Shown here: piece by piece, positions 1 to 64,000 of the stretch | Layout: every line of letters begins with the position of its first letter | Numbering within the stretch: position 1 is the stretch's first letter | From: Sedimentisphaerales bacterium | GTDB lineage: Bacteria; Planctomycetota; Phycisphaerae; Sedimentisphaerales; Anaerobacaceae | Assembly: GCA_035529895.1 (NCBI GenBank) | Contig: DATKVV010000022.1 | Coordinates: forward strand, 1 to 64,000 | Length of the DNA stretch: 64,000 bases | Reading direction: 5' to 3' | Translations under genes and position numbers: made by a program | Notes under the pieces: generated by a model | The model's database searches: none | Told to the model about the DNA's origin: nothing | The model's input: the letters and a program-made list of their open reading frames with translations, nothing else

Positions 1-90
1 GCGGACACATAGCTGGATGAACCGCTTTCGCCGCATATTGACGCGGTGGGAAAAGAAGCCTGAAAATTATTTGGCTCTGCTTCATCTTGT

Positions 91-888
91 TTGTGCCATA
101 ATTACGTTTCGTTGTTCCGGGTTATTCGGATAGGCTCTAAGCCGCATGCGGAGTTTTATAGGTGGCGCAGGAATGCCGATGGACGGGCGCCGTGGTGCAA
201 ACTTTGTATGCGCGCATACCGGCAGCATGAGCGGATGAGGAAAAAGGTATATGTTGAGGCGAGGCGCTGCAATACATGTAAAGAACTGAAGGGCCGCGAA
301 CACTTTTCAAAGGATATGCTCAACCGGGACGGATTGCGTAGGCAATGCAAGGCGTGTGCGTCACTAAGCCATCGTCGTTGGGCGGTTCGCCAGGCAGATA
401 ATGCTCCGACAGAAAAACAGTGTCGCAGGTGCGGTATAGTAAAGCCGCGAGAGCAATTTCGCCGCGACATGAGGCACGCCGATGGCCTGAGAAGTTATTG
501 CACAGAATGCAATCGCATACGCGGCGCCGCAGACTATGCGCTAGGGTCATTCCGCAAATCTGGCACGACTGGCGGGCCGTCCCTGGCGACGTGGGAACAG
601 GTCGGGCAGGCCGTAGAAGAAATAGCGGGATTACAGAAAATCATAAACCACGAGCGGAGCGCCTGTCTTAAAATCGTACAGGGCATCAAAACCGACCTGG
701 CGGCCAAGATAACCAAGCTGTTAATTCAACAGTCTCATCTCGAAAAGTTAATCGAGCGATTCATCAGAGGGACTCGCCGGAACGGGGAACGCATCGAGCG
801 AATATTTCCCTGTGGCAGAATAAGTTTTTATCGAGGCCGTTTGGAAATCGTCCCAAACCTTCCACATCTTCTTTATGTCGTGGGATAA
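91..888 (+). CDS. Basic multi-zinc-ribbon protein (cassette copy 1). It has at least 3 repeats of CxxC-x(5-6)-F-x-[KR]-D-x(5-7)-DGL-x(3)-CxxC, then a coiled-coil C-terminus. The start is uncertain: TTG at 91, and the N-terminus is shorter than in the paralog at 9215.
   Basis: ORF track. Repeated CxxC pairs are visible in the translation. It is 70-85% identical to the 9215..10045 product. It overlaps the downstream gene start by 14 nt, which suggests an operon. Confidence 0.5.
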   Translation: MCHNYVSLFRVIRIGSKPHAEFYRWRRNADGRAPWCKLCMRAYRQHERMRKKVYVEARRCNTCKELKGREHFSKDMLNRDGLRRQCKACASLSHRRWAVRQADNAPTEKQCRRCGIVKPREQFRRDMRHADGLRSYCTECNRIRGAADYALGSFRKSGTTGGPSLATWEQVGQAVEEIAGLQKIINHERSACLKIVQGIKTDLAAKITKLLIQQSHLEKLIERFIRGTRRNGERIERIFPCGRISFYRGRLEIVPNLPHLLYVVG

Positions 889-1690
889 AATGAGCACAGA
901 GGATATAAGCCGGAAGCAGCAGTTTTTCGACCAGCGGGCACGTAACGAGCGCCTTGCGCCGCCGCAGATTGTCCAGCCCGGCCACGTCGTCCGCCACCCT
1001 GTTTCCGGCAATGCAAAATTATTCGGGGTAATGTCGGCTGCCGACGGCGATGCTCTTTACACATGTCACGAACTCGTTATAGACGCAACAGCCTGGTCCG
1101 ACACTGGCGGCGATAAAAAACTTGTCGAGCTTAACGATACCGAGATTACCGTCCTTAATATCGCTGAATTTGACCCGGAACCTGAGTACGTCGCTCACCT
1201 GGCGTTCGGTGACGTGCTTGTCGGCGTATTTCGCGGAAAAGATGATGAGAACAATATCCGCTGGGCCGGTGTGCCGTTTCGCCGGCAGCATGGAGCGCAG
1301 GTTCGCCGGGCCTTCTGCAAGGCGGCAGCGGGTGACGCGGCCACGATTGATTGTTATCTCGATAAAGACGAGACGGGCACGGAGATTACCGTTAACTGCG
1401 ATATCATCGGCGGCTCGAAACTCAGTGAGGCTATCCCGTGCCTGGCTGATGGCACGCCGCTTGCGGTTTACAAGCTCGCGGACGGCAACTGGTACACTGA
1501 CACAGTATTTCAGACCTTCGATAAGGAAAAGGGCCTCGTAATCGAGTCCGGCAAGCTCGTAGTCAATATCGACGCGACGAAGGGTCTTGAATTTGATGAT
1601 GGTACCAAAAAACTGCAAGTACATATTAACGAGACTGAGCTGCGCTTCGACGGCGGTGAGCTTGAAACAAAAATTTCACCCTGTTCTTAA
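875..1690 (+). CDS. Tail-fibre-like structural protein (cassette copy 1).
   Basis: The C-terminal segment KLVVNIDATKGLEFDDGTKKLQVHINETELRFDGGELE resembles phage tail-fibre repeat motifs. It is about 85% identical to the paralog at 10046..10843. Genomic context is phage structural genes. Confidence 0.5.
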   Translation: MSWDKMSTEDISRKQQFFDQRARNERLAPPQIVQPGHVVRHPVSGNAKLFGVMSAADGDALYTCHELVIDATAWSDTGGDKKLVELNDTEITVLNIAEFDPEPEYVAHLAFGDVLVGVFRGKDDENNIRWAGVPFRRQHGAQVRRAFCKAAAGDAATIDCYLDKDETGTEITVNCDIIGGSKLSEAIPCLADGTPLAVYKLADGNWYTDTVFQTFDKEKGLVIESGKLVVNIDATKGLEFDDGTKKLQVHINETELRFDGGELETKISPCS

Positions 1691-1693
1691 TCT

Positions 1694-2452
1694 ATGGCGA
1701 ACGAAACGATTTACGGCTGTGTTGACTGGGCGACGGGCAAAATCAAGTTTGCACAGGACGCTTGTTATTACTACGGTTGTATAATATGGGAGGGCGTGCA
1801 TGCCGGGCAAGTCGCAGTTACTATTGATATGCCGAATTGCGACGATACTTATTATGGCTGCGTGAACTGGGCAACGGGCAAGTTTCAAGTTGTTGTGCCG
1901 GATAATTGCTGTGAATATCCTCCCTGTGAATATTGCGTGGATACGCCAAGCCAGGTAACTATCACATTTACCGGGTTAACCGAGTGCGAATGTCTGGTTG
2001 AGATGTATGGTTCTGCTAAATTTGTTGGTACAGCAGCCGCGATTAACGGCAATTCGTATGTATTGCCTGCCCGCCCGGATTTACCGTGTCTGTGGAAAAA
2101 GAAATTCACCGGTAATTTTGGTACTTGGAAATGTTATTATTTTACTGAATGTCAGACTTTCGACGACGAAGTGCCATTAACTTTCTTGGATATAGGTGTT
2201 AGGCGCTGCGTAGGCGAGGAGGGAGACGGTTTGCATATCGTGGCCAGGGTGGGAACCGGCTTCGACTTTTGCTGGGGTCCTTCCGTTGGACAAGTTGTAT
2301 ATTTCTATTCAACCAGCGAAGGTGGTTGTTTAGAAGCCGAGATTACAGGATGTGTCGGCGCTGTCGATTTGCCCAATCAAACAGGTTGTGATATTCCGGT
2401 AATTGGTGGCTACTTAATAAGTGGGACTGCTACGATTGTTGAAGGTGGTTGA
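1694..2452 (+). CDS. Cys-rich putative receptor-binding / fibre-tip protein (copy 1). The N-terminal roughly 85 aa are conserved and contain a YGCV[DN]WATGK internal repeat. The C-terminal half is unrelated to the paralog.
   Basis: ORF track. Alignment by eye to the 10850..11599 product shows about 75% identity over the first ~85 aa and none over the remainder. Confidence 0.5.
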   Translation: MANETIYGCVDWATGKIKFAQDACYYYGCIIWEGVHAGQVAVTIDMPNCDDTYYGCVNWATGKFQVVVPDNCCEYPPCEYCVDTPSQVTITFTGLTECECLVEMYGSAKFVGTAAAINGNSYVLPARPDLPCLWKKKFTGNFGTWKCYYFTECQTFDDEVPLTFLDIGVRRCVGEEGDGLHIVARVGTGFDFCWGPSVGQVVYFYSTSEGGCLEAEITGCVGAVDLPNQTGCDIPVIGGYLISGTATIVEGG

Positions 2453-2889
2453 TGTCTTGCAATCAAATTATTCCGCCCAAATTTACTGCCGAACAGACTA
2501 AGGAATGCTTGCACTGCAAAATGGCAAGCGCAAAGGTCCGTTGGTGCGGCCATTTCGGAGTATGGATTCAGGAACAAGGCAAAATTATAACACCACCGGA
2601 GAAAATCGCTTATCCTTCGATGCCCCGAATGGCGGCGAACTTTATGATAGCGGCAGGCAAACATATCGCATCGGGTTTCGCAAACAGAACGCCTGCCGAG
2701 CAGGAACAATGCCGGGTGATATGCGAGGCATGTCCCCACTATGTGCCGGATTCGAGATTAGGCCCGCGCTGCCGAAAATGTGGCTGTTGGGTTTCTCTTG
2801 CAAAACGCTGGGCAACAAAGCCTTGTCCTGAAGGCAAGTGGCCGGTTAACGCGGGTTTAACAGGTGTTGCAACTGTAGTTAAAACATAA
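2449..2889 (+). CDS. Small Cys-rich protein with CxxC, CEACP and CRKCGC motifs (copy 1). It may be a metal-binding fibre-assembly or accessory protein.
   Basis: ORF track. It is about 85% identical to the 11615..12061 product. It overlaps the upstream gene by 4 nt. Confidence 0.5.
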   Translation: MMSCNQIIPPKFTAEQTKECLHCKMASAKVRWCGHFGVWIQEQGKIITPPEKIAYPSMPRMAANFMIAAGKHIASGFANRTPAEQEQCRVICEACPHYVPDSRLGPRCRKCGCWVSLAKRWATKPCPEGKWPVNAGLTGVATVVKT

Positions 2890-2900
2890 GCAAAAGGCAG

Positions 2901-2988
2901 GTATCGCACATAACGCCGAGAGAAAATTGGGCGTTTTGGCTGCGATGTTTTTATGCGCTTCACCGATTCTGTTAAGATAGGCAGGATT
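2901..2988. repeat. Conserved ~88-bp non-coding box directly downstream of cassette copy 1. It contains a short hairpin aacgcc-N12-ggcgtt followed by a T-rich tract.
   Basis: Near-identical sequence (gtatcgcaca..ttaagataggcaggatt) is found at 12092..12180, downstream of cassette copy 2. Confidence 0.6.
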
Positions 2989-3030
2989 CGCCCCTTTTTT
3001 GTGTAATTACCCAACCCCCCTATCCTGTTA

Positions 3031-3100
3031 CCGCCATCTCGTGGGAATTTCCGCCAACATCCGCGCGAAACTACATGTAATCTCACACTAAAGATGGCGG
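3031..3100. repeat. 47-bp motif ccgccaTctcgtgGgaaTTtccgccaacatc...aactaca (single copy) plus its inverted partner agatggcgg. Candidate att, end or iteron site.
   Basis: Strong match to the two tandem 47-bp units at 12214..12310. An inverted repeat ccgccatct (3031-3039) / agatggcgg (3092-3100) is visible. Confidence 0.5.
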
Positions 3101-3621
3101 TGGGCGCGCACGTGCGGGAATACCTGAACATAGACGGCAAAAAGCGGGACGGCGCGCAGCAAACGCGGATTTTTGGGGGACGCGTGGTTAGATTATTAAA
3201 TTTTTTAATGATGGCATAAGTGGCAAAACAGCCAAAAATTCACAGCGAGTTGGCGGAGACTGAACTTTTAAGCGAGGCGCGTTTAAACCCGTTTAAAACA
3301 GCGCCAAATACCAGTTATAAGAAAATGCCCGGCTGGTTTTCTTGACAAAACGCGCGCACGTGGGCCTGCGCGCTTGCTCTTAGAAGTGCGCCTAACAATT
3401 AGGCTAATTAGATGAATAGTGAACAAAACTGGCGGTTTTGAGGCGATACGGCGGTTTTTGGGTGTGCGGGTGAAAACGATTGTGGAAGGATGTGTCGGTT
3501 TTCTTGACAAGGCAAAAAGTTACCCAAATTAACAAACGCTGGCGGGCGGCCAAAAAAATCTTTGAAAATGCAAAAATTTTTTTTCGGCGGGCCGCAAGCC
3601 CCCTGAGCCGTCAAAAAGACC

Positions 3622-3646
3622 AATCTGCAAACGAAGTTTGCAGATT
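3622..3646. promoter_or_regulatory. Perfect 11-bp-arm palindrome aatctgcaaac-gaa-gtttgcagatt. Candidate repressor or operator site in the element control region.
   Basis: Read directly from the sequence. It lies in a ~1-kb ORF-poor region upstream of the head gene block. Confidence 0.45.
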
Positions 3647-3770
3647 CAGGCGGAAGTGATAGGATAGCCGATGATGCAATGGGACGGGCGCTGCCCGGTA
3701 CCACGACGACAATATCATATATCACACAAGGCTATGACCAACGATGCGAAAATTTTTTGCGGGAAAAATA

Positions 3771-3799
3771 TTGACAGGCCGGGCCTGGCGGGGTACAAT
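3771..3799 (+). promoter_or_regulatory. Consensus sigma70 promoter TTGACA-17 nt-TACAAT.
   Basis: ttgaca (3771-3776), a 17-nt spacer, then tacaat (3794-3799). Both hexamers match consensus. Confidence 0.6.
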
Positions 3800-3805
3800 A
3801 CGGCA

Positions 3806-3937
3806 ATCATGGAACACAAAGCACAAAATCCGTTGACTCAAAATACTGTGCTGAACGAGCCTGGGGATTTTCGGAGTGGCAACGCCCGAACGGCTGCTTT
3901 GTGGCCGCATGAGTCCCCAGGCTCGTTCAGTCTTTTT
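3806..3937 (+). ncRNA. Candidate ~130-nt small RNA or leader/attenuator, running from the consensus promoter to a strong intrinsic terminator.
   Basis: The predicted TSS is about 7 nt after the -10. There is a 17-bp inverted repeat ctgaacgagcctgggga (3851-3867) / tccccaggctcgttcag (3914-3930), followed by tcttttt. No plausible ORF fits within it. A good SD (aaagggga) for the next gene follows at ~3957. Confidence 0.4.
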
Positions 3938-3969
3938 CTGCGCAGGCAGAAAATTGAAAGGGGACTAAC

Positions 3970-4317
3970 ATGAAACACAAAGATGGACAAACAGAAGGAT
4001 GCAACGGGCAGGGCAGGCGTGAACAGGTGCGGGGCGTGACCGCGCAGCTCGGCTCGCTCGCAGAACGGCTGCACGTGGAGTGCAGTGACAACAAACGGCT
4101 GGCGCTTGGCTGTATCACGGTCCTTATCGAGCTTGAGGACATATTGACCTCGGATGCCATTGACGGGCTGCGAGATGCGCAGCGATATTTACTGAACGAT
4201 GTTGAACGGGCCGAGAAAGCGGAAGCGTCACCGGACGATGAATCGCTCGAGCGCATACTGGGCACGGCAGAGGGAATCGCCGAGCAGCTTCAGGAAGCGG
4301 CGGGAATCACCTTATAA
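3970..4317 (+). CDS. Hypothetical acidic 115-aa protein, first gene of the head block.
   Basis: ORF track. Preceded by an SD. Immediately followed by the prohead protease, which has its own SD. Confidence 0.4.
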   Translation: MKHKDGQTEGCNGQGRREQVRGVTAQLGSLAERLHVECSDNKRLALGCITVLIELEDILTSDAIDGLRDAQRYLLNDVERAEKAEASPDDESLERILGTAEGIAEQLQEAAGITL

Positions 4318-4328
4318 GGAGATAGTCG

Positions 4329-5090
4329 ATGGACACGGATGTCGATTTTGCAGGGCTGGCTAAGGGGCAGCAATCACTTCTCGCAAAGACGGGGCCTGAC
4401 ACACGGACGTGCCAGGCCCTTGTCAAATCCATAGACAATACCCGAAAACGGATCACCGCAGTGGTCTCGGCGCCCGTTTTGGACAGGGACAACGAAATTA
4501 TAGAGGCTTCGGCGTTCGCCGAATCGCTGGCCGGTTTTATGAAAAACCCGGTTGTCCTGGCCTCTCACCAGCACAAATTATCCGACGGGCATTCCCCGGT
4601 TATAGCTAATGTCACCGCAGCAAAGACGACGCCGGGGGGCCTGGAGGTCGAGGTAGAATATCACGATGAAACCGAGCTTGCCCGCGAGTACTGGGGACTG
4701 TACTCGAAGAAGATTCAGCGGGCGTTCTCTGTGGGCTTCATACCGAAAGAGGGGGAATACAAAAACATAAAAGACTCGCGCGTGTGGTGTCACACAAAGG
4801 CGGAGCTTGTCGAGATATCGTGCGTGCCCGTGCCGTCGTGCCCGGAAGCGCTGTCGAGGTCCACACAAAAGAAGCTCGACTTCATAACTGCCAAGCGGAG
4901 CGAGCGGGAAGATGAGCAGTTCCTGGCGGAGCTGCGAAAAGAGGGCCTGGACCTGGATAAGCTGCGTGACGAGTTCGGGGACGTAATGCTGATGTCGGAC
5001 GATGACTGGGGCGTCGATGATTCGAAGGGGGCGGGCGGTGATGACGAATATGATTTTGTTGGCTTGGTTCGAGGTGTCGTAAGGCTATGA
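4329..5090 (+). CDS. Phage prohead (maturation) protease, HK97/S78-like.
   Basis: N-terminal motif ITAVVSAPVLDRDNEIIEASAF, then VLASHQH and ELVEISCVPVPSCPEA, which are typical of HK97-family prohead proteases. aaggag SD. It lies directly upstream of the capsid gene. Confidence 0.65.
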   Translation: MDTDVDFAGLAKGQQSLLAKTGPDTRTCQALVKSIDNTRKRITAVVSAPVLDRDNEIIEASAFAESLAGFMKNPVVLASHQHKLSDGHSPVIANVTAAKTTPGGLEVEVEYHDETELAREYWGLYSKKIQRAFSVGFIPKEGEYKNIKDSRVWCHTKAELVEISCVPVPSCPEALSRSTQKKLDFITAKRSEREDEQFLAELRKEGLDLDKLRDEFGDVMLMSDDDWGVDDSKGAGGDDEYDFVGLVRGVVRL

Positions 5091-5250
5091 GGATTCGCTT
5101 AGGAACAGATAATTGCCGGCGCTCCGCATGCTGCGATTATTTTGCTGGCGGGTCCGCTGCGGGTCATGGCTCAATCTCCAAAAGAGGGGGACGCGCAACC
5201 AGCGACGTCCCCCTGTTGTGCTGGGAGCTGGCAATCCGTGTTTATGAGGT

Positions 5251-6426
5251 ATGACAATGCCACTTATTGAAGAAAGAATCGCCGCAGGCTTCGAGGCCGC
5301 AGGCGAAAGAATGAATACGTTTGAGCAGAATCAAAAGGAGCTTCAAGAGAGCGTAAATATACTTACGAAGATGCTGCGTGAGTATGGCAGGGCGCTTAGC
5401 GCGGGCAATCCACCGTTCGACCAGGAAAGCAACCGGTTCTGGCGGACCGAAGAGGACGCAAGGCAGTTCGGTGAGCTGGTGCTCACGGCGATTGGCCGCA
5501 AGGCTATGGCCGAAGGTACGAACATCGGCGGCGGCGCGCTTGTCGATGCGACGCTGAGCGCCCAAGTGATTCAAAGACTCGGCAAATACGGCAAGCTGCG
5601 CGGCAACTGCACGGTTGTCCCCATAGGCTCGGCCGCGCAGCATTTTCCGAGGGTACAGTCTGACTTGACGGTATATTGTCCCGGCGAAGGGGGGACGATA
5701 AGCGAAAGCGACATGGGTTTTAACGTGGTCAAGATGATTCCGAAAACATTTGTCGCGCTGGCAGCCATATCGAACGAGCTTGACGACGATTCGATTGTCG
5801 GCTTGGGCGAGATTATCGGCATGTCGATGGCTCGGAGCATGGCAAAAAAAGAGGATGAAATCGGCTTTGTCGGGGACGGGACAGCGACTTTTTTCGGCAT
5901 GACCGGAATCTGCCAGGCCCTGCTTAACGTGGATGCCACAATTGCGAGCATTAAAGGCCTGGTAGTTGGCGCCGGGGATACGTATGCAGAGTTGACGCTC
6001 GGCGATTTTCGCAAGGTCGTGGGAATCCTGCCGGAGGATTGTGACGACACCGCCAAGTGGTACATGCACAAGCGATTTTATTATTCTGTCGTGTACCCGC
6101 TGGCGGAGACGGCGGGCGTCGCAAACATCTTTGAGATTTTAACAGACCGCAAGGGACGATTCCTTTTGGGCTACCCGGTCGAGTTCGTCCACTGTATGCC
6201 GTACACGGGAGCTGCTTCACAGATATGCGCGCTGCTCGGCGATTTACAGATGGGCTGTTATATCGCGGACCGCAAGATGCTGACTATCGAGCAGAGCAGC
6301 GAGGTCAAGTTCTTGACGAACCAAAAGGCAATCAGGGGCGTCGAGCGAATCGACATTAACGCCTTCGGCGTCGGAGATACGAGCGAGCCGGGGCCGATTG
6401 TCGGGCTGATAACTGCCGCTGCATAA
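5251..6426 (+). CDS. Major capsid protein, HK97 fold.
   Basis: 391 aa. It follows the prohead protease. The N-terminal delta-domain-like coiled segment and overall length are typical. Assigned from established gene order, not from a search. Confidence 0.6.
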   Translation: MTMPLIEERIAAGFEAAGERMNTFEQNQKELQESVNILTKMLREYGRALSAGNPPFDQESNRFWRTEEDARQFGELVLTAIGRKAMAEGTNIGGGALVDATLSAQVIQRLGKYGKLRGNCTVVPIGSAAQHFPRVQSDLTVYCPGEGGTISESDMGFNVVKMIPKTFVALAAISNELDDDSIVGLGEIIGMSMARSMAKKEDEIGFVGDGTATFFGMTGICQALLNVDATIASIKGLVVGAGDTYAELTLGDFRKVVGILPEDCDDTAKWYMHKRFYYSVVYPLAETAGVANIFEILTDRKGRFLLGYPVEFVHCMPYTGAASQICALLGDLQMGCYIADRKMLTIEQSSEVKFLTNQKAIRGVERIDINAFGVGDTSEPGPIVGLITAAA

Positions 6427-6510
6427 TGAGACAAGAGCGGGAGCGCGGGCGGCAAGCATCGCTTTGACCGCCCGCGTTCCCCGTGTTTACCAAAGTTAGG
6501 AGTATAAAAA

Positions 6511-6957
6511 ATGATTGAGATACAAGAGATGAAAATGATTATCGCCCTCAGGCCGCAGCTAAAGAACGCCGGGGCCTTCGCCAATAACGCATACTGGGAC
6601 CGTTCAAACTGGAACCACGAGCGGGTATTGTTCGTCGTGGGCGATACCGATGTTATTGTCGGTTCGACTGACACGAGTACTCCGCCGTTTGTCGAGGAGT
6701 GCGATACGGTCGGCGGCGGTTATACCGCCGTCACAGACGCTGCGCTTTCGGCGGTAATCGGGGCGCTCGACGATAACAAGCTGTTTGCTATCGACATCGA
6801 CCTGCGCAAGACGCATAAGCGGTATGGCCGGGTAAATGCGCCGACGGCGGGCGATTCAACAGGCGCAAATCTGGCTATCCTCGTGATTCTCAGCAAGGGC
6901 GAAATCGGGCCGAAGAACGCGGCGGGCCAGGGATTAGCCGAATTGGTGACGGCGTGA
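6511..6957 (+). CDS. Hypothetical 148-aa protein. It may be a head-decoration or head-tail connector protein.
   Basis: ORF track. aggag SD. Position between the capsid and the tape-measure-like gene. Confidence 0.35.
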   Translation: MIEIQEMKMIIALRPQLKNAGAFANNAYWDRSNWNHERVLFVVGDTDVIVGSTDTSTPPFVEECDTVGGGYTAVTDAALSAVIGALDDNKLFAIDIDLRKTHKRYGRVNAPTAGDSTGANLAILVILSKGEIGPKNAAGQGLAELVTA

Positions 6958-6975
6958 CACAGCGCGTAAAGTGAC

Positions 6976-8865
6976 ATGGCAAAAGACATTAACATACATC
7001 TAAAGACCACCGGGGCCGAGCAGACCAAAGAACAGCTCGACCAGACGGCGCGTTCTGCTGAGAAAATCGGCGAGTCCACACAGCAGGCGGGCAGACAGGC
7101 GGTCAAAGGCGCCGAGTGGGTCAAGAGCGCATTTAGCGCTATCGTCGGTCCTTTAGGTCTGGCGGCGCTTGCCGCCGCCGTCATTAACATCGTCCGCAAA
7201 ATACGCGCGGCGATTAACGACATGAAACAGGCTTCCTCAGAGGCCGTCAGCTCGCTGGCTGCGCTGCAGAAGGCGTCCGCCGATTACTTCGAGGCATTCG
7301 AGGCATATTCGCCCGAACAGAGGCAGGCGGCGCTTTTGCAGGCCCGGCAGTTTCAGGCAAAGACGGGACTGCCGATTGAGGCTTCACAAAAGCTGTTAGA
7401 GGCGTACAAGCGGACCTTCGGCAAATTGAATGAGGCGGCGGTCGAGCAGCTCGCGGGGTACTGGCAGTTGCACGGCCAGGAAGCGACGCTCGACCTGGTG
7501 CGATGGATGGGCGCCGAGCGAGTCACCACGCCGCAAAGACAGGGACAGATAACACGCATGGTCTCGGCGGTTGCCAGCGAGACCGGCCTCAGGGACGCGG
7601 AGATTATAAGCGCGCTGACGCGATACTCGACGGAGCTGCGCGGCCTGGGCTGGACGCCGGAAGAAACGATAATGAATATCGGCAAGGCCCTGGCGGGCAA
7701 ATCGCCGCTGGAGGCGCGCCGGGCGATGAGCTCGCTGGTGGACGGGATAAGGGCCTTCACCGAAGAAAAGGCGCTCGAGATGAAAGCGGCGGCGGAGATA
7801 GCTGCTTCAGAGAAAGAGCGGCTGGCCTGGGCGCGCCAGACAATGCTCAAGATGGAGCCGGAGGCGCGCCGCAAGTTCGCACGCCAGGCGTTCGGCGAAA
7901 CGGCTGCGCCGTATGTCACCGGGTGGCTTCTGGCTGAATATCCCGAAAAGACGCGGCGCGCGCTTGAGTACGCCCGCACACCGGATGCCGCCGAGCAGGA
8001 GCGCCAACGGGTCGAGGCCGTCAAACAAACAGCCGAAGCCGGGCGGGAAATAACCGAAGGCGGGGCCAAAAAATTGGAACTGCTCTTGGCCGAAGAAGAA
8101 AAACAGCGAGACGCGATACGGGAATACGGCAGGGTTTATCTTGAATATCTGCGCAGACGCGACCGGATACAATACGAGCTTATTAAAGCGCGTGCCGGGG
8201 ACAACGTGGAGCTGCAAAAAGAGGAGGCCGCCAAAGTATTGTTTGAGCTGAGCCGTCCGCCGCCAGCGCGTACGCGAAAAGAGCTTGCCAGCTTGGAATA
8301 CAGGCAAACCCGCGTAGAGCCGCCGGAGAAGATAGAATGGCAGGACATCCCGCTTGAAGAAAAAACAGAAGAACTGAAAAAGGCTATTAACAAGATTTAT
8401 GACCGGGAAGTGGAGAAAGAACGGCAGCGACGCGAGCAGCGGCAAAAGCAAAAAAAAGAGCCTGTCCTTGACCAGACCGCCGAAGAAGAGCCTTCACCGC
8501 CAACAGCAGCCGCCGAAACACGAGGCCCTAAGCGGATTACAAAAGAGCAGCCGCCAGCCGGAGAATTAGCGGGTCCGGAACTGCCGACCGAGACAGCGCC
8601 CACTCCGGCCAGGCGGGTAGCCGCCGAGATTCCGGAGCTGCCGACTGAGACAGCGCCCGCTCCGGCCAGGCGGGTAGCCGCCGAGATTCCGGAACCGGAG
8701 CTGCCGACTGAGACGGCGCCCGCTCTGGCCAGACAGGTAGCCGAAATTCCCGTCCTGGAGGCGCCGACGCACGTTGTGCACGTTACACATAACTATAACA
8801 ACAACCTACAATTTTTCCCTTCCGTCCATGAGGACGACAGGGGACCAAGGTTTGAGCAGGTATAA
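6976..8865 (+). CDS. Tape-measure-like or scaffold-like protein. It has a hydrophobic segment, long coiled-coil regions and a Pro/Glu-rich tandem-repeat C-terminus.
   Basis: The segment WVKSAFSAIVGPLGLAALAAAVINIV resembles tape-measure-protein N-terminal cores. Three 20-aa repeats PELPTETAP(T/A)PARRVAAEI are present. Confidence 0.4.
   Translation: MAKDINIHLKTTGAEQTKEQLDQTARSAEKIGESTQQAGRQAVKGAEWVKSAFSAIVGPLGLAALAAAVINIVRKIRAAINDMKQASSEAVSSLAALQKASADYFEAFEAYSPEQRQAALLQARQFQAKTGLPIEASQKLLEAYKRTFGKLNEAAVEQLAGYWQLHGQEATLDLVRWMGAERVTTPQRQGQITRMVSAVASETGLRDAEIISALTRYSTELRGLGWTPEETIMNIGKALAGKSPLEARRAMSSLVDGIRAFTEEKALEMKAAAEIAASEKERLAWARQTMLKMEPEARRKFARQAFGETAAPYVTGWLLAEYPEKTRRALEYARTPDAAEQERQRVEAVKQTAEAGREITEGGAKKLELLLAEEEKQRDAIREYGRVYLEYLRRRDRIQYELIKARAGDNVELQKEEAAKVLFELSRPPPARTRKELASLEYRQTRVEPPEKIEWQDIPLEEKTEELKKAINKIYDREVEKERQRREQRQKQKKEPVLDQTAEEEPSPPTAAAETRGPKRITKEQPPAGELAGPELPTETAPTPARRVAAEIPELPTETAPAPARRVAAEIPEPELPTETAPALARQVAEIPVLEAPTHVVHVTHNYNNNLQFFPSVHEDDRGPRFEQV
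8575..8755 (+). repeat. Three tandem ~60-bp in-frame repeats inside the 629-aa gene.
   Basis: ccggaactgccgaccgagacagcgcccactccggccaggcgggtagccgccgagatt recurs three times with point differences. Confidence 0.7.
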
Positions 8866-8881
8866 GAACAAAGGAGTCAAT

Positions 8882-9115
8882 ATGCAGATAGAGATAACGA
8901 ACGATTACAGAGGCCCGCTGGGGACATTCAAGCCGGGCGAGACATACGATTTTCCAAAGAAGGTGGTCCGGCGCCTTCCGACATCCTGTTATAAAGAAAT
9001 ACTTCCGCCTCAGGACGAAGGGCAAGTGCGGGTAATGGGCGGCAAAGAGACTTCCCCCAAGACTGATGTTGCGCGAGAGCCGACGTCTAATACGCCGAAA
9101 AAAACCGGACGCTAA
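8882..9115 (+). CDS. Hypothetical 78-aa protein, using the internal start MQIEITNDY.
   Basis: aaaggag SD, 7 nt before the ATG at 8882. The longer ORF from 8774 overlaps the upstream gene and lacks an SD. Confidence 0.35.
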   Translation: MQIEITNDYRGPLGTFKPGETYDFPKKVVRRLPTSCYKEILPPQDEGQVRVMGGKETSPKTDVAREPTSNTPKKTGR

Positions 9116-9214
9116 CTCAGTCAGCGGGTTGGTGATAGCACACGTGTTCGGGTCCGCGAGTCCCGAACGCGTGAAAATAATCAGGCTTATGCCTGCTGTT
9201 TATAGAGTGGTTAA

Positions 9215-10045
9215 ATGGGTTTTAACGAGATATTACAATCACATGGCGTAGTACCGAAGGTCGAGACGAAGGTCTGCGGCAAATGTCACCAGGCCAAGCC
9301 GCTCGAGGAGTTTTCTAAGAACGCAACACAATCACATGGCCGCGAAATCTACTGCAAACTCTGTAGGCGTGTATATCGACAACACCAAAAGGCCAGACAG
9401 AAGGTACATGTCAAAGAAAAGCGGTGCGGTAAATGCAGGGAAGTGAAGGGCCGCGAGCGCTTTTCAAAAGACGCGAGTACGCGAGACGGATTGCGCAGTC
9501 AATGCAAAGAGTGTGCGTCATTAAGTCACCGTCATTGGGCGGCTCACCAGGCAGTTAACGCGCCGACAGAAAAACGGTGTCGCAAATGCGGCATAGTAAA
9601 GCCGCGAGAGGAATTTCACCGGGACCCGAAACACCTCGACGGGCTGCGAAGTTATTGCATACAATGCAGGCGGTTGTTAAGTGCTGCGGATTACGCATTA
9701 CGGTCATCCAGGCAGTTCGCCGTAGCCGCCGGTCCGTCCCTGGGGACGTGGGAACAGGTCGAGCAGGCCGTAAAACAAATATCGGAATTACAGAAAATCA
9801 TAAACCACGAGCGGAGCGCCTGTCTTAAAATCGTACAGAGCGTCAAAACCGACCTGGCGGCCAAAGTAACGCGACTTCTTCTACGGCAAGTGGACCTTGA
9901 AGGACTAATCGAGCGATTCATAAAGAAGAACCGTCGAAACGGGGACCGTATCGAGCGGGTCTGTGCGCACGGGAGAATATCCTTTTTTAAGGGTCGTCTG
10001 GATGTTATACCAAACTTACCGACCCGTCTTGTTGTGGAGAGATAA
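9215..10045 (+). CDS. Basic multi-zinc-ribbon protein (cassette copy 2). It has 4 CxxC-pair repeats and a coiled-coil C-terminus.
   Basis: ORF track. Paralog of 91..888, with some stretches 100% identical at the DNA level (for example aaaatcataaaccacgagcggagcgcctgtcttaaaatcgtacag). Confidence 0.55.
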   Translation: MGFNEILQSHGVVPKVETKVCGKCHQAKPLEEFSKNATQSHGREIYCKLCRRVYRQHQKARQKVHVKEKRCGKCREVKGRERFSKDASTRDGLRSQCKECASLSHRHWAAHQAVNAPTEKRCRKCGIVKPREEFHRDPKHLDGLRSYCIQCRRLLSAADYALRSSRQFAVAAGPSLGTWEQVEQAVKQISELQKIINHERSACLKIVQSVKTDLAAKVTRLLLRQVDLEGLIERFIKKNRRNGDRIERVCAHGRISFFKGRLDVIPNLPTRLVVER

Positions 10046-10843
10046 ATGGGCAGTAAGGACATAGGCCGGAAGCAGGAGTTTTTCAACGAGCGTGCCCGCA
10101 ACGAGCGCCTTGTCGGTCCCGAAATAATCCAGCCCGGCAGGGCGGTCCGCTATCCCACTTCCGGCAACACGAAGCTGTTCGGGGTGGTAACTACCGCTGA
10201 GGGGGATGGTCTTTACATCTGCCATGAATTGGTCATAGATGCGGCGGCCTGGTCCGATACCGAAGGCGCGGTCAAATTTGTCCAGCTTAATGATACCGAG
10301 GTCACCGTCTTTAATATCGCCGAATTTGACCCTGAGTCCGAGTATGTCGCCCCGCTTGCCTTCGGCGATGTCCTGGTGGGCGTTTTTCACGGCAAAGACA
10401 ACGCGAATAATATCCGCTGGGCTGGCCTGCCTTTCCGGCGCCAGCATGGAGCGCAGATTCGGCGGGCCTTCTGCAAGGCGGCGGCCGGGGCGGCGGCAAC
10501 GATTGTCTGCTATCTCGATAAAGACGGCAGCGGCTTCGAAATTACCGTCAACTGCGACATCGTCGGCGGCTCGAAACTCAGCGAGGCTATCCCGTGTCTG
10601 GCGATTGGTACGCCGCTTGAAGTTTACAAATTGGCGGATGGTAATTGGTACACGCCTACTAAATTCCAGACCTTTGACAAAGAAAAGGGCCTGGTCATCG
10701 AGTCCGGTAAGCTCATCGTCAACATCGACGATACCAAGGGCCTTGAATTTGACGCGGGCGACCATAAACTTGCGGTGAATATCAATACTACGGAATTGCA
10801 GTTCGATAGCGGCGAAATTGAAACTAAACTTGACGCCTGTTGA
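10046..10843 (+). CDS. Tail-fibre-like structural protein (cassette copy 2).
   Basis: Paralog of 875..1690. The start abuts the upstream stop. Confidence 0.5.
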   Translation: MGSKDIGRKQEFFNERARNERLVGPEIIQPGRAVRYPTSGNTKLFGVVTTAEGDGLYICHELVIDAAAWSDTEGAVKFVQLNDTEVTVFNIAEFDPESEYVAPLAFGDVLVGVFHGKDNANNIRWAGLPFRRQHGAQIRRAFCKAAAGAAATIVCYLDKDGSGFEITVNCDIVGGSKLSEAIPCLAIGTPLEVYKLADGNWYTPTKFQTFDKEKGLVIESGKLIVNIDDTKGLEFDAGDHKLAVNINTTELQFDSGEIETKLDAC

Positions 10844-10849
10844 TAGATT

Positions 10850-11599
10850 ATGGCAAACGAAACGATTTACGGCTGTGTTGAATGGGCAACGGGCAAGGTC
10901 AAATTCACACAGGATAATTGTATTTACCGGGGCTGCATAGTCCGGGGCGGGGTTCACGACGGCCAAGTGGCCGTTACTATCAATACTCCAAATTGCAATG
11001 ATACTTATTACGGCTGCGTGAACTGGGGAACGGGCAAATTCGAAGTAAGTGTGCCGGATAATTGCTGTGCAACGACTGATTGTGAATGGTGCGAAGGCGC
11101 TCCGCCGGGGTGGATAGATGTAACTTTTACGGGCCTTAGCGATTATGGCTGCGATTGTTATTACGATGTTTATGGTTATCACAGTTATAAATCTGTTGGA
11201 ATTGATATGTATAATGGCACTTGGCGCGTTCCATATTACGGGGAATGCGCTTATCACAGATTTTCTTGGGACCCAGACCCATTACCCGTATGTTCAGAAT
11301 GTCAGGAATGGTGGACCAACCAGGACTGTTCCGGTATCTATGGCTTCAAACAACATATAAATCCATCTCTGTCGGTTTATTTAATCGAAAGTGGTGTTTA
11401 TATTCAGATGCATTCGTCGAATATAGGAGTAGCAATCTTTCAGGGCACAATAAATTATACCGGGGATGATTCTTGCGGTGATACAGAAAACTCCTGCAAT
11501 AACACCTATACTTTGCCGGGTGAGTGTTGGCAATACCCGCCCGACCCCTATGTACGTACTTTTTGCACTACTGGCAGCGCAACCGTGAGCATAGCATAA
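10850..11599 (+). CDS. Cys-rich putative receptor-binding protein (copy 2) with a divergent C-terminal half.
   Basis: Shares the N-terminal MANETIYGCVEWATGK..YYGCVNWGTGKF with copy 1. The C-terminal ~165 aa are unrelated. Confidence 0.5.
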   Translation: MANETIYGCVEWATGKVKFTQDNCIYRGCIVRGGVHDGQVAVTINTPNCNDTYYGCVNWGTGKFEVSVPDNCCATTDCEWCEGAPPGWIDVTFTGLSDYGCDCYYDVYGYHSYKSVGIDMYNGTWRVPYYGECAYHRFSWDPDPLPVCSECQEWWTNQDCSGIYGFKQHINPSLSVYLIESGVYIQMHSSNIGVAIFQGTINYTGDDSCGDTENSCNNTYTLPGECWQYPPDPYVRTFCTTGSATVSIA

Positions 11600-11614
11600 A
11601 TTTAATACTCATAA

Positions 11615-12061
11615 TTGATAATTATGATATGTAATCAAATCATCCCGCCCCAATTTACGGCGGAACAGATTAAAGAATGTTCTTGCTGTAAAATGGCCAG
11701 CGCGAGGGTTCGCTGGTGCGGACATTTCGGGGTGTGGATTCAGGAGCAAGGCAAAATCATAACGCCGCCCGAGAACATCGTTTATCCTTCGATGCTCCGA
11801 ATGGCGGGTAGTTTTGCTATGGCGGCGGCCAGGCATGTCGCGTCGGGTTTTCGGAATAGAACACCTGCCGAGCAGGCACAGTGCCGGGCGATATGCGAGG
11901 CGTGTCCCTATTACGTGCGGGATTCGAAATTAGGCCCGCGATGCCGCAAGTGCGGCTGCTGCGTGTCCCTTGCCAGACGGTGGGCAACCAAGCGATGTCC
12001 TGAAGGCAAATGGCCGATTAACGCGGGTTTAACGAGCGTTGCAACTGCGGTTAAAGCATAG
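11615..12061 (+). CDS. Small Cys-rich protein (copy 2).
   Basis: Paralog of 2449..2889. Confidence 0.5.
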   Translation: MIIMICNQIIPPQFTAEQIKECSCCKMASARVRWCGHFGVWIQEQGKIITPPENIVYPSMLRMAGSFAMAAARHVASGFRNRTPAEQAQCRAICEACPYYVRDSKLGPRCRKCGCCVSLARRWATKRCPEGKWPINAGLTSVATAVKA

Positions 12062-12091
12062 ATACAAAGTGGTAAAATGTAGGTAGTCGCA

Positions 12092-12180
12092 CACAACGCC
12101 GAGAGAAAAAGAGGCGTTTTGGCTGCGATGTTTTTATGCGCTCCACTGATTCTGTTAAGATAGGCAGGATTTTCGGCCTC
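12092..12180. repeat. Conserved ~88-bp non-coding box, copy 2.
   Basis: Matches 2901..2988. Confidence 0.6.
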
Positions 12181-12213
12181 ATCAGACAATTACCTATTTT
12201 GCCCAAATCCCAT

Positions 12214-12310
12214 CCGCCAACTCGTGTGAAAATCCGCCAACATCACTGTAAACCTACACCCGTCCGCCAACTCGTGTGAAAATCCGCCAACATCACTGTG
12301 AAACTACACC
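12214..12310. repeat. Two tandem 47-bp units (period 50 bp): ccgccaactcgtgtgaaaatccgccaacatcactgt(g)aaa(c)ctacacc.
   Basis: The tandem duplication is directly visible. Each unit contains two ccgccaa half-sites and matches the single unit at 3031..3077. Confidence 0.65.
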
Positions 12311-12421
12311 TACACTACAGGGAGTTATGTGTTGTAAAAAAATTGAAGATTTTTTTGGATTTTTGTTGCACCGTCGTGCATATTGTGTCATATTGTAACA
12401 TATTGATGAGGATGTTACATT

Positions 12422-13090
12422 ATGCAGTTAATTTCAATAGAAGATTTGGCGGTTTATTTGGGTGACTCCAAACGGACTATTTACAAGTATATTGCCAGCG
12501 GCGACTGCCCGCCGTATATCCGGATAAGCGCCAAGAATATCAAATTCGACCGGACGGATGTCGATGCCTGGCTGGAATCCAAGAAAGTAATGCCGGAGCC
12601 CAATTCAGAGTGTTGGCCGCGAGGTTCTCTGCCCTGGACGCCGCGTGCAAAGCGGGTTATGAAACTGGCGGAGGACATCAGCCGCCGATACAAGTTGGAC
12701 CGCGCGGGAACGGGGGAAATGCTGCTGGGTATCGTGGAAGTCAAAGACTGTCTCGGCGCAGGCATACTCAGAAACTTCGGCGTTGACCATCCAAAGGTCC
12801 GTGAGCTGTATGAACGGTTGTACGAGGAAACGAAGGCGGAAGTCAAAAACAAAGCGTCGGGCGAGAAGTCAAATCTTGCGAACGATGCACAAAAGGCAAT
12901 TCGATGTGCCCGTGAGCAAGCCGTACGGTGGGGCCACGAGTACGTTGGAGCAGAACACCTGCTGGTCGGTATCCTGCTTGCCGGTGAGGGACTGGGCCAC
13001 AGGATCTTGACCGAGCTTGGCATCACTCTCGATAAAGTGCGCGCGGAAACCGCAAAGCTGATTGTTTGCAGGCCCGGGCAGAAACAATAA
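12422..13090 (+). CDS. Fusion of an excisionase/AlpA-type helix-turn-helix DNA-binding domain to a Clp N-terminal (Clp_N) repeat domain.
   Basis: The N-terminal ~55 aa (DLAVYLGDSKRTIYKYIASGDCPPYIRISAKNIKFDRTDVDAWL) match the HTH_17/Xis pattern. The remainder has two ClpA/ClpC N-domain-like repeats (AKRVMKLAEDISRRY..GTGEMLLGIV and AQKAIRCAREQAVRWGHEYVGAEHLLVGILL). SD gaggatg. Confidence 0.55.
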   Translation: MQLISIEDLAVYLGDSKRTIYKYIASGDCPPYIRISAKNIKFDRTDVDAWLESKKVMPEPNSECWPRGSLPWTPRAKRVMKLAEDISRRYKLDRAGTGEMLLGIVEVKDCLGAGILRNFGVDHPKVRELYERLYEETKAEVKNKASGEKSNLANDAQKAIRCAREQAVRWGHEYVGAEHLLVGILLAGEGLGHRILTELGITLDKVRAETAKLIVCRPGQKQ

Positions 13091-13155
13091 TCCGTCGGAC
13101 CGTTTAAGAGACGAAAAGCAATGTAAGTTTGCAAACGTAAGGAAAGGAAGAAGAG

Positions 13156-13395
13156 ATGATTGGTGCTACATGCGCAAACACAGCAGGAGGGCTTGTAATT
13201 GTGCTGGTGGGCTTCGCGGCCTACGTATTCATAATTGCACTGGTTATTATCTGCCTGATCCGGGCCTCGAGATACTTTATGACAGCAGGCAAGGAACAAA
13301 AGCTGACGCGAATAGAACTGGGCAAGCTTGCTGAAGAGGTTCATCAATTGCGTCAGGATCTGAAAGGCGGCAGGGAAGATGATTCTTGCTCCTAA
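13156..13395 (+). CDS. Small membrane protein (79 aa): one TM helix followed by a charged amphipathic helix.
   Basis: Strong SD aaggaaagga. Paralog of the next ORF. Confidence 0.45.
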   Translation: MIGATCANTAGGLVIVLVGFAAYVFIIALVIICLIRASRYFMTAGKEQKLTRIELGKLAEEVHQLRQDLKGGREDDSCS

Positions 13396-13447
13396 CCAGT
13401 AGAGTGCTGTCAGAAAGAAATCAGCCCACAAAGAAAGGGGGCAGAAA

Positions 13448-13684
13448 ATGACAAGCGCGATTTTGATCCTTCGGACTTCCGGCACAACGGCAACGCTGGG
13501 CCTTCTTTTCGTTTTGGTCGTTGTGCTCCTTCTGCTTGTGGTATTTGTCATATATCTATCCCGAATCGGCAGGCAAAGGGAGAAATTTCGCCAGGAACTG
13601 GACAAGCTCGCCGATGAGCTGGAGCAGGTTCGAAAGCAGGCCGAGGGGCGCAAAAAAGACGAGCCTCCGCCTAAATCAGAGTGA
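13448..13684 (+). CDS. Small membrane protein (78 aa), paralog of 13156..13395.
   Basis: SD aaaggggg. Same TM plus ELxKLAxE(L/V)xQ(L/V)R architecture. Confidence 0.45.
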   Translation: MTSAILILRTSGTTATLGLLFVLVVVLLLLVVFVIYLSRIGRQREKFRQELDKLADELEQVRKQAEGRKKDEPPPKSE

Positions 13685-14554
13685 TGTTTTTTGCGCGGTA
13701 ACAATTCGGTCGTTGTTGTGGAAGTCCTTTTCAATTCTGACCTCACCAAAACAGTTTGTCTGTTCGAGCAGTTCCTTTATTGCCTGGCCCTGGGCATAGC
13801 CGATTTCGAGCATCAGTGCCGCGTCGGGTTTTAAGAATCGGTCAAGCTTCTCGAAAATTCTGCGGCAAATATCGAGGCCGTCTTCTCCCGCAAAAAGAGC
13901 AAGCTTAGGCTCGAAGTCTTTTACGTTTTTGTCGAGCTTTTCAAACTCGGCGGCGCTTACGTAAGGGGGGTTACAAACGACAAGATCGAATTTGCCGGCA
14001 TCGAGCTGCGGCACAACCGGGTCGAACAAATCGCCGCACAAGAGAGTGATTCGGTCTTTGAGCTGATGCTTTTCGACGTTTTGGGCGGCGATATTAAGGG
14101 CGGCGTCGCAGATATCGGTGGCGACTATGCGGGCGTCAGAAAAGTTTTTGGCTATTGCCACGGCGATGCAGCCGCAGCCGGTACACAAGTCGCAGGCAAA
14201 TTGGGCGCCCGTTCGAGTTCGCAGAAACTCTACCGCCCGCTCCACCAGCAGCTCCGTTTCCGGACGGGGAATCATACAATCAGGGGCAACCTTGAGCTCG
14301 AGGGAATAGAATTCGGTTCGGCCCGTCAGATATGCCACCGGCTCATTGTGCGCGGCCCGTTTGACCAAATCGCGCAGTCGGCCAAGCTGTTCCTCGGCGA
14401 CCGGCCTGTCGAATTGGGTGTATAACTCAATCCGCTTTAATTCGAGAACGTGGCTAAGCAGCAGTTCGGCGCTCAGCCGGGGCGAATCGATGCCCTTTTC
14501 AGTGAAATGCCGGGTAATCCAGTTTAAGAGCTTTTGTATTGTCCAGTTTTGCAT
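13676..14554 (-). CDS. prmC: Release-factor glutamine N5-methyltransferase PrmC/HemK. The start is taken at the internal MQNW; the annotated ORF extends to 14752.
   Basis: NPPY motif (VCNPPYVSAAEFE). SAM-binding motif DLCTGCGCIAVAIA. The N-terminal HemK helical domain is present. Confidence 0.8.
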   Translation of the reverse strand: MQNWTIQKLLNWITRHFTEKGIDSPRLSAELLLSHVLELKRIELYTQFDRPVAEEQLGRLRDLVKRAAHNEPVAYLTGRTEFYSLELKVAPDCMIPRPETELLVERAVEFLRTRTGAQFACDLCTGCGCIAVAIAKNFSDARIVATDICDAALNIAAQNVEKHQLKDRITLLCGDLFDPVVPQLDAGKFDLVVCNPPYVSAAEFEKLDKNVKDFEPKLALFAGEDGLDICRRIFEKLDRFLKPDAALMLEIGYAQGQAIKELLEQTNCFGEVRIEKDFHNNDRIVTAQKTSL

Positions 14555-14779
14555 TGGCAGATTATAGCCGGGGTGAAGAGAAGTGAAAAACAAAAAGGGC
14601 CTGGAGAGGCGACGGGTATGAAATTGGGTTTGATCCGGCTTCGCCAGCCCGGCTTCGTATGGGACTTCGCCGTGGCAAGCAGGCTCCGCCGCGATAAATT
14701 GGGTTTGTTTGGGTTTGTTTTCCCGGCACGTTTTTGGCGGTTTCATTTTCATAACCCTCTGTCACATAGACGGTTAGGT

Positions 14780-15262
14780 TCATATAGCTTTTCGGAAATT
14801 GGGTTTGTTTTGCATAAAAAGGCTGATTTGTAGAGGGTTCTCGACAAGTGTAGAGCGGGGATAGCAGGGAGCAGAAAATATGAAGGAGATGGACATAGGA
14901 TGGGGAGATTTGGGCATTCTGCCGGCTTTATGGTTGGCATTATTAACATGCTCCGCATTCAGGATTGAGTGTCTTAAGCTATTCAGTTTGAGGAGTATTA
15001 TACCCGATTTGGGGTCGGATGTAAAGTGAAAAGTTGTGTCAAGCATCTCATGGAACAGGGATTTCGATATGAGAACCTCTGCCATCTGAAACGTCACATA
15101 GCGGGCATGGCTTAGAAGCCTGGCTCCAATTTTGGCTAACTTTTCCCGAATGGTTGGAAGTGACCAATCTTTGATTTGCTTGGGCAACGCCAATGGTCTC
15201 AGGAAATTACCGATATTATAACGACATTTGTCATCATTAGGCACTGCAAGAGTGGTACCCAA
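14780..15262 (-). pseudogene. C-terminal fragment of an IS-family (IS4/IS1380-like DDE) transposase. No N-terminal catalytic region is present.
   Basis: Translation ..LPTIREKLAKIGARLLSHARYVTFQMAEV.ISKSLFHEMLD.. matches the characteristic C-terminal region of such transposases. Only 160 aa remain, and a stop lies upstream in frame. Confidence 0.5.
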
Positions 15263-15276
15263 TACTCAGATTGTGA

Positions 15277-16965
15277 CTACTCGGTTGGAGGCGAATACAG
15301 CCTGACATTGTCGATCCAGGCGCAATTCGAACCGCCGGGTGGAATACCGAAGCGGCCGCTAAAGTTTATATAATACCAACTGAAAGTGTGCTCACCGGGT
15401 GTAACTGTGTATGTCTCAAGAGCCCAATCATCCTCGCCGTCCCATTCACCTTGTTTTACATCGTCAATATAGAACCGCAGAGGATCCCAGCCTGAATTAC
15501 TGGAAACTTTGCGCCAAAAACTAATATGGTTGCAATCGGTATCCAAAGTAATCTCTAGTATGGTTACTTCAGAATTACAAGTATTGGCAGATCTTGCGGA
15601 ATAGCTACCTTCATACACAACATCAGACACAACATTCCAAAACAGGCCTAAAGCACTACCATCCATAACATCAAAAGAATTATGTTGCCAATAGTATTTG
15701 CTGAAATCTCCCGTCTCAAAATCTTCATAAATGCCCTCAAGCCAATGTTTTGCTAAAACAGACACATCATGAAAATCAACTACACAGTCTCCATTTGGCA
15801 ATGGTGCAACATCTACAAAGAACTCATCCTGTAACCAATAAGAGGCCAGTTTCGCAAAATCTTTGAAGTTCGTATTTCCATCTCCGGTAAGGTCTCCGGT
15901 GTGGCGACCGTCTTTAGCAATCGATGCAATCCAGGCTTCATATTGGCCGCTGGGATTAGTCCCATTACCCACAATCGTCAAACCATCAGCAGATATTCCT
16001 GTCGCAGAATTCAACGTCCAGCCAGTGAGGTTCAGACCAAATGTATTTTCCAACATGTCCTGAATACTCCGCCTGCCGTGACACTCATCCCAGATAAACG
16101 CTCCACTGCCAACTACAACCGAGCCGTCGGCTGAGACTGCCATAGCGCTGCCCCCACCTAAACTGACCATTCCTTCAGATTCTGTCCAGCGAAACGCTTC
16201 CGTATGCGAACTCATATGTGCGCGTCCCACCACAACCGAGCCATCCCGTGAGACTGCAAACGCTGTCGTGGCGATGCTCCCTGGCAAATCACCCAGTCCT
16301 ACCATACCACCGGATTCTGTCCAGCGGAAAGCTCCATCTGATGCGCCAGCGCTTCCTCCCACCACAACAGAACCATCGGCTGATATGCCATAGGCTTGAC
16401 TGTAGAATTCCCCGCCCGGTAAATCACCCAGTCCCACCATACCACCGGGTTCCGTCCAGCGGAAAGCTTCAAAGCCTGATGCGGACCAACTCGTTCCTAC
16501 CACGGCTGAGCCATCGGCTGAAACACCATAACCATAGCTTAGAAAAGGTCCACCCGCCAAGTCACCAAGGCCAACCATGCCAGCTGATTCGGTCCAGCGG
16601 AAAGCTTCAACGTCACCAGATCCGGTCTTTTGACTCCACCCCACCACGATCGAACCATTCGCTGAAACACCTGTAGCTTCAGTTGTGTTTTCCCCAGACA
16701 AATAGCCTAAATTCTGCATGCCATCTTCTGCCGTCCAGCGAAATGCTACTGTAAGAAAATGGGACCTGCTTATTCCCACTACAACCGAGCCATCAGCTGA
16801 TACAGCATAGGCTTGGCTAACCCAATCCCAACCCGGCACATAGCCCAGACCTTGAAAACTGGCTGCATCTGACCGTGAAAAACAGGTGAAACTCACAAAA
16901 ACAATTCCAAGCAACACCAGACGGGTTTTAGAACCATCAATCAATTTCACTTTCTTTTTACTCAT
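15277..16965 (-). CDS. Secreted HAF-repeat protein with dockerin-like Ca-binding repeats and a C-terminal beta-sandwich-like domain.
   Basis: Signal peptide. At least 8 repeats of the W(T/R)..xGMxxLG..xG...SxAxG(V/I)SADGSxVVG type (the HAF extracellular repeat). DLTGDGNTNFKDF and PNGDCVVDFHDVSVLAKHWL dockerin-like loops. Confidence 0.6.
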   Translation of the reverse strand: MSKKKVKLIDGSKTRLVLLGIVFVSFTCFSRSDAASFQGLGYVPGWDWVSQAYAVSADGSVVVGISRSHFLTVAFRWTAEDGMQNLGYLSGENTTEATGVSANGSIVVGWSQKTGSGDVEAFRWTESAGMVGLGDLAGGPFLSYGYGVSADGSAVVGTSWSASGFEAFRWTEPGGMVGLGDLPGGEFYSQAYGISADGSVVVGGSAGASDGAFRWTESGGMVGLGDLPGSIATTAFAVSRDGSVVVGRAHMSSHTEAFRWTESEGMVSLGGGSAMAVSADGSVVVGSGAFIWDECHGRRSIQDMLENTFGLNLTGWTLNSATGISADGLTIVGNGTNPSGQYEAWIASIAKDGRHTGDLTGDGNTNFKDFAKLASYWLQDEFFVDVAPLPNGDCVVDFHDVSVLAKHWLEGIYEDFETGDFSKYYWQHNSFDVMDGSALGLFWNVVSDVVYEGSYSARSANTCNSEVTILEITLDTDCNHISFWRKVSSNSGWDPLRFYIDDVKQGEWDGEDDWALETYTVTPGEHTFSWYYINFSGRFGIPPGGSNCAWIDNVRLYSPPTE

Positions 16966-17548
16966 TAAAAACTAAACTCACTTTCACCATCTTCCGCCAA
17001 AAAAAGCGAATAGTTCTCTTTCATCTTAAGTATTTATAATGATAACATTTATCGAAAATAAATTCAAGCCTTTTCTGGGACAATCGGCAACCAATGGTAA
17101 TCGACACAACCTGTCCTCCATTATACCGAGACAATACTGTAGCATCTCAGTCTCATACCACAAATCAACTCTGCGAGAGTTGTATCGTTCGCCACTGTAG
17201 TCTTTTTATCGTACTCGCAGAACTCTCACGGGTGTTTTGCTTGTTTATAAAGTTGGCTCTTCCACAGAATTTGTGGGTAAGTTCGTACATCGCCCTTCGA
17301 TTTCACTCAGGACTTCGCTCAGGGTAAACTTCTGCTTTTGGAATGACAATTCGCATTTCGCATGTTGTATTGCGTGGCTGGTATCGAGCTGGCGGGATGG
17401 GCAAGTTGTTTGGGGGTGTGGTGGGTTGCCGAGTTTGCCGGGGTTTTGTGAGACGGCGGCGGTCCCGGTGAGATAGCTGCCTTATGGGCAGGTAAGGTCA
17501 TCTCACGGGACAAATTTTGGGCTTCGGTAGGCATCTTGAGGTTCTCCG

Positions 17549-17616
17549 TGTTCAGGGTTGAGGTTTCAGGGTTCAAGGGTCCAAGGGTTCAGGTTCCAGG
17601 GTTCAGTATTCAGGTT
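17549..17616. repeat. Imperfect heptamer microsatellite, about 9 units of gttcagg-like sequence.
   Basis: ttcagggttgaggtttcagggttcaagggtccaagggttcaggttccagggttcagtattcagg. Confidence 0.6.
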
Positions 17617-17656
17617 TATTAGTTTGATATAGATTATACAAAAAGATATGTTAGCT

Positions 17657-17713
17657 GTCAAGTGAAAAATTCTCTCAAGGGTCTCATGGAACAGGGATTT
17701 CGATACGAGAATG
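17657..17713. mobile_element. Short relic matching the internal C-terminal coding sequence of the IS transposase fragment at 14780..15262 (24-bp identical core tctcatggaacagggatttcgata).
   Basis: Compare 15028..15066 with 17657..17713. Both are in the same orientation and flank the HAF-repeat gene. Confidence 0.45.
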
Positions 17714-17830
17714 ACTGTTTAAGTAAAGCTGGCAAACGGACTGTCTTGATGAGTTAGTGCTATTAAAAAAGCCCCCACCTGAAAATAAGTTGAGGGCTGG
17801 AGGTTTCAGTATCTATATCATAAATGTCAT

Positions 17831-19336
17831 TTATTTTTTCTCTGAAGCAGGCTCTTTGTCGAGCATACCCCTGAGAACAGTTCCCATCAGCGCATCGGTC
17901 ATACCTGCACCTGCACCGCCGACCATTACTTCCGGCGTAATCCTGATTTTCCCGGTCTCGACCAGTTTCATAATCTCGATAAGAGCGGCATTATTTGCGC
18001 CAATCACCTCGGAAATCTTCTTATAAGCCAGAGCCTTAGCCTCAGCGGTAACCTTAATTAATTCAGCCTCGGCCGTTGCGCCAATAATTTTTTTCAGCTT
18101 ATCCTGCTCGGCAATCTGAACGTTATACATAGCAGTTGCCAGCCGTTTTTCCTCTTCAGCCTCCTGCCTGGTCTTTGTGAGTTCCTTTTGTTTTTCCGCT
18201 GCACGCTGCTGTTCCTCGAACGTTGCCTGTTCCTGAAGGGCTATTTCACGGTCTGTCTGGGTCTTCAGAAGCAAACCCAGGCTCTTTTCGTCTCCGATAT
18301 CTCCGACACGCACAGCAAGAACGGTTACTCCGTATTTGGCGAGTTCCTCTTTGAGCATTGATGTACTTTGCGATTCCTGCTTGGAGCGGTTCTGAACATA
18401 TTCAAGCGCTTTGACCTTTTCAGCATTATTTCTAAATATTGCTCTGACTGCCGGCGTCACGAGCTTGGTCAGAACAAGTGCATCATCACCCACAGTGGCA
18501 ACCACTCGCGGCGCATCGTCGCTGTTTATCTTGTAGGTCATTCGAACGTCTACGGGAAACGTAAAGCCGTCCTTACTGCGAACAGTTATTGGCTTCATAG
18601 GCTGATACGCTTCGCCTTCACCTTGTTCTTTCTCGGCGGTGTAGCTGACCTTGACCTGCCGAATGCTGATAGGCGTCGCTTCATAAGCTTTCGTATGTAG
18701 TCTGTATTTTCCTTCTGTTAACGGCTTTTTCCATACCCCTTTCTGGCCTACCTCCACCAAGCGGTCTTCAGAGTCAACTGCTTCGCCCACGTTACTCTTA
18801 ATAACCACAACCGTGCCAACCTTAACATTTGTTATCGGCTCTGTTGTTATGGTAAACAGCTTGGTATTGATGCGGTACCTACCCGGCGAAAGTACTGAAA
18901 GCTGGGGGCCTTTGTAGCCTTTGCCTTGGGCCAGGAAATACTCTGCGTTGAGCATTTTTTCCGGGTCCTTCCATTCCGGCGCATAAATCGCGCCGGCAGG
19001 CAGGCTTTGCCCGTCCGCGGCCTGTATCAGGCCCACAAACCCGGTCTTTATCTCGGTCATCTTAATCTGGGTGACATTGTACTGCCATCTCCATTTGACA
19101 TGCCAGCCCGGCGCCAGAATCTGTGCCTGAACGCCGTTCTCTGCGTTTATCGCTAAAACCTTTCCCTCGGGAAGGCTTCCTCCGAAGAGTTTCTTCTCGA
19201 CGATCCCCACTTCATCGCCGTCAATTTTCACAATCGAGCTGGCAATTACGGCAATCAAAGCAATCAAAAACACCACAACAAGTATCAAAGTTGCCGTGAC
19301 CTTGTTTACAGGTATTCGTTCCCATCTAGCGTCCAT
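17831..19336 (-). CDS. Flotillin-like SPFH/band-7 domain protein.
   Basis: N-terminal TM segment. SPFH core. Long Ala/Glu-rich coiled-coil flotillin tail (EQQRAAEKQKELTKTRQEAEEEKRLA...). Confidence 0.7.
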   Translation of the reverse strand: MDARWERIPVNKVTATLILVVVFLIALIAVIASSIVKIDGDEVGIVEKKLFGGSLPEGKVLAINAENGVQAQILAPGWHVKWRWQYNVTQIKMTEIKTGFVGLIQAADGQSLPAGAIYAPEWKDPEKMLNAEYFLAQGKGYKGPQLSVLSPGRYRINTKLFTITTEPITNVKVGTVVVIKSNVGEAVDSEDRLVEVGQKGVWKKPLTEGKYRLHTKAYEATPISIRQVKVSYTAEKEQGEGEAYQPMKPITVRSKDGFTFPVDVRMTYKINSDDAPRVVATVGDDALVLTKLVTPAVRAIFRNNAEKVKALEYVQNRSKQESQSTSMLKEELAKYGVTVLAVRVGDIGDEKSLGLLLKTQTDREIALQEQATFEEQQRAAEKQKELTKTRQEAEEEKRLATAMYNVQIAEQDKLKKIIGATAEAELIKVTAEAKALAYKKISEVIGANNAALIEIMKLVETGKIRITPEVMVGGAGAGMTDALMGTVLRGMLDKEPASEKK

Positions 19337-19691
19337 AATAGTCCCTTTCCAAATAAACTGTCAAGAATACAGTTTCTTAAACACCCCGGCAATTATAATG
19401 CCAAAAGCCGTAGTTGTTTAGTGTGGGATTTCCCATATATACCTGCTCAGCTGCGCCGCTGAGTCTCATTTCTAATAGAATAGAATATAATATCAAGTCT
19501 ATTTTGAAAAATCAAGCTTTCTTGCCGCTACTCGAAGATTTTCCGGGCAGATACCAGGGCAGGCAAAATCGAGGCATCAAATGAGCTAAGCGGGTTTTCT
19601 TACAGCACGACCATTTCCGCCAGCTGACCAAGAGCCTCGGCCTGGGCGTCCGCGCAATCGACTGGATGCGATTGTTGTATGCCGCTTCCTT

Positions 19692-21275
19692 CTATTCATT
19701 GACGAACGCCGTCTTGTTTTTCTCCCACCATGCTCTTGCGTGCTGGACCAGAGGCTCGGGGTTCCATGGTCCCTGACGCTGTGGAAACCCAAAATCGATG
19801 CCCGCGAGATTCTCTATCGCACGTGCTGCCGCCTCCTGATCAGACAGCGATGCAGCATTAAGACGTTCGCCAAGAAAGGGCACGTCAGTGCGGTCGCCAA
19901 GGTCTCCGATGGCCTGAAGCACCCAGATGCGTGTCTGAGCGGACTTGTGATCGGCGAGTCGTTTCAGCAGAGGAACGGCTTCGCGCACGTTGAGGTATCG
20001 TAGCGCAAGTGAAGTCTGTTCAATAACGCCACCATCTGTTTCGGTTTTGATAAGTTCGAGAAGCGGCACTTCTGCTTCCTCGATTCTCATATCGCCAAGT
20101 GCTCTGGCGGCATTTGCCCTCACATACGCATTATCGTCTTTGAGACAGGCAATGAGGAGTGGGACAGCACGTTTGTAACGCAAATAACCTATCCCTCGAA
20201 CAGCCCGCCACTTTGCATCAACATCCTTTGTTTTCTCAACAATTTCTATGAACAGACGAGCTGCCCCATAATTGTCAACTTTTAGAGGAGGGAGTCGAGA
20301 TAAACCAGGTTTCTCAACGGCTTCACGGGCCCCAACTGGGTGGAATTCTCCAACTACCTTCCAGACGGGTGGACCGCCGATTAGCCCCTGGCAGTCCTCC
20401 TTCACTATCAGCTTCTTAAGCGACTTGGGGATGACATAGATGCCGTAGGGAGTAACTCTCTTGCCCTCTGGTCCGGTCTGGTAGAAGCGACCGCGCACGA
20501 ACAGTTCAATCGCATCCTCGCAGTCAAGAGCATGGCAAAGTGCGATACCATCACAGTTCCACCCCTTGCCGTGGAACACGCCCACAGCCATATCCTTGGT
20601 AAAATCGATCTCGGGCAATCCGTCGTTCTCTCCGGCGTGGCTCTTCCACAGCTTCTTCCACTCATCGCTGGAAGTAATCCGCACGCACCGCCGTTTCTTG
20701 ATCTTGCTGTCGTCTCCTGAAAGCCTCTTGCCTACGTCGAGCGGCTTGCCCCTGAGTTCCTTTTCCTTCTCATCCAATGCAACGAGGCCTTTGTCGTCTT
20801 CGGTTAAGTACTTCTCTTTGCCAGTCCTGATCTCGAAGAAACGCCCGGAGCCTTTCCTGCCGCCAACGCGAAGTAAGACCGCGCCCTCCCCCGTCTTGGA
20901 ATCCGTGGTCTGCACGAAAGAGAGGCTCTTGTACGAGGCACCGAGAGACTTGGCCCAGAGCGTCTCTTTTGTTGTCCCGTCAACGACAACGACGTCCGAC
21001 GTCAAGGACAGGTAGCCTTCGACACCGTGTCCCACAATGCCCACGTCCACAGCAACCTTGGCACCAGAGACGGAGATCCAGCGGCCACCGCTTCTTTTGG
21101 ACGCGTTGTAGCAGAGGCAGACGCCGTCGTTTTCCGGTTGGACAAGCACCGCGTCTGACTTAAAGGGACCCTCGACAGGATCTGCCGCAATCGCGGCTAG
21201 GGCTAGCACGGCGCAACAAGCAGCGGCCAACCAAGCCATCTTCCACATCTCTTGTCTCCTTTCAGGATCGCTCAA
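19692..21275 (-). CDS. Secreted protein with C-terminal HEAT/PBS-lyase-like repeats.
   Basis: Signal peptide MWKMAWLAAACCAVLALAAIAA. Repeats of the VPLLIACLKDDNAYVRANAARALG type are present. Confidence 0.5.
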   Translation of the reverse strand: MSDPERRQEMWKMAWLAAACCAVLALAAIAADPVEGPFKSDAVLVQPENDGVCLCYNASKRSGGRWISVSGAKVAVDVGIVGHGVEGYLSLTSDVVVVDGTTKETLWAKSLGASYKSLSFVQTTDSKTGEGAVLLRVGGRKGSGRFFEIRTGKEKYLTEDDKGLVALDEKEKELRGKPLDVGKRLSGDDSKIKKRRCVRITSSDEWKKLWKSHAGENDGLPEIDFTKDMAVGVFHGKGWNCDGIALCHALDCEDAIELFVRGRFYQTGPEGKRVTPYGIYVIPKSLKKLIVKEDCQGLIGGPPVWKVVGEFHPVGAREAVEKPGLSRLPPLKVDNYGAARLFIEIVEKTKDVDAKWRAVRGIGYLRYKRAVPLLIACLKDDNAYVRANAARALGDMRIEEAEVPLLELIKTETDGGVIEQTSLALRYLNVREAVPLLKRLADHKSAQTRIWVLQAIGDLGDRTDVPFLGERLNAASLSDQEAAARAIENLAGIDFGFPQRQGPWNPEPLVQHARAWWEKNKTAFVNE

Positions 21276-21431
21276 CGATGATTATATAGTGTGTATGAAA
21301 CGCCAAACATTTTGGCTCGTCCTCCGTAGAAGTTCCGCTTCGGAGGATGGATATCTCGTATTTCCCTTCAAGATGTGCGCATCCACGCCGTTAGCGACAG
21401 AAAATAACACGAAGGGAGGGAAGAAGCAAGA

Positions 21432-21464
21432 AAAAAACCTGTTAATCCGCCTGAGGCGGATTAA
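21432..21464 (-). terminator. Intrinsic terminator on the minus strand: hairpin taatccgcc-tga-ggcggatta followed by a 7-nt U tract.
   Basis: Sequence aaaaaaacctgttaatccgcctgaggcggatta on the plus strand. It insulates the HEAT-repeat gene from the REP/RAYT region. Confidence 0.4.
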
Positions 21465-21515
21465 AGTGCGAACTGCAAAACTCTGGAGTGCGTGCATTCG
21501 GCTGCGCTCAGGAGT

Positions 21516-21890
21516 TCAGTGAATAAGAACGGTGGGGCAAGCCCCACCCCACGAAAGAATAAGAACGGTCGAGCAAACCCCACCCTACAAAAGTAAAAGA
21601 AGGATTCTACGGCCGAGTGAACGATTTCGAACAAATTACAAACACGAGTACAGAGGGCTTCGGTGAATAAGGACGGTGGAGCAAGCCCTACCTTACAAAA
21701 GAATAAGAACGGTCGAGCACGCCCCACCCTACAAAAGTAAAAGAAGGATTCTACGGCCGAGTGAACAATTTCGAACAAATTACAAACATGAGCACAGAGG
21801 GCTTCGGTGAATAAGGACGGTGGGGCAAGCCCCACCCTACAAAAGAATAAGGACGGTGGGGCAAGCCCCACCTTACGATTTTGGTTGTTT
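21516..21890. repeat. REP/BIME-like array. It contains GGTGGGGCAAGCCCCACC palindromic REP units interleaved with two extra copies (21594..21671 and 21738..21815) of the last 78 bp of the downstream RAYT gene.
   Basis: Direct inspection. An identical 78-bp segment gtaaaagaaggattctacggccgagtgaac.atttcgaacaaattacaaaca.gag.acagagggcttcggtgaataa occurs 3 times (the third is the true 3' end at 22433..22510). Confidence 0.75.
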
Positions 21891-21922
21891 GTCGCGTATT
21901 TTCCAGTTTTGCAGGGTAGGTC

Positions 21923-22510
21923 TTGCCCGGCCATAATAATGTCGATAATATATTTTCCATGCCGAACTATATACGCGCCAGGTTTGAGGGAGGGTATTAT
22001 TTTTTCACGGTCGTCACATACCAACGCATAAAACTATTTGGTACGGAACTTGCTCGCCGTTGTCTGAGAGAAGCGATCGAGAAAACGCAATCACGGCGAC
22101 CATTTGAGACCATTGCGTTTTGTCTTTTGTTCGACCATTTGCATTACATCTGGAAGCTTCCCGAAGATGATACGGATTATTCAAAACGCTGGTCTTCGAT
22201 AAAAGGCCAATTCAGTAAAGAATATTTGAAATTAAGCGGTCAACGCAAACGGGTTTCACCATCACGAGCGCGCAAAGGAGAGGTTTGCATTTGGCAGCGG
22301 CGATTCTGGGAACATCAAATACGTGATGAAAATGACCTTCAGCGCCACGTTGATTATGTTCATTATAACCCGGTCAAACATGGATTCGTTCAGCACGTTG
22401 AAGAGTGGCCTTGGTCAACCTATCACAAATACGTAAAAGAAGGATTCTACGGCCGAGTGAACGATTTCGAACAAATTACAAACACGAGTACAGAGGGCTT
22501 CGGTGAATAA
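21923..22510 (+). CDS. REP-associated tyrosine transposase (RAYT; IS200/IS605-like Y1 HUH transposase).
   Basis: HuH motif HLHYIW. Catalytic-Tyr region WSTYHKY. FFTVVTYQR N-terminal beta-strand. Flanked on both sides by REP hairpins. Confidence 0.75.
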   Translation: MPGHNNVDNIFSMPNYIRARFEGGYYFFTVVTYQRIKLFGTELARRCLREAIEKTQSRRPFETIAFCLLFDHLHYIWKLPEDDTDYSKRWSSIKGQFSKEYLKLSGQRKRVSPSRARKGEVCIWQRRFWEHQIRDENDLQRHVDYVHYNPVKHGFVQHVEEWPWSTYHKYVKEGFYGRVNDFEQITNTSTEGFGE

Positions 22511-22545
22511 GGACGGTGGGGCAAGCCCTACCTTACAGTAGCTGT
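22511..22545. repeat. REP hairpin (ggacggtggggcaagccctacc) immediately 3' of the RAYT gene. It probably doubles as a terminator for convergent asnS.
   Basis: Same palindrome family as the upstream array. Confidence 0.6.
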
Positions 22546-22612
22546 TGGCGTCTCGATTTGGCATTTACGATTTTGGATTCGGCAGCCTGTGAGCAGGTCG
22601 AGGGCAGGCACG

Positions 22613-24124
22613 TCAGATATAGACTTTGTCCATGAGGCGGGGGAAGGCGATGCACTGGCGGATGTGCTTTTCGCCGGTAATCCAGGCGACGGTTCTTTCG
22701 ACGCCGAGGCCGAAGCCGCCGTGGGGCACCGAGCCGTACTTGCGGAGGTCCAGGTACCAACCGTAATTTTCGGGATTGAGGCCCTGTTCGTTGATACGCG
22801 CAAGCAGGCGGTCGTGGTCATCTTCGCGCACTGAGCCGCCGATGATTTCGCCGAAACCAGCAGGGGCCAGACAATCGAAATTCAAAACCACCTTCTCGTC
22901 GTCCCTGTCGGTCTTCATATAAAAGGCCTTTGCCGCCTTGGGATAGTGGGTGACGAAGACGGGCTTGTCGTGCATCTGTGAGATGATGGTCTCATCCGAA
23001 CCGCCGAGGTCCTTGCCCCACTGAAACTCGGCGGCCAGTTGCGCGTGTTTTGGGTTGTTTTCAATCCTGGTGTCGGTTTCGACAAGCTCGCTGCGCAAAT
23101 CGATTAATTCGGCGGCGATTTTGTCCTGCTGCCACTGCTTCAACTGTCCTTTTTGTTTTTCTTCGAGTTCGGCAATTCTCGTCTCAATCTCGCGCTTTTG
23201 GTTCTTAAAATCTTCCAACTGCCGCGCGAGAAAGTCTTTGGTCTTTTGGCCGGTCAGAATATCCACGGCCTCGGTGTAGGTCAATCGGTAAAAAGGCGGC
23301 TTGATTTTTTCCAGCGAGGCAATGTCGGCGCCGAGCGTTTCGAGGTGCGCCCGGTTCTTTTGCAAAACCTGAGCGACGATGAAGGATACGAAATTCTCGC
23401 CCAATTCGAGCAGGCCGTTCAGGTCGATAAAGGCCACCTCCGGCTCGACCATCCAGAATTCGGTGAGGTGGCGGCGGGTCTTGCTCTTTTCGGCCCTGAA
23501 GGTGGGCCCGAAGCAATAGACCTTGCCGAAGCTCATCGCGGCCGATTCGAGATGCAATTGGCCGGTCTGGGTCAGGTACAGGGGCGTGCCAAAATAATCC
23601 ACTTCAAAGAGCGTCTGTTCCTCTTCGCCGGCGGCTGCGCTGAAGATGGGCGTATCAATCAGCGTAAAGCCGTTGTCGTTGAAGAATCTGCGGATGGCGT
23701 CAATGACGGTATGGCGGATTTTGCCGATGCACCACGGGCGCTGCGAGCGAAGGTGCAGGTGGCGGTTCTTGAGCAGAAAATCGACGCCGTGGGACTTTGG
23801 CGTGATGGGATAATCGGTTGCGGGCGATACGATTTGGGCGTTTGTTACGGCCAATTCATAGCCGCCGACGCTTCTGTCGTCGGCGCGGACGGCGCCGGTA
23901 ACGGTGAGGGACGATTCCTGGCCGAGGCGTCTTAGCTGGTCGAACAGCTCGTCGGGCACATTGCCCTTTTCCACCACGCACTGGCAGAGGCCGGTGCCGT
24001 CCCTGAGGATCAAGAACTGTATCTTGCCGCTGGCCCTGCTGTTATAGAGCCAGCCGGCGAGAGTGACCTCCTGTCCGACATTGTTCTTTAATTCTGATAC
24101 GCAAGTTGTCTCGTTATTCGACAT
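22613..24124 (-). CDS. asnS: Asparaginyl-tRNA synthetase (class IIb) with an internal coiled-coil insertion.
   Basis: FRAE and EFWMVEPE motif (AsnRS-specific; LysRS has FRNEG and AspRS has FRDED). N-terminal OB anticodon-binding domain. Class II motif 3 region [10 protein letters not shown]. Confidence 0.8.
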
Positions 24125-24134
24125 TCACCTTCTC

Positions 24135-25265
24135 CTATTTCACTTTTCGACCTCTCACCGGCCAGATAAGCCAATCATCGGCGACGCCTTTGCGGCTTCC
24201 ATCTTCATCGATATTGTTTTGCCCCTTGCTGTAGAGGGTGAAGCCGTTTTCGTTGAGTTTATAGACGAAGGCGCCGCCGTTAATTGGGTCAACCAGGATT
24301 TCCTGTTGAACTGATTCTCGCAGGACGCCGAGGTCCTGTGGCCAGCGGCCGTGCGCATCCTTGTATCGTCTCAGACCTGCCAGGATATGAATGGCGCGGC
24401 GCTCCGCAAGGATGCGAAGGTAGATTTGGCGAGCGCGTTCAAGGAGCTTGCGGTCTGTCGAGAGAAGTATTTTTTTCAAACGGGCAAGTAAGGTCAAGTG
24501 TGTTCTTTCGATCAATTTCTGAACCTCAATTACCGGTGCCATGTCCTGGTCCCACGTGTCCTTAATGTTGGATACCGCTGCTTGGATCATGGCCAGGTCT
24601 TCGTTGCTGACATCGGCCTGGAGAATAAGTCTCTTGAGGTGCCCCAGGGCAAGGGCCTCAATGGCGGTACCCACCAAAAGCTTCGTCATATCCGGCTGCT
24701 CGCGAAAGTGTGCGCCCATTCGAATCAGGCAAAGGTATTTTTGCAGGGCCGCGTCGGTGCGCCCATCGGCCATGTCGTTATTCGCGGCCGAAACGAGCAA
24801 TTGCGCCCATTGGCGCACGGCCTGGAGGAGGTTCATTTCCTGGGTCCTGCCTGCGGTTTCAATGGGTATGGGAAAGCGACACTTTTGTTTTCGGGAGGCC
24901 TCAACTATTCTGCTTATTTGGCTTTGATGAGCCTGCAGCCACTCGGCGGCCTCGGGGTGGTCCTCGGAAAGCCACGGGCCGCGCATCCCATCCATACCGA
25001 GGAAAGACGGCTGCCCGGACACCAAATCTGTATTCGCCAGGACTTCGTTGTAAATCACTGCGGCGTTTTCGGAGTCGGGGATGGCTCGTGCGGCCTCGAT
25101 GGCGGCGAGCTGCTGCTCGGCCGATTGCAGGGTGAGTCGGTCGCTGAGCCAGAGAAGGGCGAGGACCGCGGCCGCAACCAGCAGGGTAACGCCGGCCCAG
25201 CGGCGCAGGCGGGGTGCGCGCCTTTTTGTTTGGGCCTGCTGCTGCTCGGTTTCGTTCTCTGCCAT
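24135..25265 (-). CDS. Membrane-anchored hypothetical protein (one N-terminal TM, large extracytoplasmic domain).
   Basis: ORF track. The internal start MAENETEQ is preceded by a ggaggg SD. Confidence 0.45.
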   Translation of the reverse strand: MAENETEQQQAQTKRRAPRLRRWAGVTLLVAAAVLALLWLSDRLTLQSAEQQLAAIEAARAIPDSENAAVIYNEVLANTDLVSGQPSFLGMDGMRGPWLSEDHPEAAEWLQAHQSQISRIVEASRKQKCRFPIPIETAGRTQEMNLLQAVRQWAQLLVSAANNDMADGRTDAALQKYLCLIRMGAHFREQPDMTKLLVGTAIEALALGHLKRLILQADVSNEDLAMIQAAVSNIKDTWDQDMAPVIEVQKLIERTHLTLLARLKKILLSTDRKLLERARQIYLRILAERRAIHILAGLRRYKDAHGRWPQDLGVLRESVQQEILVDPINGGAFVYKLNENGFTLYSKGQNNIDEDGSRKGVADDWLIWPVRGRKVK

Positions 25266-25296
25266 CGTGCTCCCTCCACGCCGCGGCAGCACCTGC

Positions 25297-25752
25297 CTAT
25301 TTCCTGACTTTCACCACGAGCTTATGGACGTTGGACTTGCCGTCGTGGTAGTCGTAGCAGGGCTTGTGCGCATCGTCGGGGTAGAATATCGCGAACATGC
25401 CTTTTGCCAGTTTGACCTCGGTGAACATCTGCGGGTCTGCGTATTTGGCGACGTCAGGCTTGTACGGCTGAACCACATCCTTGAGCGTCTCGGTCAGCGC
25501 GTATCCTATCGTCTCTTCGCCGTCTATGATTGCCTGGATATCGATATAGTCCTTGTGGGCCTCGAACAGGGCGTCGGCCTTGTTCTTGGTCGGGTATCGC
25601 TGAATCATGTAGAACAGGTTGTCGCCGTCCACTTCGTATTTGCCGTTTTCCCGGTCGGTGACGCTGGCATCTGTCAGAAGTTCCAGACCTTTGGCAATGC
25701 CGTCAGAGAGCCCCTTGTAAAGCTGGGCGTTTTCGATTTTGTCAACGATCAT
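25297..25752 (-). CDS. YhcH/YjgK/YiaL family protein (DUF386).
   Basis: The MIVDKIENAQLY start is typical of the family. ggagg SD. The start codon is 1 nt after the glyQS stop, indicating translational coupling. Confidence 0.6.
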   Translation of the reverse strand: MIVDKIENAQLYKGLSDGIAKGLELLTDASVTDRENGKYEVDGDNLFYMIQRYPTKNKADALFEAHKDYIDIQAIIDGEETIGYALTETLKDVVQPYKPDVAKYADPQMFTEVKLAKGMFAIFYPDDAHKPCYDYHDGKSNVHKLVVKVRK

Positions 25753-25753
25753 T

Positions 25754-27220
25754 TCAGACCTCCAATCTTTCACGAATATGGGTTAGTAAGCTGTCGGTTG
25801 ACACTCTGACCTGCTCCATCGAGTCGCGCTGCCGCACGGTAACGGTGGTATCCTGTTTAGTCTGGCCGTCGACGGTGACGCAGAAGGGAGTGCCGGCTTC
25901 GTCCTGCCTGCGATACCGCCGGCCGACCGCGCCTTTTTCGTCGTAGAAGCAGTTGAAATACTTTTTCAAATTATTGTAAATGTTGCGGGCTATTTCGGGC
26001 ATGCCGTCCTTTTTGACCAGCGGGAAGACGCCTACCTTTATGGGGGCCAGGTCGGGGTGGAATCGCAGCAGGTTTCTGGTTTCGCCGCGGACCTCTTCTT
26101 CGTCGTAGGCATCGACAAGGAAGGCAAGCGCGCTTCGGTCTATGCCGGCACTCGGCTCAATCACATACGGTATGTAACGCCTTTTCTGCTGTTCGTCGAA
26201 GTAAGAGAGCGGGCCCGACTGGTAATCGGCGGCTTCGGACGCCAGCTCGATTTTTGTCACGTCGCGGTCGTTTTCGAACCATTGGTTGAGGGTTCTGATT
26301 CCGCGCTGGTGCTGTCGGAGGTCGTAGTCGGTGCGGTTGGCAATGCCCTCAAGCTCCTGCCAGTCGCCGGAGCCGAAGGGGAACCTGTACTCGACATCGA
26401 CGCAGGCCTTGGCGTAGTGGGCCAGCTCATCGCCGGTGTGCTGGCGCATACGCAGGTTGTCTTTTTTTATACCCAGGTCGATGTACCAGTTGAAGCGAAG
26501 CTCTTTCCACGTGTTCCACCACTGCTCATCGGTGCCCGGCTCACAGAAGAACTCAAGCTCGGCCTGCTCGAATTCGCGAGTACGAAAGATGAAGGCCTTG
26601 GTGGTGACCTCGTTTCTAAAGCTTTTTCCTATCTGGGCGATGCCGAAGGGGATTTTGACCCTGGTTGTGTTAAGAACATTCGCGAAATTGGCAAAGATTC
26701 CCTGGGCGGTTTCGGGGCGAAGATAGAGCGTCATCGAATCATCGACGTTGGCGCCCATTTGGGTCTCGAACATGAGCTTAAAGGGCATCGGCTCGGTAAA
26801 TTGTCCGACGGTGCGGCAGTTGGGACAGACTTTATTGCTCAGGTCGCCGAGGGCGGCTACGGCCGAGTCAAGCGAGATGTGGGCGGTGTGCTCTTCGACG
26901 TGGTCGGTGAGATGGTCGACCCTGGTCCTTACGTTGCATTTTCTGCATTCGGCTATCAGGTCGGCGAATTTGTCGGTGTGGCCGGAGGCCTTCCAGACCA
27001 AGGGGTGCATCAGGATGCTGCAGTCGAGACCGACGACGTCGTCGCGCATCTGGACGACGCTGCGCCACCAGGCCTTTTTTACGTTGTTCTTTAATTCGAC
27101 GCCGAGCGGTCCGTAGTCGTAGCAGCTTGCCAGGCCGCCGTAGATTTCGCTGGACTGAAATATGAAGCCCCGCCGCTTGCACAGCGACACGATATCATCA
27201 AGTTTGGTAATTCTACTCAT
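25754..27220 (-). CDS. glyQS: Glycyl-tRNA synthetase, alpha2 dimeric type.
   Basis: The N-terminus MSRITKLDDIVSLCKRRGFIFQSSEIYGGL is diagnostic of GlyQS. Class II aaRS core. Zn-binding insertion CRKC..CPNC. Confidence 0.85.
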   Translation of the reverse strand: MSRITKLDDIVSLCKRRGFIFQSSEIYGGLASCYDYGPLGVELKNNVKKAWWRSVVQMRDDVVGLDCSILMHPLVWKASGHTDKFADLIAECRKCNVRTRVDHLTDHVEEHTAHISLDSAVAALGDLSNKVCPNCRTVGQFTEPMPFKLMFETQMGANVDDSMTLYLRPETAQGIFANFANVLNTTRVKIPFGIAQIGKSFRNEVTTKAFIFRTREFEQAELEFFCEPGTDEQWWNTWKELRFNWYIDLGIKKDNLRMRQHTGDELAHYAKACVDVEYRFPFGSGDWQELEGIANRTDYDLRQHQRGIRTLNQWFENDRDVTKIELASEAADYQSGPLSYFDEQQKRRYIPYVIEPSAGIDRSALAFLVDAYDEEEVRGETRNLLRFHPDLAPIKVGVFPLVKKDGMPEIARNIYNNLKKYFNCFYDEKGAVGRRYRRQDEAGTPFCVTVDGQTKQDTTVTVRQRDSMEQVRVSTDSLLTHIRERLEV

Positions 27221-27291
27221 AACCTGCCTATCATTTGGGAAGCGTTAACCCTGGTATTTGCCTTTCTGCACTGACCGCAGAGGACATATTT

Positions 27292-27936
27292 CTATTTCTG
27301 ACCGGCACCGGCTGTCCACAGGCGAACTCCGTACAGCAAACTCATCAGCACCATCACGGCGCCGACGGTCCAGATAATTGTGACAGTGCCCATATAGGCG
27401 ATGAGGTAATACCCCGCGGCAAAAGTTCCAAAAATGCTGCCCGCGGCGCCCCACGCGTAAATATCGCCGACGGTTCTGCCGGTCGGCAAGCCTCTTTCCA
27501 AAGCCATTTTAGCCACCACGGGACTTATGGTTCCCAGAAGTGTTGAGGGCAACAAGAAGACAAGCGATACGTGCAGGAAGGTGCGCATGGGCCAACTGAA
27601 TTGCCACAGCCATGTCCATCGGCCGACGAGGTTGTTCAAGACTATGCTTGTGACACAGGTTACCGCAGAAACGGCGAAAAAAACGGCCAGGGCTTTTCCG
27701 GGCTTGAAGCGGTCTGCTATCCGCCCGCCCAGATAGTTACCGAGAGTAATTCCTGCGAGCACCACGCCGATAACAGCGGTCCAAGTGTACAGTGATGAAC
27801 CGAGGTAACGCGCGATTATGCGTCCGGCGACAAGCTCAATGACCATGATACAGAAACTCGAAATGAATACCGTGGCACAGGGAATAATGAGCGATTTTGA
27901 AGCTCCGGACTTTGCCATTACTTGTTCGGCTTCCAT
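27292..27936 (-). CDS. Polytopic membrane protein (about 6 TM), resembling the membrane domain of spermidine-synthase-like fusion proteins.
   Basis: Hydrophobicity pattern. ORF track. Confidence 0.45.
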   Translation of the reverse strand: MEAEQVMAKSGASKSLIIPCATVFISSFCIMVIELVAGRIIARYLGSSLYTWTAVIGVVLAGITLGNYLGGRIADRFKPGKALAVFFAVSAVTCVTSIVLNNLVGRWTWLWQFSWPMRTFLHVSLVFLLPSTLLGTISPVVAKMALERGLPTGRTVGDIYAWGAAGSIFGTFAAGYYLIAYMGTVTIIWTVGAVMVLMSLLYGVRLWTAGAGQK

Positions 27937-28071
27937 CGTTTATAATCCTTTCTGAAGCTGTGTTTTTTGAGTAATTTCGGTTTATCGTAAAATCAATCGG
28001 TTCATTATATAAAGAAAATCGCTTATTACAAGCACGGAAAGATTAGGCAGAAGTCGGGAGTCTGTGTCATA

Positions 28072-29310
28072 ATGGGGACGAAGGTTTGCATAATCGGTGC
28101 AGGTCCGGCCGGGTTAATGGCGGCGATTTTCGCCGCCGGGGCAAACACCGAAACTACGGTGGTAGAGGCCAACACCACAGCGGGGCGAAAGCTGCTTCGA
28201 ACGGGAGGCGGGCGGTGTAATCTTACGCATTGTGATAGTATAGACGATTTCATTAGAGCTTTGGGTTCGGGCATGAGATTTATTCGGTACTGCCTGCACG
28301 AATTTTCGCCTCAGGCCGTTATGAAGTTTTTCGCAGATAAAGGACTTGAAACGAGAATCGAGAGAGACGGCTGCGTATTTCCGGCCAGCGACCGGGCGAG
28401 CGATGTCAGGGACGTTCTTTTGGCCGAAGCGAGAAGACTTGGAGTGCGATTTCTATATGACAGGCGGGCTGAGAGCGTTTCCAAGGGCAGTGATGGTTTT
28501 TTCGAAGTGAGGACTGTCAGGGAAACTGTGCGAGCGGAAAAGGTAATTGTCGCTACGGGCGGCGTCAGCTGGCCCGAGACCGGCTCGGCGGGGTCCGGCT
28601 ATGTATTTGCGCGAGAGCTGGGTCATACCATAATCGAGCCGAGAGGAGCACTTTTGCCGCTTTTGACGAGCGAAAGATGGGTGAGTGAACTGGCAGGGAC
28701 AGCTTTGGAAAAGGTCAGGATATCGACGAGGGCTGGTAAGAGCAAAATCACGGTTGGCGGCGCGATGCTTTTTACGCAGGATGGTATCGGAGGCCCTGCG
28801 GCGCTTGACCTGAGCAGGCTTATCGCCGATTATCTGCCGAGCTACGAGAGGCCAATTGAAATTGCGGTTGATATGGTGGTCGACCTCGACCAGCGCGCTG
28901 TTGAGAAGAGCGTCGTGCAGGCTTGTGCGGAAAATCCCAAAAAGACGCCGACAAACATTTTGTCGGGGTTTGTGCCACGGCGGGTGGCGGCGGTTTTGTG
29001 CAGGCAGCTTAATACAGACGGCAATTTGACCTGCGGCCAGCTCAAGAAAGATGAACGCAAGAGGCTGGTGGTGCTCCTGAAGGCCCTGCCTCTTTCGGTT
29101 AGGAACAGCCGGCCGATTACAGAGGCGATGGTGACGCGTGGAGGGGTGAGCACGGAAGAGATAAATGCCAAAACTATGGAGTCGAAGATTTGTCCGGGTC
29201 TTTTTTTTGCCGGTGAGGTCATAAATGTCGACGGGCCGTGCGGGGGATATAATCTGCAGATATGCTGGTCGACCGGTGGGTTGGCGGGCCGGTCGGCGGC
29301 GTGTGGGTAA
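28072..29310 (+). CDS. BaiN/HI0933 (YhiN)-family FAD-dependent oxidoreductase.
   Basis: N-terminal GAGPAG dinucleotide-binding motif, then GGGRCN and a C-terminal GGYNL-like region typical of the HI0933 family. Confidence 0.7.
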   Translation: MGTKVCIIGAGPAGLMAAIFAAGANTETTVVEANTTAGRKLLRTGGGRCNLTHCDSIDDFIRALGSGMRFIRYCLHEFSPQAVMKFFADKGLETRIERDGCVFPASDRASDVRDVLLAEARRLGVRFLYDRRAESVSKGSDGFFEVRTVRETVRAEKVIVATGGVSWPETGSAGSGYVFARELGHTIIEPRGALLPLLTSERWVSELAGTALEKVRISTRAGKSKITVGGAMLFTQDGIGGPAALDLSRLIADYLPSYERPIEIAVDMVVDLDQRAVEKSVVQACAENPKKTPTNILSGFVPRRVAAVLCRQLNTDGNLTCGQLKKDERKRLVVLLKALPLSVRNSRPITEAMVTRGGVSTEEINAKTMESKICPGLFFAGEVINVDGPCGGYNLQICWSTGGLAGRSAACG

Positions 29311-29520
29311 GGCTGCCCGACCACACGCCCTATAAGTTTGGGATAAAGGACCGTTGTTGTTGACTGTTTGAAAATTGCTGTATTGTCAAGAAACCTCTTA
29401 TATATTATGGACGATAAATAGTATTGGGATGAGTTTCTATACGAGTCATTGCCGTACCTGAGCCAAGATTCGAGTCCGTAGGACCTGTGCGCGGCAATGC
29501 GGCCCACAAAGGGGAGGCCC

Positions 29521-30552
29521 ATGACGAGAGCGGCAAAAGTCAAAGACTGGGAAGGACTTTCGGACGAGGAAATCCTGCAGATGCGGGTTCGAGACCTCGG
29601 GGTTCAAATCGCCGGGTCTGCTCTCGAACCGCTCATTCAGAAACTCTATGAGGAGCTGGATGCAAAAGGGATAAGCTTTCATCCTGCGTGCTATCTGGCG
29701 GACGAGTGGCTGTGCCCCGACAAGGTGCCAATTATCGGGATTCCTTTCTGCCTGGCGCACCCGCGGCTGAAGCACATCGAGCAGAAGATGATGTTCGAAG
29801 TCGAAGGGGGAACGGAAGAATTATGTATCGGGCTGCTGCGTCATGAATGCGGGCACGCGTTGAACTACGCGTACGAGCTTTACAAGAAGACGCGATGGCG
29901 CGAGCTGTTCGGGCCCTTTTCTGCAAGATACTCGGACAGCTATTACTTTAGGCCCTATTCGCGACGGTACGTTGTACACTTGGAAGATTATTACGCCCAG
30001 GCGCACCCGGACGAAGACTTCGCGGAGACGTTCGCGGTCTGGCTCAAGCCGGACAGTCGGTGGGAACAGAAGTACCGCGGATGGCCGGTCATTAAGAAAC
30101 TGCTGTACGTTGACGGTCTAATGAAGAAGATAGGGAGCCAGCCGGCGGTGAAAACGGTCCAGGAGCAGCCCCCGTGGTCGGCATCCCGTATGACCTCCAC
30201 ACTGGCGGCGCACTACGAGCGGAAACGCAGGGCGCTGGGAAGTGAGTTTCAGGGTTTTTACGACGACAGCCTCAAAATTTTGTTTACGGCCAAGCACGAC
30301 GGGCCGTCAGAGCTGAAGGCGTCAAAACTTCTGCGTCATCACCGCCGAGGCCTTGTCAACAGCGTTACGCGGTGGACGGGGCACCGCAAATATGATATTT
30401 ATCAGTTAGTCGATAATTTGATTACGCGATGTGAAGCCCTTGAGCTTTACGTCAGGTCGGGCGAGGCAGACAATGTTATGGGAGTCACCGCTCTGGTGGC
30501 GGCCATCGCAAGTAATACTCTTCGAAGTATCCGGAGGCACGGAGGCAAATGA
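29521..30552 (+). CDS. Putative zinc metallopeptidase (HExxH: HECGH).
   Basis: LRHECGHALNYAYEL motif. SD aaagggga before the internal ATG. Overlaps the downstream ATP-grasp gene (ATGA). Confidence 0.5.
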   Translation: MTRAAKVKDWEGLSDEEILQMRVRDLGVQIAGSALEPLIQKLYEELDAKGISFHPACYLADEWLCPDKVPIIGIPFCLAHPRLKHIEQKMMFEVEGGTEELCIGLLRHECGHALNYAYELYKKTRWRELFGPFSARYSDSYYFRPYSRRYVVHLEDYYAQAHPDEDFAETFAVWLKPDSRWEQKYRGWPVIKKLLYVDGLMKKIGSQPAVKTVQEQPPWSASRMTSTLAAHYERKRRALGSEFQGFYDDSLKILFTAKHDGPSELKASKLLRHHRRGLVNSVTRWTGHRKYDIYQLVDNLITRCEALELYVRSGEADNVMGVTALVAAIASNTLRSIRRHGGK

Positions 30553-31553
30553 GTCGAAGACTGAGAATCACGGTTCTGGTTGACACGGCCGCCATACCCG
30601 GCAACGACCCCGAATTCACTGCGGCTGAGCATGAACCGAGCACCGAATACGAGGTTATCGGCGCGCTGCGCAATTTGGGGTATAAGGCGTCGGTGCTCGG
30701 AGCGGGGGGCGATATCGGCACACTGGTCAGCAGCCTCAAGGGGCAGCGGCCACAAATCGTTTTCAACCTTACGGAGGAGTTTAGCGGCGACCGCCGACTG
30801 GACAAAAACATTGCCGGTCTTCTGGAGATGCTCGGGATTCCGTTCACGGGGACGGGGCCTGCGGGGCTGATGCTGTGCCGGGACAAGCTATTGTGCAAGC
30901 AGCTTCTGAGCCTGCACAGAATACGCGTGCCGGGCTTCGTCTCTCTGGCCGGAAACAGGGTGTTTCGCGTCCCGAAGACGCTTCGCTATCCGCTTGTGGT
31001 CAAGCCGGAGTTCGAAGACGGCTCGGAGGGCATCTCCAACGCCTCGCTGGTGGGCAATGAGGCGGAGCTGAAAGAGCGGGTGCAGTTTGTTCACGAGCGG
31101 TGGAAGCAGCCTGTGATTGCCGAAGAATACGTGGAAGGGCGGGAGCTTTATGTCAGCATTCTGGGCAACAGCCGGCTGGTTGCGCTGCCGGTTCGGGAGT
31201 GTATTTTCGACGTTAACGGAGAGGGACCGCAGATTGCGACCTACCGCGTTAAATGGAATAAGGAATACCGGGAAAAGTGGAACATCAAATTCGGATTCGC
31301 CAAGCTCGATGCGCCGATAGTCAAGAGAATCTGGCGCGTCTGCAGGAAGGTCTACCGTCTTTTGCAGATGCACGACTATGGGCGAATCGACATCAGGCTG
31401 GCCCCCGACAACAAAGTCATTATCATCGAGGCCAACTCCAACCCGGACATTGCTTACGGCGAGGAAGTGGCCGAGGCCGCCGAAAAAGCCGGCATCTCTT
31501 ACGAAAAACTCATTGACCGCATTTTGAAGCTCGCGCGGCGGCGATACAAGTGA
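30549..31553 (+). CDS. ATP-grasp enzyme (D-Ala-D-Ala ligase / RimK-like fold).
   Basis: Central LVVKPEFEDGSEGIS and EEYVEGRELYVSILGN motifs. Pre-ATP-grasp N-terminal domain. Confidence 0.6.
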   Translation: MSRRLRITVLVDTAAIPGNDPEFTAAEHEPSTEYEVIGALRNLGYKASVLGAGGDIGTLVSSLKGQRPQIVFNLTEEFSGDRRLDKNIAGLLEMLGIPFTGTGPAGLMLCRDKLLCKQLLSLHRIRVPGFVSLAGNRVFRVPKTLRYPLVVKPEFEDGSEGISNASLVGNEAELKERVQFVHERWKQPVIAEEYVEGRELYVSILGNSRLVALPVRECIFDVNGEGPQIATYRVKWNKEYREKWNIKFGFAKLDAPIVKRIWRVCRKVYRLLQMHDYGRIDIRLAPDNKVIIIEANSNPDIAYGEEVAEAAEKAGISYEKLIDRILKLARRRYK

Positions 31554-31605
31554 GGCCGGCGGAAGAGGCCGCGGGCCCCTGACAATTCGACAGCAAGTCA
31601 TTTGC

Positions 31606-32418
31606 CTATTGGGGTCGGTAGTACTGCATGGCCTCGGGGATAAGTTCTTGGATGTTTCGGATTCTGGTGGAGTCGGCCGGGTGGGTGCTCAATATCTCGG
31701 GCGGTCGAGGGCCTTTTTGTGAAGCTGACATTCGCTGCCAGAAAGAGACGGCCTCGTTAGGATTGTAGCCGGCCATCGCCATGAATATAAGTCCCAGCCG
31801 GTCGGCTTCAGACTCCTGCACCCTGCTGTAGGGAAGCAGAATGCCGACCTGGGTTCCTATGCCGTAGGAGCGCATGAACAGGTCCTTGGTACCCGTGGGG
31901 CTTTTTGCGAGGGCCTGGGACAAGGCCATGCCTCCAAACTCGACGAGCAGGCCCTGGCTCATTCTTTCGGCACCGTGTTTTGCGAAAGCGTGGGCGATTT
32001 CGTGGCCGAGCACAACAGACAGGCCCGCATCATTCTGAGCTACTGGAAGCAGGCCTGTATAGACGACGACCTTGCCGCCCGGCATGGCCCAGGCATTTAC
32101 GTTGGGGTCTTCGACGAGGTTGAAGTCCCACTGGTAGCCCTGCAACAAGTGCGAGAGGTTATTTGCGGCGGAATACTGCTCGACAGCCTTTTGAATCCTT
32201 GTGCCGACCTGTCTGACCATCTGCGTTTGCCGGGCATCGGCACTCAGTTTGCTCTGGGAGAGAAATTCGGCGTAGGACTGGAAACTCATGGAATTCATGA
32301 CCGAATCGGGCACAAGATTCAGTTGTTGCCGGCCGGTAATTGCGACCTGCGAGCAGGCGGACAGGAACAGCAGAAGACTACACATAACAAGCACTTTTGA
32401 TTTCGGCATTGTTTTCAT
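31606..32418 (-). CDS. M48-family zinc metallopeptidase lipoprotein.
   Basis: HEIAHAFAKH (HExxH), then the downstream E. Lipobox LLLFLSAC. Confidence 0.7.
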   Translation of the reverse strand: MKTMPKSKVLVMCSLLLFLSACSQVAITGRQQLNLVPDSVMNSMSFQSYAEFLSQSKLSADARQTQMVRQVGTRIQKAVEQYSAANNLSHLLQGYQWDFNLVEDPNVNAWAMPGGKVVVYTGLLPVAQNDAGLSVVLGHEIAHAFAKHGAERMSQGLLVEFGGMALSQALAKSPTGTKDLFMRSYGIGTQVGILLPYSRVQESEADRLGLIFMAMAGYNPNEAVSFWQRMSASQKGPRPPEILSTHPADSTRIRNIQELIPEAMQYYRPQ

Positions 32419-32823
32419 GGCATTTCCCCCTTTTCAGATAAACGCAACTTTATTGATTTTTGAAGACGGCGCCCCCAAAACACACGTTGGTAATTTTGCC
32501 GCATAGTCAGCCTTATATATTAAGGGGTCGGGGCGGCGCTTTTGCAAGCTTTTTTTTTGGTTTTTCGGCAGAAGGAGGCCAATTTTTTGTTGCGGTTTTC
32601 TTGCGTGGTCAGCGGGTTCAAAAGGCCGGCAGGAACCTTAAGCGGCGATTTTTTATGGCCAGTTGAGGTAAGCACAGCGGAGCAAATCCGGCGTGAAGAA
32701 TATTCAGCGTATGGCAAGAGGGCCGGACTTTCGGTTATAATTGAGCGTGCTAAAACCAATTCAACCGGGGTGCATTGAATAGCTGTGTAGAGTGCTTGTA
32801 ATAGATGAAAAGGAGGCGCTGAA

Positions 32824-33462
32824 ATGGAAAAGCTTTTGTTGGCGGCGGCGGTCATGTCCTTTTTCCTTCAGGGCTGCGCCAGAACGTGCACGGTTCGTGT
32901 CAACGGTTTTTTGGAGGCCGGCAAAGCTATTCGCGACGGGGCCGCAATATATGTGGCGGCAGACGCAAACTCGCCCAATCCTATCTTCGAGAAAGAAATC
33001 AAGGGCAAGATTGAGCAGATGCTGAGCCAGCGGGGGTACTCAGTTGCGGCCGGAGAGGAGCTCGCGGACTATCGGCTCGGCTTCGATTTCGGCGTACACC
33101 GGCGCGAGGTGTGGGGCGTTCAAAGTTATTACGGGCCCGATTGGTTCGGCTACGGGGGATACAGAGGGAGTCATTATTACGGCTGGTACGGAGCGCACAT
33201 ACCTTACACAGAGGTTTACCATGACCAGTGGCTGAGCATAAGGGTTTCGGATACGGGGCGCGAGAATGCTGCGGCAAAGGGCGCTGTGATTTGGGTGGGT
33301 GAAGCGGTGACAACAAGATTCAGCGCAGATATGAGGGAGACGATTAACTATTTGCTGGCGGCAGTCTTTGAGTATTTCGGACGGGATACAAAGAAGCGGA
33401 CAAGGGTCAAAATAGAGCAGAGCGACCCGAGGATAACAGAGCTTACGAGGTACGGCTACTGA
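32824..33462 (+). CDS. Lipoprotein of unknown function.
   Basis: Lipobox FFLQGC. aaaggagg SD. Confidence 0.45.
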   Translation: MEKLLLAAAVMSFFLQGCARTCTVRVNGFLEAGKAIRDGAAIYVAADANSPNPIFEKEIKGKIEQMLSQRGYSVAAGEELADYRLGFDFGVHRREVWGVQSYYGPDWFGYGGYRGSHYYGWYGAHIPYTEVYHDQWLSIRVSDTGRENAAAKGAVIWVGEAVTTRFSADMRETINYLLAAVFEYFGRDTKKRTRVKIEQSDPRITELTRYGY

Positions 33463-33478
33463 CAAGCTGCGTCGCCCA

Positions 33479-36106
<2,628 letters not shown>

Positions 36107-36115
36107 ATCGCAAGA

Positions 36116-37297
36116 TTATACATCCAAGCGGCCGTTTAACAACTCTGTTATGAGTGAGGCCGCCTGCTCTTTGGATTTTGCGCTGCGCAATTTCTTAAGT
36201 AAATTCTCCTGTCGGCCGGTAAAACAAACGGCGGTGCGCAAGTTAAAATCGGCCGCGGCAGAGGTCTGCGGGATTTTTGCCACGAGCTTTTCGATGCCGG
36301 TCCCAAACTTCGCACTTATTTGCACGGTGTCTGCCAATACTTCGGGCAATTTACGGGCATCGAACCTGGCAGGCAAATCGGATTTATTGAGGACCGTCAG
36401 GACTTTTTTGCCCGCGATTTTTTTGACCATCTCTTCATCAAGCTGGTCGGCAGTTTCGCTGTTATCCAAAACGAGCAGGACCACGTCGGCAATTTCCAGA
36501 ATCTCGATTGTTTTCTGCTGAGCCGCTTTTTCGACGGTCTGAGGCGCTTGGGCGAGCTTTTCATCCAATCCTGCGGTATCGACAAGCTCCACGGAAAGAG
36601 GGCCGATTTTGCAGCGGGCGCTGACCCAGTCTCGCGTTGTCCCTTTTACGTCGGTGACAATTGCCTTTTGCCTGCCGGAAAGGCAGTTCAGCAGCGTACT
36701 TTTGCCCGTATTTGGCGGCCCAATTATGGCGGCGGTGCAGCCGGCAATAATAAGTTTCGCGCTCCGGCTGTCTTCAATTACCTGCGCGGCCTCGGCGCGC
36801 ATTTGTTCGAGCGACAGCGATTTGATATCCTGCAGCCATCGTGTCGCCTTTTTGTTCAATCCCGCCTCAATTTGGTTGAGAATTATTTTCGTTCCTTCGA
36901 GCGTCACAGCCTTTGCCTGGGCAAGTCGGGCTTCAAGGGCAATTGTGCCGGTCGTTTCTTTCGCAACGAGGACTTCAGCCAGAAGTTCTTCCGGCGTTAC
37001 GAGCTTCGCTCCGCACCTGTGGAGCAGTTCCATTATCATCTCGACAACGAGAGGGTTGCCATGACAGTTTATAGCAAAGTCGTTGGCTCCTTCACAGCCG
37101 ACAATGGCCTGGTCGATGGTTTCGGCGCCGTCGGTGATTGTACCGAGGAGGATTTTGCCCGGTTTGAGGGTTGCCGGCTTATTATCGGCGGGTTTAAAGA
37201 TTTCCTTTATGAGCGCCTCGGCTGAATCGCCGAAAACCTCAATCGTCGATATAGCGCCGGCGCCTCTGCCGGTCATTAGTGCGGCCAATGTGCCCAT
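36116..37297 (-). CDS. MnmE/TrmE-like GTPase lacking the usual C-terminal C(I/L)GK motif.
   Basis: N-terminal domain GAISTIEVFG. G1 GPPNTGKSTLLN, G2 GTTRD, G3 DTAG, G4 NKSD. 393 aa, ending ..ELLNGRLDV. Confidence 0.55.
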   Translation of the reverse strand: MGTLAALMTGRGAGAISTIEVFGDSAEALIKEIFKPADNKPATLKPGKILLGTITDGAETIDQAIVGCEGANDFAINCHGNPLVVEMIMELLHRCGAKLVTPEELLAEVLVAKETTGTIALEARLAQAKAVTLEGTKIILNQIEAGLNKKATRWLQDIKSLSLEQMRAEAAQVIEDSRSAKLIIAGCTAAIIGPPNTGKSTLLNCLSGRQKAIVTDVKGTTRDWVSARCKIGPLSVELVDTAGLDEKLAQAPQTVEKAAQQKTIEILEIADVVLLVLDNSETADQLDEEMVKKIAGKKVLTVLNKSDLPARFDARKLPEVLADTVQISAKFGTGIEKLVAKIPQTSAAADFNLRTAVCFTGRQENLLKKLRSAKSKEQAASLITELLNGRLDV

Positions 37298-37441
37298 TGA
37301 CTAATCCCAAAAATAATAATACAGGGTGGTTTTCGCGGAAGATTATAACTCAAAATATCAGGGCGTGCCAGCGCCGCTCCTGCAAGAAAGGTGATGGTCT
37401 ATGAGCACGCCGCCAGCTTCGAAGACGCAAACAACATGGGG

Positions 37442-38770
37442 TCATTTCCTGTTGGGTACCACCGGCTGAACCCACGCCGCTTCAAAGTCGCGGACGCCAG
37501 AGGAAGTGTTTCCGGGCCTGGTTGAAGTGACTTTGGCGCGCACGTAAATCTCGTTTCCGGTCAGGGTATAACGGGCCAGTGTGCCTTTTACCTCAGCCAG
37601 AACTTTGCCGATGTCGTCGCTGTAAATGCGTGTGGTTTGAATCTCGACGCCGTTTGCGTCCAGCACGGGTCTGCTCGTCGGGTCGAAGGCTTTGAGGGTG
37701 CCGATGAACCGGGTGGTATAGGAGACGCCGATTTGAGGCCTGATTGCAACTTTCAGCGTTCTGCCGTCAAACTGAACGTCTTTAAGGACGACGCCTGTCG
37801 AGGCGTAAAAATCACCGGCCTCCATTGCTTTGATTATCGATTCAGGGGTCAGATGGGCGGCCCGCACGATGACCCAGCCGCGGCCGGGATTGGCGGACTG
37901 CGGCCCCCATTCGTTATATTTGTGCGCGTCATCTGTCGCGGTGCCGTAAATAATGGGCAGGTTCAGCTCGGCCAGTCTCTTTGTCAGGATAATATCCCAC
38001 ATCCGCTCAGTGCCGGCGCGCTGCCTGTCGCCCGAGTTACGAACCGCTGGGTGGCAGTTGGCGACCTCGAAAAACTTCGCGCCCTCGACCTGCATAATAT
38101 CTTCAGCCCGCAACGCCCAGCGAAAGTTCGGATGGTTAATCTGGGCAAACATCATTCGCCCCGCAGCCTTACTCTGAGCCATAACCCTGTTTATGCAACT
38201 TCGCATTGCTTCCAACGCGCTGTCTGCTTCGTACGGCGGGATGACTTCACGCAGATTGATAGCATTGACGTGGGCCTTTTTCTGGGTAATCTCCTCAGCC
38301 TCAAGCAGGAGAAACCGGCCCGGCTCTTCGAAGAGGCAGCGGAATTCGTTCAATGGTTTCAGGCGCACCTGCAGTTTTCCATCGACTGTTCGCCAGTCGA
38401 CCCATTTGTCGCCGAAGCGTTCAAGGTACCTATTGAAGACTTTTCCTCCTCCCCGCTTATCTGTGACATCAATCCACTTTTGTCCCTGCGAGAGAATGTT
38501 GTGGTCCGACAGAGCCAGGAAGTTGTAGCGGTGCTTTTTGTACCACTCGACAACCATCTCGGGATAATCTCCGCCGTCGCTCCACAACGTGTGCGTGTGC
38601 AGGTTGCCTTTCCACCAGCGAGCAACAGGCTGTGCTTCGCGTCGCCCCATCTGTGCGCAACCTGCAAGAGTCAAGAAAGTCAGCACAGACACTATTACAG
38701 GGGCGCGCGCCGACCGGCGCCGGAACATGCGCCAATTGGCGATAGAAGATAAGGGCCGATACAGGTACAA
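37442..38770 (-). CDS. Secreted PHP-domain (polymerase/histidinol-phosphatase) metal-dependent phosphoesterase.
   Basis: HTHTLWSDG and LSDHN motifs. N-terminal lipoprotein-like signal. Confidence 0.5.
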   Translation of the reverse strand: MYLYRPLSSIANWRMFRRRSARAPVIVSVLTFLTLAGCAQMGRREAQPVARWWKGNLHTHTLWSDGGDYPEMVVEWYKKHRYNFLALSDHNILSQGQKWIDVTDKRGGGKVFNRYLERFGDKWVDWRTVDGKLQVRLKPLNEFRCLFEEPGRFLLLEAEEITQKKAHVNAINLREVIPPYEADSALEAMRSCINRVMAQSKAAGRMMFAQINHPNFRWALRAEDIMQVEGAKFFEVANCHPAVRNSGDRQRAGTERMWDIILTKRLAELNLPIIYGTATDDAHKYNEWGPQSANPGRGWVIVRAAHLTPESIIKAMEAGDFYASTGVVLKDVQFDGRTLKVAIRPQIGVSYTTRFIGTLKAFDPTSRPVLDANGVEIQTTRIYSDDIGKVLAEVKGTLARYTLTGNEIYVRAKVTSTRPGNTSSGVRDFEAAWVQPVVPNRK

Positions 38771-38774
38771 GAGT

Positions 38775-39560
38775 TTATCCCTTTTCTGTGATATATTTCT
38801 GGTAGGCCAGGACGATGCCCTTTACGACCAGGTTGGGGACGTAGGAATCAATGAACTCGCAGTCGTCCTTTATCAGCGCCGCGGCCGAGCCGGTAAGCAC
38901 CGTATGAGGCCATTTGCCGATTTTTTCCGCGTAACGCCTGATGACCTCCTGCAATGTCGAGATGGCCGAGTAATACAAGCCGCAGTTTATGGCATCTGTG
39001 GTGTTCTTGCCATACGGGGCCTCCGGCCTGGCGACTTTGACTTTCGGCAGCTGGGCGGTATTGCTGTGCAGGGCCTCGGCACTTATTTCGAAACCGGGGC
39101 AGATGACGCCGCCCTGGAAGATGCCGTGCTCATCGACAAGGTCTATGGTAACGGCGGTTCCGAAATCGGCAACGACCACCGCATCCTCGACAACGGCATA
39201 AGCCGCGGCCGCCGAGACCGCCCTGTCGGTGCCGACTTTCTCAGGCTCATCCACCCATAAAGTAATCGGCAAGGGTATATTCCCGCCTATGATGCAGAGC
39301 TTTTCGCCGAGGTGCTCGTCGACAATCTGTTCGACAAGCTCTGTCCAGGCGGGTCTGACACTGCTGACAACTATAACGCCATCGCGTTTTTTTTCTTTTG
39401 AACTTTTTGCGACCGGGACCTGCGTCCAGGCGGACCTGAACAACTCAGTCAGTTTTGGGCGGTCCTGGCCTGGGACGGATTGAATGAATTTTTCTTCACC
39501 TTCGAGAAAGAGGCCGATGGTGATATTCGTATTGCCGATATCCACGGCGATTATATTCAT
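38775..39560 (-). CDS. coaX: Type III pantothenate kinase.
   Basis: N-terminal IIAVDIGNTNI. ASKHA-fold length and motifs. Confidence 0.8.
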   Translation of the reverse strand: MNIIAVDIGNTNITIGLFLEGEEKFIQSVPGQDRPKLTELFRSAWTQVPVAKSSKEKKRDGVIVVSSVRPAWTELVEQIVDEHLGEKLCIIGGNIPLPITLWVDEPEKVGTDRAVSAAAAYAVVEDAVVVADFGTAVTIDLVDEHGIFQGGVICPGFEISAEALHSNTAQLPKVKVARPEAPYGKNTTDAINCGLYYSAISTLQEVIRRYAEKIGKWPHTVLTGSAAALIKDDCEFIDSYVPNLVVKGIVLAYQKYITEKG

Positions 39561-39563
39561 GCT

Positions 39564-40571
39564 TTATTTCCCCGCCGGCTCTTTACTCTCTTTAACCTTC
39601 TGCCAGAGCAGCTCGGTTAATTCCTTTATCCCCGCGCCCGTCACAGCCGAGACCGGGTAAATCTTTTCGCTGAGCGTTTTTCGAAGCTGCTCAACAATCT
39701 TGCCGTCCGGGCTGAGGTCTATCTTGTTGGCGACAATCACTTCGGCCTTCTGCGCCAGCGCTTTGCTGTATTGTTCGAGCTCGCTGCGGACGGCTTTGTA
39801 GTTGTCCACAGGGTCAGAGCCGTCAAGCGGCATTATATCAAGAAGGTGGACAATAATTCGAGTCCTTTCTATATGTCTGAGGAATTCGAAGCCCAGTCCC
39901 GCTCCTTCGTGTGCGCCTTCAATGAGTCCCGGGATGTCGGCCATAACGAACCGCCTGAAATCGCTCAACTCGACTATGCCGAGGACAGGCTCAAGCGTAG
40001 TGAACGGATAAGCGGCGATTTTCGGCCTTGCGGCGGAGCAGCGAGAAATCAGGGTGCTCTTGCCGGCATTGGGCATGCCGACCAGCCCGACGTCGGCTAT
40101 GAGTTTCAACTCCAGCCTGATGTTTCTTTCCTGGCCTGTTTTGCCAGGCTCAGCGTACCTTGGCGTTTGATTGGTCGGCGTTGCGAAGGCCTTGTTGCCT
40201 TTGCCCCCCCTGCCGCCCAGGCAAACGCGGACCTTCATTCCAACCTGGTTAAGGTCCTTGAGCAACAGGTCCAAATCCGTGTCGTAAATGAGGGTGCCCG
40301 GGGGGACTTTGACAGTAAGGTCGTCGCCGTCGGCGCCGTGTCTGTTATTTCCGGAGCCGGGCCAGCCGCTCTGAGCACGCCAGTGATGCTTGCCGGCAAA
40401 ATCCAACAGCGTATCGAGGTTTTCCACGGTCTGGAAATAAACGTTGCCGCCTTTTCCGCCATTACCCCCGTCGGGGCCGCCTTTGGGGATGAATTTTTCC
40501 CGGCGAAAGCATACGCATCCATCGCCGCCGTCCCCGGCCTTGACCCAGATTTTCGCCTCGTCGATAAACAT
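39564..40571 (-). CDS. obg: GTPase Obg/CgtA.
   Basis: Gly-rich Obg fold (GGDGG..GGNGGKGG). G domain GLVGMPNAGKST. Confidence 0.9.
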   Translation of the reverse strand: MFIDEAKIWVKAGDGGDGCVCFRREKFIPKGGPDGGNGGKGGNVYFQTVENLDTLLDFAGKHHWRAQSGWPGSGNNRHGADGDDLTVKVPPGTLIYDTDLDLLLKDLNQVGMKVRVCLGGRGGKGNKAFATPTNQTPRYAEPGKTGQERNIRLELKLIADVGLVGMPNAGKSTLISRCSAARPKIAAYPFTTLEPVLGIVELSDFRRFVMADIPGLIEGAHEGAGLGFEFLRHIERTRIIVHLLDIMPLDGSDPVDNYKAVRSELEQYSKALAQKAEVIVANKIDLSPDGKIVEQLRKTLSEKIYPVSAVTGAGIKELTELLWQKVKESKEPAGK

Positions 40572-40604
40572 TATTTGTCAACGGTTATAAAAAGAACTGT
40601 GACC

Positions 40605-42575
40605 TTACAGCGCCAATGCCCGCTGGGCGATGTGCTCGGCGGTCAAACCGAATTTTCTCAAGAGCTGCCAGGACGGCGCCGATTGTCCGAAACGGTCGTC
40701 AACACCGAGCATGTCGATTTTAAGCGGCTCATCGAACTGTTTTTCAGTGCAGGCTGCGGCGGCGACGATGGAACCGAAGCCTCCCGTTTGGTGCTCCTCG
40801 ACGGTGATAATCCGGCCTATGTCTGTGACGGCAGCTTTTATGGCCGCACGGTCGAGCGGCTTGATGGTGTGCATATCGATTACCCGCACTTGCAGGTCGT
40901 GTTCGGTTTTGAGAATGTACGCTGCGCGCATGGCCTCGGCTACCATAGGCCCGCAGGCGATAATGGCGATATTCTCGCTTTCGTTCGCATATTGGGTTGA
41001 AAGGACTGTTTCAAACGCGTCGATGAACCTCGGTTTTCGACCGCGGTATCGTATGATGTTCGCAACGCCCCATCTGTATGGTGTATCATCGGTGGTCACA
41101 ATCGGCGTCGCCTCACGCCCAAAGCGAATGTAACCGGGCCCGACAACATCGAGAATGATGGCTTTGGCGGCTTTTCGGGTCTCCACTGAGTCAGCGGGAA
41201 CCGCAACGTGCATGTTAGGCAGAATATTCACGAGCGTTATATCTTCCAGCGCCTGGTGGGTGGCGCCGTCCGGCCCGACCGAGATGCCGCCGTGCGCACC
41301 GGCCATTTTTATATTGAGATTGCTGTAGCACGCTGTTGTGCGTAACTGGTCCCAGCATCTGCCGGCCGCGAAAACACCGTAGGTTCCGCCTATAGGAATC
41401 CGCCCGTTGCGTGCCAGGCCGCAAGCGACGCCAACCATATTTTGCTCGGCGATACCCACACTGTACACGCGCGATTTGCGCTGCGGATGCCCGGCCTCAA
41501 AATCGGTCATCCTTATGCTTCCGGAGATGTCGGCGTGCAACGTACACAACCGCTGGTCATCGCCAATCTCGTCAAGTGCGCGGCCAAATCCCATCCGAGT
41601 GGAATCCATTTGCACCTTCATCTGCTCTTCGCTGTTCCACCAGAAGTTGCGGGAGAACTTCGGAAGTAAATCCCTTGTTTTCTCTTCATTGACTCGATTA
41701 GCTTGCTCGGAAAGAGCGAGCATCCTGTCAACGAATTCTTTGGTGACTTCTTCGGCGCCGATATCCGCCAGGGCCTGGTCAAGCTGGTCCCGGCCCTTGG
41801 TCGCCACACCGTGCCAGCCCGCTTCATTTTCCATGAATGAGACGCCCTTGCCCTTTATCGTTCTGGCTATGATGCACGTCGGTTTGCCTCTGTTCTTTTT
41901 TGCCTGGTTCAGGGCGTCAAGTATCTGTTTCATATCGTGGCCGTCAATCGTAATGACGTGCCAATTGAACGCCTCATACTTCTTGTCAAGGGGGTCGATA
42001 TCCATTACCTGCCGGGTAGGGCCATCAATCTGCAGGCCGTTTTTGTCGACAATAGCGACGAGGTTGTCCAGTCGGAAGTGACCGGCGGCCATGATTGCTT
42101 CCCACACACTGCCCTCGTCGTGCTCGCCGTCGCCGAGTATACAGTAGGTGGTGTAATCGAGGTTGCGTTCTTTGGCGTCGAGGGCCTGCCCGACGGCGAA
42201 GCCGAGGCCCTGGCCGAGTGAGCCGGTTGAGACCTCAATACCGGGCAGCTTAAGCCAATGCGGGTGACCTTCAAAGGGACTGTCCAGCTTCCTCAGTTGT
42301 GTAATCACATCCTCCATCCTGCAGTAACCGGCTGCCGCCAGAGCCACGTACAAAGCAGGGGCCTTGTGACCTGCTGACCATATACAGCGGTCGCGCTGCG
42401 GCCAATCGGGGTCGTCGGGATTGTGTTTCATTACCTCGAGATAGAGCGCGGCGGCTATGTCCATAATCGAAAGGGTCCCGCCCGGATGGCCCGAACCGGC
42501 ACAATGAATGGCCAGGATGTTACAGGCACGCATCCGACGTGCCGCGGACTCAAGTTGTTTGACATCCATCCTCAA
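40605..42575 (-). CDS. tkt: Transketolase.
   Basis: GSGHPGGTLS TPP-binding motif. Length 656 aa. Pyr and C-terminal domains present. Confidence 0.75.
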   Translation of the reverse strand: MRMDVKQLESAARRMRACNILAIHCAGSGHPGGTLSIMDIAAALYLEVMKHNPDDPDWPQRDRCIWSAGHKAPALYVALAAAGYCRMEDVITQLRKLDSPFEGHPHWLKLPGIEVSTGSLGQGLGFAVGQALDAKERNLDYTTYCILGDGEHDEGSVWEAIMAAGHFRLDNLVAIVDKNGLQIDGPTRQVMDIDPLDKKYEAFNWHVITIDGHDMKQILDALNQAKKNRGKPTCIIARTIKGKGVSFMENEAGWHGVATKGRDQLDQALADIGAEEVTKEFVDRMLALSEQANRVNEEKTRDLLPKFSRNFWWNSEEQMKVQMDSTRMGFGRALDEIGDDQRLCTLHADISGSIRMTDFEAGHPQRKSRVYSVGIAEQNMVGVACGLARNGRIPIGGTYGVFAAGRCWDQLRTTACYSNLNIKMAGAHGGISVGPDGATHQALEDITLVNILPNMHVAVPADSVETRKAAKAIILDVVGPGYIRFGREATPIVTTDDTPYRWGVANIIRYRGRKPRFIDAFETVLSTQYANESENIAIIACGPMVAEAMRAAYILKTEHDLQVRVIDMHTIKPLDRAAIKAAVTDIGRIITVEEHQTGGFGSIVAAAACTEKQFDEPLKIDMLGVDDRFGQSAPSWQLLRKFGLTAEHIAQRALAL

Positions 42576-42691
42576 AAATTTCCCAAAAGTATACTGAACT
42601 GTCGCTGCCGCTGGTGTTCGTTCCAGAAGTCATCCTCCTGCTCACATTGGAAATAACGTTTTGAACCGATATAATCGCCAGGCTCTCTGTT

Positions 42692-43927
42692 CTAACTTTC
42701 AATCCATTGTTTGAACCTGTTTAGTCCTTCTTCGATATCATCAACGTCGATGCCTGAGTAGGCAAAGCGGATGTATAGCCGCGACTCGCCCGGCAAAGGT
42801 CTGCCGAAGTGCCGCCGGGTGCAGAAAGAAACACCCGTTTGCTGCAGGGCAGCCTTGCGAAACTGTTCATAATCACCGGGGTCCCCAAACGCCGTATTTT
42901 GCGTTTGGGGGGGGCCGCCGAAGCCTTTGCGCTTCATTGCCTCGGTTACGTTCGGGAAGAGATAGAAGGTCGCGTTGGGCCTGAAACATCTGATACCGTC
43001 GATGGAATTGAGCATTGAGACAGCCATGTCCCGCCGCGCAGCCAGTGTTTTGACAACTTGGTCCGCCCCGGATTGGTCGCCGGTCAGTCCTTCTATGGCA
43101 CCGTATTGGATGAAATGATTGGAGCAGGATTCATCATTGACATTAAGCTTTGCTATCACGTCAACCACTTCCCTGGGGCCTATGCTGGCGCCGAGCCGCC
43201 AGCCTGTCATCGCGAATTTCTTGGAGAACGTGTACAAGAGTAAACATCTTTCCGCCATGCCGGGCAAAGACGCCAGCGAAAGGGATTTGCCTTCATACCG
43301 GATGTCAAAATAGGCCTCGTCGCAAAGTACGAAAAGATTGTGTCGCCTGATTACATCGGCCAGCGCCTCCAGTTCCTGCCGCGATGCCTCGGCGCCTGTG
43401 GGGTTCTGAAGGTCGTTTACCACGATTAACTTCGTGCGCGGCGTGATTTTCTTCTCGATCTGGTCTATATCCAGCTCGAAGTTTTCCTTTCCTTCGTGAT
43501 AAGTATAGGGCAGCCCTATGCCGCCTTGAAACTCAATCTGTGACTCGTAGATGGGATAGCCGGGGTTGGGATAAAGGACCTCATCGCCGGCGTTCATCAT
43601 CGCCATAAAAAACTTGCTTATCGTCGGCTTGCCGCCCGGCTGAATGGCCACGTTGTCTATCGTGTAATCGGTTCCGTGGCTTCGATTGATGTCCTCGGCA
43701 AGAAGCTCCCTTAACCTGGGGATGCCGTAATTAGGACAATATCCCGTCTTGCCATCTTTCATTGCCCTGTAAGTGGCTTCAATAATATTGTCGGGAGTCT
43801 TGATATTCATATCTCCGAGGTGGAAAGGATAGACCCTGTTGCCCTGGGCGACATGTTTTGCCGCCTCGGCGGAAACGGCAAAAGCCGTTTCGGTTCCAAG
43901 CTTCGACACACGTTTCGCTAACTCCAT
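42692..43927 (-). CDS. Class I/II PLP-dependent aminotransferase. The start is taken at the internal MELAKRV.
   Basis: NPTG, DEAY and SKKF(A) PLP-lysine region motifs. SD ggag before the internal ATG. Confidence 0.7.
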   Translation of the reverse strand: MELAKRVSKLGTETAFAVSAEAAKHVAQGNRVYPFHLGDMNIKTPDNIIEATYRAMKDGKTGYCPNYGIPRLRELLAEDINRSHGTDYTIDNVAIQPGGKPTISKFFMAMMNAGDEVLYPNPGYPIYESQIEFQGGIGLPYTYHEGKENFELDIDQIEKKITPRTKLIVVNDLQNPTGAEASRQELEALADVIRRHNLFVLCDEAYFDIRYEGKSLSLASLPGMAERCLLLYTFSKKFAMTGWRLGASIGPREVVDVIAKLNVNDESCSNHFIQYGAIEGLTGDQSGADQVVKTLAARRDMAVSMLNSIDGIRCFRPNATFYLFPNVTEAMKRKGFGGPPQTQNTAFGDPGDYEQFRKAALQQTGVSFCTRRHFGRPLPGESRLYIRFAYSGIDVDDIEEGLNRFKQWIES

Positions 43928-43967
43928 AATCGACTCCTCGAAAAATCCTTCACGTCGGTTCCGCAGG

Positions 43968-44783
43968 TCACAGTGTAACCTCACGTCCTTTCTCCCGGAC
44001 CGGCTTGTCCCCGAGAGCTTGGCGAATCTCGGCCAGGTCCTCATCCAGCGCGCGCCTGAAAAGCGTCATATCCGCCCGGCGCAGAATCATATTCAGCCCG
44101 GCTTTGCCCCACTTGATTTCCTGGTCCACCCGAGGCAGATTGTGACAGCCCACCCCGACGTTCCTGGCCCGGGCCTTGTCGATTATCGTCTGCATCGCCT
44201 CGGCAAAGAGCGGATGGTCGAACTGCCCCGGAACACCGAGGCTGCATGACAGGTCGCTGGGCCCAACCATCAGACCGTCCACCCCCGGCACGGCCAGAAT
44301 CTCATCCAGCGCCTCAATCGCAGGCACGCTTTCAATATTCACCAGCAGGACCTGGCCTTCGTTCTTTTTTGCAACGTGCTTCGCAAGGTCGCCTTCGAGC
44401 TTGCTTTTGCCCGAGAGTATGGCCTCGAGGCTCTTACCCTTGATTGGGCGAAGCTTGAGCGCGCTGCGCAGTTGATTCACCTGGTCGGCGGTTTCCATGT
44501 AGGCCGCGACAACCCCCACCCCTCCCATATCCAGCACCCGGCACGCCTCGAACGGGTCCGGCCGGGGGATGCGCACTATCGGCGCCATCCCCAAACCTCT
44601 AAAGGTATGGCACATCCATCCGAGCTTGTCCCAATCCATCGGGATATGCTCGGTATCGATGAACACGCAATCGATATCCAAATCCCGCATCACTTCGACC
44701 CATTTGGGCGACGTCGAAATAATCAACGTGCCGTAAATCCGTTTGCCGCTGTGCAGCGCTTCTGCCAGTTCTTTGCCATTCAT
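43968..44783 (-). CDS. HpcH/HpaI-family 2-keto-3-deoxy-sugar-acid aldolase.
   Basis: The FIDTEH motif and overall similarity to the family. Confidence 0.65.
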   Translation of the reverse strand: MNGKELAEALHSGKRIYGTLIISTSPKWVEVMRDLDIDCVFIDTEHIPMDWDKLGWMCHTFRGLGMAPIVRIPRPDPFEACRVLDMGGVGVVAAYMETADQVNQLRSALKLRPIKGKSLEAILSGKSKLEGDLAKHVAKKNEGQVLLVNIESVPAIEALDEILAVPGVDGLMVGPSDLSCSLGVPGQFDHPLFAEAMQTIIDKARARNVGVGCHNLPRVDQEIKWGKAGLNMILRRADMTLFRRALDEDLAEIRQALGDKPVREKGREVTL

Positions 44784-45049
44784 CAGGTTAAATCCTCACT
44801 TTCTCAATGCAACCAACATTTTTGCGGGACCAACTCGACCCAGTCACCTCGCTGAGAATCAATTTCAATAAAATACCACACAGACGCCGCAATTGCCACC
44901 ATCTTTGCGTTCCTTTTCCGCGAGTTTTCAGACTGAATCCAAAAAACCAAGGCCCTGACGTCAGGTCTGTTACAGTGAAAAGGCGCTTCTTCTTTATAAT
45001 GCGGTTCCAAGCCTGTTGGTGGCGTGTCCTTAATTTGACGCAGCGACGG

Positions 45050-46171
45050 TCAGACAAGATACTGCTTTACAAGTCTTTCCGCCGCCGAGCGCAAAAGGCT
45101 ACGGCTGTTTCCAAGTGCTTTGTCGAGGGACATATTCTCCGGCTTGCAGGCGATAGCGGCAAGGATTCCCGCCCTTTGATACTCGGCCTGCGACAAATCC
45201 ACCTGGCCCGCTATGACGACGGCGGCGGTATTGAACCGGGCGGCAATCTCGGCTATCCCAGAGACAACCTTGCCGTAGAGGCTTTGACGGTCAAAACGGC
45301 CTTCGCCTGTAATAACCCAGTCGGCATCGGCAAGCTCGGCCTCGAGATTGGTGAAATTAATTATGGTCTTTATGCCGGATACGAGTGTGGCGTTCATAAA
45401 GGCCACGGCGCCCGCGGCCAGTCCCCCGGCCGCCCCGCCGCCGGCAATGCCTTCTATTTCGCAATTCAGTTGCGTGCGGACGACCGCAGCCAGGTTAGCG
45501 AGGCCGGCTTCCAGCGCATCGACCATTTGCGGCGTTGCCCCCTTCTGCGGACCGTAGACCCTGGCGGCGCCTTCGTTGCCGCAAAGAGGGTTTGTGACAT
45601 CACAGATGACTTCAACGGCGGCCGGTGAGGGCAGGGCCGGTTTCGCAATTGCGGAGATTTGCGCCAACCCTTCACCGCCGGGCGGAACCTGCATACCTTT
45701 GTTGTCGAGGAACTTCCACCCAAGCGCCGCGGCCGCACCGATACCGCCATCTACCGTTGCGCTGCCGCCTACCGCCAGCAGAACCTTACGTGGATTGTAT
45801 TCGAGGGAGGCTTTTATAAGCTGGCCCGTACCGTAGGTGGTTGTTTTCATAGGATTGTATTGGTCGGGCGAAAGCAGTTGCAGCCCACTGGCGGAAGCCA
45901 TTTCAACCAATGCGGTACGGGTGCTGTCGAACCACGCAAAGCCGGCTGCGACGCTCATTTCGGGTAATGGTCCTGTCACCGTGGCCGGCACCCACCGGCC
46001 GCGGGCCGATTTAAGCATAGCCCGGGCAGTGCCTTCGCCGCCATCGGCCATAGGTTTTATCGAAAGCTGCGCATCGGGCAAGAATTCGGCGATAACTTCC
46101 GCAATTATCCGACATGCTTCGCAGGCGGGGATAGTACCCTTGAACGAGTCCATTGCAACAACGATTTTCAT
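45050..46171 (-). CDS. Glycerate kinase.
   Basis: N-terminal MKIVVAMDSFKGT is diagnostic of the GlxK/GarK family. Confidence 0.8.
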   Translation of the reverse strand: MKIVVAMDSFKGTIPACEACRIIAEVIAEFLPDAQLSIKPMADGGEGTARAMLKSARGRWVPATVTGPLPEMSVAAGFAWFDSTRTALVEMASASGLQLLSPDQYNPMKTTTYGTGQLIKASLEYNPRKVLLAVGGSATVDGGIGAAAALGWKFLDNKGMQVPPGGEGLAQISAIAKPALPSPAAVEVICDVTNPLCGNEGAARVYGPQKGATPQMVDALEAGLANLAAVVRTQLNCEIEGIAGGGAAGGLAAGAVAFMNATLVSGIKTIINFTNLEAELADADWVITGEGRFDRQSLYGKVVSGIAEIAARFNTAAVVIAGQVDLSQAEYQRAGILAAIACKPENMSLDKALGNSRSLLRSAAERLVKQYLV

Positions 46172-46258
46172 AGCGGCTGCCGAAACACGCCGAAAATAAC
46201 CGCAGAATTCCGTGAGGTCTGAACGGTCTAAAGCACAGGGACGCCTTTCGGGTCCAAC

Positions 46259-48691
46259 TTATCTGTTATGCCTGATAAGCCAGATTTCGCTAACTTGTGA
46301 ACCGCGCTGGCCTTCGCCGCAGGTCCATATCAATACGAGCCGGCCGTCTGCGGTGGCCTCCTGCGGAATCAGAAATTCCCGAATCGGCGGTTTTCCCGCC
46401 TCGATTAAATCATGAACCATATACACGTCATCCGCGAAAAGGCGCACCATTTTGCCCCTCTTTCCGGTGTAAGCTACCCTCACCGAGTAAGCGGCGTCGG
46501 GGTCAAGGTTTTCATAATATAGCCGCAAGGGGGTCTCGTAGATTGTCCCGACCTGATTCTTCCAGGCCATAGGTATGTCACGATCTTCGGGGCTATCGAC
46601 TATGTAATAGAAGGCAATCCTTGGAGATTTGAGGGTCCCCGGGTCGTCCTCCCAGGGCACGGTATTTAATATGCGCTTCATACTCGAAGGCGAACCCATG
46701 TTGTCGTAGAATCCTCCGGGGCCCGGGTTTGTGCGGTTGACTACGCGGTCTATTGCCTCCCGTCTTGCGGGCTCATCTTTGATGTCGCGGATTTGCCTGA
46801 ATTGTGAAAACAGCCAGCCGACATTATTCAGCGGCTCGTCGATGCCATCCATAAAAGCACCGCGGGTGCGATGTTGCCCCCCGTGCTTCTCCACCGTAAG
46901 CTGACTGCCGATATTCTCGAAAAGCGAATCGGCCAACTGCTCACACTTTTTCTTGTAATCCGCCGCAACCGGTTGAGTTTTTGCTCTTTGCAGAATCTCT
47001 TCCGCCTTATCAATAGCCAGCAGCGAGCCTGTCTCCGGCGGCGCCCTTAACGCCTCCAGCGCTTCCTGCTCCAGCTCGGTTTCATGTATCAGCCGGCGCT
47101 TGATATATGCATCGTAGTAGGCCCGCATCAGGCCCATCTGGAATCTGTAATTATCTTTTACCTTCTGAGGAACTCTATTTTCCAAGTCCCGCCATTGTGC
47201 CAGGGTGACGTCCACCTGGTCATTTACCGCCAGCGGTCCCTCCCAGTTTCTTTCCTGCGCCATAAAGCCCTGTGCAAGCTCTTCACTGAACTGTGGGCTG
47301 ATGAACAACCTGCTGTAATCCCGGAGCGTCTCGATGACGGACGTCCGGGGGTCCCAATCCTGGTCGCCCCAGATGAACTTGTTAATGTCGTCGTTAATTC
47401 CTTCCGAATAGGTCAGCGAGCCGCACGCGTACTCGTCAAGGGCGTTGTGAATCTTTTTCATAGCGACCGGCCGGGGATTGAAACATTCGCGATGAAGGGT
47501 CAACGCCAGAGCGAGGTCCCAGTCTTTCACCGGATACTGGCACGCAACATTATGCGTAATATCCGGATAGCGCCGAATTTTGATGGCTTTATCAACAGTC
47601 TTTCGCATCTCCGGCAGCGGCGTTTTCACCCACGGCGCAAAGGCCACGCCGCCAAGCCACTTTGGCCTGCGATTCACATGCTTATAGAAAGAGTCAAGCC
47701 ATTCTCTCGTGGGCTGCATTGCCTGCGGCGACACCCAAATCTTTGCCCTCGGATGGTACCTGTTCAAAACGTCCGCCACCTTGTCCATCCAGGGGAAGAA
47801 GACGTCGGGATGGAGGCGGCCGGGGTCGCCGCCGGGGACCAATATGTGGTCGATGCGTTTTAGTTTTTTGAATACTTCTTCACGCTCGGCCAATTCCTTC
47901 TTTATCCCATCGGCGCTGGTGTAATCCTTGCCCACATTCGGATACCAAATCCACACATCCAAGCCGTACGAATCACATATATCCGACATTCGTATCATCA
48001 TCTCCATCGCCGGGACCTTCATGTGCCGGCTCGTCGGGTCATCGTCGCTGTGCGGCGGAATAAGCTCTATGCTGTTGGTGCCGAAAAGCGCCATCTCACG
48101 AATGTACTGGTCGAACTGCGCCGCCGACCACGCATCATAGGCGTTCGTCTTGGGACGGTAGCCTAACTGATGTCCCCGCAGCGGATACTTTGGCGCAGTC
48201 ACAATATTGAGGCCATCGGGCGCCAATACGGAGCCTTGCGTAAGATGCATTTTCCGCAGCAGCCGTCCAATGCCGTAAAGCATACCGCGGGAATCTTTGC
48301 CGCAAATGATGACTGCGGGTCGAGGTTCGGTCCTGGCAACCAGACAAAATCCTTCGGCGCCCGGGACAACAGCGCCTTTCACATCAGCAAAGAAAGGTCC
48401 TGCAAACCGTTTTGCCTGTGATTGCAGGCCGACGGCAATAACGGGCCTGTCCCCGTCGGGCCAGTCGTGCCTCACGCTCAATTCGACTCCGGTCCTTTTC
48501 TGAATTTCTTCCTGCAGAACCGTTATGGCCTTTTGTTCGGCGATTGCGGGTTTGTCGACAGTGACAATTACACCAGCGGAAAAGTCCAGCATGTCTTGTC
48601 CGGCGAGACTCGATGAGGTAACGCCAAAAAGGAACAGGCAGACGGCCGCAACAACCTTTGGAACCTCTGTTACGCACGAATTTTTGTCCAT
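46259..48691 (-). CDS. Secreted TIM-barrel glycoside-hydrolase-like protein. The family was not resolved.
   Basis: Signal peptide. Long ORF. ggag SD before the internal ATG (MDKNS). Confidence 0.45.
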   Translation of the reverse strand: MDKNSCVTEVPKVVAAVCLFLFGVTSSSLAGQDMLDFSAGVIVTVDKPAIAEQKAITVLQEEIQKRTGVELSVRHDWPDGDRPVIAVGLQSQAKRFAGPFFADVKGAVVPGAEGFCLVARTEPRPAVIICGKDSRGMLYGIGRLLRKMHLTQGSVLAPDGLNIVTAPKYPLRGHQLGYRPKTNAYDAWSAAQFDQYIREMALFGTNSIELIPPHSDDDPTSRHMKVPAMEMMIRMSDICDSYGLDVWIWYPNVGKDYTSADGIKKELAEREEVFKKLKRIDHILVPGGDPGRLHPDVFFPWMDKVADVLNRYHPRAKIWVSPQAMQPTREWLDSFYKHVNRRPKWLGGVAFAPWVKTPLPEMRKTVDKAIKIRRYPDITHNVACQYPVKDWDLALALTLHRECFNPRPVAMKKIHNALDEYACGSLTYSEGINDDINKFIWGDQDWDPRTSVIETLRDYSRLFISPQFSEELAQGFMAQERNWEGPLAVNDQVDVTLAQWRDLENRVPQKVKDNYRFQMGLMRAYYDAYIKRRLIHETELEQEALEALRAPPETGSLLAIDKAEEILQRAKTQPVAADYKKKCEQLADSLFENIGSQLTVEKHGGQHRTRGAFMDGIDEPLNNVGWLFSQFRQIRDIKDEPARREAIDRVVNRTNPGPGGFYDNMGSPSSMKRILNTVPWEDDPGTLKSPRIAFYYIVDSPEDRDIPMAWKNQVGTIYETPLRLYYENLDPDAAYSVRVAYTGKRGKMVRLFADDVYMVHDLIEAGKPPIREFLIPQEATADGRLVLIWTCGEGQRGSQVSEIWLIRHNR

Positions 48692-48790
48692 TGTAAACTC
48701 CTCATTAGAATTAAACTGCCGCCACAATTATCTATTTCGCGTCAAGCATCTTTCACCAAAACACGGCACCGTCACACGTCAAGCGTAATT

Positions 48791-50266
48791 TCAAGTAACC
48801 GCTTCGATGCCATAAAGCTGACAGAAGGCCCGAAGCTGTTTGGCGCAGTTGCCGTAGAATATAATCTGGTGCATACCCTTGACATTGCACACGTCATCGA
48901 GCTCATTGATGGTCATCTCTATATTCGAGCGGCAGCCGCCGGCGGGGGGAATAGGCGGGCAGTCCACCACCCTGCCGGAGTAAATCAGCATACGCGGCTT
49001 TTCGCCGACCTGGTATTCGGTCAAAGTGACATCCTGTCCCTTAGAGAAAAGGACCCTCGGTACGCAGCCCCAGCCGGCTTCGGCGTGATTTCTGAGAATG
49101 TACGGCTCGGCAGGCGAATTCAGCCCGTTCATCTTCGAGGGGCTGGTGCAGTGTGCGCCGAAATAAAGGTTCTTTTCCGTCTCCATAGAGGCATTCTGCT
49201 GAAAACCCGGCTTGTCGAAGAGCTGCTGCACGAGCATCAGGGTAAGCGTGGCGTCCAGGTCGGATTGACAGCCGGCAGGGACGCCTTCGTCCCTCAAACT
49301 CATAAAGCCCATGCAGGGCGGGACGTGCTGATGCGGCCTTTTCAGTCCGGGCAGACAGTTCATCATAATCGCATCGGCCTGTTCGGCCTCGATGACCCGC
49401 TTGAGGGCGAAGTAACACCTGGCCGCTTCAAGAATATCGGCTTTGGAAGGCTCCACCACCTCGCGTGCGTTTTTCAGATATGCGTCGGCGAGCTTCCTGA
49501 CCTCCGCCGTCGCCTCGGTTCGCCGGAATTCCTCGTAAAACCTCTCGTGCGGGACGGTCCGGATTTGCGTGCCAAGAACGGGCACGTATTCTTCTTTTAC
49601 CTCCGGGCCTGTAATATTGACAATGCGGGCCTCTTTCATCCAGCGCGCGGTTCGAATCATTTTCATCCCGTACTCAACCGCCTCGAGATTATCGAGCGAG
49701 CTAATCATATACACGCCTGATTTTGTGTGCAGTTGATTGATATGGTCAACAAGAAGAACGCCTAATGTGGCAAGCACGACTGTTGGGATTTGCGTTTCTT
49801 CAATGATACGGGTAACGTGTACCCAATGACCTTTCTTGAACGGGATAAGAAGCAGTCCGTCGGGCGGGGAGGTCTTTACTTCGCTGATGAACCGCGTCAC
49901 GCCGGTCTCATCATCGAGAGGCTTGTCGTCCATCGAGATGCGCATCTGCAGACTGCTTTCAATTTTTCTGATTTTGCGCGAGTACTGTTTCTGGCGCCCT
50001 TCGGCGTCGAAGGTTGAGCCGGGCCAGCTATAATAGCCGGCTTTCCTGAGCGACTCGGTGGGCGGATACAAAAAAGCCCCTCGCACCGCGGCGATTTTCT
50101 TTTTGGGATGGCCTGTCCGGGCGGCGGCGCCGGCGGCCAGCAGGTCCTTTGTGCTCAGAGAAATACCCGCGGCGGTCACACCGAGGGTCTGCAGAAAATC
50201 CCGCCGAGACATCGGGCACGCCTTTTGTGATTCCGATTTTTCCACTTCAACTCCTTTCCTGTCCAA
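48791..50266 (-). CDS. Tat-signal periplasmic protein of unknown function. The alternative start at 50212 gives an MSRRDFLQ twin-arginine N-terminus.
   Basis: SRRDFLQTLGVTAAGISLS Tat motif. Confidence 0.5.
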   Translation of the reverse strand: MDRKGVEVEKSESQKACPMSRRDFLQTLGVTAAGISLSTKDLLAAGAAARTGHPKKKIAAVRGAFLYPPTESLRKAGYYSWPGSTFDAEGRQKQYSRKIRKIESSLQMRISMDDKPLDDETGVTRFISEVKTSPPDGLLLIPFKKGHWVHVTRIIEETQIPTVVLATLGVLLVDHINQLHTKSGVYMISSLDNLEAVEYGMKMIRTARWMKEARIVNITGPEVKEEYVPVLGTQIRTVPHERFYEEFRRTEATAEVRKLADAYLKNAREVVEPSKADILEAARCYFALKRVIEAEQADAIMMNCLPGLKRPHQHVPPCMGFMSLRDEGVPAGCQSDLDATLTLMLVQQLFDKPGFQQNASMETEKNLYFGAHCTSPSKMNGLNSPAEPYILRNHAEAGWGCVPRVLFSKGQDVTLTEYQVGEKPRMLIYSGRVVDCPPIPPAGGCRSNIEMTINELDDVCNVKGMHQIIFYGNCAKQLRAFCQLYGIEAVT

Positions 50267-50607
50267 TCAGTCTGTTGCCAACTTTTTATCTACCGGTATT
50301 TCGAGGGTAATCTCCACTGGAATCGCGGCGAGCCGCAGCAGAGATTGCCCACGGTGATAATACAGGAATCAGCAATCTAATTCCACCCCATTTTGACAAT
50401 CAGGGACGGGCTATAATCGGCGTGGTCCTGACCTTGGGCGGATGGGCGGGGATTCGATGCCGGGCAAGTCAGCGTGGGGCAGGGCCAAAATCCCATCTTT
50501 GCCGCGGAACGGACAGGCTCGTTTTAATCGTGCGGCTTATGACAGAAAACACTCTCTTTGCGTTAAATGACCGGCTGCAGAAAGGTATCGTTTGTGCTTC
50601 ATTGCCC

Positions 50608-50645
50608 TTTGGCACTAAAAAAAGGGATGGCGCACTTACCATCCC
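50608..50645 (-). terminator. Intrinsic terminator of rpmA: agggatgg-taagtgcg-ccatccct followed by a 7-nt U tract. It is bidirectional, with an A tract on the other side.
   Basis: Read directly from the sequence, 25 nt after the rpmA stop. Confidence 0.6.
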
Positions 50646-50671
50646 TTTTGTATCTGTTGCTATTGTCGTTC

Positions 50672-50908
50672 TTATTGAACGACGTTAATTCTTCGGCCCT
50701 TAAAATGCACCGTTCCGTCGGCGGTGGCAAACAGTGTGTAGTCTCTGCCCATACCCACATTGAAGCCGGGGAAGAATCTCGTTCCGCACTGGCGGACGAT
50801 GATAGAGCCGGCTGTAACCGACTGGCCGGCATACAGCTTGACGCCCCTGAACTGCGGATTGCTGTCTCTGCCGTTCCTTGTGGAGCCTTGACCCTTTTTA
50901 TGTGCCAT
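50672..50908 (-). CDS. rpmA: 50S ribosomal protein L27.
   Basis: [24 protein letters not shown] is near-universal L27 sequence. Confidence 0.9.
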
Positions 50909-51015
50909 AGCTAAGCGCCTCTAAAATTAGCCTATCAACTCATTTACGCCATAATTGTAGGCGGCGTTTGCGGCTTTGTCCAGAAAAATTCAGAAATCCG
51001 TCGTTATTTGCCGGC

Positions 51016-51804
51016 TTACGGCCACTCTGCCTGCAATATGGCCTTCATATAGCCCAGCGTCAATAAACCGGAGGTGGCCAGCTTGATTCTCCCTTCGGGG
51101 TTGATAAAGAAACTCGAAGGGATGCCTTCTATAGCGTTATACGGGGCCGGCATGGTCCTGTCATCGGTAGAAAAAACCGTATAGTTTATTCTTTCATTCT
51201 CCTGCACGAAGCTCCTGACCATCTCAGCAGTGTTAATAGGGCTTATGTAAGATACGGCCAGGATTGCCAGCTTGTCCTTGCCCATTACGTTCTGCAGTGC
51301 AATCAGGTGCGGGATTTCTATTAAACAGGGCCTGCACCAGGTCGCCCAGAAGACAAGCATAACGTTCTTGCCGCGATAATCGCTAAGTTTGTGCTGTTTT
51401 CCGGTAATATCGGTCAGGGTAAAGTCCGGAGCTGGTTTACCGTACCAGGCCTGATAAATCGGCCCCCAGCCTCTGGCGGCTCTGATGACATCGCTCAGAC
51501 TCAGCCTGGGAGCGCTCGCGGGTTCGGCATCTGTTTTTTTCGGTTTTGTCGGTTCGCCGGCGTTAACGGCCGGTCCATTCGGCTCCGGCGGCTCGGTGGT
51601 CTTTATGGTTATCGGTTCATTTGGCTTTGCCGGTGCGCCGACTGTCCAGGAGACATCCGGCGCAACATTGCTGTCATTTTGGTTTGGAATCGCCTGTTGT
51701 ACAGGTTTCTTTTTGCATCCGGCATCTATTGTCGCTGCGGCGAGCAAAACGGCGCAAACAGCCACTGCAAGCCAATTGCCGGTTTGTTTGTTATGCTCGA
51801 CCAT
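51016..51804 (-). CDS. TlpA-like periplasmic thiol:disulfide oxidoreductase with a Pro-rich linker.
   Basis: WATWCRPC thioredoxin motif. N-terminal membrane anchor. Confidence 0.65.
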   Translation of the reverse strand: MVEHNKQTGNWLAVAVCAVLLAAATIDAGCKKKPVQQAIPNQNDSNVAPDVSWTVGAPAKPNEPITIKTTEPPEPNGPAVNAGEPTKPKKTDAEPASAPRLSLSDVIRAARGWGPIYQAWYGKPAPDFTLTDITGKQHKLSDYRGKNVMLVFWATWCRPCLIEIPHLIALQNVMGKDKLAILAVSYISPINTAEMVRSFVQENERINYTVFSTDDRTMPAPYNAIEGIPSSFFINPEGRIKLATSGLLTLGYMKAILQAEWP

Positions 51805-52188
51805 CCAATTTTTCTCCTGATTGGTAATTGCCGTTTCAGGTCACAGTATACGTTATTCGTGCAAACAGCACCACAATAAACTTGGCGAAATTGCGCCTTT
51901 CAGACAAGGCAGGAGGTTCAGAACATGGCTTATTTATCAATCTTATCGGCTCAGGACCGATTTTACCGTGATGCACTTACGGTTAACCGCGCGGGCAAGT
52001 TGCGGCCAAAATCGCGGCAAGTTAGTCTTGACCTTTTGGAGTTTAGCAAATATTATCTGCTCTTCAGGCGCCTTGACGCAGATACGCTGATTCGAGAAAA
52101 ACAGAAAAGTGTTTCAGTTGGGAGCCGGCCAAGAATGCCGGTTTTGTGTTTCTACCACTGTATTCTGTGAACTTAAGGAGTTGAGAAG

Positions 52189-53751
52189 ATGAGTTACAGA
52201 AGAAATGGCGTCAGTAAATCAACCGTTTTCACACTTTCTCTGGTTTTGGTTCTGACGCATACCGGGGCAACTTTTGCCGACGTCAGGCTGCCGGCAGTCA
52301 TAGGCAACAATATGGTTATTCAGGAGGGAATAGAGGTTCCGGTCTGGGGATGGGCTGAGCCCGGCGAGAAAGTCAGGGTCAAACTCGACCAGCAAAAGGC
52401 TCGCGCGGCCGCCGACGGCAAAGGAAAATGGATGGTCAAGATTGGGCCGTTCAAAGCCGGCGGGCCGTTCGAAATGACCATCAAAGGCAAGAATACGATA
52501 ACAGTTCGGAACATCATGGTCGGCGAGGTGTGGATATGCTCCGGCCAGTCCAATATGCAGTGGTCTTTGGATCGGGCAGCCGATGCCGAGCAGGAGATTG
52601 CGGCTGCTAATTATCCGAGCGTCAGGTTGTTTACGGTCGAGCGCAATGTAGCGGGAAATCCGGCGGATGATTGTGTTGGAAGCTGGTCTGAGTGCAGTCC
52701 GGATACAGCAGCCAAGTTCAGCGCTGTGGCCTACTTTTTCGGCCGGTACCTCCACAAGGAACTAAATGTGCCCGTAGGGCTGATTAACACTTCCTGGGGC
52801 GGCACCCGTATCGAGCCGTGGACACCTCCGGTCGGATTCGCTTCGGTTCCAAGCCTCAGGGAGATTCGCAAGAAGGTGGAAGAAGCGGACGATGAATACC
52901 GCAAGAACGTCACCCAGTCGCTGGACAGCATCGAAGCATGGGTCAAAGACGCCCGGAAGGCTTTAGCGGCGAACGAGCCTGTTCCGTCGACGCCGGTCTG
53001 GCCTGCACACCCGCTGAGCAACAACAGGCAGCCGACCGGTCTTTACAATGCGATGGTGCACCCGCTTGCACCTTATGGAATCCGGGGCGCAATCTGGTAT
53101 CAGGGCGAGTCCAACCGTGAAGACGGACTGCTCTACTATGATAAGATGAAAGCGCTCATCGGCGGCTGGCGAAAGGTTTGGAACCAGGGAGATTTCCCGT
53201 TTTACTACGTGCAACTGGCGCCTTTCCGCTATGGGGGCGACCCGTTGGTGCTGCCTCAGATATGGGAAGCTCAAAAGTCCGCACTGGCAATACGTAACTG
53301 CGGAATGGCCGTTATTACCGACATTGGCAATCTGGGCAATATTCATCCCACGAACAAGCAGGACGTGGGCAAACGGCTTGCGCTGTGGGCACTGGCCAAG
53401 ACGTACGGGCGCAAGGACCTCGTATATTCCGGGCCCTTATATAAATCGATGTCGGTGGAGGGCGGCAAGATTCGCATCCGATTTGACCACGTGGGCGGAG
53501 GGCTCGCTTCACGTGACGGAAATCCTCTGACGTGGTTTACGATTGCCGCGGCGGACAGGAATTTCGTCGACGCCAAGGCCGAAATCGACGGCGCGACGGT
53601 TCTGGTCTGGAGCGATACAATAAGCCGTCCCGCAGCGGTAAGGTTCGGCTGGCACCAGGAGGCCGAACCAAATCTGATTAACAAGGAAGGATTGCCGGCC
53701 TCTGCGTTTCGCACCGACGACTGGGCCGTTGGTACGACCGACAAAAAATAA
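52189..53751 (+). CDS. Sialate O-acetylesterase (SASA/DUF303 family SGNH hydrolase).
   Basis: Signal peptide. The GEVWICSGQSNMQ motif is typical of SASA. Confidence 0.7.
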   Translation: MSYRRNGVSKSTVFTLSLVLVLTHTGATFADVRLPAVIGNNMVIQEGIEVPVWGWAEPGEKVRVKLDQQKARAAADGKGKWMVKIGPFKAGGPFEMTIKGKNTITVRNIMVGEVWICSGQSNMQWSLDRAADAEQEIAAANYPSVRLFTVERNVAGNPADDCVGSWSECSPDTAAKFSAVAYFFGRYLHKELNVPVGLINTSWGGTRIEPWTPPVGFASVPSLREIRKKVEEADDEYRKNVTQSLDSIEAWVKDARKALAANEPVPSTPVWPAHPLSNNRQPTGLYNAMVHPLAPYGIRGAIWYQGESNREDGLLYYDKMKALIGGWRKVWNQGDFPFYYVQLAPFRYGGDPLVLPQIWEAQKSALAIRNCGMAVITDIGNLGNIHPTNKQDVGKRLALWALAKTYGRKDLVYSGPLYKSMSVEGGKIRIRFDHVGGGLASRDGNPLTWFTIAAADRNFVDAKAEIDGATVLVWSDTISRPAAVRFGWHQEAEPNLINKEGLPASAFRTDDWAVGTTDKK

Positions 53752-53912
53752 GACCGGCGAACGGACTCGGCTGCCGGCATTTGCCTGCTGAGAGCCGACG
53801 GCCGGCAGAAGCTGCCACCGGGCTTTCAGAGGCGGAAAAAATCTTTTGACAAGACTAAATTCCGGATTAGCATAAGTTCCTTCGAAACAGGCGTCAGGCA
53901 CATCTGCATAAA

Positions 53913-55670
53913 GTGTTTGTCTTTTTCTCGTGGAAGGTGATGTCGGTTGTTGTTTCTTTGGGAAACACAATGGTACGTGGTTTGTTGAACAGCATTTCAG
54001 CATCCGGCGAAGGTCTAAGCATTATCCTGCTGATAGGTCTTGCCATTTTTTGCGGCACGGTGGGGGCCAGGATATTCCAGCGACTTCACATTCCGCAAAT
54101 AGTAGGGTTTGTCGCCATGGGAATAATTTTGGGGCCCGTGCTGAACATCATTCCTCAGAAGGCCGTCCAGTCGCTGGAGCTGTTCAATCTGGTTGCGCTG
54201 GGAATTATCGGCTTTCTGGTCGGCGGTGAGCTCAAGCGTGAAATATTCGTCAAGTTCGGCAAACAGGTCCCCATCGTCCTGTTGTACGAGGGGGTGACGG
54301 CATTTCTGCTGGTGGGATTTTTCAGTTTTCTGGCAATGTGGTACTTTTCCGACTGGCAGACGGCGCTGGCGGTGGGCGTAGTCTTTGGCGCCATCTGTTC
54401 AGCTACGGACCCTGCTTCAACAATAGCGGTTCTTTGGGAGTATAAAGCGAGGGGGCCGCTCACTTCGATGTTAACGGCAATTGTCACCCTTGACGACGCA
54501 CTTGCGCTGGTTCTGTACGCAATCAGCGTAAGCGTGGCAGGATTAGTAACGGGGCATCAGGAATCGGGGTTTTTAACTGCACTGGCCGGCGTGTTTTACG
54601 AGATGTTCGGGTCGGTGGCGATAGGCGTGGTATCGGGCGTAGTGTTGAATAGCGTTTTGAAACGGGTCGATGACTCGGAAAAAATGCTGCTTTTCACGAT
54701 TAGTCTGGTGTTGCTGATTATCGGCGCGGCGATTACTCTGGGCCTGGATGTTATCCTTTCGGCGATGGCTTTAGGTGTAACGCTGGTGAATATCAAGGCG
54801 AGAAAAGCCCAGGCAGCCATGGAGGTTCTCCACAAGTTTTCCGCGCCCATCTATGTTTTGTTCTTCGTACTGGTTGGCGCGAGGGTGAAATTCTCCCAGG
54901 TTAACACAATGATCTGGGTGCTGGTTGCCGCTTATGTTACCGGCAGCGTTGCGGGCAAGACACTTGGCTCATATTTGGGCGGTGTTTTTTCCGGCGCTGT
55001 AAGGACGGTCAAAAATTACCTCGGGTTTTGCCTGTACCCGCAGGGGGGGATTGCCGTGGGCCTGTTGATAATGGCAAGTCACAGGTTCGAAAGCAATATA
55101 AGCTCCATAATGCTTTTGGTCGTAATCATAGGCGCGTTTATACTTCAGATGATTGGTCCGATAGGAGTTAAGGTAGGGGCGGGCAAGGCCGGCGAACTGG
55201 GCCTTAATGTCACGGAAGAAGACCTTGTCAAGGCATACAGCGTCGGCGATGTGCTGGACGCAACCATTCCTTCTGTCCCCGCAGGGGCGTCCTTGAGCGA
55301 GGTCATTAGAATAGTCGGCGCCACGGACAGTTTCTATTATCCGGTTGTAGACAATGAAAAGAAGCTGATTGGCGCCGTTACGATGGACGGCATAAGAAAT
55401 ACTTTTGCCACGACCGGATTGAACGATTGGCTTGTGGCCCTTGATGTTATGGAACCGGTAGTTGCCAAGTTAACGCCGAACAGCACCTTGTCGGGAGCTT
55501 TTGAGAAGATGAAGCAGCTTGACATAGAATACCTGCCCGTCACGGCGTCCGAGCGGGATGACGGATTCATCGGTGTGTTAAACGCTCGTGCAGTCCATCG
55601 CAAACTCAGCGCCGACGTTCTGGCCAAACAAAAAGAAGCGGACAGAATGTACGGACTTAAACCCGCCTAA
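53913..55670 (+). CDS. Cation:proton antiporter (CPA/NhaP-like) fused to a C-terminal CBS-domain pair.
   Basis: About 11 TM segments, then two CBS-like repeats. Paralog of the next gene. Confidence 0.65.
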   Translation: MFVFFSWKVMSVVVSLGNTMVRGLLNSISASGEGLSIILLIGLAIFCGTVGARIFQRLHIPQIVGFVAMGIILGPVLNIIPQKAVQSLELFNLVALGIIGFLVGGELKREIFVKFGKQVPIVLLYEGVTAFLLVGFFSFLAMWYFSDWQTALAVGVVFGAICSATDPASTIAVLWEYKARGPLTSMLTAIVTLDDALALVLYAISVSVAGLVTGHQESGFLTALAGVFYEMFGSVAIGVVSGVVLNSVLKRVDDSEKMLLFTISLVLLIIGAAITLGLDVILSAMALGVTLVNIKARKAQAAMEVLHKFSAPIYVLFFVLVGARVKFSQVNTMIWVLVAAYVTGSVAGKTLGSYLGGVFSGAVRTVKNYLGFCLYPQGGIAVGLLIMASHRFESNISSIMLLVVIIGAFILQMIGPIGVKVGAGKAGELGLNVTEEDLVKAYSVGDVLDATIPSVPAGASLSEVIRIVGATDSFYYPVVDNEKKLIGAVTMDGIRNTFATTGLNDWLVALDVMEPVVAKLTPNSTLSGAFEKMKQLDIEYLPVTASERDDGFIGVLNARAVHRKLSADVLAKQKEADRMYGLKPA

Positions 55671-55676
55671 GGGAGA

Positions 55677-57410
55677 TTGCGGCGGTCACCACCGCGGTTT
55701 TTTGGAAGAGCTATGCATAGTACGACATTGGTTGGTTCTGTCGGCCGATTGGATTTGCTGCTCGTTGTGGGTATAGCAGTCTTCTGCGGGACCATCGGCG
55801 CAAGGGTGTTCCAGAAACTGCGCATCCCACAGGTGGTTGGTTATATTGTGGTCGGTATTGTGACGGGCGGCTCGGTTCTCAATCTTATAAACCTCGAATT
55901 AATCAGGTCTCTTGTGCCCTTTAACCTGTTTGCCCTTGGGATAATCGGTTTCATGATAGGGGGAGAGCTTAAGTATGAAATTTTCAAGCAGTACGGCAAG
56001 CAGTTTATCACGATTCTGCTCACCGAGGGACTGTTTGCCTTCTTCATAGTGACAGTCTGTACAACATTGGCGGCCCGGCTGCTGCATTGCAACTGGCATA
56101 ATTCGCTCGCTTTGGGACTGGTGCTTGGGGCGATTTCCTCGGCAACGGCCCCTGCCGCGACCGTTGACGTACTCTGGGAATACAAGACCCGAGGAATCCT
56201 TACGCGAACGATTCTGGCAATAGTAGCGCTTGATGACGGACTTGCGCTGCTGCTTTACGGTTTTGCCAGCACCGTATCCGGAGCGCTGCTCGGCAGAGGG
56301 CAAGACAGCCTGTTGTCGAGCATAGTTGTTCCGCTTTGGGAGATTTGCGGGGCGGCCGGTGTGGGTATTTCAGTCGGATTAACGCTTGTTTTCATTCTCA
56401 AGTACATTAAAGCTCAGGATAAGATTCTGGCTTTCAGCATAGCCTCGATACTGCTGGTTATGGGCCTGTCGGCGGTTTTGAAGGTTGAATCAATCCTGGC
56501 AGCAATGATTTTCGGGGCCACTCTTGTCAATCTTCGGCCAAGGCGGAGTCAGAGCATCTTCAAACTTGTGGAGTCGTTTTCGCCGCCGGTCTACGTTCTG
56601 TTTTTTGTTCTGGTTGGGGCCAGGCTGCAGGTTTCCGGCATACAGAAATGGATACTGATTTTGGCGGTAATTTATGTTCTTGGCAGAAGCGTGGGCAAAA
56701 TCAGCGGCAGCTGGTTTGGGGCCGCTATTTCGAACTCGCCGGGCACCATACGCAAATACCTTGGAATCTGCCTTTTCAGCCAGGCGGGCGTTGCTATCGG
56801 CCTGTCGATTCTTGCCAGTGAACGGTTTGGCGGCGATATCGGAGAAGCGATCATAGTGATAATTACGGCCACAACTTTCCTGGTGCAAATCATCGGTCCG
56901 CCGCTTGTCAAATTAGGCGTCAAAAAGGCCGGTGAAGTCGGGCTCAATGTTACCGAAGACGAACTTATCGCCAGTTACAACGTCCGGGACGTTATGGACA
57001 CAAAAGCGCCTGTGCTTTACGCAGGCACAGCTTTAGGCGAGCTGATCAGCCTGGTCGGAAGCACCGAGAATTTCTACTATCCTGTTGTCGACAATGATAA
57101 TAATCTGATAGGGGCCGTCACCATAGCAGGCATCAGAAAAACATTTACCAACGAGGAATTAAACGATTGGCTTGTAGCACTTGATATTATGGAGCCGGTT
57201 GCAGCAAAAATACCGCCGGATACGGCATTATCAGACGCCTTCGAGCAGGCAAAGCGGCTCGACACAGAATATCTGCCGGTCGTAGCCTCGATCGAAGACA
57301 ACAGGCTCGTTGGTATTCTGGATTGCCGTGCTGTTCGCCGGTCGCTCAGTGCCGAGGCGCTGGCTCGTCAGCAAAAAGCCGACAGCTTAATGAGCGGCCA
57401 ATACGTGTAA
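55677..57410 (+). CDS. Cation:proton antiporter with C-terminal CBS pair, tandem paralog of the previous gene.
   Basis: About 45% identity to the 53913..55670 product over the full length, judged by eye. Confidence 0.65.
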   Translation: MRRSPPRFFGRAMHSTTLVGSVGRLDLLLVVGIAVFCGTIGARVFQKLRIPQVVGYIVVGIVTGGSVLNLINLELIRSLVPFNLFALGIIGFMIGGELKYEIFKQYGKQFITILLTEGLFAFFIVTVCTTLAARLLHCNWHNSLALGLVLGAISSATAPAATVDVLWEYKTRGILTRTILAIVALDDGLALLLYGFASTVSGALLGRGQDSLLSSIVVPLWEICGAAGVGISVGLTLVFILKYIKAQDKILAFSIASILLVMGLSAVLKVESILAAMIFGATLVNLRPRRSQSIFKLVESFSPPVYVLFFVLVGARLQVSGIQKWILILAVIYVLGRSVGKISGSWFGAAISNSPGTIRKYLGICLFSQAGVAIGLSILASERFGGDIGEAIIVIITATTFLVQIIGPPLVKLGVKKAGEVGLNVTEDELIASYNVRDVMDTKAPVLYAGTALGELISLVGSTENFYYPVVDNDNNLIGAVTIAGIRKTFTNEELNDWLVALDIMEPVAAKIPPDTALSDAFEQAKRLDTEYLPVVASIEDNRLVGILDCRAVRRSLSAEALARQQKADSLMSGQYV

Positions 57411-57646
57411 TTCGCACAGACCGTAGTTGCGCAAAACGTTCGCGAAACAGCCACGCAATAAGTTCCACACAACGGACCGCGACGCTTCATACATTCGGCA
57501 ATACAGGCCTTAAGGTTAAATTACTGTCTTTTTGCGTGTTTGGCCGATATTATATAGCAGGGCAAAGGACTATATTTGAGCGTGGCACAAGGAATTCGGA
57601 GCCGGCAGAACCTGTCTGCAATAAGACAAATGATTGTGGCGAAACT

Positions 57647-58087
57647 TTGAAGCGATTATCTTTTCCGAAAACAAAGAGACTTGTCAGCAACGGGCAATTC
57701 AAGGCCGTTTTGAGCCGCAAACTGCGCATAAGCAATGGTTTGCTCACGCTGTTTATGGCGGAAAACGATTGCGGCTACCCGCGACTGGGCGTCTCCATCG
57801 CCAAGTCCTGCGGCAGCGCGATTGTGCGCAATCGACTGAAGCGGCTGCTGAGAGAAGCCTTTCGGCAAAGTCAGGACCAAATTCCGTGCGGCTTCGATTA
57901 CTTGGTGATGATGTCGAGTCAACGGTCAGAAAAACCGGCAAAAACCAAGAAGGCCGCTGCGGGGACCGCCAAAAATGCGGGCTGCCGGCGGTTGTCGTTC
58001 GAACAGTTAAGGGACTCGTTCCTGACTCTGGTAAGCGGTTTAAGCGAGAGACAACACACAGGGCCGAACGAGCGTCGAACTAAATAA
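57647..58087 (+). CDS. rnpA: RNase P protein component. It has a TTG start and a long basic C-terminal tail.
   Basis: LKRLSFPKTKRL..FKAVL..GYPRLGVSIAKSCGSAIVRNRLKRLLREAFR matches the RnpA signature. There is no in-frame ATG. Confidence 0.55.
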   Translation: MKRLSFPKTKRLVSNGQFKAVLSRKLRISNGLLTLFMAENDCGYPRLGVSIAKSCGSAIVRNRLKRLLREAFRQSQDQIPCGFDYLVMMSSQRSEKPAKTKKAAAGTAKNAGCRRLSFEQLRDSFLTLVSGLSERQHTGPNERRTK

Positions 58088-58095
58088 GGGTATCT

Positions 58096-58383
58096 TTGAC
58101 CGATAGCCCGAAGAGGTACAGCTTGAGCAAAAAAAGTAAATTAGACCCGATAGGCTCGGCTGCAAAAAAAGCTGGCGTTTCGCGGCAATCTCTGCAATAT
58201 TACCTGATGGTGGGTCTGCTCGAGCCGACGGAGATTACGCCGACGGGCAGACGGCTTTTCGACCAAAAGTGTATCGCACGGATTAGACTGATAAGAAAAC
58301 TCAGTGACAGCGGCTACCCGCTGCGGGCCATAAGGGAATTGTTTCTGGAAGGCAGGACCGATTTGAAAGGAAGCCAGAGGTGA
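58096..58383 (+). CDS. Short MerR-family HTH transcriptional regulator.
   Basis: AAKKAGVSRQSLQYYLMVGLLEP..TGRRLF matches the MerR HTH pattern. Overlaps the mlaD-like start. Confidence 0.5.
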   Translation: MTDSPKRYSLSKKSKLDPIGSAAKKAGVSRQSLQYYLMVGLLEPTEITPTGRRLFDQKCIARIRLIRKLSDSGYPLRAIRELFLEGRTDLKGSQR

Positions 58384-59336
58384 GCGATTACGAAACAGCC
58401 CAGCAAAGGCGCAATATAATTGTGGGGGTCTTTGTAATATTGGCCCTGTGCGCACTTGGAGTAATGATATATAAGTTTGGAGAACTGCCGACAAGCGTCA
58501 GCAAGTTCGGCTCTTTTCAGATTTTTGTTCAGTTTCCTTCAGCACCGGGAGTAGAAAAGGACACACCTGTGCGCTTTTGCGGTTATCAAATCGGCAGAGT
58601 GACAAGGGTTATGGCTCCCGAGATACGCACGGATTTAAACACCGGCTCGAAGTACCATCAAACGGTGGTCGTTCTTAGTATTGATAAAAGGTATGTCAAC
58701 ATTCCTTCCAATGTCGAGGTGAAATTGATGACACGTGGCCTGGGCAGCAGTTATATCGAATTTAAAGTTGACCCCAGTTTGCCTCTTACTGCCAGGGACC
58801 CAAACCTGCCGGAGACAAAATTCCTGGTAAAGGATATGGTGCTGCAGGGTTCAACGGGCATGACCAGCGAGTTCTTCCCAGAGGAAAGCCAGAAGAAACT
58901 GGAAGAACTTGTCAACGGCATCAAAACTTTTGTCGACAACGCCAACAGCATTATTGGCGACCCGAACAACAAGCAGAATCTCAAAACAACCCTGGCCAAT
59001 CTGTCCGAGGCGACGGAGCAGGCTACAAAGACGCTCAAAGAGTTTCAGGACTTTTCCGCCGCCGGGACCGCAACTGTGAAAAGCGCCGACGCCAAAATGG
59101 AGAAGGTTGTCGCCGCTCTGGTTGATACGAGCGAACAACTAAGTAAGACGACAGTGGAACTGCGACTGATTCTCGAGAAGATAAACAGAGGCGAGGGTAC
59201 CGCCGCCAGACTTGTTAAGGATGGGCGGTTTTATGAAAACCTGCTTGAGAACACCGAACAGTTACAAGCACTGTTGAAGAAGCTGGAGTCGCTGATAGAC
59301 AAGGCAAACGAAAAAGGGCTGCACAGCATCTGGTAG
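58380..59336 (+). CDS. MlaD/MCE-domain protein.
   Basis: N-terminal TM. MCE core FxxxxGLxxGxxVxxxGxxIGxV. C-terminal coiled-coil. Confidence 0.6.
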   Translation: MSDYETAQQRRNIIVGVFVILALCALGVMIYKFGELPTSVSKFGSFQIFVQFPSAPGVEKDTPVRFCGYQIGRVTRVMAPEIRTDLNTGSKYHQTVVVLSIDKRYVNIPSNVEVKLMTRGLGSSYIEFKVDPSLPLTARDPNLPETKFLVKDMVLQGSTGMTSEFFPEESQKKLEELVNGIKTFVDNANSIIGDPNNKQNLKTTLANLSEATEQATKTLKEFQDFSAAGTATVKSADAKMEKVVAALVDTSEQLSKTTVELRLILEKINRGEGTAARLVKDGRFYENLLENTEQLQALLKKLESLIDKANEKGLHSIW

Positions 59337-59415
59337 CAGAGCCGTTGAGGGTCTTGTAGCCGGCGCGGCACCAAAAAGACGCTGCGGGGCGGCAGTAGCC
59401 AAATAATAGGCGGGT

Positions 59416-59655
59416 TTACAGCAGCGAAGTGGCAGACGTTCGGAGGTCCGTGAACTCTGATTCAGAACAAGCGGCTATCATCCTCTCAGCCGCTTTTACA
59501 TGCCTGGCCTGCGACGGGCAGACCACGATAACAGCATCGTTGAGACAGACTTCTTTCAAGGCCACCCTCTCGTTGATGAATTGGCTGCAACCGGAGCAAA
59601 ACAATATGGACACAGCCAACAGTGTCACCCACCTCGGAATACTTAAGTTATGCAT
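59416..59655 (-). CDS. Possible small lipoprotein (79 aa).
   Basis: Lipobox LFCSGC. Weak evidence otherwise. Confidence 0.2.
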   Translation of the reverse strand: MHNLSIPRWVTLLAVSILFCSGCSQFINERVALKEVCLNDAVIVVCPSQARHVKAAERMIAACSESEFTDLRTSATSLL

Positions 59656-60025
59656 AGCTTCGCCTCACTACAAATTTTGCGGGTCCATCAAACAGGCAGT
59701 ACCCCCCCGTGACCGACAGCAGGCATCTACGTCATTTTTATTGTCAGTAATTGTACGCACAGAGGCCTGCCAGTCAAGGCTCAACACCAGCTTGGTCTGC
59801 CGGAACGCTGGTTTGCCTGCTGTGACGGATTTATCTTGACTATTCTCTCATCACAAGCTTTAATGCCGCCGGGTCGTCTGGGGATGGTCGGTTCGAGCTG
59901 TCTTGGATGCCTGCTTTTTATGAAAAAAACTGTCTCTTGAATAAAAACACCATTGTTCTGCGTCCCTGAATAGACAACAAATTATTACTGCGGCTTTGCG
60001 TGCCGCCGAGGAGTTTAAGGAGTGC

Positions 60026-62539
60026 TCTATGTACCAACGACACAATTATGTGTTCTCAGTGTTCGTTGTGTTGGTCTGGCTGCCTTTAATTATCGCCGGT
60101 GTGCGGGGGGCAGACGACTTTTTCCCGTCGTTTGCCGACGAGCATATCGTCGGTTTGTGGCTGTTCGATGAGACCGACTATCCCTACACGACGCTGACCG
60201 ACGCGGGGCGGCACGAGTATGACCTGCGCCTGATGAAGGGCGGCAAGCTTGTACCCGGCAGATTCGGAAACTGTCTCAAGTTCACGCCAGGTCTCGATTA
60301 TGCCGTCAGTTACGCGGCCTGGAAGGGCGCGGTGGGATTCAACCACATGCGTGAGATGAGCGGCAGGCCGGGCAGCGGGCTTTTCGGACCAACAATTGCG
60401 CCGGAGCAAATCGCAAGGACTTTTGCCGAGCGGGACTTTACCTGCGAGTTCTGGCTGCTGCTGATGTCCAACCCTATCCAAGACGTGGTTCTTGTCGACC
60501 TCGGCGACACGTTCGAACCGGGCTTCAAAGTAACTCTCAAGACCGGCGCAAAAGGCTTCGTAATCGAAAATGCCTATGCCGGTTTCAGAGCCGAATGCCC
60601 AACCATACTTCAGCAAATCTGGGGCCGGGCGTGGCATCATATCGCTTTCACCTACTCGGCCGGAAGTGACCAGCTCAAATACTACATCGATGGCAAAGCC
60701 AGCGAGCCGGTAAAACTTTCCAGAATTGCGAAATCACAGGTCCCCGCCTCCGTTCGGCCTGAATCCATAGCGGACACCACCTACGGTATTTTTGAGAAGG
60801 AGGACCGGCGAAGCCTGCCCGACTACGAAAAACGAATCCAGCACCGGTTCAACTTCGCTTTGGGTCACGACCGCCGCGGCGAACATGACTTCAACGGCAA
60901 CCTTGACGAGCTACGATTCTCCGACGTCGTTCGTTACCAGGCGAATTTCCCTTTGCCCGACAGTTTCAGTCGCAACTACCGCAAGGACGCCCCCGCGCCG
61001 GCCGTCGTCAACGGCCTGCCGCTTTTGTTCGGGCCTGACAAGAGTTACTTACCCAACGAACCTGTGATGCTCGGCTCGCGAAAGCATGTCTTTATTGATG
61101 AAGTGATGGTGGATAAGAAAGAGAACGTCAAACTTACGCTGAACCCCCCGACCAAAGGAGTCAAGCTCAACATAAACGCGGCGTGGGATGCATCCTTCTT
61201 CGAGCACGAAGGCAGGATATACACCATCAAGTCCGAAGGCTATGAAGGGGATGAAGGACCCATAGAATTGTTCGTTTCAGATGACGGCGTGAATTTCGAG
61301 GCGCCCAGCCTCGGTCTTATCGAGCATAGCGGCTCAAAGGAAAACAACCTGGTTATGCTCAGTCTGCCGAGCTGGGGCAAATACTTCAAGGACACGAATC
61401 CTGCCTGTCCGCCGGAGGAGCTGTTCAAGGCGACGCTTTGGGTGGGCCAGCGGGGCATTTACCTTTACTTCTCACCCGACGCAATCCACTGGAGGCGCAA
61501 TGAAACGTGTATGCTTCCTCTTGTCAGCGGCGGCGGATGCGAGACGTTCTGGGACGACCAGCAGGGGATGTATTTCAACTATATAAAGCGTGACGGCAGC
61601 TACAACAGCGGCGAATACCCCAACTACGGAAGAAGCACGACCATGTTCAAGAGCCGCGAAATCAACAAGGCCTGGCCTTTCAATCCCGTGCCCAATCCTT
61701 ATTATGAAGGCTGGCCCTTCCCTGCCGTGACCGGTGAGGGAATAACCGTTCTGGGCCCGGATATCTTTGACCCGGATAATGGCCAGATTTTCCGGACTCG
61801 TCCGCAGAAGTACGAATGGGCGCCCGATACGTACGTGGCGTTTATGTTCCGCTCCGTCTGCGACATGGCCGTAAGCCGGGACGCAGTGAACTGGAAGATC
61901 CGCCCCGAACTGGGATTTTACATGCCGCCCGGCAGATTCATGAACCAGCCTGACTGGCAGCCGGAGTCGTATGGCAAAGCGAGGCATAAGTCAAAGAAAA
62001 CTAAACAAGACGACCGAGAAAAGCCGGGACTGAACGGGCAGGCCAAGACTGTTGACAGCGCTGATTTTACCAGCGGTGACATAGCCAATGGCATCATACG
62101 GCGGGGTGATGAACTCTGGCAGTACGCAAATTGTAGGATGACACGCGGCGGCCTCGCCACGGTTCGATTCACCCAGCGCCTCGACGGTTTCCTCTCGCTC
62201 GACGCTGGCGACAAGCCTGGAATCTTCATCACACGTCCATTCGTTTTTGATGGCCATAAGCTCCTCTTGAACGTCGCGGCAAGAGGCTCGGTCAAGGTCG
62301 GAATCACAAACCTGCCCGGAATGCAGGTGACGGGCTTTAACATAGGGCTGACCAATCCGCCGAAGAAGGCGGTACGAGGCTATGGGATTAATGATTGCGA
62401 CCCCATACGGACGGATTCGGTGCGGCAGGTCGTTACATGGAAGGGCGACCCTGATGTCGGCAACCTGGCCGGGCAGGTGGTGCGATTGCGCTTCGAGATG
62501 CAGAACGCCAAGCTGTATAGTTTTCAATTTGAGCAATAG
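60026..62539 (+). CDS. Large secreted protein of unknown function, using the internal start MYQRH.
   Basis: Signal peptide VFVVLVWLPLIIAGVRG. Long uninterrupted ORF. Confidence 0.5.
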   Translation, partial: SMYQRHNYVFSVFVVLVWLPLIIAGVRGADDFFPSFADEHIVGLWLFDETDYPYTTLTDAGRHEYDLRLMKGGKLVPGRFGNCLKFTPGLDYAVSYAAWKGAVGFNHMREMSGRPGSGLFGPTIAPEQIARTFAERDFTCEFWLLLMSNPIQDVVLVDLGDTFEPGFKVTLKTGAKGFVIENAYAGFRAECPTILQQIWGRAWHHIAFTYSAGSDQLKYYIDGKASEPVKLSRIAKSQVPASVRPESIADTTYGIFEKEDRRSLPDYEKRIQHRFNFALGHDRRGEHDFNGNLDELRFSDVVRYQANFPLPDSFSRNYRKDAPAPAVVNGLPLLFGPDKSYLPNEPVMLGSRKHVFIDEVMVDKKENVKLTLNPPTKGVKLNINAAWDASFFEHEGRIYTIKSEGYEGDEGPIELFVSDDGVNFEAPSLGLIEHSGSKENNLVMLSLPSWGKYFKDTNPACPPEELFKATLWVGQRGIYLYFSPDAIHWRRNETCMLPLVSGGGCETFWDDQQGMYFNYIKRDGSYNSGEYPNYGRSTTMFKSREINKAWPFNPVPNPYYEGWPFPAVTGEGITVLGPDIFDPDNGQIFRTRPQKYEWAPDTYVAFMFRSVCDMAVSRDAVNWKIRPELGFYMPPGRFMNQPDWQPESYGKARHKSKKTKQDDREKPGLNGQAKTVDSADFTSGDIANGIIRRGDELWQYANCRMTRGGLATVRFTQRLDGFLSLDAGDKPGIFITRPFVFDGHKLLLNVAARGSVKVGITNLPGMQVTGFNIGLTNPPKKAVRGYGINDCDPIRTDSVRQVVTWKGDPDVGNLAGQVVRLRFEMQNAKLYSFQFEQ

Positions 62540-62565
62540 CGAATTTGTCACTGAGGAGCTTTGAA

Positions 62566-64000
62566 GTGCTTGTTGCTTCTTACCGTTTTTCGAAGGCACG
62601 CTGTTTACTGCAGCTTGCGTGTGTATTTACTCTGTTTGTCTGTGTTGCGATTCTGTCATGTAGGTCCACGGCGAAAGGTGAAACCGGGTCAGTTATCTGG
62701 CTGGAGGCCGAGCAGTTTCACAAGACCGGCGGATGGTCAAATGACTGTCAGTTTGTGGACCTGATGGGCTCGCCATATCTGCTGGCGGGCGGTCTCGGCA
62801 AGCCGGTCGAGGACGCGGTTACTTTCGCCCAGGTCACAAAGGGGGGAGAATATCGTTTGTGGGTAAGGTGCAAGGACTGGCTCCCCACCCACTCGCCGGG
62901 CAGGTTCGAGGTGCGGATCGGGGACAAAGCTTCGGCAGTCACATTCGGCAAGGCCGAGACGGACGCGTGGCAGTGGGTGGACGGCGGGGTCTTTGAACTC
63001 GAACCGGGCCGGCTGCAAATTCGACTGTGTGACCTGACCGGCTGGTGGGGACGCTGCGATGCTCTGGTCCTTGCCTGCGATGGCTTCAGACCGTCGGACG
63101 ATCCGGCCGCGCTGGCGAGGCAGCGCGAAAAATACGGAGGTGTAAGTCCTGAAATCCGCGACATGGGTGATTTTGATGTTGTGGTGGTGGGCGGAGGTTC
63201 CGCCGGCTGCGGCGCGGCCGTAGCCGCCGCCCGGCACGGCTGCAAGGTCGCATTCATACAGGACAGGCCCGTCCTCGGCGGAAATGCCTCGTCGGAAATC
63301 TCAATCCCGCCGATGGGCTACACCGGCAGCCCGCCGGACAAGGTCAATGTGACCGGGCTGGCGGAGGAATTTTTCCCCCGACAGGACTGGCGGAACTTTG
63401 CAGACTCTAAGAAAATTGAATCCGTTGTCCGCGCCGAACGGAACATCTGTGTTTTTCTAAACACCCGGGCCACCGGCGTCGAGAAGGCCTCCGAAGACCG
63501 CATCAAATCAGTAGTGGCGCTGGATGTTAACGCCGGTCGGCGGATGAGGTTCTGTGCCCCACTGTTTATCGACTGCACGGGGCACGGGTGGGTCGGCTAT
63601 TACGCGGGCGCGGAATATCGGATGGGCCAGGAAGCCCGGCGCGAATTCAACGAATCGCTTGCACCTGTCAAACCCGGCAGCCGCACCATGGGTAATAACC
63701 TCTACAACAGCGCATTCAAAACACACGACAAACCCGTACCGTTCGAAAGTCCGAACTGGGCTTACAAATGGACCGGGCCCAATGACTTCGAGGCGTTGAA
63801 TTCACATAAGCGTCTGGATGAAGTTGTGCGTCCTGCGAACTTCGATGTTCCCTCTCGCGGCCAAGGTCGCAACCCCGGCAGCGATAGAAATGGGGGTGTT
63901 TATCGCACCTGGTGGGTCGAATACGGCGGCGTACTTAACATAATTGAAGATGCGGAGAAAATACGCGATGAGCTGTTTCGGATAAACATCGGCCTGTGGA
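62566..64000 (+). CDS. FAD-dependent oxidoreductase with an N-terminal beta-sandwich (CBM-like) domain. Partial: it continues beyond the window. The start is uncertain (GTG at 62566 or TTG at 62545).
   Basis: Open reading frame with no stop to the window end. Signal-like N-terminus. DVVVVGGGSAGCGAAVAAARHG..GGNASSE dinucleotide-binding motif. Confidence 0.55.
   Translation, partial: MLVASYRFSKARCLLQLACVFTLFVCVAILSCRSTAKGETGSVIWLEAEQFHKTGGWSNDCQFVDLMGSPYLLAGGLGKPVEDAVTFAQVTKGGEYRLWVRCKDWLPTHSPGRFEVRIGDKASAVTFGKAETDAWQWVDGGVFELEPGRLQIRLCDLTGWWGRCDALVLACDGFRPSDDPAALARQREKYGGVSPEIRDMGDFDVVVVGGGSAGCGAAVAAARHGCKVAFIQDRPVLGGNASSEISIPPMGYTGSPPDKVNVTGLAEEFFPRQDWRNFADSKKIESVVRAERNICVFLNTRATGVEKASEDRIKSVVALDVNAGRRMRFCAPLFIDCTGHGWVGYYAGAEYRMGQEARREFNESLAPVKPGSRTMGNNLYNSAFKTHDKPVPFESPNWAYKWTGPNDFEALNSHKRLDEVVRPANFDVPSRGQGRNPGSDRNGGVYRTWWVEYGGVLNIIEDAEKIRDELFRINIGLW

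What the first reader, a model, noticed from the sequence alone, without database searches (positions are those of the whole stretch)
91..12310. Four-gene fibre/zinc-ribbon cassette present twice in direct orientation around a minimal head-gene block, possibly tandem small capsid-encoding elements
Cassette copy 1 (91..3100) and copy 2 (9215..12310) share the same gene order, the same ~88-bp downstream box and the same 47-bp terminal motif. They are 70-85% identical and include perfectly identical 40-50-bp DNA stretches. Between the two copies sit only a control region, a prohead protease, a capsid, a tape-measure-like gene and two small ORFs. No terminase, portal or integrase is visible. One reading is a single prophage with a duplicated fibre module. 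Another is two related ~9-kb capsid-encoding satellite-like elements inserted in tandem, each ending in cassette-box-motif, with element 1 extending left of the window. The second architecture, a self-capsid island carrying its own receptor-binding cassette, would be unusual.
Basis: partly seen in the sequence, partly recalled or inferred. Interest (0 to 1): 0.7.

Follow-up and report, generated by a model that had tools for sequence, protein, structure and literature searches.

The report
Tandem Mu-type transposable capsid-encoding phage satellites
The repeated cassette is the right-hand third of two complete, 75%-identical 9.2-kb mobile elements sitting head-to-tail in a planctomycete chromosome; each has bacteriophage-Mu-type transposon ends and its own capsid, tape-measure and tail-tip genes but no transposase, portal, terminase or tail, so they look like a previously undescribed kind of phage satellite that moves by borrowed Mu-type transposition.

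Summary
The repeat is real, but the repeat unit is the whole ~9.2-kb element, not a four-gene cassette. Element E2 is window 3076-12314. Element E1 ends at 3075, and its left two thirds lie on a neighbouring contig (L005), joined through an IS5-family insertion in E1's zinc-ribbon gene.

Both elements have 5'-TG...CA-3' termini, inverted subterminal TGGCGG/CCGCCA sites and 5-bp target-site duplications. GGGAG flanks the array. CTACA flanks E2, which inserted into the last 5 bp of E1.

Ten relatives of 8.1-8.8 kb in other Planctomycetota genomes sit at unrelated loci, each with its own 5-bp duplication. None of these twelve elements has an integrase, transposase, portal, terminase or tail genes.

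Full-size Mu-like phages of the same bacteria encode MuA, MuB, GemA, Gam, terminase and a portal-MuF fusion, and carry the same two end types. One of them (L064, apparently from the same sampling project) shares E2's terminal 46 nt exactly.

Best reading: these are non-autonomous Mu-type transposable satellites that build their own capsid and carry their own tape-measure and tail-tip genes. Mobility in trans and packaging are inferred, not shown.

The parts
1..137 (+). 3' end of an IS5-family insertion sequence (transposase C-terminus; right inverted repeat 119-137) interrupting gene A of element E1. The IS left end is on contig L005 at 13992.
   Evidence: Left IR in L005 is GAGCCTATCCTAATAACCC; right IR here is GGGTTATTCGGATAGGCTC. 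TAA is duplicated on both sides. Removing the IS restores an intact 276-aa gene A.
138..888 (+). TAA target duplication of the IS (138-140), followed by the 3' part of E1 gene A1: zinc-ribbon repeats plus a Mu Gam-like C-terminal domain.
   Evidence: 64% aa identity to A2, dN/dS 0.23.
875..1690 (+). E1 gene B1 (271 aa), a tail-tip-module protein.
   Evidence: 77% aa identity to B2, dN/dS 0.11. Homologues P0243 and P0244 lie 1-2 genes after the TMP in two full phages.
1694..2452 (+). E1 gene C1 (252 aa), Cys-rich, with an internal N-terminal repeat and a variable C-terminal half.
   Evidence: (repeat D4). C-like Cys-rich genes follow the B-like genes in L067 and L069.
2449..2889 (+). E1 gene D1 (146 aa), CxxC-rich, probably zinc-binding.
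   Evidence: phrog_13558. 79% aa identity to D2, dN/dS 0.13.
2904..2988 (+). E1 "box": a hairpin (AACGCC...GGCGTT) plus the conserved right-end element GCTGCGATGTTTTTATGCGC.
   Evidence: 93% identical to 12087-12171. The same element occurs near the right end of relatives and of the full-size MuA phage L072.
3026..3075 (+). E1 right end: two CCGCCA sites (3031, 3051) 20 nt apart, with terminus ...GAAACTACA-3'.
3076..12314 (+). Element E2, complete (9239 bp).
   Evidence: Flanked by CTACA (3071-3075 and 12315-12319).
3076..3440 (+). E2 left end: terminus 5'-TGTAATCTCACAC; TGGCGG sites at 3095, 3251, 3430 (and 3540); paired CGTTTAAAC motif at 3280-3298.
   Evidence: The first 46 nt are identical to the terminus of the full-size phage contig L064, and about 360 nt can be aligned. 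Sites. Paired motif in most relatives and in L064.
3771..3799 (+). Near-consensus sigma-70-type promoter (TTGACA-17-TACAAT).
   Evidence: 11 of 12 positions. A consensus match only.
3857..3926 (+). Candidate c4-like structured small RNA: a long closing stem, two inner hairpins and a T-run.
   Evidence: Rfam RF02944, 30.8 bits, E=0.004, below the gathering score. A syntenic hit occurs in L056. E1 and E2 fold alike, with at least 2 compensatory changes.
3970..4317 (+). p115, an acidic helical protein just upstream of the protease (candidate scaffold).
   Evidence: equivalents in relatives are acidic and helical. dN/dS 0.49. Function inferred.
4329..5090 (+). Prohead serine protease (S78/HK97 type).
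   Evidence: Pfam PF04586, phrog_80, TIGR01543.
5251..6426 (+). HK97-fold major capsid protein (391/389 aa).
   Evidence: PF05065 at 1.5e-33, TIGR01554. It belongs to a clade restricted to small elements.
6511..6957 (+). p148, a conserved protein that follows the capsid gene in both small elements and full-size phages.
   Evidence: phrog_5707. Homologues in almost all loci. Function unknown.
6976..8865 (+). Tape-measure protein homologue (629 aa), with 57-nt tandem repeats at 8574-8750.
   Evidence: 36% aa identity over its full length to the L064 TMP. 8556-8790 is 74-86% nt identical to the L064 TMP gene. PF10145 hits the L056 orthologue. Repeats.
8882..9115 (+). p77, homologous to the N-terminus of the gene that follows p148 in the full-size phage L042.
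9215..10045 (+). A2 (276 aa): three CxxC...CxxC zinc ribbons plus a Mu Gam-like C-terminal domain.
   Evidence: Pfam Stc1 at 1.2e-7; Phage_Mu_Gam at 3e-4, below cut-off. Homologous to the L056 213-aa protein, which has a firmer Gam hit.
10046..10843 (+). B2 (265 aa), a tail-tip-module protein.
10850..11599 (+). C2 (249 aa), Cys-rich. Its 3' half is only 39% nt identical to C1.
11615..12061 (+). D2 (148 aa), CxxC-rich.
12087..12171 (+). E2 box (the same conserved right-end element as 2904-2988).
12209..12314 (+). E2 right end: two tandem 50-nt units carrying four CCGCCA sites (12214, 12234, 12264, 12284), with terminus ...ACTACACCTACA-3'.
12315..12324 (.). CTACA (12315-12319) is the target duplication of E2 and equals the last 5 bp of E1. 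GGGAG (12320-12324) is the target duplication of E1; its other copy is at L005 7730-7734.
   Evidence: Both duplications follow each other with no spare base.

Best explanation
Window 1-12324, together with the neighbouring contig, holds two diverged members (E1 and E2, 75% nt identity) of a family of 8-9-kb Mu-type transposable elements found in Planctomycetota.

**Structure of each element**
- A left end that copies one terminus (T1) of full-size Mu-like phages. It has 5'-TGTAA..., several TGGCGG-type sites and a paired CGTTTAAAC motif.
- A regulatory stretch, here with a promoter and a c4-like RNA in place of the cI-type repressor that relatives carry.
- A head block: scaffold-like protein, S78 protease, HK97 capsid and p148.
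- A tape-measure gene, a zinc-ribbon/Gam-like gene and, in E1/E2, a tail-tip pair B-C plus D.
- A right end that copies the other phage terminus (T2): the conserved "box", then CCGCCA sites 20 nt apart, then ...AAACTACA-3'.

**History at this site**
E1 inserted between a phosphoribosyltransferase gene and an HTH_17/Clp_N gene, duplicating GGGAG. E2 later transposed into the last 5 bp of E1, duplicating CTACA. An IS5-family element then hit E1's gene A.

**Proposed mechanism**
The elements have no transposase, MuB, portal, terminase or tail genes. I therefore infer the following steps:
1. They are mobilised in trans by the MuA/MuB of a co-resident full-size Mu-like phage, of which L064 is the type example, or by a MuA-bearing small relative.
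2. They are replicated by transposition.
3. They are packaged with the helper's portal, terminase and tail into capsids built from their own capsid protein and protease.
4. Their own TMP and B/C proteins go into the tail.
The narrow 8.1-9.2-kb size range fits a small head.

**Shown:** the architecture, ends, target duplications, gene content and the homology of the ends to those of MuA phages.
**Inferred:** trans-mobilisation, packaging and capsid size.
For: **Junctions**
- L005 shows ...GGGAG|TGTAAACTC. The window shows CTACA|TGTAATC at 3075/3076, and CCTACA|CTACA|GGGAG at 12314-12324.
- E1 and E2 are collinear over 9.2 kb. L005 joins the window through an IS with matching inverted repeats and a TAA duplication.

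**Target duplications in relatives**
- Ten relatives at unrelated host loci each carry a distinct 5-bp duplication and measure 8087-8827 bp.
- The strict scan gave eight such relatives, against a chance expectation of about 0.01-0.1 hits per locus.
- The relaxed scan added two more. It gave 22 hits against 6 expected and 3-11 in shifted controls, and the genuine hits all share the ATGGC/GCCAT terminal inverted repeat.

**Subterminal sites**
- Hexamers in inverted orientation occur at both ends.

**Missing functions**
- No MuA, MuB, TerL, portal or gp27 was found in the 64-kb window or in L005.
- Pfam, PHROGs, NCBIfam and PADLOC give only protease, capsid, zinc ribbon and a weak Gam hit.

**Full-size relatives carry those functions**
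- L042/L059 has gp27, TerL, portal-MuF, protease, capsid, p148, tail genes and TMP, plus MuA-MuB-GemA-Gam.
- L064 is collinear with L042, and its terminus is identical to E2's for 46 nt.
- L071 shows the same T1 design.
- L072 has MuA-MuB-GemA-Gam...fibres and then a T2 end with the same box-like element, two sites 20 nt apart and a ...CCTACA terminus.

**Exchange and co-occurrence**
- E2's TMP 3' region is 74-86% nt identical to the L064 TMP gene.
- Small element L028 and full-size MuA phage L044 lie in the same MAG.

**Selection and lineage**
- dN/dS is 0.11-0.49 for all ten gene pairs.
- Small-element capsids form one clade, and they are 388-401 aa long against 425-473 aa in full-size phages.
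Against: - No helper or MuA gene is visible in the 64-kb window, and the rest of this MAG could not be read.
- The link to L064 rests on shared end sequence and on neighbouring JGI sample numbers (Ga0307375/77/79). It does not rest on the same genome.
- No particle, read-mapping or excision data exist.
- A satellite carrying its own TMP and tail-tip genes has no close precedent, so their role is speculative.
- Some relatives (L061, L032, L035, L036) carry their own MuA/MuB, so "satellite" may not describe the whole family.
- Mu-type target immunity would be expected to disfavour insertion at another element's end.
- E1's left-end sites (GGCCAAAAA) differ from E2's beyond nt 23.
- The Gam assignment for A is below the Pfam cut-off in the window.
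Confidence: 0.7

Rival explanations
1. E1 and E2 are decaying remnants of Mu-like prophages. Internal deletions removed transposase, portal, terminase and tail genes, and the remnants no longer have a life cycle of their own.
For: The head, TMP and Gam genes and both ends derive from Mu-like phages. E1 already carries an IS insertion. L035 shows a rearranged protease fusion.
Against: At least 12 elements share the same reduced architecture, intact ends and target duplications within a narrow 8.1-9.2-kb range, despite only 50-68% capsid identity. Their capsids form their own clade. All genes are under purifying selection. E2 transposed after E1, so the reduced form itself is mobile.
Confidence: 0.1
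2. The elements are Mu-type transposons whose capsid and protease genes act as an anti-phage interference or defence cargo, for example by poisoning assembly of related Mu-like phages. The elements themselves are not packaged.
For: Capsid, protease, p148 and TMP are homologous to, but distinct from, those of the putative helper. Several known satellites interfere with helper assembly (general knowledge; review PMC11389934).
Against: PADLOC gave no hit. The size constraint, the shared candidate cis elements next to the left end and the complete head-building set are more simply explained by packaging. Interference and packaging are not mutually exclusive.
Confidence: 0.08
3. Two satellites integrated in tandem by site-specific recombination at an att site, using an integrase supplied in trans or host Xer. 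The 50-nt motif is the att site.
For: The head-to-tail tandem arrangement and the repeated motif at every right junction. An HTH_17 (excisionase-like fold) gene lies next to the array.
Against: No integrase is present in any of 12 elements. Relatives sit at unrelated loci, with 5-bp duplications of differing sequence. The motif is absent from the left host junction. The termini are TG..CA and are shared with MuA-encoding phages.
Confidence: 0.03
4. A single prophage with an internally duplicated fibre module.
For: Within the window alone, only the cassette is seen twice.
Against: The left neighbour contig shows a second protease-capsid-p148-TMP block and then host genes. Each unit has its own pair of ends and its own target duplication.
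Confidence: 0.01
5. Autonomous minimal viruses or GTA-like particle producers that need no helper, with packaging and transposition carried out by unrecognised proteins among p148, A, B, C and D.
For: Five of the ten proteins have no assigned function. MuA-bearing small relatives show that the family can be self-sufficient for transposition.
Against: No ORF is large enough or similar enough to be a portal or a terminase ATPase. The only protein above 400 aa is a TMP homologue. The ends match those of phages that do encode MuA.
Confidence: 0.05

Closest known systems
Bacteriophage Mu and Mu-like transposable phages (Mu, B3/D3112-like), here the planctomycete full-size relatives L042/L059, L064, L071 and L072
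   Same: - 5'-TG...CA-3' termini.
- Several subterminal repeats in inverted orientation.
- 5-bp target duplication.
- A Gam-like gene.
- Head genes homologous to those of phages that carry Mu gp27, a portal-MuF fusion, MuA, MuB and GemA.
   Different: - E1/E2 lack MuA, MuB, GemA, terminase, portal and all tail-tube, sheath and baseplate genes.
- They are about 9 kb instead of about 35-40 kb.
- The head block is inverted relative to the T1 end.
Engineered mini-Mu / Mud elements (my own knowledge of the Mu literature, not read here)
   Same: Mu ends without transposition genes, transposed and packaged only when a helper Mu supplies A/B and virion proteins.
   Different: - E1/E2 are natural and form an old, diversified lineage.
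- They encode their own capsid, protease, TMP and tail-tip proteins.
Capsid-forming PICIs (cf-PICI)
   Same: A small chromosomal island that encodes its own HK97-type capsid and protease and depends on a helper phage for the rest of the virion (tails).
   Different: - cf-PICIs have a tyrosine integrase with an att site, alpA, a primase/replication module, and their own portal, head-tail connectors and small terminase.
- None of these is present here.
- Mobility here is by transposition.
Satellite P4
   Same: About 10 kb in size and helper-dependent. P4's immunity relies on a small c4/CI-type RNA, which is a possible parallel to the c4-like RNA candidate at 3857-3926.
   Different: - P4 has an integrase, an alpha primase-helicase and Sid/Psu/delta/epsilon.
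- P4 remodels the helper's capsid protein rather than encoding its own.
MITEs and other non-autonomous transposons ("hitchers" in PMC11389934)
   Same: They carry only the cis ends needed by a transposase that is encoded elsewhere.
   Different: - MITEs are about 300 nt and non-coding.
- These elements carry ten genes for particle building, so they combine intragenomic hitching with virion-mediated transfer.
Polintons/Mavericks of eukaryotes (conceptual parallel only)
   Same: Transposons of the retroviral-integrase (DDE) superfamily that also encode a capsid protein and a maturation protease. The MuA-bearing small relatives (L061, L032, L035, L036) fit this description.
   Different: - Unrelated capsid fold (double jelly-roll, not HK97).
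- Polintons are self-replicating through a protein-primed polymerase.
- Eukaryotic hosts.

Membership tests
Mu-like transposable phage (autonomous) | Encodes a DDE transposase of the MuA type (PF02914/PF00665, with Mu HTH domains). | tested here: not met
   Pfam, PHROGs and NCBIfam on all E2 and cassette-1 proteins. tblastn with three MuA proteins against the window and L005 gave only noise.
Mu-like transposable phage (autonomous) | Encodes a MuB-type AAA+ target-capture ATPase. | tested here: not met
   No AAA domain in any element protein.
Mu-like transposable phage (autonomous) | Complete virion module: terminase, portal, tail. | tested here: not met
   Present in the full-size relatives.
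Mu-type (DDE, MuA-class) transposable element | 5'-TG...CA-3' termini with multiple subterminal repeats in inverted orientation. | tested here: met
   The same design is found at the termini of MuA-encoding phages.
Mu-type (DDE, MuA-class) transposable element | 5-bp target-site duplication at varied, unrelated insertion sites. | tested here: met
   GGGAG and CTACA here. Ten relatives each have a distinct 5-bp duplication, far above chance.
Mu-type (DDE, MuA-class) transposable element | Ends are actually bound and joined by a MuA-type transposase. | not testable with these tools
   Inferred from the 46-nt identity of E2's terminus with that of the L064 phage.
Phage satellite (general) | Lacks essential virion and propagation functions and carries cis or trans features that match a helper phage. 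| tested here: met
   Gene content. Shared ends and recombinant TMP 3' region with L064.
Phage satellite (general) | Helper-dependent induction and packaging into infectious particles. | not testable with these tools
   No particle or read data. The IMG/VR collection holds no member of the small-element family.
cf-PICI | Tyrosine integrase with site-specific att. | tested here: not met
   No integrase in E1, E2 or 10 relatives.
cf-PICI | Own capsid and prohead protease. | tested here: met
cf-PICI | Own portal, head-tail connectors and small terminase; alpA and a primase/replication module. | tested here: not met
P4-like satellite | Integrase, alpha primase-helicase, Sid/Psu/delta/epsilon. | tested here: not met
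   No such domains.
c4 antisense RNA clan (Rfam CL00128) | Match to the covariance model at or above the gathering score. | tested here: inconclusive
   30.8 bits against a cut-off of 41 at 3857-3926. 28 bits at the syntenic place in L056. Not found in nine other relatives. The E1/E2 folds agree, with compensatory changes.
Mu Gam (PF07352) for protein A | Pfam score at or above the gathering cut-off. | tested here: inconclusive
   21.1 bits against a cut-off of 28.3 for A2. The orthologue in L056 has a firmer precomputed hit. A2 is homologous to it. Similarity to the full-size phage Gam is only marginal.

The most novel reading that the evidence does not exclude
A widespread, old lineage of phage satellites in Planctomycetota (Phycisphaerae/Sedimentisphaerales and relatives) propagates by Mu-type transposition using a helper phage's MuA/MuB. 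The satellites build their own small HK97 capsids and bring their own tape-measure and host-recognition (tail-tip) proteins. This would be the first satellite family of transposable phages, and it would combine MITE-like and satellite-like parasitism in one element.
Probability: 0.55. Interest if true: 0.85.

Novelty: new variant of a known kind. Interest (0 to 1): 0.78.

Why it matters
- **A new mobility mode for satellites.** The satellite families listed in the 2024 review PMC11389934 (P4-like, PICI, cfPICI, PLE, PICMI, VEIMEs, Tycheposons, soil satellites) do not include one that transposes. Five full-text searches found no report of a satellite of a transposable phage. If these elements are what they appear to be, satellites can exploit a helper's transposase as well as its virion.
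- **Satellites with their own tail parts.** Some would carry their own capsid, tail-length and receptor-recognition genes. That bears on host-range evolution and on how chimeric particles form.
- **A practical detection rule.** Capsid-plus-protease islands without an integrase, abundant in planctomycete MAGs (722 capsid homologues at E<=1e-5 among the 8000 candidates scored), can be delimited by TG..CA ends and 5-bp duplications.
- **A possible evolutionary series.** The MuA-bearing small relatives offer a natural series running from full phage, to self-transposing capsid element, to non-autonomous satellite.

Tried and rejected
- **Public phage and E. coli records.** Megablast of 1-13000 against E. 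coli genomes and GenBank phages gave nothing.
- **Leftward extension by exact protein look-up.** Look-up of B1 gave only contigs under 2 kb. The window starts at a contig end.
- **Complete circular ~9.2-kb genomes.** Several capsid homologues sit on contigs of about 9.2 kb, which suggested this. I rejected it because those contigs are chromosomal fragments with host genes.
- **Xer/dif or integrase-mediated tandem integration.** I rejected this once 5-bp duplications of differing sequence were found.
- **IMG/VR.**
  - The capsid patterns gave no relative.
  - The right-end pattern hit only an unrelated phage ORF, L058.
  - The E-type end patterns gave nothing.
- **Structure and sequence searches for B and p148.** PDB sequence searches gave nothing significant. 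AlphaFold of B with a 6-sequence alignment reached only pLDDT 46, so I ran no fold search.
- **Defence and family libraries.** PADLOC gave no hits. NCBIfam named only the protease and the capsid.
- **c4-like RNA in other relatives.** Rfam scans of nine other relatives found no c4-like RNA.
- **Ends I could not define.** No target duplication was found for the MuA-bearing L061 and L035 elements. The ends of the full-size phage L042 lie outside the DNA I could fetch.

Full report
**1. The observation**

- Three 300-nt blocks are 73-80% identical at a spacing of 9156-9183 nt.
- An 85-nt "box" occurs at 2904-2988 and 12087-12171, 93% identical.
- A 50-nt motif occurs at 3026-3075 and, twice in tandem, at 12209-12308.

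The four genes keep the same order in both copies. I call them A (zinc ribbons plus a Gam-like domain), B, C (Cys-rich) and D (CxxC-rich).

Between the copies lie the following genes:
- a 115-aa acidic protein;
- an S78 prohead protease;
- an HK97 capsid protein;
- a conserved 148-aa protein;
- a 629-aa protein;
- a 77-aa protein.

The rest of the window is ordinary chromosome, including LysRS, MutS and D-Ala-D-Ala ligase. Database names for the identical capsid protein place it in a Sedimentisphaerales (Planctomycetota) MAG.

**2. The repeat unit is a whole 9.2-kb element**

Window position 1 is a contig end. A capsid 90% identical to the window's lies on a 45-kb contig from the same JGI samples (L005/L006). 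That contig stops just inside a gene-A start.

L005 aligns with window 3278-9276 at 72-85% nt identity. Its last 138 nt are the left end of an IS5-family element, and window 1-137 is the right end of that element. The inverted repeats match and TAA is duplicated. Removing the IS restores an intact 276-aa gene A and gives element E1 (9192 bp). E1 is collinear with E2 (9239 bp, window 3076-12314) at 75% identity overall.

Left of E1 come host genes: peptidase C10, IspH, ribosomal protein S1, a sigma factor and a phosphoribosyltransferase. This refutes the "one prophage with a duplicated fibre module" reading.

All ten gene pairs show purifying selection, with dN/dS of 0.11-0.49. Only the 3' half of C is diverged beyond alignment.

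**3. The ends are Mu-type transposon ends, not att sites**

The junctions read as follows:
- host ...GGGAG|TGTAAACTC... (E1 left end, on L005);
- ...GAAACTACA|TGTAATCTC... (E1 to E2, window 3075/3076);
- ...ACACCTACA|CTACA|GGGAG|host (window 12314-12324).

The array is therefore flanked by a 5-bp duplication, GGGAG. E2 is flanked by CTACA, which is also the last 5 bp of E1. The ten bases after E2's end are exactly those two pentamers, with nothing left over. The simplest history is that E1 inserted first and E2 then transposed into E1's terminal 5 bp.

TGGCGG sites lie inside the left end at 3095, 3251, 3430 and 3540. Their complement, CCGCCA, lies 20 nt apart in each right-end motif at 3031/3051 and at 12214/12234/12264/12284.

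**4. A family of such elements**

A capsid-profile scan of GTDB genomes returned 43 loci, almost all in Phycisphaerae, Sedimentisphaerales or "Pirellulales" MAGs.

Searching for the two terminal nonamers with identical 5-bp flanks found complete elements of 8087-8827 bp in ten loci. Each has a different duplication at an unrelated host site. The strict scan gave eight, where chance predicts about 0.01-0.1 hits per locus. A relaxed scan added two. That scan gave 22 hits against 6 expected and 3-11 in shifted controls, and the genuine ones are recognisable by the ATGGC/GCCAT terminal inverted repeat.

Two single-copy examples with annotated flanks lie between tatD and dnaG, and between a sulfatase gene and thiD.

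The shared gene set is:
- a divergent HTH_3 repressor and small ORFs, both absent from E1/E2;
- an acidic helical protein;
- protease and capsid;
- p148;
- a TMP-like protein (PF10145 in one relative);
- the zinc-ribbon/Gam-like protein;
- one last small gene.

None of the twelve delimited elements has an integrase, transposase, portal or terminase.

**5. Relation to full-size Mu-like phages**

More distant capsid relatives sit in full-size phages.

- *L042/L059.* This phage has Mu gp27, large terminase, a portal-MuF fusion, protease, capsid, p148, tail genes and TMP. On the other arm it has MuA, MuB, GemA, Gam and fibre genes.
- *L064.* A scan of JGI metagenomes with E1/E2's left-end sequence returned the E1 contig and two others. 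One is L064, from a sample numbered next to the window's. Its terminus is identical to E2's for 46 nt and alignable for about 360 nt, including the paired CGTTTAAAC motif. It is followed by tail, TMP, p148, capsid and protease genes that are collinear with L042 and 32-68% identical to it (50-68% for the tail genes), apart from the TMP, which matches only at its N-terminus.
- *TMP.* E2's TMP is 36% identical to L064's over its full length. Its 3' repeat region is 74-86% identical at the DNA level, which indicates recent exchange.
- *L071 and L072.* Two IMG/VR contigs complete the picture. L071 shows the same left-end (T1) design. L072 carries MuA-MuB-GemA-Gam...fibres and ends in a right-end (T2) design. 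This is a GCGG-T-run-GCGC element, two GCCAYTT sites 20 nt apart and a ...CCTACA terminus.

Both ends of the small elements are therefore copies of the two ends of MuA-encoding phages.

Four further points bear on the relationship:
- Small-element capsids form one clade and are 388-401 aa long, against 425-473 aa in the full-size phages.
- Four small elements (L012/L061, L032, L035, L036) carry their own MuA and MuB.
- One MAG holds both a small element (L028) and a full-size MuA phage (L044).
- Neither the window nor L005 encodes MuA, MuB, TerL, portal or gp27.

**6. The cassette genes**

- *A* has three CxxC...CxxC zinc ribbons and a C-terminal domain with a sub-threshold Mu Gam match. Orthologues in relatives give firmer Gam hits.
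- *B* has only five database homologues. Two of them lie in the tail-tip modules of unrelated siphovirus-like phages, in the order TMP, 278/291-aa protein(s), B-like protein, then a Cys-rich C-like protein. B and C are therefore best read as a tail-tip or host-recognition pair. C's swapped C-terminal half fits that reading.
- The AlphaFold model of B was unusable, with pLDDT 46.
- *D* is unassigned (phrog_13558 only).
- PADLOC found no defence families.

**7. Control region**

E1/E2 lack the protein repressor that relatives carry. A near-consensus promoter at 3771-3799 precedes a structured element at 3857-3926 that scores 30.8 bits on Rfam's c4-2 model. This is below the family cut-off. A relative has a 28-bit hit at the syntenic place. 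E1 and E2 fold alike, with at least two compensatory changes. I treat this as a candidate c4/CI-type regulatory RNA. Nine other relatives gave no hit.

**8. Mechanism and confidence**

Shown:
- two complete tandem elements;
- Mu-type ends with 5-bp duplications;
- a family of such elements at varied loci;
- absence of transposase, portal, terminase and tail genes;
- end homology with MuA-encoding phages, including a 46-nt identity.

Inferred:
- the elements are transposed in trans by helper MuA/MuB;
- they are packaged with helper portal, terminase and tails into capsids made from their own capsid protein;
- the narrow 8-9-kb size range reflects a small head;
- the TMP and B/C proteins join the tail.

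I put 0.7 on this reading overall. The structural part is close to certain, and the helper-and-packaging part is perhaps 0.55-0.6. Rivals, with my probabilities, are:
- inert prophage remnants, 0.10;
- interference-only cargo, 0.08;
- helper-independent particle producers, 0.05;
- att/integrase tandem insertion, 0.03;
- a single prophage with a duplication, 0.01.

**9. Novelty**

A 2024 review lists the known satellite families (P4-like, PICI, cfPICI, PLE, PICMI, VEIMEs, Tycheposons, soil satellites). It treats MITEs as a separate kind of hitcher and describes no transposable satellite. Five full-text searches found no report of satellites of transposable phages.

The closest concepts are engineered mini-Mu elements and cf-PICIs. 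The elements fail the defining tests for cf-PICI and P4 because they have no integrase, replication module or portal. They also fail the test for an autonomous Mu-like phage because they have no MuA or MuB.

I rate the finding a new variant of a known kind (a phage satellite with a new mobility mode and unusual cargo), with interest 0.78. All evidence is computational.

Noticed in passing
window 1-140; L005 13992-14129: An IS5-family insertion sequence interrupts E1's gene A. Its inverted repeats are GAGCCTATCCTAATAACCC and GGGTTATTCGGATAGGCTC, with a TAA duplication. It is also the reason several independent assemblies break at this point.
   Followed up: yes
window 3771-3926: A near-consensus promoter (3771-3799) is followed by a ~70-nt structured element (3857-3926) with a sub-threshold Rfam c4-2 match. 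A syntenic sub-threshold hit occurs in relative L056 (7806-7873). The 100-aa ORF at 3671-3973 that overlaps it is probably not a gene.
   Followed up: partly
window 12422-13090; L048 12738-13214: A gene encoding an HTH_17 domain fused to Clp_N repeats starts 98 nt to the right of the array, outside the target duplication. A Clp_N-repeat homologue also lies about 2.5 kb downstream of the Gam-like gene of a small element in L048. This may be coincidence or an association.
   Followed up: no
L061 (=L012) 5068-13366; L032 1009-5398; L035 4530-11326; L036 5162-11167: These are small capsid-plus-protease elements that carry their own MuA and MuB. The two genes lie after the capsid gene in L061 and before the protease gene in L032, L035 and L036. 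They would be self-transposing capsid-encoding elements of roughly 9-11 kb. I could not find their right ends or target duplications.
   Followed up: partly
L017 4918-5361; L018 1807-2064; L026 9457-9861; L048 10786-11199: Short ORFs in several small elements resemble only the N-terminal ~140 residues (DNA-binding part) of MuA. This is reminiscent of the known kinship between the Mu repressor and the MuA N-terminal domain.
   Followed up: no
window 8556-8790 (repeats 8574-8750): The Pro/Glu/Thr-rich C-terminal part of the TMP contains three 57-nt tandem repeats. It is 74-86% nt identical to the TMP gene of the full-size phage contig L064, although the rest of the two genes is only about 36% identical at the protein level. 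This suggests recent recombination.
   Followed up: partly
window 3280-3298; similar positions in E1, L013, L015, L025, L064 and L071: A paired CGTTTAAAC motif lies about 200-220 nt (in some elements about 320-360 nt) from the left end. It is conserved in most small elements and in full-size phage termini. It could be a pac site, an operator or an enhancer.
   Followed up: partly
window 1701-1882 and 10857-11038: Gene C begins with an internal duplication: 41-nt units 141 nt apart, encoding ETIYGCV-W-ATGK. The duplication is present in both copies.
   Followed up: no
window 13676-15262: On the minus strand next to the array there is a PrmC-like methyltransferase with an N-terminal extension (13676-14752), followed by a fragment of a DDE_Tnp_1_4 transposase (14780-15262).
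   Followed up: no
L061 13606-17236: Eight tandem paralogous genes of ~145 aa (weak DUF2178 matches), followed by a small HTH gene, lie directly to the right of the MuA-bearing small element.
   Followed up: no
L042 20189-21040; L071 (reverse strand, about 500-1300 nt from the T1 end): Full-size phages carry a Dam-like DNA methyltransferase gene next to the T1 end. I recognised it by eye from the translation and did not run it against Pfam.
   Followed up: no

What the first reader, a model, noticed from the sequence alone, without database searches (positions are those of the whole stretch)
1694..2452. Cys-rich protein with conserved N-terminus and completely replaced C-terminus between the two cassette copies (candidate hypervariable receptor-binding tip)
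The two copies (1694..2452 and 10850..11599) align at about 75% over residues 1-85, including a duplicated YGCVxWATGK motif. The remaining ~165 residues show no detectable similarity, yet both remain extremely Cys-, Gly-, Tyr- and Trp-rich. The flanking genes on both sides stay 85% identical. This domain-swap pattern is the signature of host-range or receptor-binding determinants. It would also fit polymorphic toxins, except that the downstream gene does not co-vary.
Basis: seen in the sequence. Interest (0 to 1): 0.6.

Follow-up and report, generated by a model that had tools for sequence, protein, structure and literature searches.

The report
Swappable Cys-rich phage fibre-tip protein
The two Cys-rich genes are alleles of one uncharacterised two-module phage protein, probably a tail-fibre tip, whose binding module was exchanged by recombination; this is an ordinary phage strategy in a new protein family, not an unrelated domain replacement.

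Summary
The two proteins (1694-2452 and 10850-11599) are 76% identical over aa 1-75, 33% over aa 76-135 and 15% over the last ~115 aa. That last stretch is not distinguishable from shuffles in a pairwise comparison. Flanking genes are 77-80% identical, not 85%.

A profile built from 144 other family members, with both copies left out, matches both C-terminal parts end to end (70 and 47 bits; shuffles reach at most 13). So both carry the same domain, highly diverged.

The family has at least 1,400 clusters at 50% identity. It has no Pfam, PHROG, NCBIfam or PDB match.

In 15 loci the gene lies between a fibre-like gene (collagen repeats or Laminin_G in some) and a small conserved multi-Cys gene. 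Where a tape-measure gene is recognisable, the trio lies downstream of it.

Some relatives join the same N-module to CBM_5_12 or to a beta-propeller. Two metagenomic contigs are 99.5% identical up to the N/C module boundary and then unalignable. That is a recombination breakpoint at the same place as in the window.

The two "cassettes" are the ends of two tandem ~9.2-kb elements that encode a capsid and lack portal, terminase and integrase. Receptor binding is inferred, not shown.

The parts
1694..2452 (+). F2 copy A, a Cys-rich two-module protein of 252 aa. The N-module is aa 1-75 (nt 1694-1918). A CxxC linker follows (C78, C81). The C-module is aa ~83-252 (nt ~1940-2449).
   Evidence: AF2 model has pLDDT 85.5 and is all-beta.
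10850..11599 (+). F2 copy B, 249 aa. The N-module is nt 10850-11074. The C-module is nt ~11099-11596.
   Evidence: AF2 model has pLDDT 78.6 and the same order of secondary-structure elements as copy A.
1914..2457 (+). The segment of copy A with no DNA similarity to copy B (partner segment 11070-11629). It starts right after the PDNCC motif that ends the N-module and stops at the start of the next gene.
   Evidence: blastn. Third-codon-position identity falls from 64% in the N-module to 24% distally; random pairing gives 26.9 +/- 4.6%.
875..1690 (+). F3 copy A, a fibre-like protein of 271 aa that ends in a conserved ...C-S. It is 77% identical to copy B.
   Evidence: Relatives carry collagen repeats (L001, L006, L007) or Laminin_G_3 (L022).
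10046..10843 (+). F3 copy B, 265 aa.
2449..2889 (+). F1 copy A, a small conserved multi-Cys protein of 146 aa. It gives a weak DUF6171 match and hits phrog_13558. It is 80% identical to copy B.
11615..12061 (+). F1 copy B, 148 aa.
137..888 (+). The 3' part of the zinc-ribbon + Mu-Gam-like gene (F8) of element A. The gene is cut by an IS insertion, and 137-141 (CTAAG) is the target-site duplication.
1..136 (.). End of an insertion sequence. Its terminal inverted repeat is gggttattcggataggct at 119-136. This is where the contig ends.
   Evidence: The other IS end, and the start of an ORF (MKKRKAKNRYRISDELWEKIEPL) that resembles an IS5-family transposase from memory only, lie at the end of contig L017.
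9215..10045 (+). F8 copy B, intact, 276 aa: three zinc-ribbon repeats plus a Mu-Gam-like C-terminus.
   Evidence: The L020 homologue carries PF07352.
3076..12308 (+). Element B, about 9.2 kb. Gene order: small ORFs, S78 protease (4329-5090), HK97 major capsid protein (5251-6426), a 148-aa protein (6511-6957), a 629-aa helical protein that looks like a tape measure (6976-8865), a 77-aa protein (8882-9115), then F8, F3, F2 and F1. The left end is TGTAATCTCACACT... and the right end is ...GAAACTACA.
12209..12308 (+). Two 50-nt direct repeats at the right end of element B, each with two CCGCCAAC motifs. One copy lies at the right end of element A (3026-3075).

Best explanation
F2 is a two-module protein of tailed phages of Planctomycetota.

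Shown:
- The N-module (aa 1-75) is a duplicated beta-hairpin unit with seven near-invariant Cys and one near-invariant His. It is the best-conserved part of a three-gene module, F3-F2-F1.
- The C-module (aa ~83-250) is an all-beta domain with a conserved Cys/Trp/Gly framework and hypervariable remaining sequence.
- Both window copies carry the same C-domain family.
- In relatives, recombination exchanges the C-module at the N/C boundary.
- The two copies sit on two tandem ~9.2-kb capsid-encoding elements.

Inferred:
- The N-module is an adaptor that fixes the protein to the fibre (F3) and/or to the multi-Cys partner F1.
- The C-module is the exposed, receptor-binding (probably glycan-binding) head.
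- Homologous recombination between the conserved N-module sequence and the conserved end of the gene or the F1 gene swaps C-modules between related phages and elements.
- That is how the two tandem elements came to carry different heads between 75-80% identical flanks.
- The two heads give two receptor specificities.

For: 2. Exchange by recombination. Contigs L025 and L024 are 99.5% identical over 939 nt, up to F2 gene nt ~230 (PDDCC-EI). They are then unalignable for ~345 nt, and similarity resumes at 80% for the gene's end and downstream. In the window the break is at gene nt 220. Third-codon identity is 54-64% in flanks and 24% distally, which equals the random value. Among family members, 55 pairs have at least 75% identical N-modules, and all of them have only 15-36% identical C-parts.

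3. Tail context. The order F3-F2-F1 is kept in all 15 loci that extend past F2. In L002 the module follows a tape-measure protein (phrog_27166 E 6e-36, PF06791). Eleven loci are IMG/VR viral contigs. F3 relatives carry collagen repeats or Laminin_G_3.

4. Binding modules on the same N-module. 12 of 150 members have CBM_5_12. L012 joins the N-module to an SBBP beta-propeller, and L013 adds CBM_5_12. In L022 the C-module is a stand-alone gene after a Laminin_G-bearing F3.

5. No co-variation with neighbours. The F3 C-terminus (79%) and F1 (78-80%) stay conserved while the F2 head differs. So the variable surface faces something other than its neighbours.
Against: - No experiment or virion proteome places F2 in a particle, and no receptor is known.
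- The window elements have no recognisable baseplate, tail tube, portal or terminase. What virion the protein would sit on here is unknown.
- Element A is hit by an IS.
- Both AF2 models were built from the same 63-sequence alignment, which biases them towards one fold.
- The third-codon test depends on an uncertain distal alignment.
- Family pairs come from identity-clustered databases, which removes pairs that are similar overall.
- The role of the about 15 conserved Cys (disulfides or metal sites) is unknown.
Confidence: 0.6

Rival explanations
1. The two heads diverged in place after a tandem duplication, through strong diversifying selection and without any exchange with an outside allele.
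For: A and B are each other's closest relatives for every other gene: capsid protein 90%, protease 81%, the 148-aa protein 93%. Identity declines in steps (76%, 33%, 15%) rather than in one jump. Neither head has a close relative in the databases; the best distal hits are 31-34% identical.
Against: Third-codon positions in the distal part are at the random level (24% against 26.9 +/- 4.6%), while flanks keep 54-64%. Selection on amino acids should not erase synonymous similarity. The DNA similarity edges are sharp and coincide with the module boundary and the gene end. A clean breakpoint at the same boundary is seen in L024/L025, whose flanks are 99.5% identical.
Confidence: 0.15
2. F2 is not a receptor-binding protein. 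It might be another variable phage protein, for example a fibre chaperone or cap, a tail-tip or needle component, or a protein that counters a variable host defence or surface factor.
For: No binding function was tested. The fold is unassigned. It sits beside a multi-Cys protein of unknown role. The window elements lack a recognisable tail.
Against: A chaperone or cap would be expected to co-vary with the fibre end, but F3's last 110 aa are 79% identical while the head differs. Relatives place carbohydrate-binding modules and a beta-propeller on the same N-module. There is no signal peptide or lipobox at the N-terminus (MANETIYGC..., read from the sequence). PADLOC gives no hit.
Confidence: 0.2
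3. F2 is a polymorphic toxin or the variable protein of a diversity-generating retroelement.
For: The only support is the conserved-N, variable-C pattern.
Against: No toxin domain was found in Pfam, NCBIfam or PADLOC. The downstream gene does not co-vary. The gene lies in phage tail modules. No template repeat of either variable segment exists in the 64-kb window. No reverse transcriptase was found among the element's 10 main ORFs scanned. The differences run through the whole module and include indels, rather than adenine-site substitutions. No C-type-lectin fold hit was found.
Confidence: 0.03
4. The two-copy arrangement is an assembly chimera of two strain variants rather than a real tandem.
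For: The source is a metagenome-assembled genome. The contig ends inside copy A at a repeat, the IS.
Against: Both copies lie on one contig, with a unique junction at 3075/3076. The copies differ by 20-25% in DNA, too much to be collapsed or mis-joined. A shorter ENA contig (26.3 kb, L003) also holds both copies, and the two F2 proteins are each recorded on three contigs across NCBI, JGI and ENA. The missing left half of element A is on a separate 45-kb contig that ends in host genes. It joins the window in frame across the IS, with matching inverted repeats and a CTAAG duplication.
Confidence: 0.03

Closest known systems
Modular phage receptor-binding proteins: conserved N-terminal anchor plus horizontally exchanged C-terminal receptor-binding domain. 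Examples are E. coli O-antigen tailspikes (PMC10408124) and Klebsiella phage RBP systems (bioRxiv 10.64898/2026.05.12.724579; PMC13579863); only the titles and abstract openings listed were seen. Lactococcal shoulder/neck/head RBPs are cited from my own knowledge.
   Same: The N-terminal part is conserved and the C-terminal part is hypervariable. The recombination breakpoint lies at the module boundary. The gene lies in the tail region. Carbohydrate-binding modules occur in some members.
   Different: There is no sequence or fold relationship to any of them. The protein is small (about 250 aa) and has about 7.5% Cys with about 15 conserved Cys. The variable part is one domain family with a fixed Cys framework, not a set of unrelated enzymes or heads. 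It is always followed by a dedicated multi-Cys protein. No trimerisation signature was tested.
Tail-fibre plus cognate chaperone modules shared between distant phages (Alteromonas phages, PMC10579305, abstract opening; Mu/P2 S-U and lambda Stf-Tfa from my own knowledge).
   Same: A fibre gene is followed by small accessory genes, and the host-recognition module moves as a unit between unrelated phage or element backbones. Here the F3-F2-F1 module is present in siphovirus-like contigs and in the window's small elements, but absent from the syntenic element L020.
   Different: In those systems the chaperone co-varies with the fibre tip. Here neither neighbour co-varies with the variable module.
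DGR variable proteins (Bordetella phage BPP-1 Mtd; my own knowledge).
   Same: A phage tail-tip protein with a hypervariable C-terminal ligand-binding surface on a fixed scaffold.
   Different: No reverse transcriptase, no template repeat and no C-type-lectin fold were found. The variation is module-wide with indels, not adenine-directed.
Capsid-forming phage satellites (cf-PICIs; my own knowledge). This concerns the context only.
   Same: A small chromosomal element that encodes its own HK97-type capsid protein and protease but is not a complete phage. Two related elements sit in tandem at one site.
   Different: No portal, head-tail connector, small terminase or integrase was recognised. The element carries fibre genes, a tape-measure-like protein and a Mu-Gam-like protein. 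Its ends are TGTA...TACA, and relatives are linked to MuA/MuB (L021, L023).

Membership tests
Modular phage receptor-binding protein (anchor + exchangeable head) | Encoded in the tail or host-recognition region of tailed phages | tested here: met
   The gene order F3-F2-F1 is kept in 15 of 15 loci. It lies downstream of a tape-measure protein in L002, and 11 loci are IMG/VR viral contigs.
Modular phage receptor-binding protein (anchor + exchangeable head) | N-terminal part conserved and C-terminal part variable among relatives | tested here: met
   Mean pairwise identity across 55 locus pairs is 52% for the N-module and 20% for the distal part. All 55 pairs with N-modules at least 75% identical have C-parts 15-36% identical.
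Modular phage receptor-binding protein (anchor + exchangeable head) | Recombination breakpoints at the module boundary | tested here: met
   L024 and L025 are 99.5% identical up to gene nt ~230 and then unalignable. In the window the break is at gene nt 220.
Modular phage receptor-binding protein (anchor + exchangeable head) | Present in the virion and binds the host receptor, so that host range follows the head | not testable with these tools
   This needs virion proteomics, binding assays and module swaps.
   For the window pair, both heads belong to one profile family. True replacement does occur in relatives, such as the L012 beta-propeller.
DGR variable protein | Reverse transcriptase and a template repeat near-identical to the variable region; C-type-lectin fold | tested here: not met
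Polymorphic toxin with immunity gene | C-terminal toxin domain and a co-varying downstream immunity gene | tested here: not met
   No toxin domain was found. The downstream F1 is 80% identical between copies.
CBM_5_12 carbohydrate-binding module | Match to PF02839 | tested here: not met
   Neither window copy matches. 12 of 150 relatives do, with a best E of 2.1e-9.
Knottin / lectin-like head | Structural similarity to a cystine-knot or known lectin fold | tested here: not met
Capsid-forming satellite (cf-PICI-like), context of the cassettes | Capsid, protease, portal, connectors, small terminase and integrase | tested here: not met
   Only the protease and capsid protein are recognised. No portal, terminase or integrase is found in 3076-12308.
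Mu-like transposable phage, context | MuA transposase and MuB; TG...CA ends; 5-bp target duplication | tested here: inconclusive
   The window elements have no MuA or MuB. The ends are TGTA...TACA. Relatives L021 and L023 carry MuA/MuB. GGGAG occurs at the left flank of A and 11 nt beyond the right end of B, but no duplication is seen in L020.

The most novel reading that the evidence does not exclude
The two 'cassettes' may be the host-recognition ends of two tandem, non-autonomous ~9.2-kb elements with TGTA...TACA ends. Each element encodes only a capsid protein, a protease, a tape-measure-like protein, a Mu-Gam-like protein and the F3-F2-F1 fibre module. On this reading they are satellites of Mu-like phages of Planctomycetota. 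They would build or re-tip particles with helper parts, and each would carry its own receptor-binding head, so one chromosome site holds two alternative host specificities. The Cys framework of F2, F1 and F3 would then be a metal- or disulfide-locked plug-in system for attaching heads.
Probability: 0.15. Interest if true: 0.75.

Novelty: new member of a known kind. Interest (0 to 1): 0.45.

Why it matters
- It defines a large, unannotated protein family: at least 1,400 clusters at 50% identity, with no Pfam, PHROG, NCBIfam or PDB match.
- The family probably sets host range in phages of Planctomycetota, a phylum with almost no cultured phages.
- The module boundary is mapped to within a few codons (after PDxCC). 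That gives a ready design rule for head swaps and for predicting specificity classes from metagenomes.
- The conserved Cys framework shared with two partner proteins points to an unusual, testable attachment chemistry.
- The genomic context exposes a widespread family of small capsid-encoding elements in Planctomycetota whose lifestyle is unknown.

Tried and rejected
- **DGR:** rejected. There is no template repeat and no reverse transcriptase.
- **Polymorphic toxin or defence system:** rejected.
- **GenBank phages:** tblastn with F2 and F1 found no match.
- **IMG/VR:** scans with the capsid protein and with F8 found no relatives.
- **GTDB genomes:** the first alignment was too diverse to scan. 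The second scan found only a Pirellulales MAG contig and one weak hit.
- **F3 homologue search:** gave only 8 proteins.
- **Literature:** DUF6171 returned 0 papers. A search for Planctomycetes, Mu-like and capsid returned nothing relevant.
- **L023:** the 126-aa gene after F3 looked like a C-module by eye but is not significant (4.3 bits).
- **Mu-type 5-bp target duplication:** inconclusive.
- **Direct superposition of the two AF2 models:** not possible, because the coordinates are not exposed.
- **PDB sequence searches** with the 629-aa protein and with F3 found nothing.

Full report
**1. The observation**

Each of the two regions holds four co-linear genes:
- a zinc-ribbon + Mu-Gam-like protein (F8): 91-888 and 9215-10045
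- a 271/265-aa protein (F3): 875-1690 and 10046-10843
- the Cys-rich protein (F2): 1694-2452 and 10850-11599
- a 146/148-aa multi-Cys protein (F1): 2449-2889 and 11615-12061

Protein identities between the copies are 64% for F8, 77% for F3 and 80% for F1.

For F2, BLASTP aligns aa 1-128 at 55% identity, E 1e-46. By segment, identity is 76% (aa 1-75), 33% (aa 76-135) and 15% (aa 136-252). The distal pairwise score is no better than shuffles: z = 0.78, and 106 of 500 shuffles score as high.

At DNA level the copies align at 75% over 196-1913 / 9353-11069 and at 79% over 2458-3061 / 11630-12244. Nothing aligns in between. The duplicated YGCVxWxTGK unit is also a DNA repeat.

So the pattern is real and sharp. 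The flanks are 77-80% identical rather than 85%, and the middle third of the protein is still recognisably similar.

**2. The two C-terminal parts are homologous**

A search of 5.8 billion proteins found 65 relatives of 200-320 aa. This search also gave the source name, a Sedimentisphaerales MAG. A profile search of 1.84 billion cluster representatives found 1,422 at E <= 1e-3 and 176 at E <= 1e-30, almost all aligned end to end.

An alignment of 146 members shows near-invariant positions along the whole length:
- N-module: C9, C24, C29, H36, C49, C56, C72, C73
- linker: C78, C81, P85
- C-module: C98, C100, N118-G119, C132-x-W134, C153, F204, C220, N228, C232, G239, G244

Copy B has the same residue in the same column at nearly all of these.

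Two leave-out tests support homology:
- An HMM of the distal region (after aa 136) was built from 138 members with no pairwise similarity to A or B. It scores A at 26.3 bits and B at 22.8 bits. None of 1000 composition-preserving shuffles reached that (maxima 13.2 and 10.4).
- An HMM of the whole C-module (aa 83 to the end) was built from the 144 other members. It scores A at 70.4 bits (E 2.7e-20) and B at 47.1 bits (E 3.9e-13), both end to end.

**3. What the fold is**

There is no Pfam, PHROG, NCBIfam or PADLOC hit, and no relative in GenBank phages. The protein is not a knottin, a known lectin or a C-type-lectin DGR target.

**4. Genomic context in relatives**

In every locus that extends past F2 (15 of 15), the order is F3-F2-F1. 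Eleven loci are IMG/VR viral contigs.

L002 is a 54-kb phage contig. There the module follows a head-completion protein, a tape-measure protein (phrog_27166 E 6e-36; PF06791) and two more genes, and it precedes a DNA polymerase A replication block.

F3 relatives contain collagen-like repeats (L001, L006, L007) or Laminin_G_3 (L022). They end in a conserved ...LDxC tail.

The same N-module carries other C-terminal parts:
- 12 of 150 members have CBM_5_12.
- The L013 protein is longer and ends in CBM_5_12.
- The L012 protein is N-module + CBM-like motif + SBBP beta-propeller, 866 aa in all.

Conversely, in L022 the C-module is a stand-alone 156-aa gene after a Laminin_G-bearing F3 (22.3 bits; best shuffle 10.8). 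N and C are therefore separable modules.

Across 55 locus pairs, mean identity is 52% for the F2 N-module, 40% for F1, 28% for the F3 C-terminus, 25% for the F2 middle and 20% for the F2 distal part. The N-module is the most conserved part of the trio. The head is at noise level even in the closest pair.

**5. How the heads come to differ**

Among family members, 55 pairs have N-modules at least 75% identical, and all of them have C-parts only 15-36% identical. P0024 and P0028 have 100% identical N-modules and 28% identical C-parts.

Their contigs (L025, L024) are 99.5% identical over 939 nt, which covers the upstream gene plus F2 up to nt ~230 (codon 77, PDDCC-EI). They are then unalignable for ~345 nt. 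Similarity resumes at 80% for the last ~60 nt of F2 and downstream. This is a recombination breakpoint at the module boundary.

In the window the break is at F2 nt 220 (codon 73, PDNCC), and similarity resumes at the first codons of F1.

Third-codon-position identity between A and B is 64% (F2 N-module), 54% (F3), 62% (F1) and 63% (F8). It is 41% in the middle of F2 and 24% distally, equal to the random-pairing value of 26.9 +/- 4.6%.

I therefore infer that one of the two heads was brought in by recombination from a distant allele of the same domain. In-place divergence is less likely. The caveat is that the distal codon alignment is uncertain. No donor allele was found; the best distal relatives are 31-34% identical.

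**6. What the two "cassettes" are**

The contig ends at window position 1. A capsid protein 90% identical to the window's lies on a 45-kb contig from the same set of assemblies (L017, L018). That contig ends with host genes (LytB, S1, sigma-70, a phosphoribosyltransferase), followed by a 144-aa protein, protease, capsid protein, a 148-aa protein, a 577-aa protein, a 78-aa protein, the first 30 codons of F8, and then an IS end.

Window 1-136 is the other IS end. It carries the inverted terminal repeat, followed by a CTAAG duplication. Joining the two contigs restores the F8 reading frame: CKQTK|PHAEFYRW, against CHQAKPLEEFSKN in copy B.

So the chromosome holds two tandem ~9.2-kb elements between the phosphoribosyltransferase gene and an HTH_17/prmC region:
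- Element A is L017 ~7735-13990, plus the IS, plus window 137-3075.
- Element B is window 3076-12308.

Neither element has a recognisable portal, terminase, tail tube, integrase or transposase. The ends read TGTAA...ACTACA.

The syntenic site in a related genome (L020) holds a single element with the same core but without F3-F2-F1. The fibre module is therefore an accessory of the window's elements.

Relatives of the capsid protein are common in Planctomycetota contigs: 709 proteins at E <= 1e-20. Some lie next to MuA/MuB (L021). A Mu-like element in L023 carries an F3 homologue.

**7. Most likely mechanism**

Shown: two modules, one C-domain family, boundary recombination in relatives, a tail-region context, and binding modules on the same N-module.

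Inferred: the N-module plugs the protein onto the F3 fibre and/or F1. The C-module is the exposed receptor-binding head, probably glycan-binding. The two tandem elements carry two specificities.

The lack of co-variation with F3 and F1 argues that the variable surface faces an outside partner. I put about 0.6 on the receptor-binding role and above 0.9 on the architecture and the homology of the heads.

**8. Comparison with known systems and novelty**

The logic is that of modular phage RBPs, with a conserved anchor and horizontally exchanged heads (literature listed). Membership in that functional kind is met for context, conservation pattern and breakpoints. It is untested for virion location and binding.

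F2 is not a member of any described sequence or fold family.

Unusual features are the roughly 15 conserved Cys, the constant multi-Cys partner F1, and carriage on small capsid-encoding elements that lack portal and terminase.

My verdict is a new member (a new family) of a known kind. The interest is moderate. The element context is the more novel lead.

Noticed in passing
window 1-141, with L017 13990-14129: An insertion sequence interrupts the F8 gene of element A, and this is why the contig ends here. The evidence is the inverted terminal repeats agcctatcctaataaccc / gggttattcggataggct, the 5-bp duplication CTAAG, and an ORF that starts MKKRKAKNRYRISDELWEKIEPL. That start looks like an IS5-family transposase from memory; no family search was run.
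   Followed up: partly
window 3076-12308 (element B); L017 ~7735 to window 3075 (element A); L019, L020, L021: Two tandem ~9.2-kb elements encode an S78 protease, an HK97 capsid protein, a 148-aa protein, a ~600-aa tape-measure-like protein and a Gam-like protein. No portal, terminase or integrase is recognisable. The ends are TGTAA...ACTACA. The same core occurs singly at the same site in L020 and at another site in L019. GGGAG flanks the left end of A and lies 11 nt past the right end of B, which could be a 5-bp duplication or chance. The lifestyle is unknown: satellite, defective Mu-like element or domesticated element.
   Followed up: partly
L021 11253-14191; L023 1-2897: A close relative of the window's capsid gene is followed directly by MuA and MuB genes (L021). 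A Mu-like element with GemA and Gam carries an F3 homologue near its end (L023). This links these elements to transposable phages.
   Followed up: no
window 3857-3926 (+): A weak Rfam match to the c4-2 antisense RNA of the P1/P7 immunity type (30.8 bits, gathering score 41, E 0.0045). It lies in the ~1.2-kb mostly non-coding leader of element B.
   Followed up: no
window 8574-8750: Three 57-nt tandem repeats encode PELPTETAPxPARRVAAEI at the C-terminus of the 629-aa protein. The element-A homologue is 577 aa and does not align in this region. This is a length-variable tail on a tape-measure-like protein.
   Followed up: no
window 3026-3075 and 12209-12308: A 50-nt terminal repeat, present once in A and twice in B, with two CCGCCAAC motifs in each copy. 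The reverse-complement motif GTTGGCGG lies near the left end of B (3249). These could be protein-binding sites at the element ends.
   Followed up: partly
window 2449-2889 and 11615-12061; F1 in L001-L015: F1 is a small protein with many conserved Cys, including CxxC and CGC motifs. It gives a weak DUF6171 match and hits phrog_13558. It follows the F2 N-module in 15 of 15 loci, whatever C-terminal part F2 carries. It is possibly a metal-binding partner or maturation factor of the N-module.
   Followed up: partly
window 12422-13090 (+): An unusual fusion of an excisionase-type HTH_17 domain (which also matches the MADS mad1 HTH, E about 1e-7) with two Clp_N repeats, just outside element B. The L020 homologue is the 66-aa HTH alone.
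   Followed up: no
L022 10001-11838: Here the F3 homologue carries a Laminin_G_3 lectin-like domain. It is followed by a stand-alone F2 C-module with no N-module, and then by a distant F1-like gene (21.5 bits).
   Followed up: partly
window 21510-21876 and 22350-22493: Tandem 144-nt repeats built from ~36-nt sub-units that contain the palindrome GGTGGGGCAAGCCCCACC. There are no spacers, so this is not a CRISPR array. Function unknown.
   Followed up: no
window 15277-16965 (-): A 562-aa ORF with six or more 135-144-nt periodic repeats, that is, a repeat-domain protein. A separate 56-nt repeat lies at 15020 and 17656.
   Followed up: no

What the first reader, a model, noticed from the sequence alone, without database searches (positions are those of the whole stretch)
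2901..3100. Conserved 88-bp box plus 47-bp ccgccaa double-half-site motif downstream of each cassette (1 copy versus 2 tandem copies)
The non-coding DNA after each cassette is better conserved than the coding DNA. This covers the box (2901..2988 and 12092..12180) and the 47-bp unit (3031..3077; 12214..12260 and 12264..12310, period 50 bp). Each unit holds two ccgccaac half-sites 20 bp apart. The single copy is additionally part of an inverted repeat (ccgccatct / agatggcgg). These look like protein-binding sites: attachment or recombination arms, packaging (pac/cos) sites, or iterons. Their copy number differs between the two positions.
Basis: seen in the sequence. Interest (0 to 1): 0.55.

Follow-up and report, generated by a model that had tools for sequence, protein, structure and literature searches.

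The report
Ends of two tandem Mu-like elements
The conserved box and the ccgccaac repeats are the right-end sequences of two small Mu-like transposable elements sitting head to tail in a Planctomycete chromosome; the elements carry capsid genes but no transposase gene was detected in them, which is the unusual part.

Summary
In detail: an 85-nt box (2904-2988 / 12087-12171, 93% identical) and a 50-bp unit (one copy at 3026-3075, two at 12209-12308). Each unit is two ~20-26-bp sites (a, b) sharing TCCGCCAAC...TGTGAAA.

These are not operators of the downstream HTH-Clp_N gene. That gene is a conserved host gene, and about 28 orthologous promoters lack the motif. The sites lie at the outer edges of two ~9-kb elements inserted in tandem between host apt and HTH-Clp_N. 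E1 is completed by contig L198. E2 is window 3076-~12314.

At 3075/3076 the right end of E1 (...AAACTACA) abuts the left end of E2 (TGTAATC...), where the b and a sites recur inverted. Homology among three elements starts exactly at TGTAA and stops at TACA. Five-bp duplications flank the array (GGGAG) and probably E2 (CTACA).

A relative with a 59%-identical capsid carries a Mu-type transposase and a MuB-like ATPase. It ends with the same a-b-ACTACA right-end layout.

Best reading: Mu-type transposon ends, with transposase-binding repeats preceded by a terminator-like hairpin (the box). No transposase was detected in E1 or E2, so it would act in trans.

The parts
1..137 (+). 3' end of an IS5-family insertion sequence that interrupts gene 1 of element E1. 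It is not part of the finding but explains why contigs break here.
   Evidence: The translation ends ...WMNRFRRILTRWEKKPENYLALLHLVCAIITFR. The terminal GGATAGGCTC is the inverted copy of GAGCCTATCC at the end of L198, where the first 30 codons of gene 1 and an IS transposase N-terminus are found.
138..2889 (+). Right-hand gene block of element E1 ('cassette A'): the gene 1 remnant (Zn-ribbon repeats plus Mu Gam-like domain), gene 2, gene 3 and gene 4.
   Evidence: Pfam and PHROGs hits to Stc1/endonuclease VII-like Zn ribbons and Mu Gam. 73-82% nucleotide identity to cassette B.
2904..2954 (+). Box A, first half: a hairpin (TCGCA..AACGCC-loop12-GGCGTT..TGCGA) followed by TGTTTTTAT. Probably the intrinsic terminator of the rightward operon of E1.
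   Evidence: Folds. All 6 differences between box A and box B lie outside the two predicted stems. A hairpin plus T-run plus YGCGC lies at the same relative position in L201, L205, L218 and L220, with non-homologous stems.
2955..2988 (+). Box A, second half (GCGCTTCACCGATTCTGTTAAGATAGGCAGGATT). Function unassigned. The core ATAGGYA recurs in L201 and L208.
   Evidence: No Rfam match.
3030..3050 (+). E1 right end, subterminal site (a-type): ACCGCCATCTCGTGGGAATTT.
   Evidence: Aligned with E2 and L201.
3050..3075 (+). E1 right end, terminal site (b-type): TCCGCCAACATCCGCGCGAAACTACA. E1 ends at 3075 (...CA-3').
   Evidence: The last 5 bp (CTACA, 3071-3075) recur at 12315-12319.
3076..3101 (-). 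E2 left end, terminal site L1: TGTAATCTCACACTAAAGATGGCGGT on the + strand. This is a b-type site in inverted orientation, abutting E1 with no spacer.
   Evidence: 19 of 26 matches to the b consensus on the minus strand. Homology with the left ends of E1 (L198:7735) and L201:7562 starts exactly at TGTAA.
3205..3257 (-). E2 left end, inner sites: GATGGC at 3210-3215 and an a-type site, TCCGCCAACTCGCTGTGAATT, on the minus strand at 3237-3257.
   Evidence: Aligned with GTTGGCC sites of E1 and GTTGGC of L201.
3258..3670 (+). E2 leader. It holds a conserved GTTTAAACCCGTTTAAAACAGCGC...CAGTTATAAGAAAAT block (3281-3327) and GGTTTTCTTGACAA at 3335 and 3497 (promoter-like -35 elements).
   Evidence: Conserved in E1 and partly in L208.
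3671..12061 (+). E2 genes: p100, p115, prohead protease S78, HK97 capsid, p148, p629 (tape-measure-like), p113, then cassette B genes 1-4.
12087..12171 (+). Box B: hairpin 12087-12128, T-run 12129-12137, second half to 12171.
12213..12308 (+). E2 right end: four sites in the order a, b, a, b (12213-12233, 12233-12258, 12263-12283, 12283-12308). This is a 50-bp tandem duplication of the a-b pair.
12309..12324 (+). CCTACA is the inferred last 6 nt of E2 (terminus at 12314). CTACA (12315-12319) is a copy of the last 5 bp of E1. GGGAG (12320-12324) is a copy of the 5 bp left of E1 in L198 (7730-7734).
   Evidence: Read directly. Interpreted as nested 5-bp target-site duplications. The exact E2 terminus is uncertain: 12308, 12314 or 12319.
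12336..13090 (+). Host DNA: the conserved promoter block (TTGTTGCA..TGCATATTGTGTCATATTGTAACATATT) and the HTH_17-Clp_N gene. Not part of the element.

Best explanation
The box and the ccgccaac units are the right-end (attR-like) regions of two related ~9-kb Mu-like transposable elements, E1 and E2. They are inserted head to tail between the host genes apt and HTH_17-Clp_N.

**Anatomy**
- Each right end has a terminal 26-bp site (b, ending ...AAACTACA-3') and an adjacent 20-bp site (a).
- Both sites have the form TCCGCCAAC-N3-5-TGTGAAA, spaced 20 bp apart.
- E2 carries this pair twice, through a 50-bp tandem duplication.
- The left ends start 5'-TGTAA. They carry the same sites inverted: one terminal, and one or two about 135-180 bp further in.
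- This asymmetric layout matches, from my own knowledge, what is described for phage Mu attL/attR and for the Tn7 ends.

**Inferred mechanism**
- The sites are bound by a Mu-type DDE transposase that pairs the two ends, cuts at the terminal CA and inserts with a 5-bp stagger.
- No transposase gene was detected in E1 or E2, so the enzyme must come in trans from a related element.
- The first half of the 85-nt box is most likely the intrinsic terminator that closes the element's rightward operon just before the end sites.
- The second half of the box is unassigned.

**Shown:** the positions, orientation and conservation of the sites; the exact element boundaries; the tandem arrangement; the 5-bp repeats; and a Mu-type transposase in a relative.

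**Inferred:** that a transposase binds these sites, that it is supplied in trans, and that the hairpin terminates transcription.
For: 1. **The sites sit at the edge of an insertion.**
   - Similarity to orthologous host loci starts at about window 12336, about 27 bp after the last unit.
   - L019 has apt, sigma and rpsA upstream instead.
2. **L198/L199 supply the left part of E1.**
   - These contigs come from the same samples.
   - They show apt, then a left end, then paralogues of the E2 genes (capsid 90%, protease 81%, p148 93%, p629 84%).
   - They end in the first 30 codons of gene 1 plus an IS, whose other end opens the window.
3. **Boundaries are exact to the base.**
   - The left ends of E1, E2 and L201 become alignable exactly at TGTAA, with unrelated flanks.
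   - The right ends stop at ...ACTACA.
4. **E1 and E2 abut directly.** At 3075/3076 two b-type sites meet head to head...AAACTACA|TGTAATC....
5. **Ends compare as inverted repeats.** A left-end/right-end local alignment scores 37, against 20.3 +/- 3.1 for 300 shuffles, none of which reached it.
6. **Five-bp duplications are present.**
   - GGGAG lies left of E1 (L198 7730-7734) and at window 12320-12324.
   - CTACA lies at 3071-3075 and 12315-12319.
7. **Seven related elements share the design** (E1, E2, L201, L205, L208, L218, L220).
   - They are 7.5-9.3 kb long and sit at five different chromosomal sites.
   - Six of them, including E1 and E2, start with TGTAA; L218 appears to start TGAAACA.
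   - Five end in ACTACA, L218 ends in CTCTACA, and no TACA terminus was found at the L220 junction.
   - Two sites lie 20 bp apart next to the right terminus.
   - The site motif differs by lineage: CCGCCAAC, CCCATTT, TTCTCAT, GCCAYTT.
8. **A relative carries the transposase.**
   - L205 has a capsid 59% identical to the window's.
   - Directly after the capsid it carries a 594-aa protein with HTH_Tnp_Mu_2, rve, DDE_2 and Mu-transpos_C domains, then an AAA_22 ATPase.
   - It shares its right-end site motif, and a repressor at 71% identity, with the transposase-less L208.
9. **Other Mu-type parts are present.**
   - A Gam-like domain occurs in gene 1.
   - Relatives give weak hits to Mu F, Mu gp27 and minor tail protein.
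10. **The box hairpin is supported by position.**
    - All six A/B substitutions avoid the predicted stems.
    - A hairpin plus T-run is positionally conserved in five further right ends.
Against: - **No transposase was found.** None was detected in E1, E2 or anywhere in the 64-kb window. No element with both a Mu-type transposase and CCGCCAAC-type ends was found either.
- **No 5-bp duplication flanks L201, L205 or L208**. The duplication evidence therefore rests on this one locus. The CTACA pair depends on placing the E2 terminus at 12314.
- **The left end of E1 lies on another contig.** The join through the IS is inferred.
- **E1/E2 and L201 occupy the same site** (57-60 bp upstream of the host GTTGCA promoter element). 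This could mean vertical inheritance or site-specific targeting rather than Mu-like low-specificity insertion.
- **The hairpin is not unusually stable.** Z-scores are -1.6 and -0.6. The terminator scan did not call it because its loop is 12 nt.
- **There is no covariation.** Only two copies of the box exist.
Confidence: 0.78

Rival explanations
1. attL/attP/attR sites of elements integrated in tandem by a tyrosine (or serine) site-specific recombinase. The ccgccaac repeats would be arm-type integrase or excisionase sites.
For: - Tandem head-to-tail arrays at one chromosomal site are typical of site-specific integration.
- E1/E2 and L201 sit at the same position upstream of the same host gene.
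- Gene 2-3-4 homologues elsewhere lie next to tyrosine integrases (L006, L009).
- Arm-type sites can occur in both orientations around a core.
Against: - No integrase is found in the window or in any of the seven elements.
- The three junctions share no common core: GGGAG|TGTAA, CTACA|TGTAA and CTACA|GGGAG.
- The ends are TG...CA inverted repeats, with 5-bp direct repeats of flanking DNA.
- A relative carries Mu-type A and B genes.
- Related elements sit at five different sites.
Confidence: 0.08
2. Operator sites for the HTH_17-Clp_N regulator encoded just downstream of site B.
For: - Site B lies about 110-210 bp upstream of that gene, in the same orientation.
- HTH_17 is a DNA-binding domain.
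Against: - The gene is a conserved host gene.
- About 28 orthologues keep a different conserved promoter block (three CATATT repeats), and none has the ccgccaac units or the box.
- Site A and the inverted copies lie 9 kb away, next to unrelated genes.
- L208, L205, L218 and L220 have the same architecture with other motifs, next to other host genes.
Confidence: 0.03
3. Iterons of a replication origin, or pac/cos packaging sites of a phage-like element.
For: - Direct repeats lie on one helical face (spacings 20, 30, 20), next to A+T-rich DNA.
- The element has capsid genes.
- A relative has a weak Mu gp27 (small-terminase-like) hit.
- From my own knowledge, the pac site of Mu lies inside its left end, so end repeats and packaging signals can overlap.
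Against: - The element has no Rep or terminase gene.
- The A+T-rich DNA belongs to the conserved host promoter.
- The repeats are exactly terminal and recur inverted at the other end. Neither an origin nor a pac site requires this.
Confidence: 0.07
4. The high identity of the box and unit reflects only a recent gene-conversion patch between two diverged paralogous regions, with no function of its own.
For: - Identity along the two cassettes is strongly mosaic (30-95%).
- One coding patch is as conserved as the box.
Against: - The a-b architecture and the terminal ACTACA are kept in L201, L205 and L208, which are far more diverged.
- The spacing from box to a site is exactly 41 bp in both copies, although the spacer sequence diverged.
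- The substitutions avoid the predicted stems.
Confidence: 0.04

Closest known systems
Ends (attL/attR) of bacteriophage Mu and Mu-like transposable phages
   Same: - Termini are 5'-TG...CA-3'.
- Each end has several ~20-26-bp repeats, inverted between the two ends.
- The right-end sites are contiguous. The left end has one terminal site plus inner sites more than 100 bp away.
- A 5-bp flanking duplication occurs at this locus.
- A Gam-like protein is encoded.
- A relative encodes MuA-type (HTH_Tnp_Mu_2, rve, DDE_2, Mu-transpos_C) and MuB-like (AAA) proteins.
   Different: - The elements are only 7.5-9.3 kb.
- They carry a capsid and a prohead protease, but no recognisable portal, large terminase, tail or lysis genes.
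- Six of the seven examined, including both in this window, have no recognisable transposase.
- Two of them lie abutted head to tail.
- The site sequences are unrelated to Mu's.
Tn7-like and Tn552/Tn5053-type transposon ends
   Same: - TGT...ACA termini.
- Closely packed sites at the right end and spaced sites at the left end.
- 5-bp duplications.
- Insertion next to a conserved host gene, with the right end proximal to it.
   Different: - There are no tnsABC/tniABQ genes.
- The only transposase found in the family has Mu-specific domains.
- The cargo is phage head genes.
Phage satellites that encode their own capsid (capsid-forming PICIs)
   Same: - Small size (8-10 kb).
- They carry an HK97 capsid and a prohead protease, but not a full virion gene set.
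- They depend on functions supplied by another element.
   Different: - Known satellites integrate with tyrosine integrases at att sites. They are not bounded by transposon-type inverted ends.
- No helper is identified here.
- Satellite behaviour is a hypothesis only.
Non-autonomous derivatives of transposons (MITE-like or mini-Mu-like elements)
   Same: They keep ends that match those of a transposase-encoding relative while lacking the transposase. L208 versus L205 is the example.
   Different: These elements keep about 8 kb of conserved, apparently intact genes, and they are more common than the autonomous form in the sample examined (six of seven).

Membership tests
Mu-type transposable element ends | Terminal dinucleotides 5'-TG at the left end and CA-3' at the right end, at the exact limit of homology between independent copies | tested here: met
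   - Left ends of E1, E2, L201, L208, L205 and L220 start with TGTAA; L218 appears to start TGAAACA.
- Right ends finish in ACTACA in five elements and in CTCTACA in L218; no TACA terminus was found at the L220 junction.
- Flanks are unrelated.
Mu-type transposable element ends | Several transposase-binding repeats in each end, inverted between ends, with an asymmetric layout | tested here: met
   - Right end: a and b sites 20 bp apart (twice in E2).
- Left end of E2: b inverted at 3076-3101, a inverted at 3237-3257, and GATGGC at 3210.
- This is sequence evidence only; binding was not tested.
Mu-type transposable element ends | 5-bp target-site duplication | tested here: inconclusive
   - GGGAG flanks the E1-E2 array.
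- CTACA flanks E2 if its terminus is 12314.
- No duplication flanks L201, L205 or L208.
Mu-type transposable element ends | Element encodes a MuA-type DDE transposase (and a MuB-type ATPase) | tested here: not met
   - None was detected in E1, E2 or the window.
- Both are present in the related element L205.
- The ends are therefore filed as Mu-type, and the elements as non-autonomous relatives.
Mu-type transposable element ends | Transposase binds the repeats and cleaves at the terminal CA | not testable with these tools
   Needs footprinting or a transposition assay.
Tyrosine-recombinase att sites with arm-type repeats | Integrase gene in or beside the element, and a common core at attL, attR and tandem junctions | tested here: not met
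   - No integrase similarity in the window, and none in the seven elements.
- The junction sequences share no core.
Operator of the adjacent regulator gene | Motif conserved upstream of orthologous genes | tested here: not met
   The motif is absent from about 28 orthologous upstream regions, which instead keep a different block.
Dispersed REP/BIME-like repeats | Many copies at unrelated intergenic positions | tested here: not met
   - All six exact TCCGCCAAC copies in the 64-kb window lie in the two end regions.
- The a and b consensus scans found nothing elsewhere.
Iteron-type replication origin | Adjacent initiator (Rep) gene and an A+T-rich unwinding region belonging to the element | tested here: not met
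   - No Rep-like protein was found.
- The A+T-rich DNA belongs to the conserved host promoter.
Intrinsic (Rho-independent) terminator (first half of the box) | G+C-rich stem-loop directly followed by a T-run, at the end of an operon | tested here: inconclusive
   - A stem-loop plus TGTTTTTAT lies 15 nt after the gene 4 stop.
- Equivalents are seen in L201, L205, L218 and L220.
- The loop is 12 nt, the consensus scan did not call it, and stability z-scores are weak.
Known RNA families (Rfam) | Match to a curated covariance model | tested here: not met
   No match at gathering threshold or at E<=5 in the box or units.

The most novel reading that the evidence does not exclude
The 7.5-9.3-kb elements are a widespread family in Planctomycetota: the capsid has more than 700 homologues above about 50% identity. 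They carry an HK97 capsid, a prohead protease, a Gam-like protein and Mu-type ends, but usually no transposase.

The most novel reading is that they are satellites of transposable (Mu-like) phages. They would replicate and move by borrowing a helper's MuA/MuB through matching end repeats, and would package themselves in capsids of their own making. They could also insert into each other's ends to form tandem arrays.
Probability: 0.3. Interest if true: 0.8.

Novelty: new variant of a known kind. Interest (0 to 1): 0.55.

Why it matters
- **For annotation.** About 21 kb of 'hypothetical' DNA becomes two defined mobile elements with exact ends. The downstream regulator is removed as a candidate binder.
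- **More broadly.** The finding points to a compact, apparently common family of Mu-related elements in Planctomycetota. They keep head genes and transposon ends, but most lack a transposase.
- **If they are mobilised in trans.** They would be, to my knowledge, the first satellite-like parasites of transposable phages. They would also be a natural analogue of laboratory mini-Mu constructs. I found no description of such elements in the held literature.
- **A ready test.** The lineage-specific end motifs (CCGCCAAC, CCCATTT, TTCTCAT, GCCAYTT) within a constant architecture allow a test of how transposase and end specificity co-evolve.

Tried and rejected
**Searches for the box or motif elsewhere**
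- Sequence search in the phage collection and in IMG/VR found nothing.
- An IMG/VR scan for CCGCCAAC-N12-CCGCCAAC gave about 100 hits, essentially all single chance matches, and was uninformative.

**Relatives of cassette gene 4**
- IMG/VR and the species-representative genomes had none.
- Ten metagenome loci at 44-54% identity lack the box and the repeats, and show no consistent repeat downstream.
- This shows that genes 2-4 are a separable cargo module found in other contexts.

**Other negative searches**
- Rfam at permissive thresholds: nothing relevant.
- Sigma-70 promoter scan of both regions: no hits.
- Integrase remnant in the 600-bp non-coding stretch after site A: none.
- p629 and p148 against PDB sequences, as profiles: no meaningful match. 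Only a sub-threshold minor-tail-protein hit was found for the L201 homologue.

**Limits**
- Upstream extension of the window failed. Several independent assemblies break at window positions 1-15. An IS explains this.
- Covariation analysis of the box was not attempted. Only two near-identical copies exist.
- I first considered the site A palindrome as a recombinase core or a telomere-resolvase-like site. I dropped this once the E1 left end (L198) showed that homology starts at TGTAA.

Full report
**1. Observation**

The two regions are as described, with small coordinate corrections.
- **Box:** 2904-2988 versus 12087-12171, 85 nt, 93% identical without gaps (D13).
- **Unit:** 50 bp, one copy at 3026-3075 and two tandem copies at 12209-12258 and 12259-12308 (94% to each other, 70% to the single copy; D12).
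- **Motif:** exact TCCGCCAAC occurs six times in the 64-kb window, all in these two intergenic regions.
- **Conservation:** a sliding comparison of the two 'cassettes' shows mosaic identity (about 30-95%). The box is among the best-conserved stretches, but one coding patch (593-712) equals it.

**2. Finer anatomy of the repeats**

Each unit is two related sites:
- a = TCCGCCAACTCGTGTGAAAAT
- b = TCCGCCAACATCACTGTGAAACTACA

Both have the form TCCGCCAAC-N3-5-TGTGAAA.

- **Site B** is a, b, a, b on the + strand (12213, 12233, 12263, 12283).
- **Site A** is a (3030-3050) and b (3050-3075) on the + strand. It is followed immediately by a b-type site in inverted orientation (3076-3101, TGTAATCTCACACTAAAGATGGCGGT) and an inverted a-type site at 3237-3257.
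- Two b sites therefore meet head to head at 3075/3076: ...AAACTACA|TGTAATC....

**3. Host or insert?**

The window comes from a Sedimentisphaerales MAG.
- **HTH_17-Clp_N is a host gene.** It has 491 or more homologues at 55-78% identity.
- **Its neighbourhood is conserved.** The HTH_17-Clp_N, small membrane protein and prmC order is kept in L019, L021, L022 and L045.
- **Orthologous promoters differ.** About 28 share a block, TTGTTGCA..TGCATATTGTGTCATATT..CATATT, which starts at about window 12336. None has the box or the ccgccaac units.
- **The closest relative has other genes upstream.** L019 has ispH, rpsA, a sigma factor and apt there.

The units therefore lie at the very edge of a lineage-specific insertion. 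They are not the regulator's operator.

**4. The insertion is two elements**

Capsid homologues are numerous. The 90%-identical one (P0128) lies on contigs L198/L199, from the same samples as the window. These contigs show:
- host ispH-rpsA-sigma-apt;
- then about 970 bp of non-coding DNA;
- then paralogues of the E2 genes (protease 81%, capsid 90%, p148 93%, p629 84%);
- then the first 30 codons of gene 1;
- then the N-terminus of an IS5-family transposase, and the contig end.

The window opens with the C-terminus of such a transposase and the matching inverted repeat (GGATAGGCTC versus GAGCCTATCC). The rest of gene 1A follows. Several assemblies break at window 1-15, as expected for a multicopy IS.

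The locus therefore reads: apt | E1 (with an IS in gene 1) | E2 | HTH-Clp_N.

**5. Exact ends**
- Aligning the left regions of E1 (L198:7735), E2 (window 3076) and a third element, L201 (capsid 68%, single copy at the same apt|HTH_17 site), shows homology starting exactly at TGTAA, with unrelated flanks.
- The right regions end at ...GAAACTACA. L201 has one a-b unit, ACCGCCAACTGCGCAGAATTTCCGCCAAGTAGGTGTAGAAACTACA.
- Left and right ends share the sites in inverted orientation. The local alignment scores 37, against 20.3 +/- 3.1 for 300 shuffles, none as high.
- The left ends have one terminal site and further GWTGGC sites about 135-180 bp inside. The right ends have contiguous sites.

**6. Flanking duplications**
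- GGGAG lies directly left of E1 (L198 7730-7734) and at window 12320-12324.
- CTACA, the last 5 bp of E1 (3071-3075), recurs at 12315-12319.
- The simplest history: E1 inserted with a GGGAG duplication. E2 then inserted into the last 5 bp of E1 with a CTACA duplication. This places the E2 terminus at 12314.
- If the terminus is instead 12319, the array as a whole is flanked by GGGAG.
- Either way this is a 5-bp staggered insertion, not a shared recombinase core.
- Caveat: L201, L205 and L208 show no such duplication.

**7. Family context**

I examined seven related elements: E1, E2, L201, L205, L208, L218 and L220.
- **Size and sites.** They are 7.5-9.3 kb and sit at five different chromosomal sites.
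- **Left ends.** Six start TGTAA; L218 appears to start TGAAACA.
- **Right ends.** Five end in ACTACA and L218 ends CTCTACA. L220 has the two 20-bp-spaced sites, but no TACA terminus was found at its junction.
- **Layout.** Two sites lie 20 bp apart next to the right terminus, and inverted copies sit at the left end.
- **Motif.** It differs by lineage: CCGCCAAC here and in L201, CCCATTT in L205 and L208, TTCTCAT in L218, GCCAYTT in L220.
- **One element has a transposase.** L205 carries, right after the capsid gene, a 594-aa protein with HTH_Tnp_Mu_2, rve, DDE_2 and Mu-transpos_C domains, and then an AAA_22 ATPase.
- **L205 and L208 are linked.** L205 shares its right-end site motif, and a repressor at 71% identity, with the transposase-less L208.
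- **Other Mu-type traces.** There is a Gam-like domain in gene 1. Sub-threshold hits to Mu F, Mu gp27 and a minor tail protein occur in relatives.
- **What is missing.** No transposase, integrase, portal or terminase was recognised in E1 or E2.

**8. The box**
- **First half.** It folds as TCGCA..AACGCC-loop-GGCGTT..TGCGA followed by TGTTTTTAT, 15 nt after the gene 4 stop.
- **Substitutions.** All six differences between the two copies lie outside the predicted stems. By a simple positional count, this has about a 3% chance.
- **Family conservation.** L201, L205, L218 and L220 have a different hairpin followed by a T-run and YGCGC at the same place, just before the a site.
- **Reading.** I take it as the terminator of the rightward operon, placed so that transcription does not run through the end sites or into the host promoter.
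- **Weaknesses.** Fold stability is not exceptional, and the consensus scan missed it because of the 12-nt loop.
- **Second half** (GATTCTGTTAAGATAGGCAGGATT). This remains unassigned, as does a TTACCYA block in the 41-bp spacer. An ATAGGYA core recurs in L201 and L208.

**9. Mechanism proposed**

The a and b sites are binding sites for a Mu-type transposase. It would synapse the left and right ends, nick at the terminal CA and join to a 5-bp staggered target. No transposase was detected in E1 or E2, so it would have to be supplied in trans by a related element with matching specificity. The positions and conservation are shown. Binding, trans-supply and termination are inferred.

**10. Rivals**
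- **Tyrosine-integrase att sites:** no integrase and no common core.
- **Operator of HTH-Clp_N:** absent from orthologues.
- **Iterons or pac sites:** no Rep or terminase, and the sites are terminal and inverted.
- **Gene-conversion patch without function:** the architecture is kept in far more diverged elements.

All are less likely.

**11. Novelty and verdict**

Transposon ends of this design are well known, so the motif itself is ordinary once recognised. What is unusual is the carrier: a compact and apparently common Planctomycete family with Mu-type ends and head genes, usually without a recognisable transposase. Here two copies are nested end to end. I found no description of such elements in the held literature. 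A satellite-of-transposable-phage reading is possible but unproven.

Noticed in passing
window 1-137 and L198 13990-14129: An IS5-family insertion sequence interrupts gene 1 of element E1 after about codon 30. Its inverted repeats are GAGCCTATCC and GGATAGGCTC. The ORF listed at 91-888 is therefore partly IS sequence. Independent assemblies break here.
   Followed up: partly
window 21510-22532: An array of 36-nt and 144-nt repeats (AGGGCTTCGGTGAATAAGGACGGTGGGGCAAGCCCCACC...) lies on both sides of a 195-aa ORF (21923-22510). That ORF has a weak Y1 transposase (IS200/RAYT-like) hit in the precomputed annotation of L017. It may be a REP-like repeat system with its own transposase.
   Followed up: no
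window 12336-12421: A promoter block upstream of HTH_17-Clp_N is conserved in about 28 orthologues across Phycisphaerae: TTGTTGCA, TGCATATTGTG, and three CATATT repeats at 10-bp spacing just before the start codon. It is a likely autoregulatory operator of this widespread, uncharacterised HTH-Clp_N regulator.
   Followed up: partly
window 1913-2452 versus 11069-11599: The C-terminal half of cassette gene 3 is unalignable between the two copies, while the N-terminal half and the neighbouring genes are 70-88% identical. The N-terminal part carries a repeated YYGCVNWATGK motif (D10). This looks like a swapped or fast-evolving specificity domain.
   Followed up: no
L006, L009, L011 (metagenome loci): Homologues of cassette genes 2-3-4 (44-54% aa identity) occur without the capsid module. 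In L006 and L009 they lie next to tyrosine integrase genes. The three Cys-rich genes therefore form a separable module carried by different kinds of mobile element. Their function is unknown.
   Followed up: partly
window 8574-8750: Three tandem 57-nt repeats lie in the C-terminal part of the 629-aa tape-measure-like protein and encode PELPTETAP(T/A)PARRVAAEI. The E1 paralogue is shorter (577 aa).
   Followed up: no
window 3281-3327, 3335-3348 and 3497-3510: The left leader of E2 has a conserved block, GTTTAAACCCGTTTAAAACAGCGC...CAGTTATAAGAAAAT, also present in E1 and, in part, L208. It also has two copies of GGTTTTCTTGACAA (promoter-like -35 elements). These are possible regulatory or host-factor sites of the element's left end.
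   Followed up: partly
L220 14290-14600: In another genome, the right end of a related element is followed directly by a second, 5'-truncated copy of its own left-end region (TGTTAACCGCATAGATAAATGGCA...). Tandem or nested arrangements of these elements may therefore be recurrent.
   Followed up: no
L205 19460-19640: About 5 kb beyond the right end of the L205 element there are six or seven TTCGAAA-containing repeats at a period of about 21 bp, in non-coding DNA. They may be the ends of a different element. I did not examine them.
   Followed up: no
window 16108-16813: Periodic repeats of about 135-144 nt lie inside the 562-aa ORF on the minus strand (15277-16965). They are probably coding repeats of a host surface or repeat protein.
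   Followed up: no
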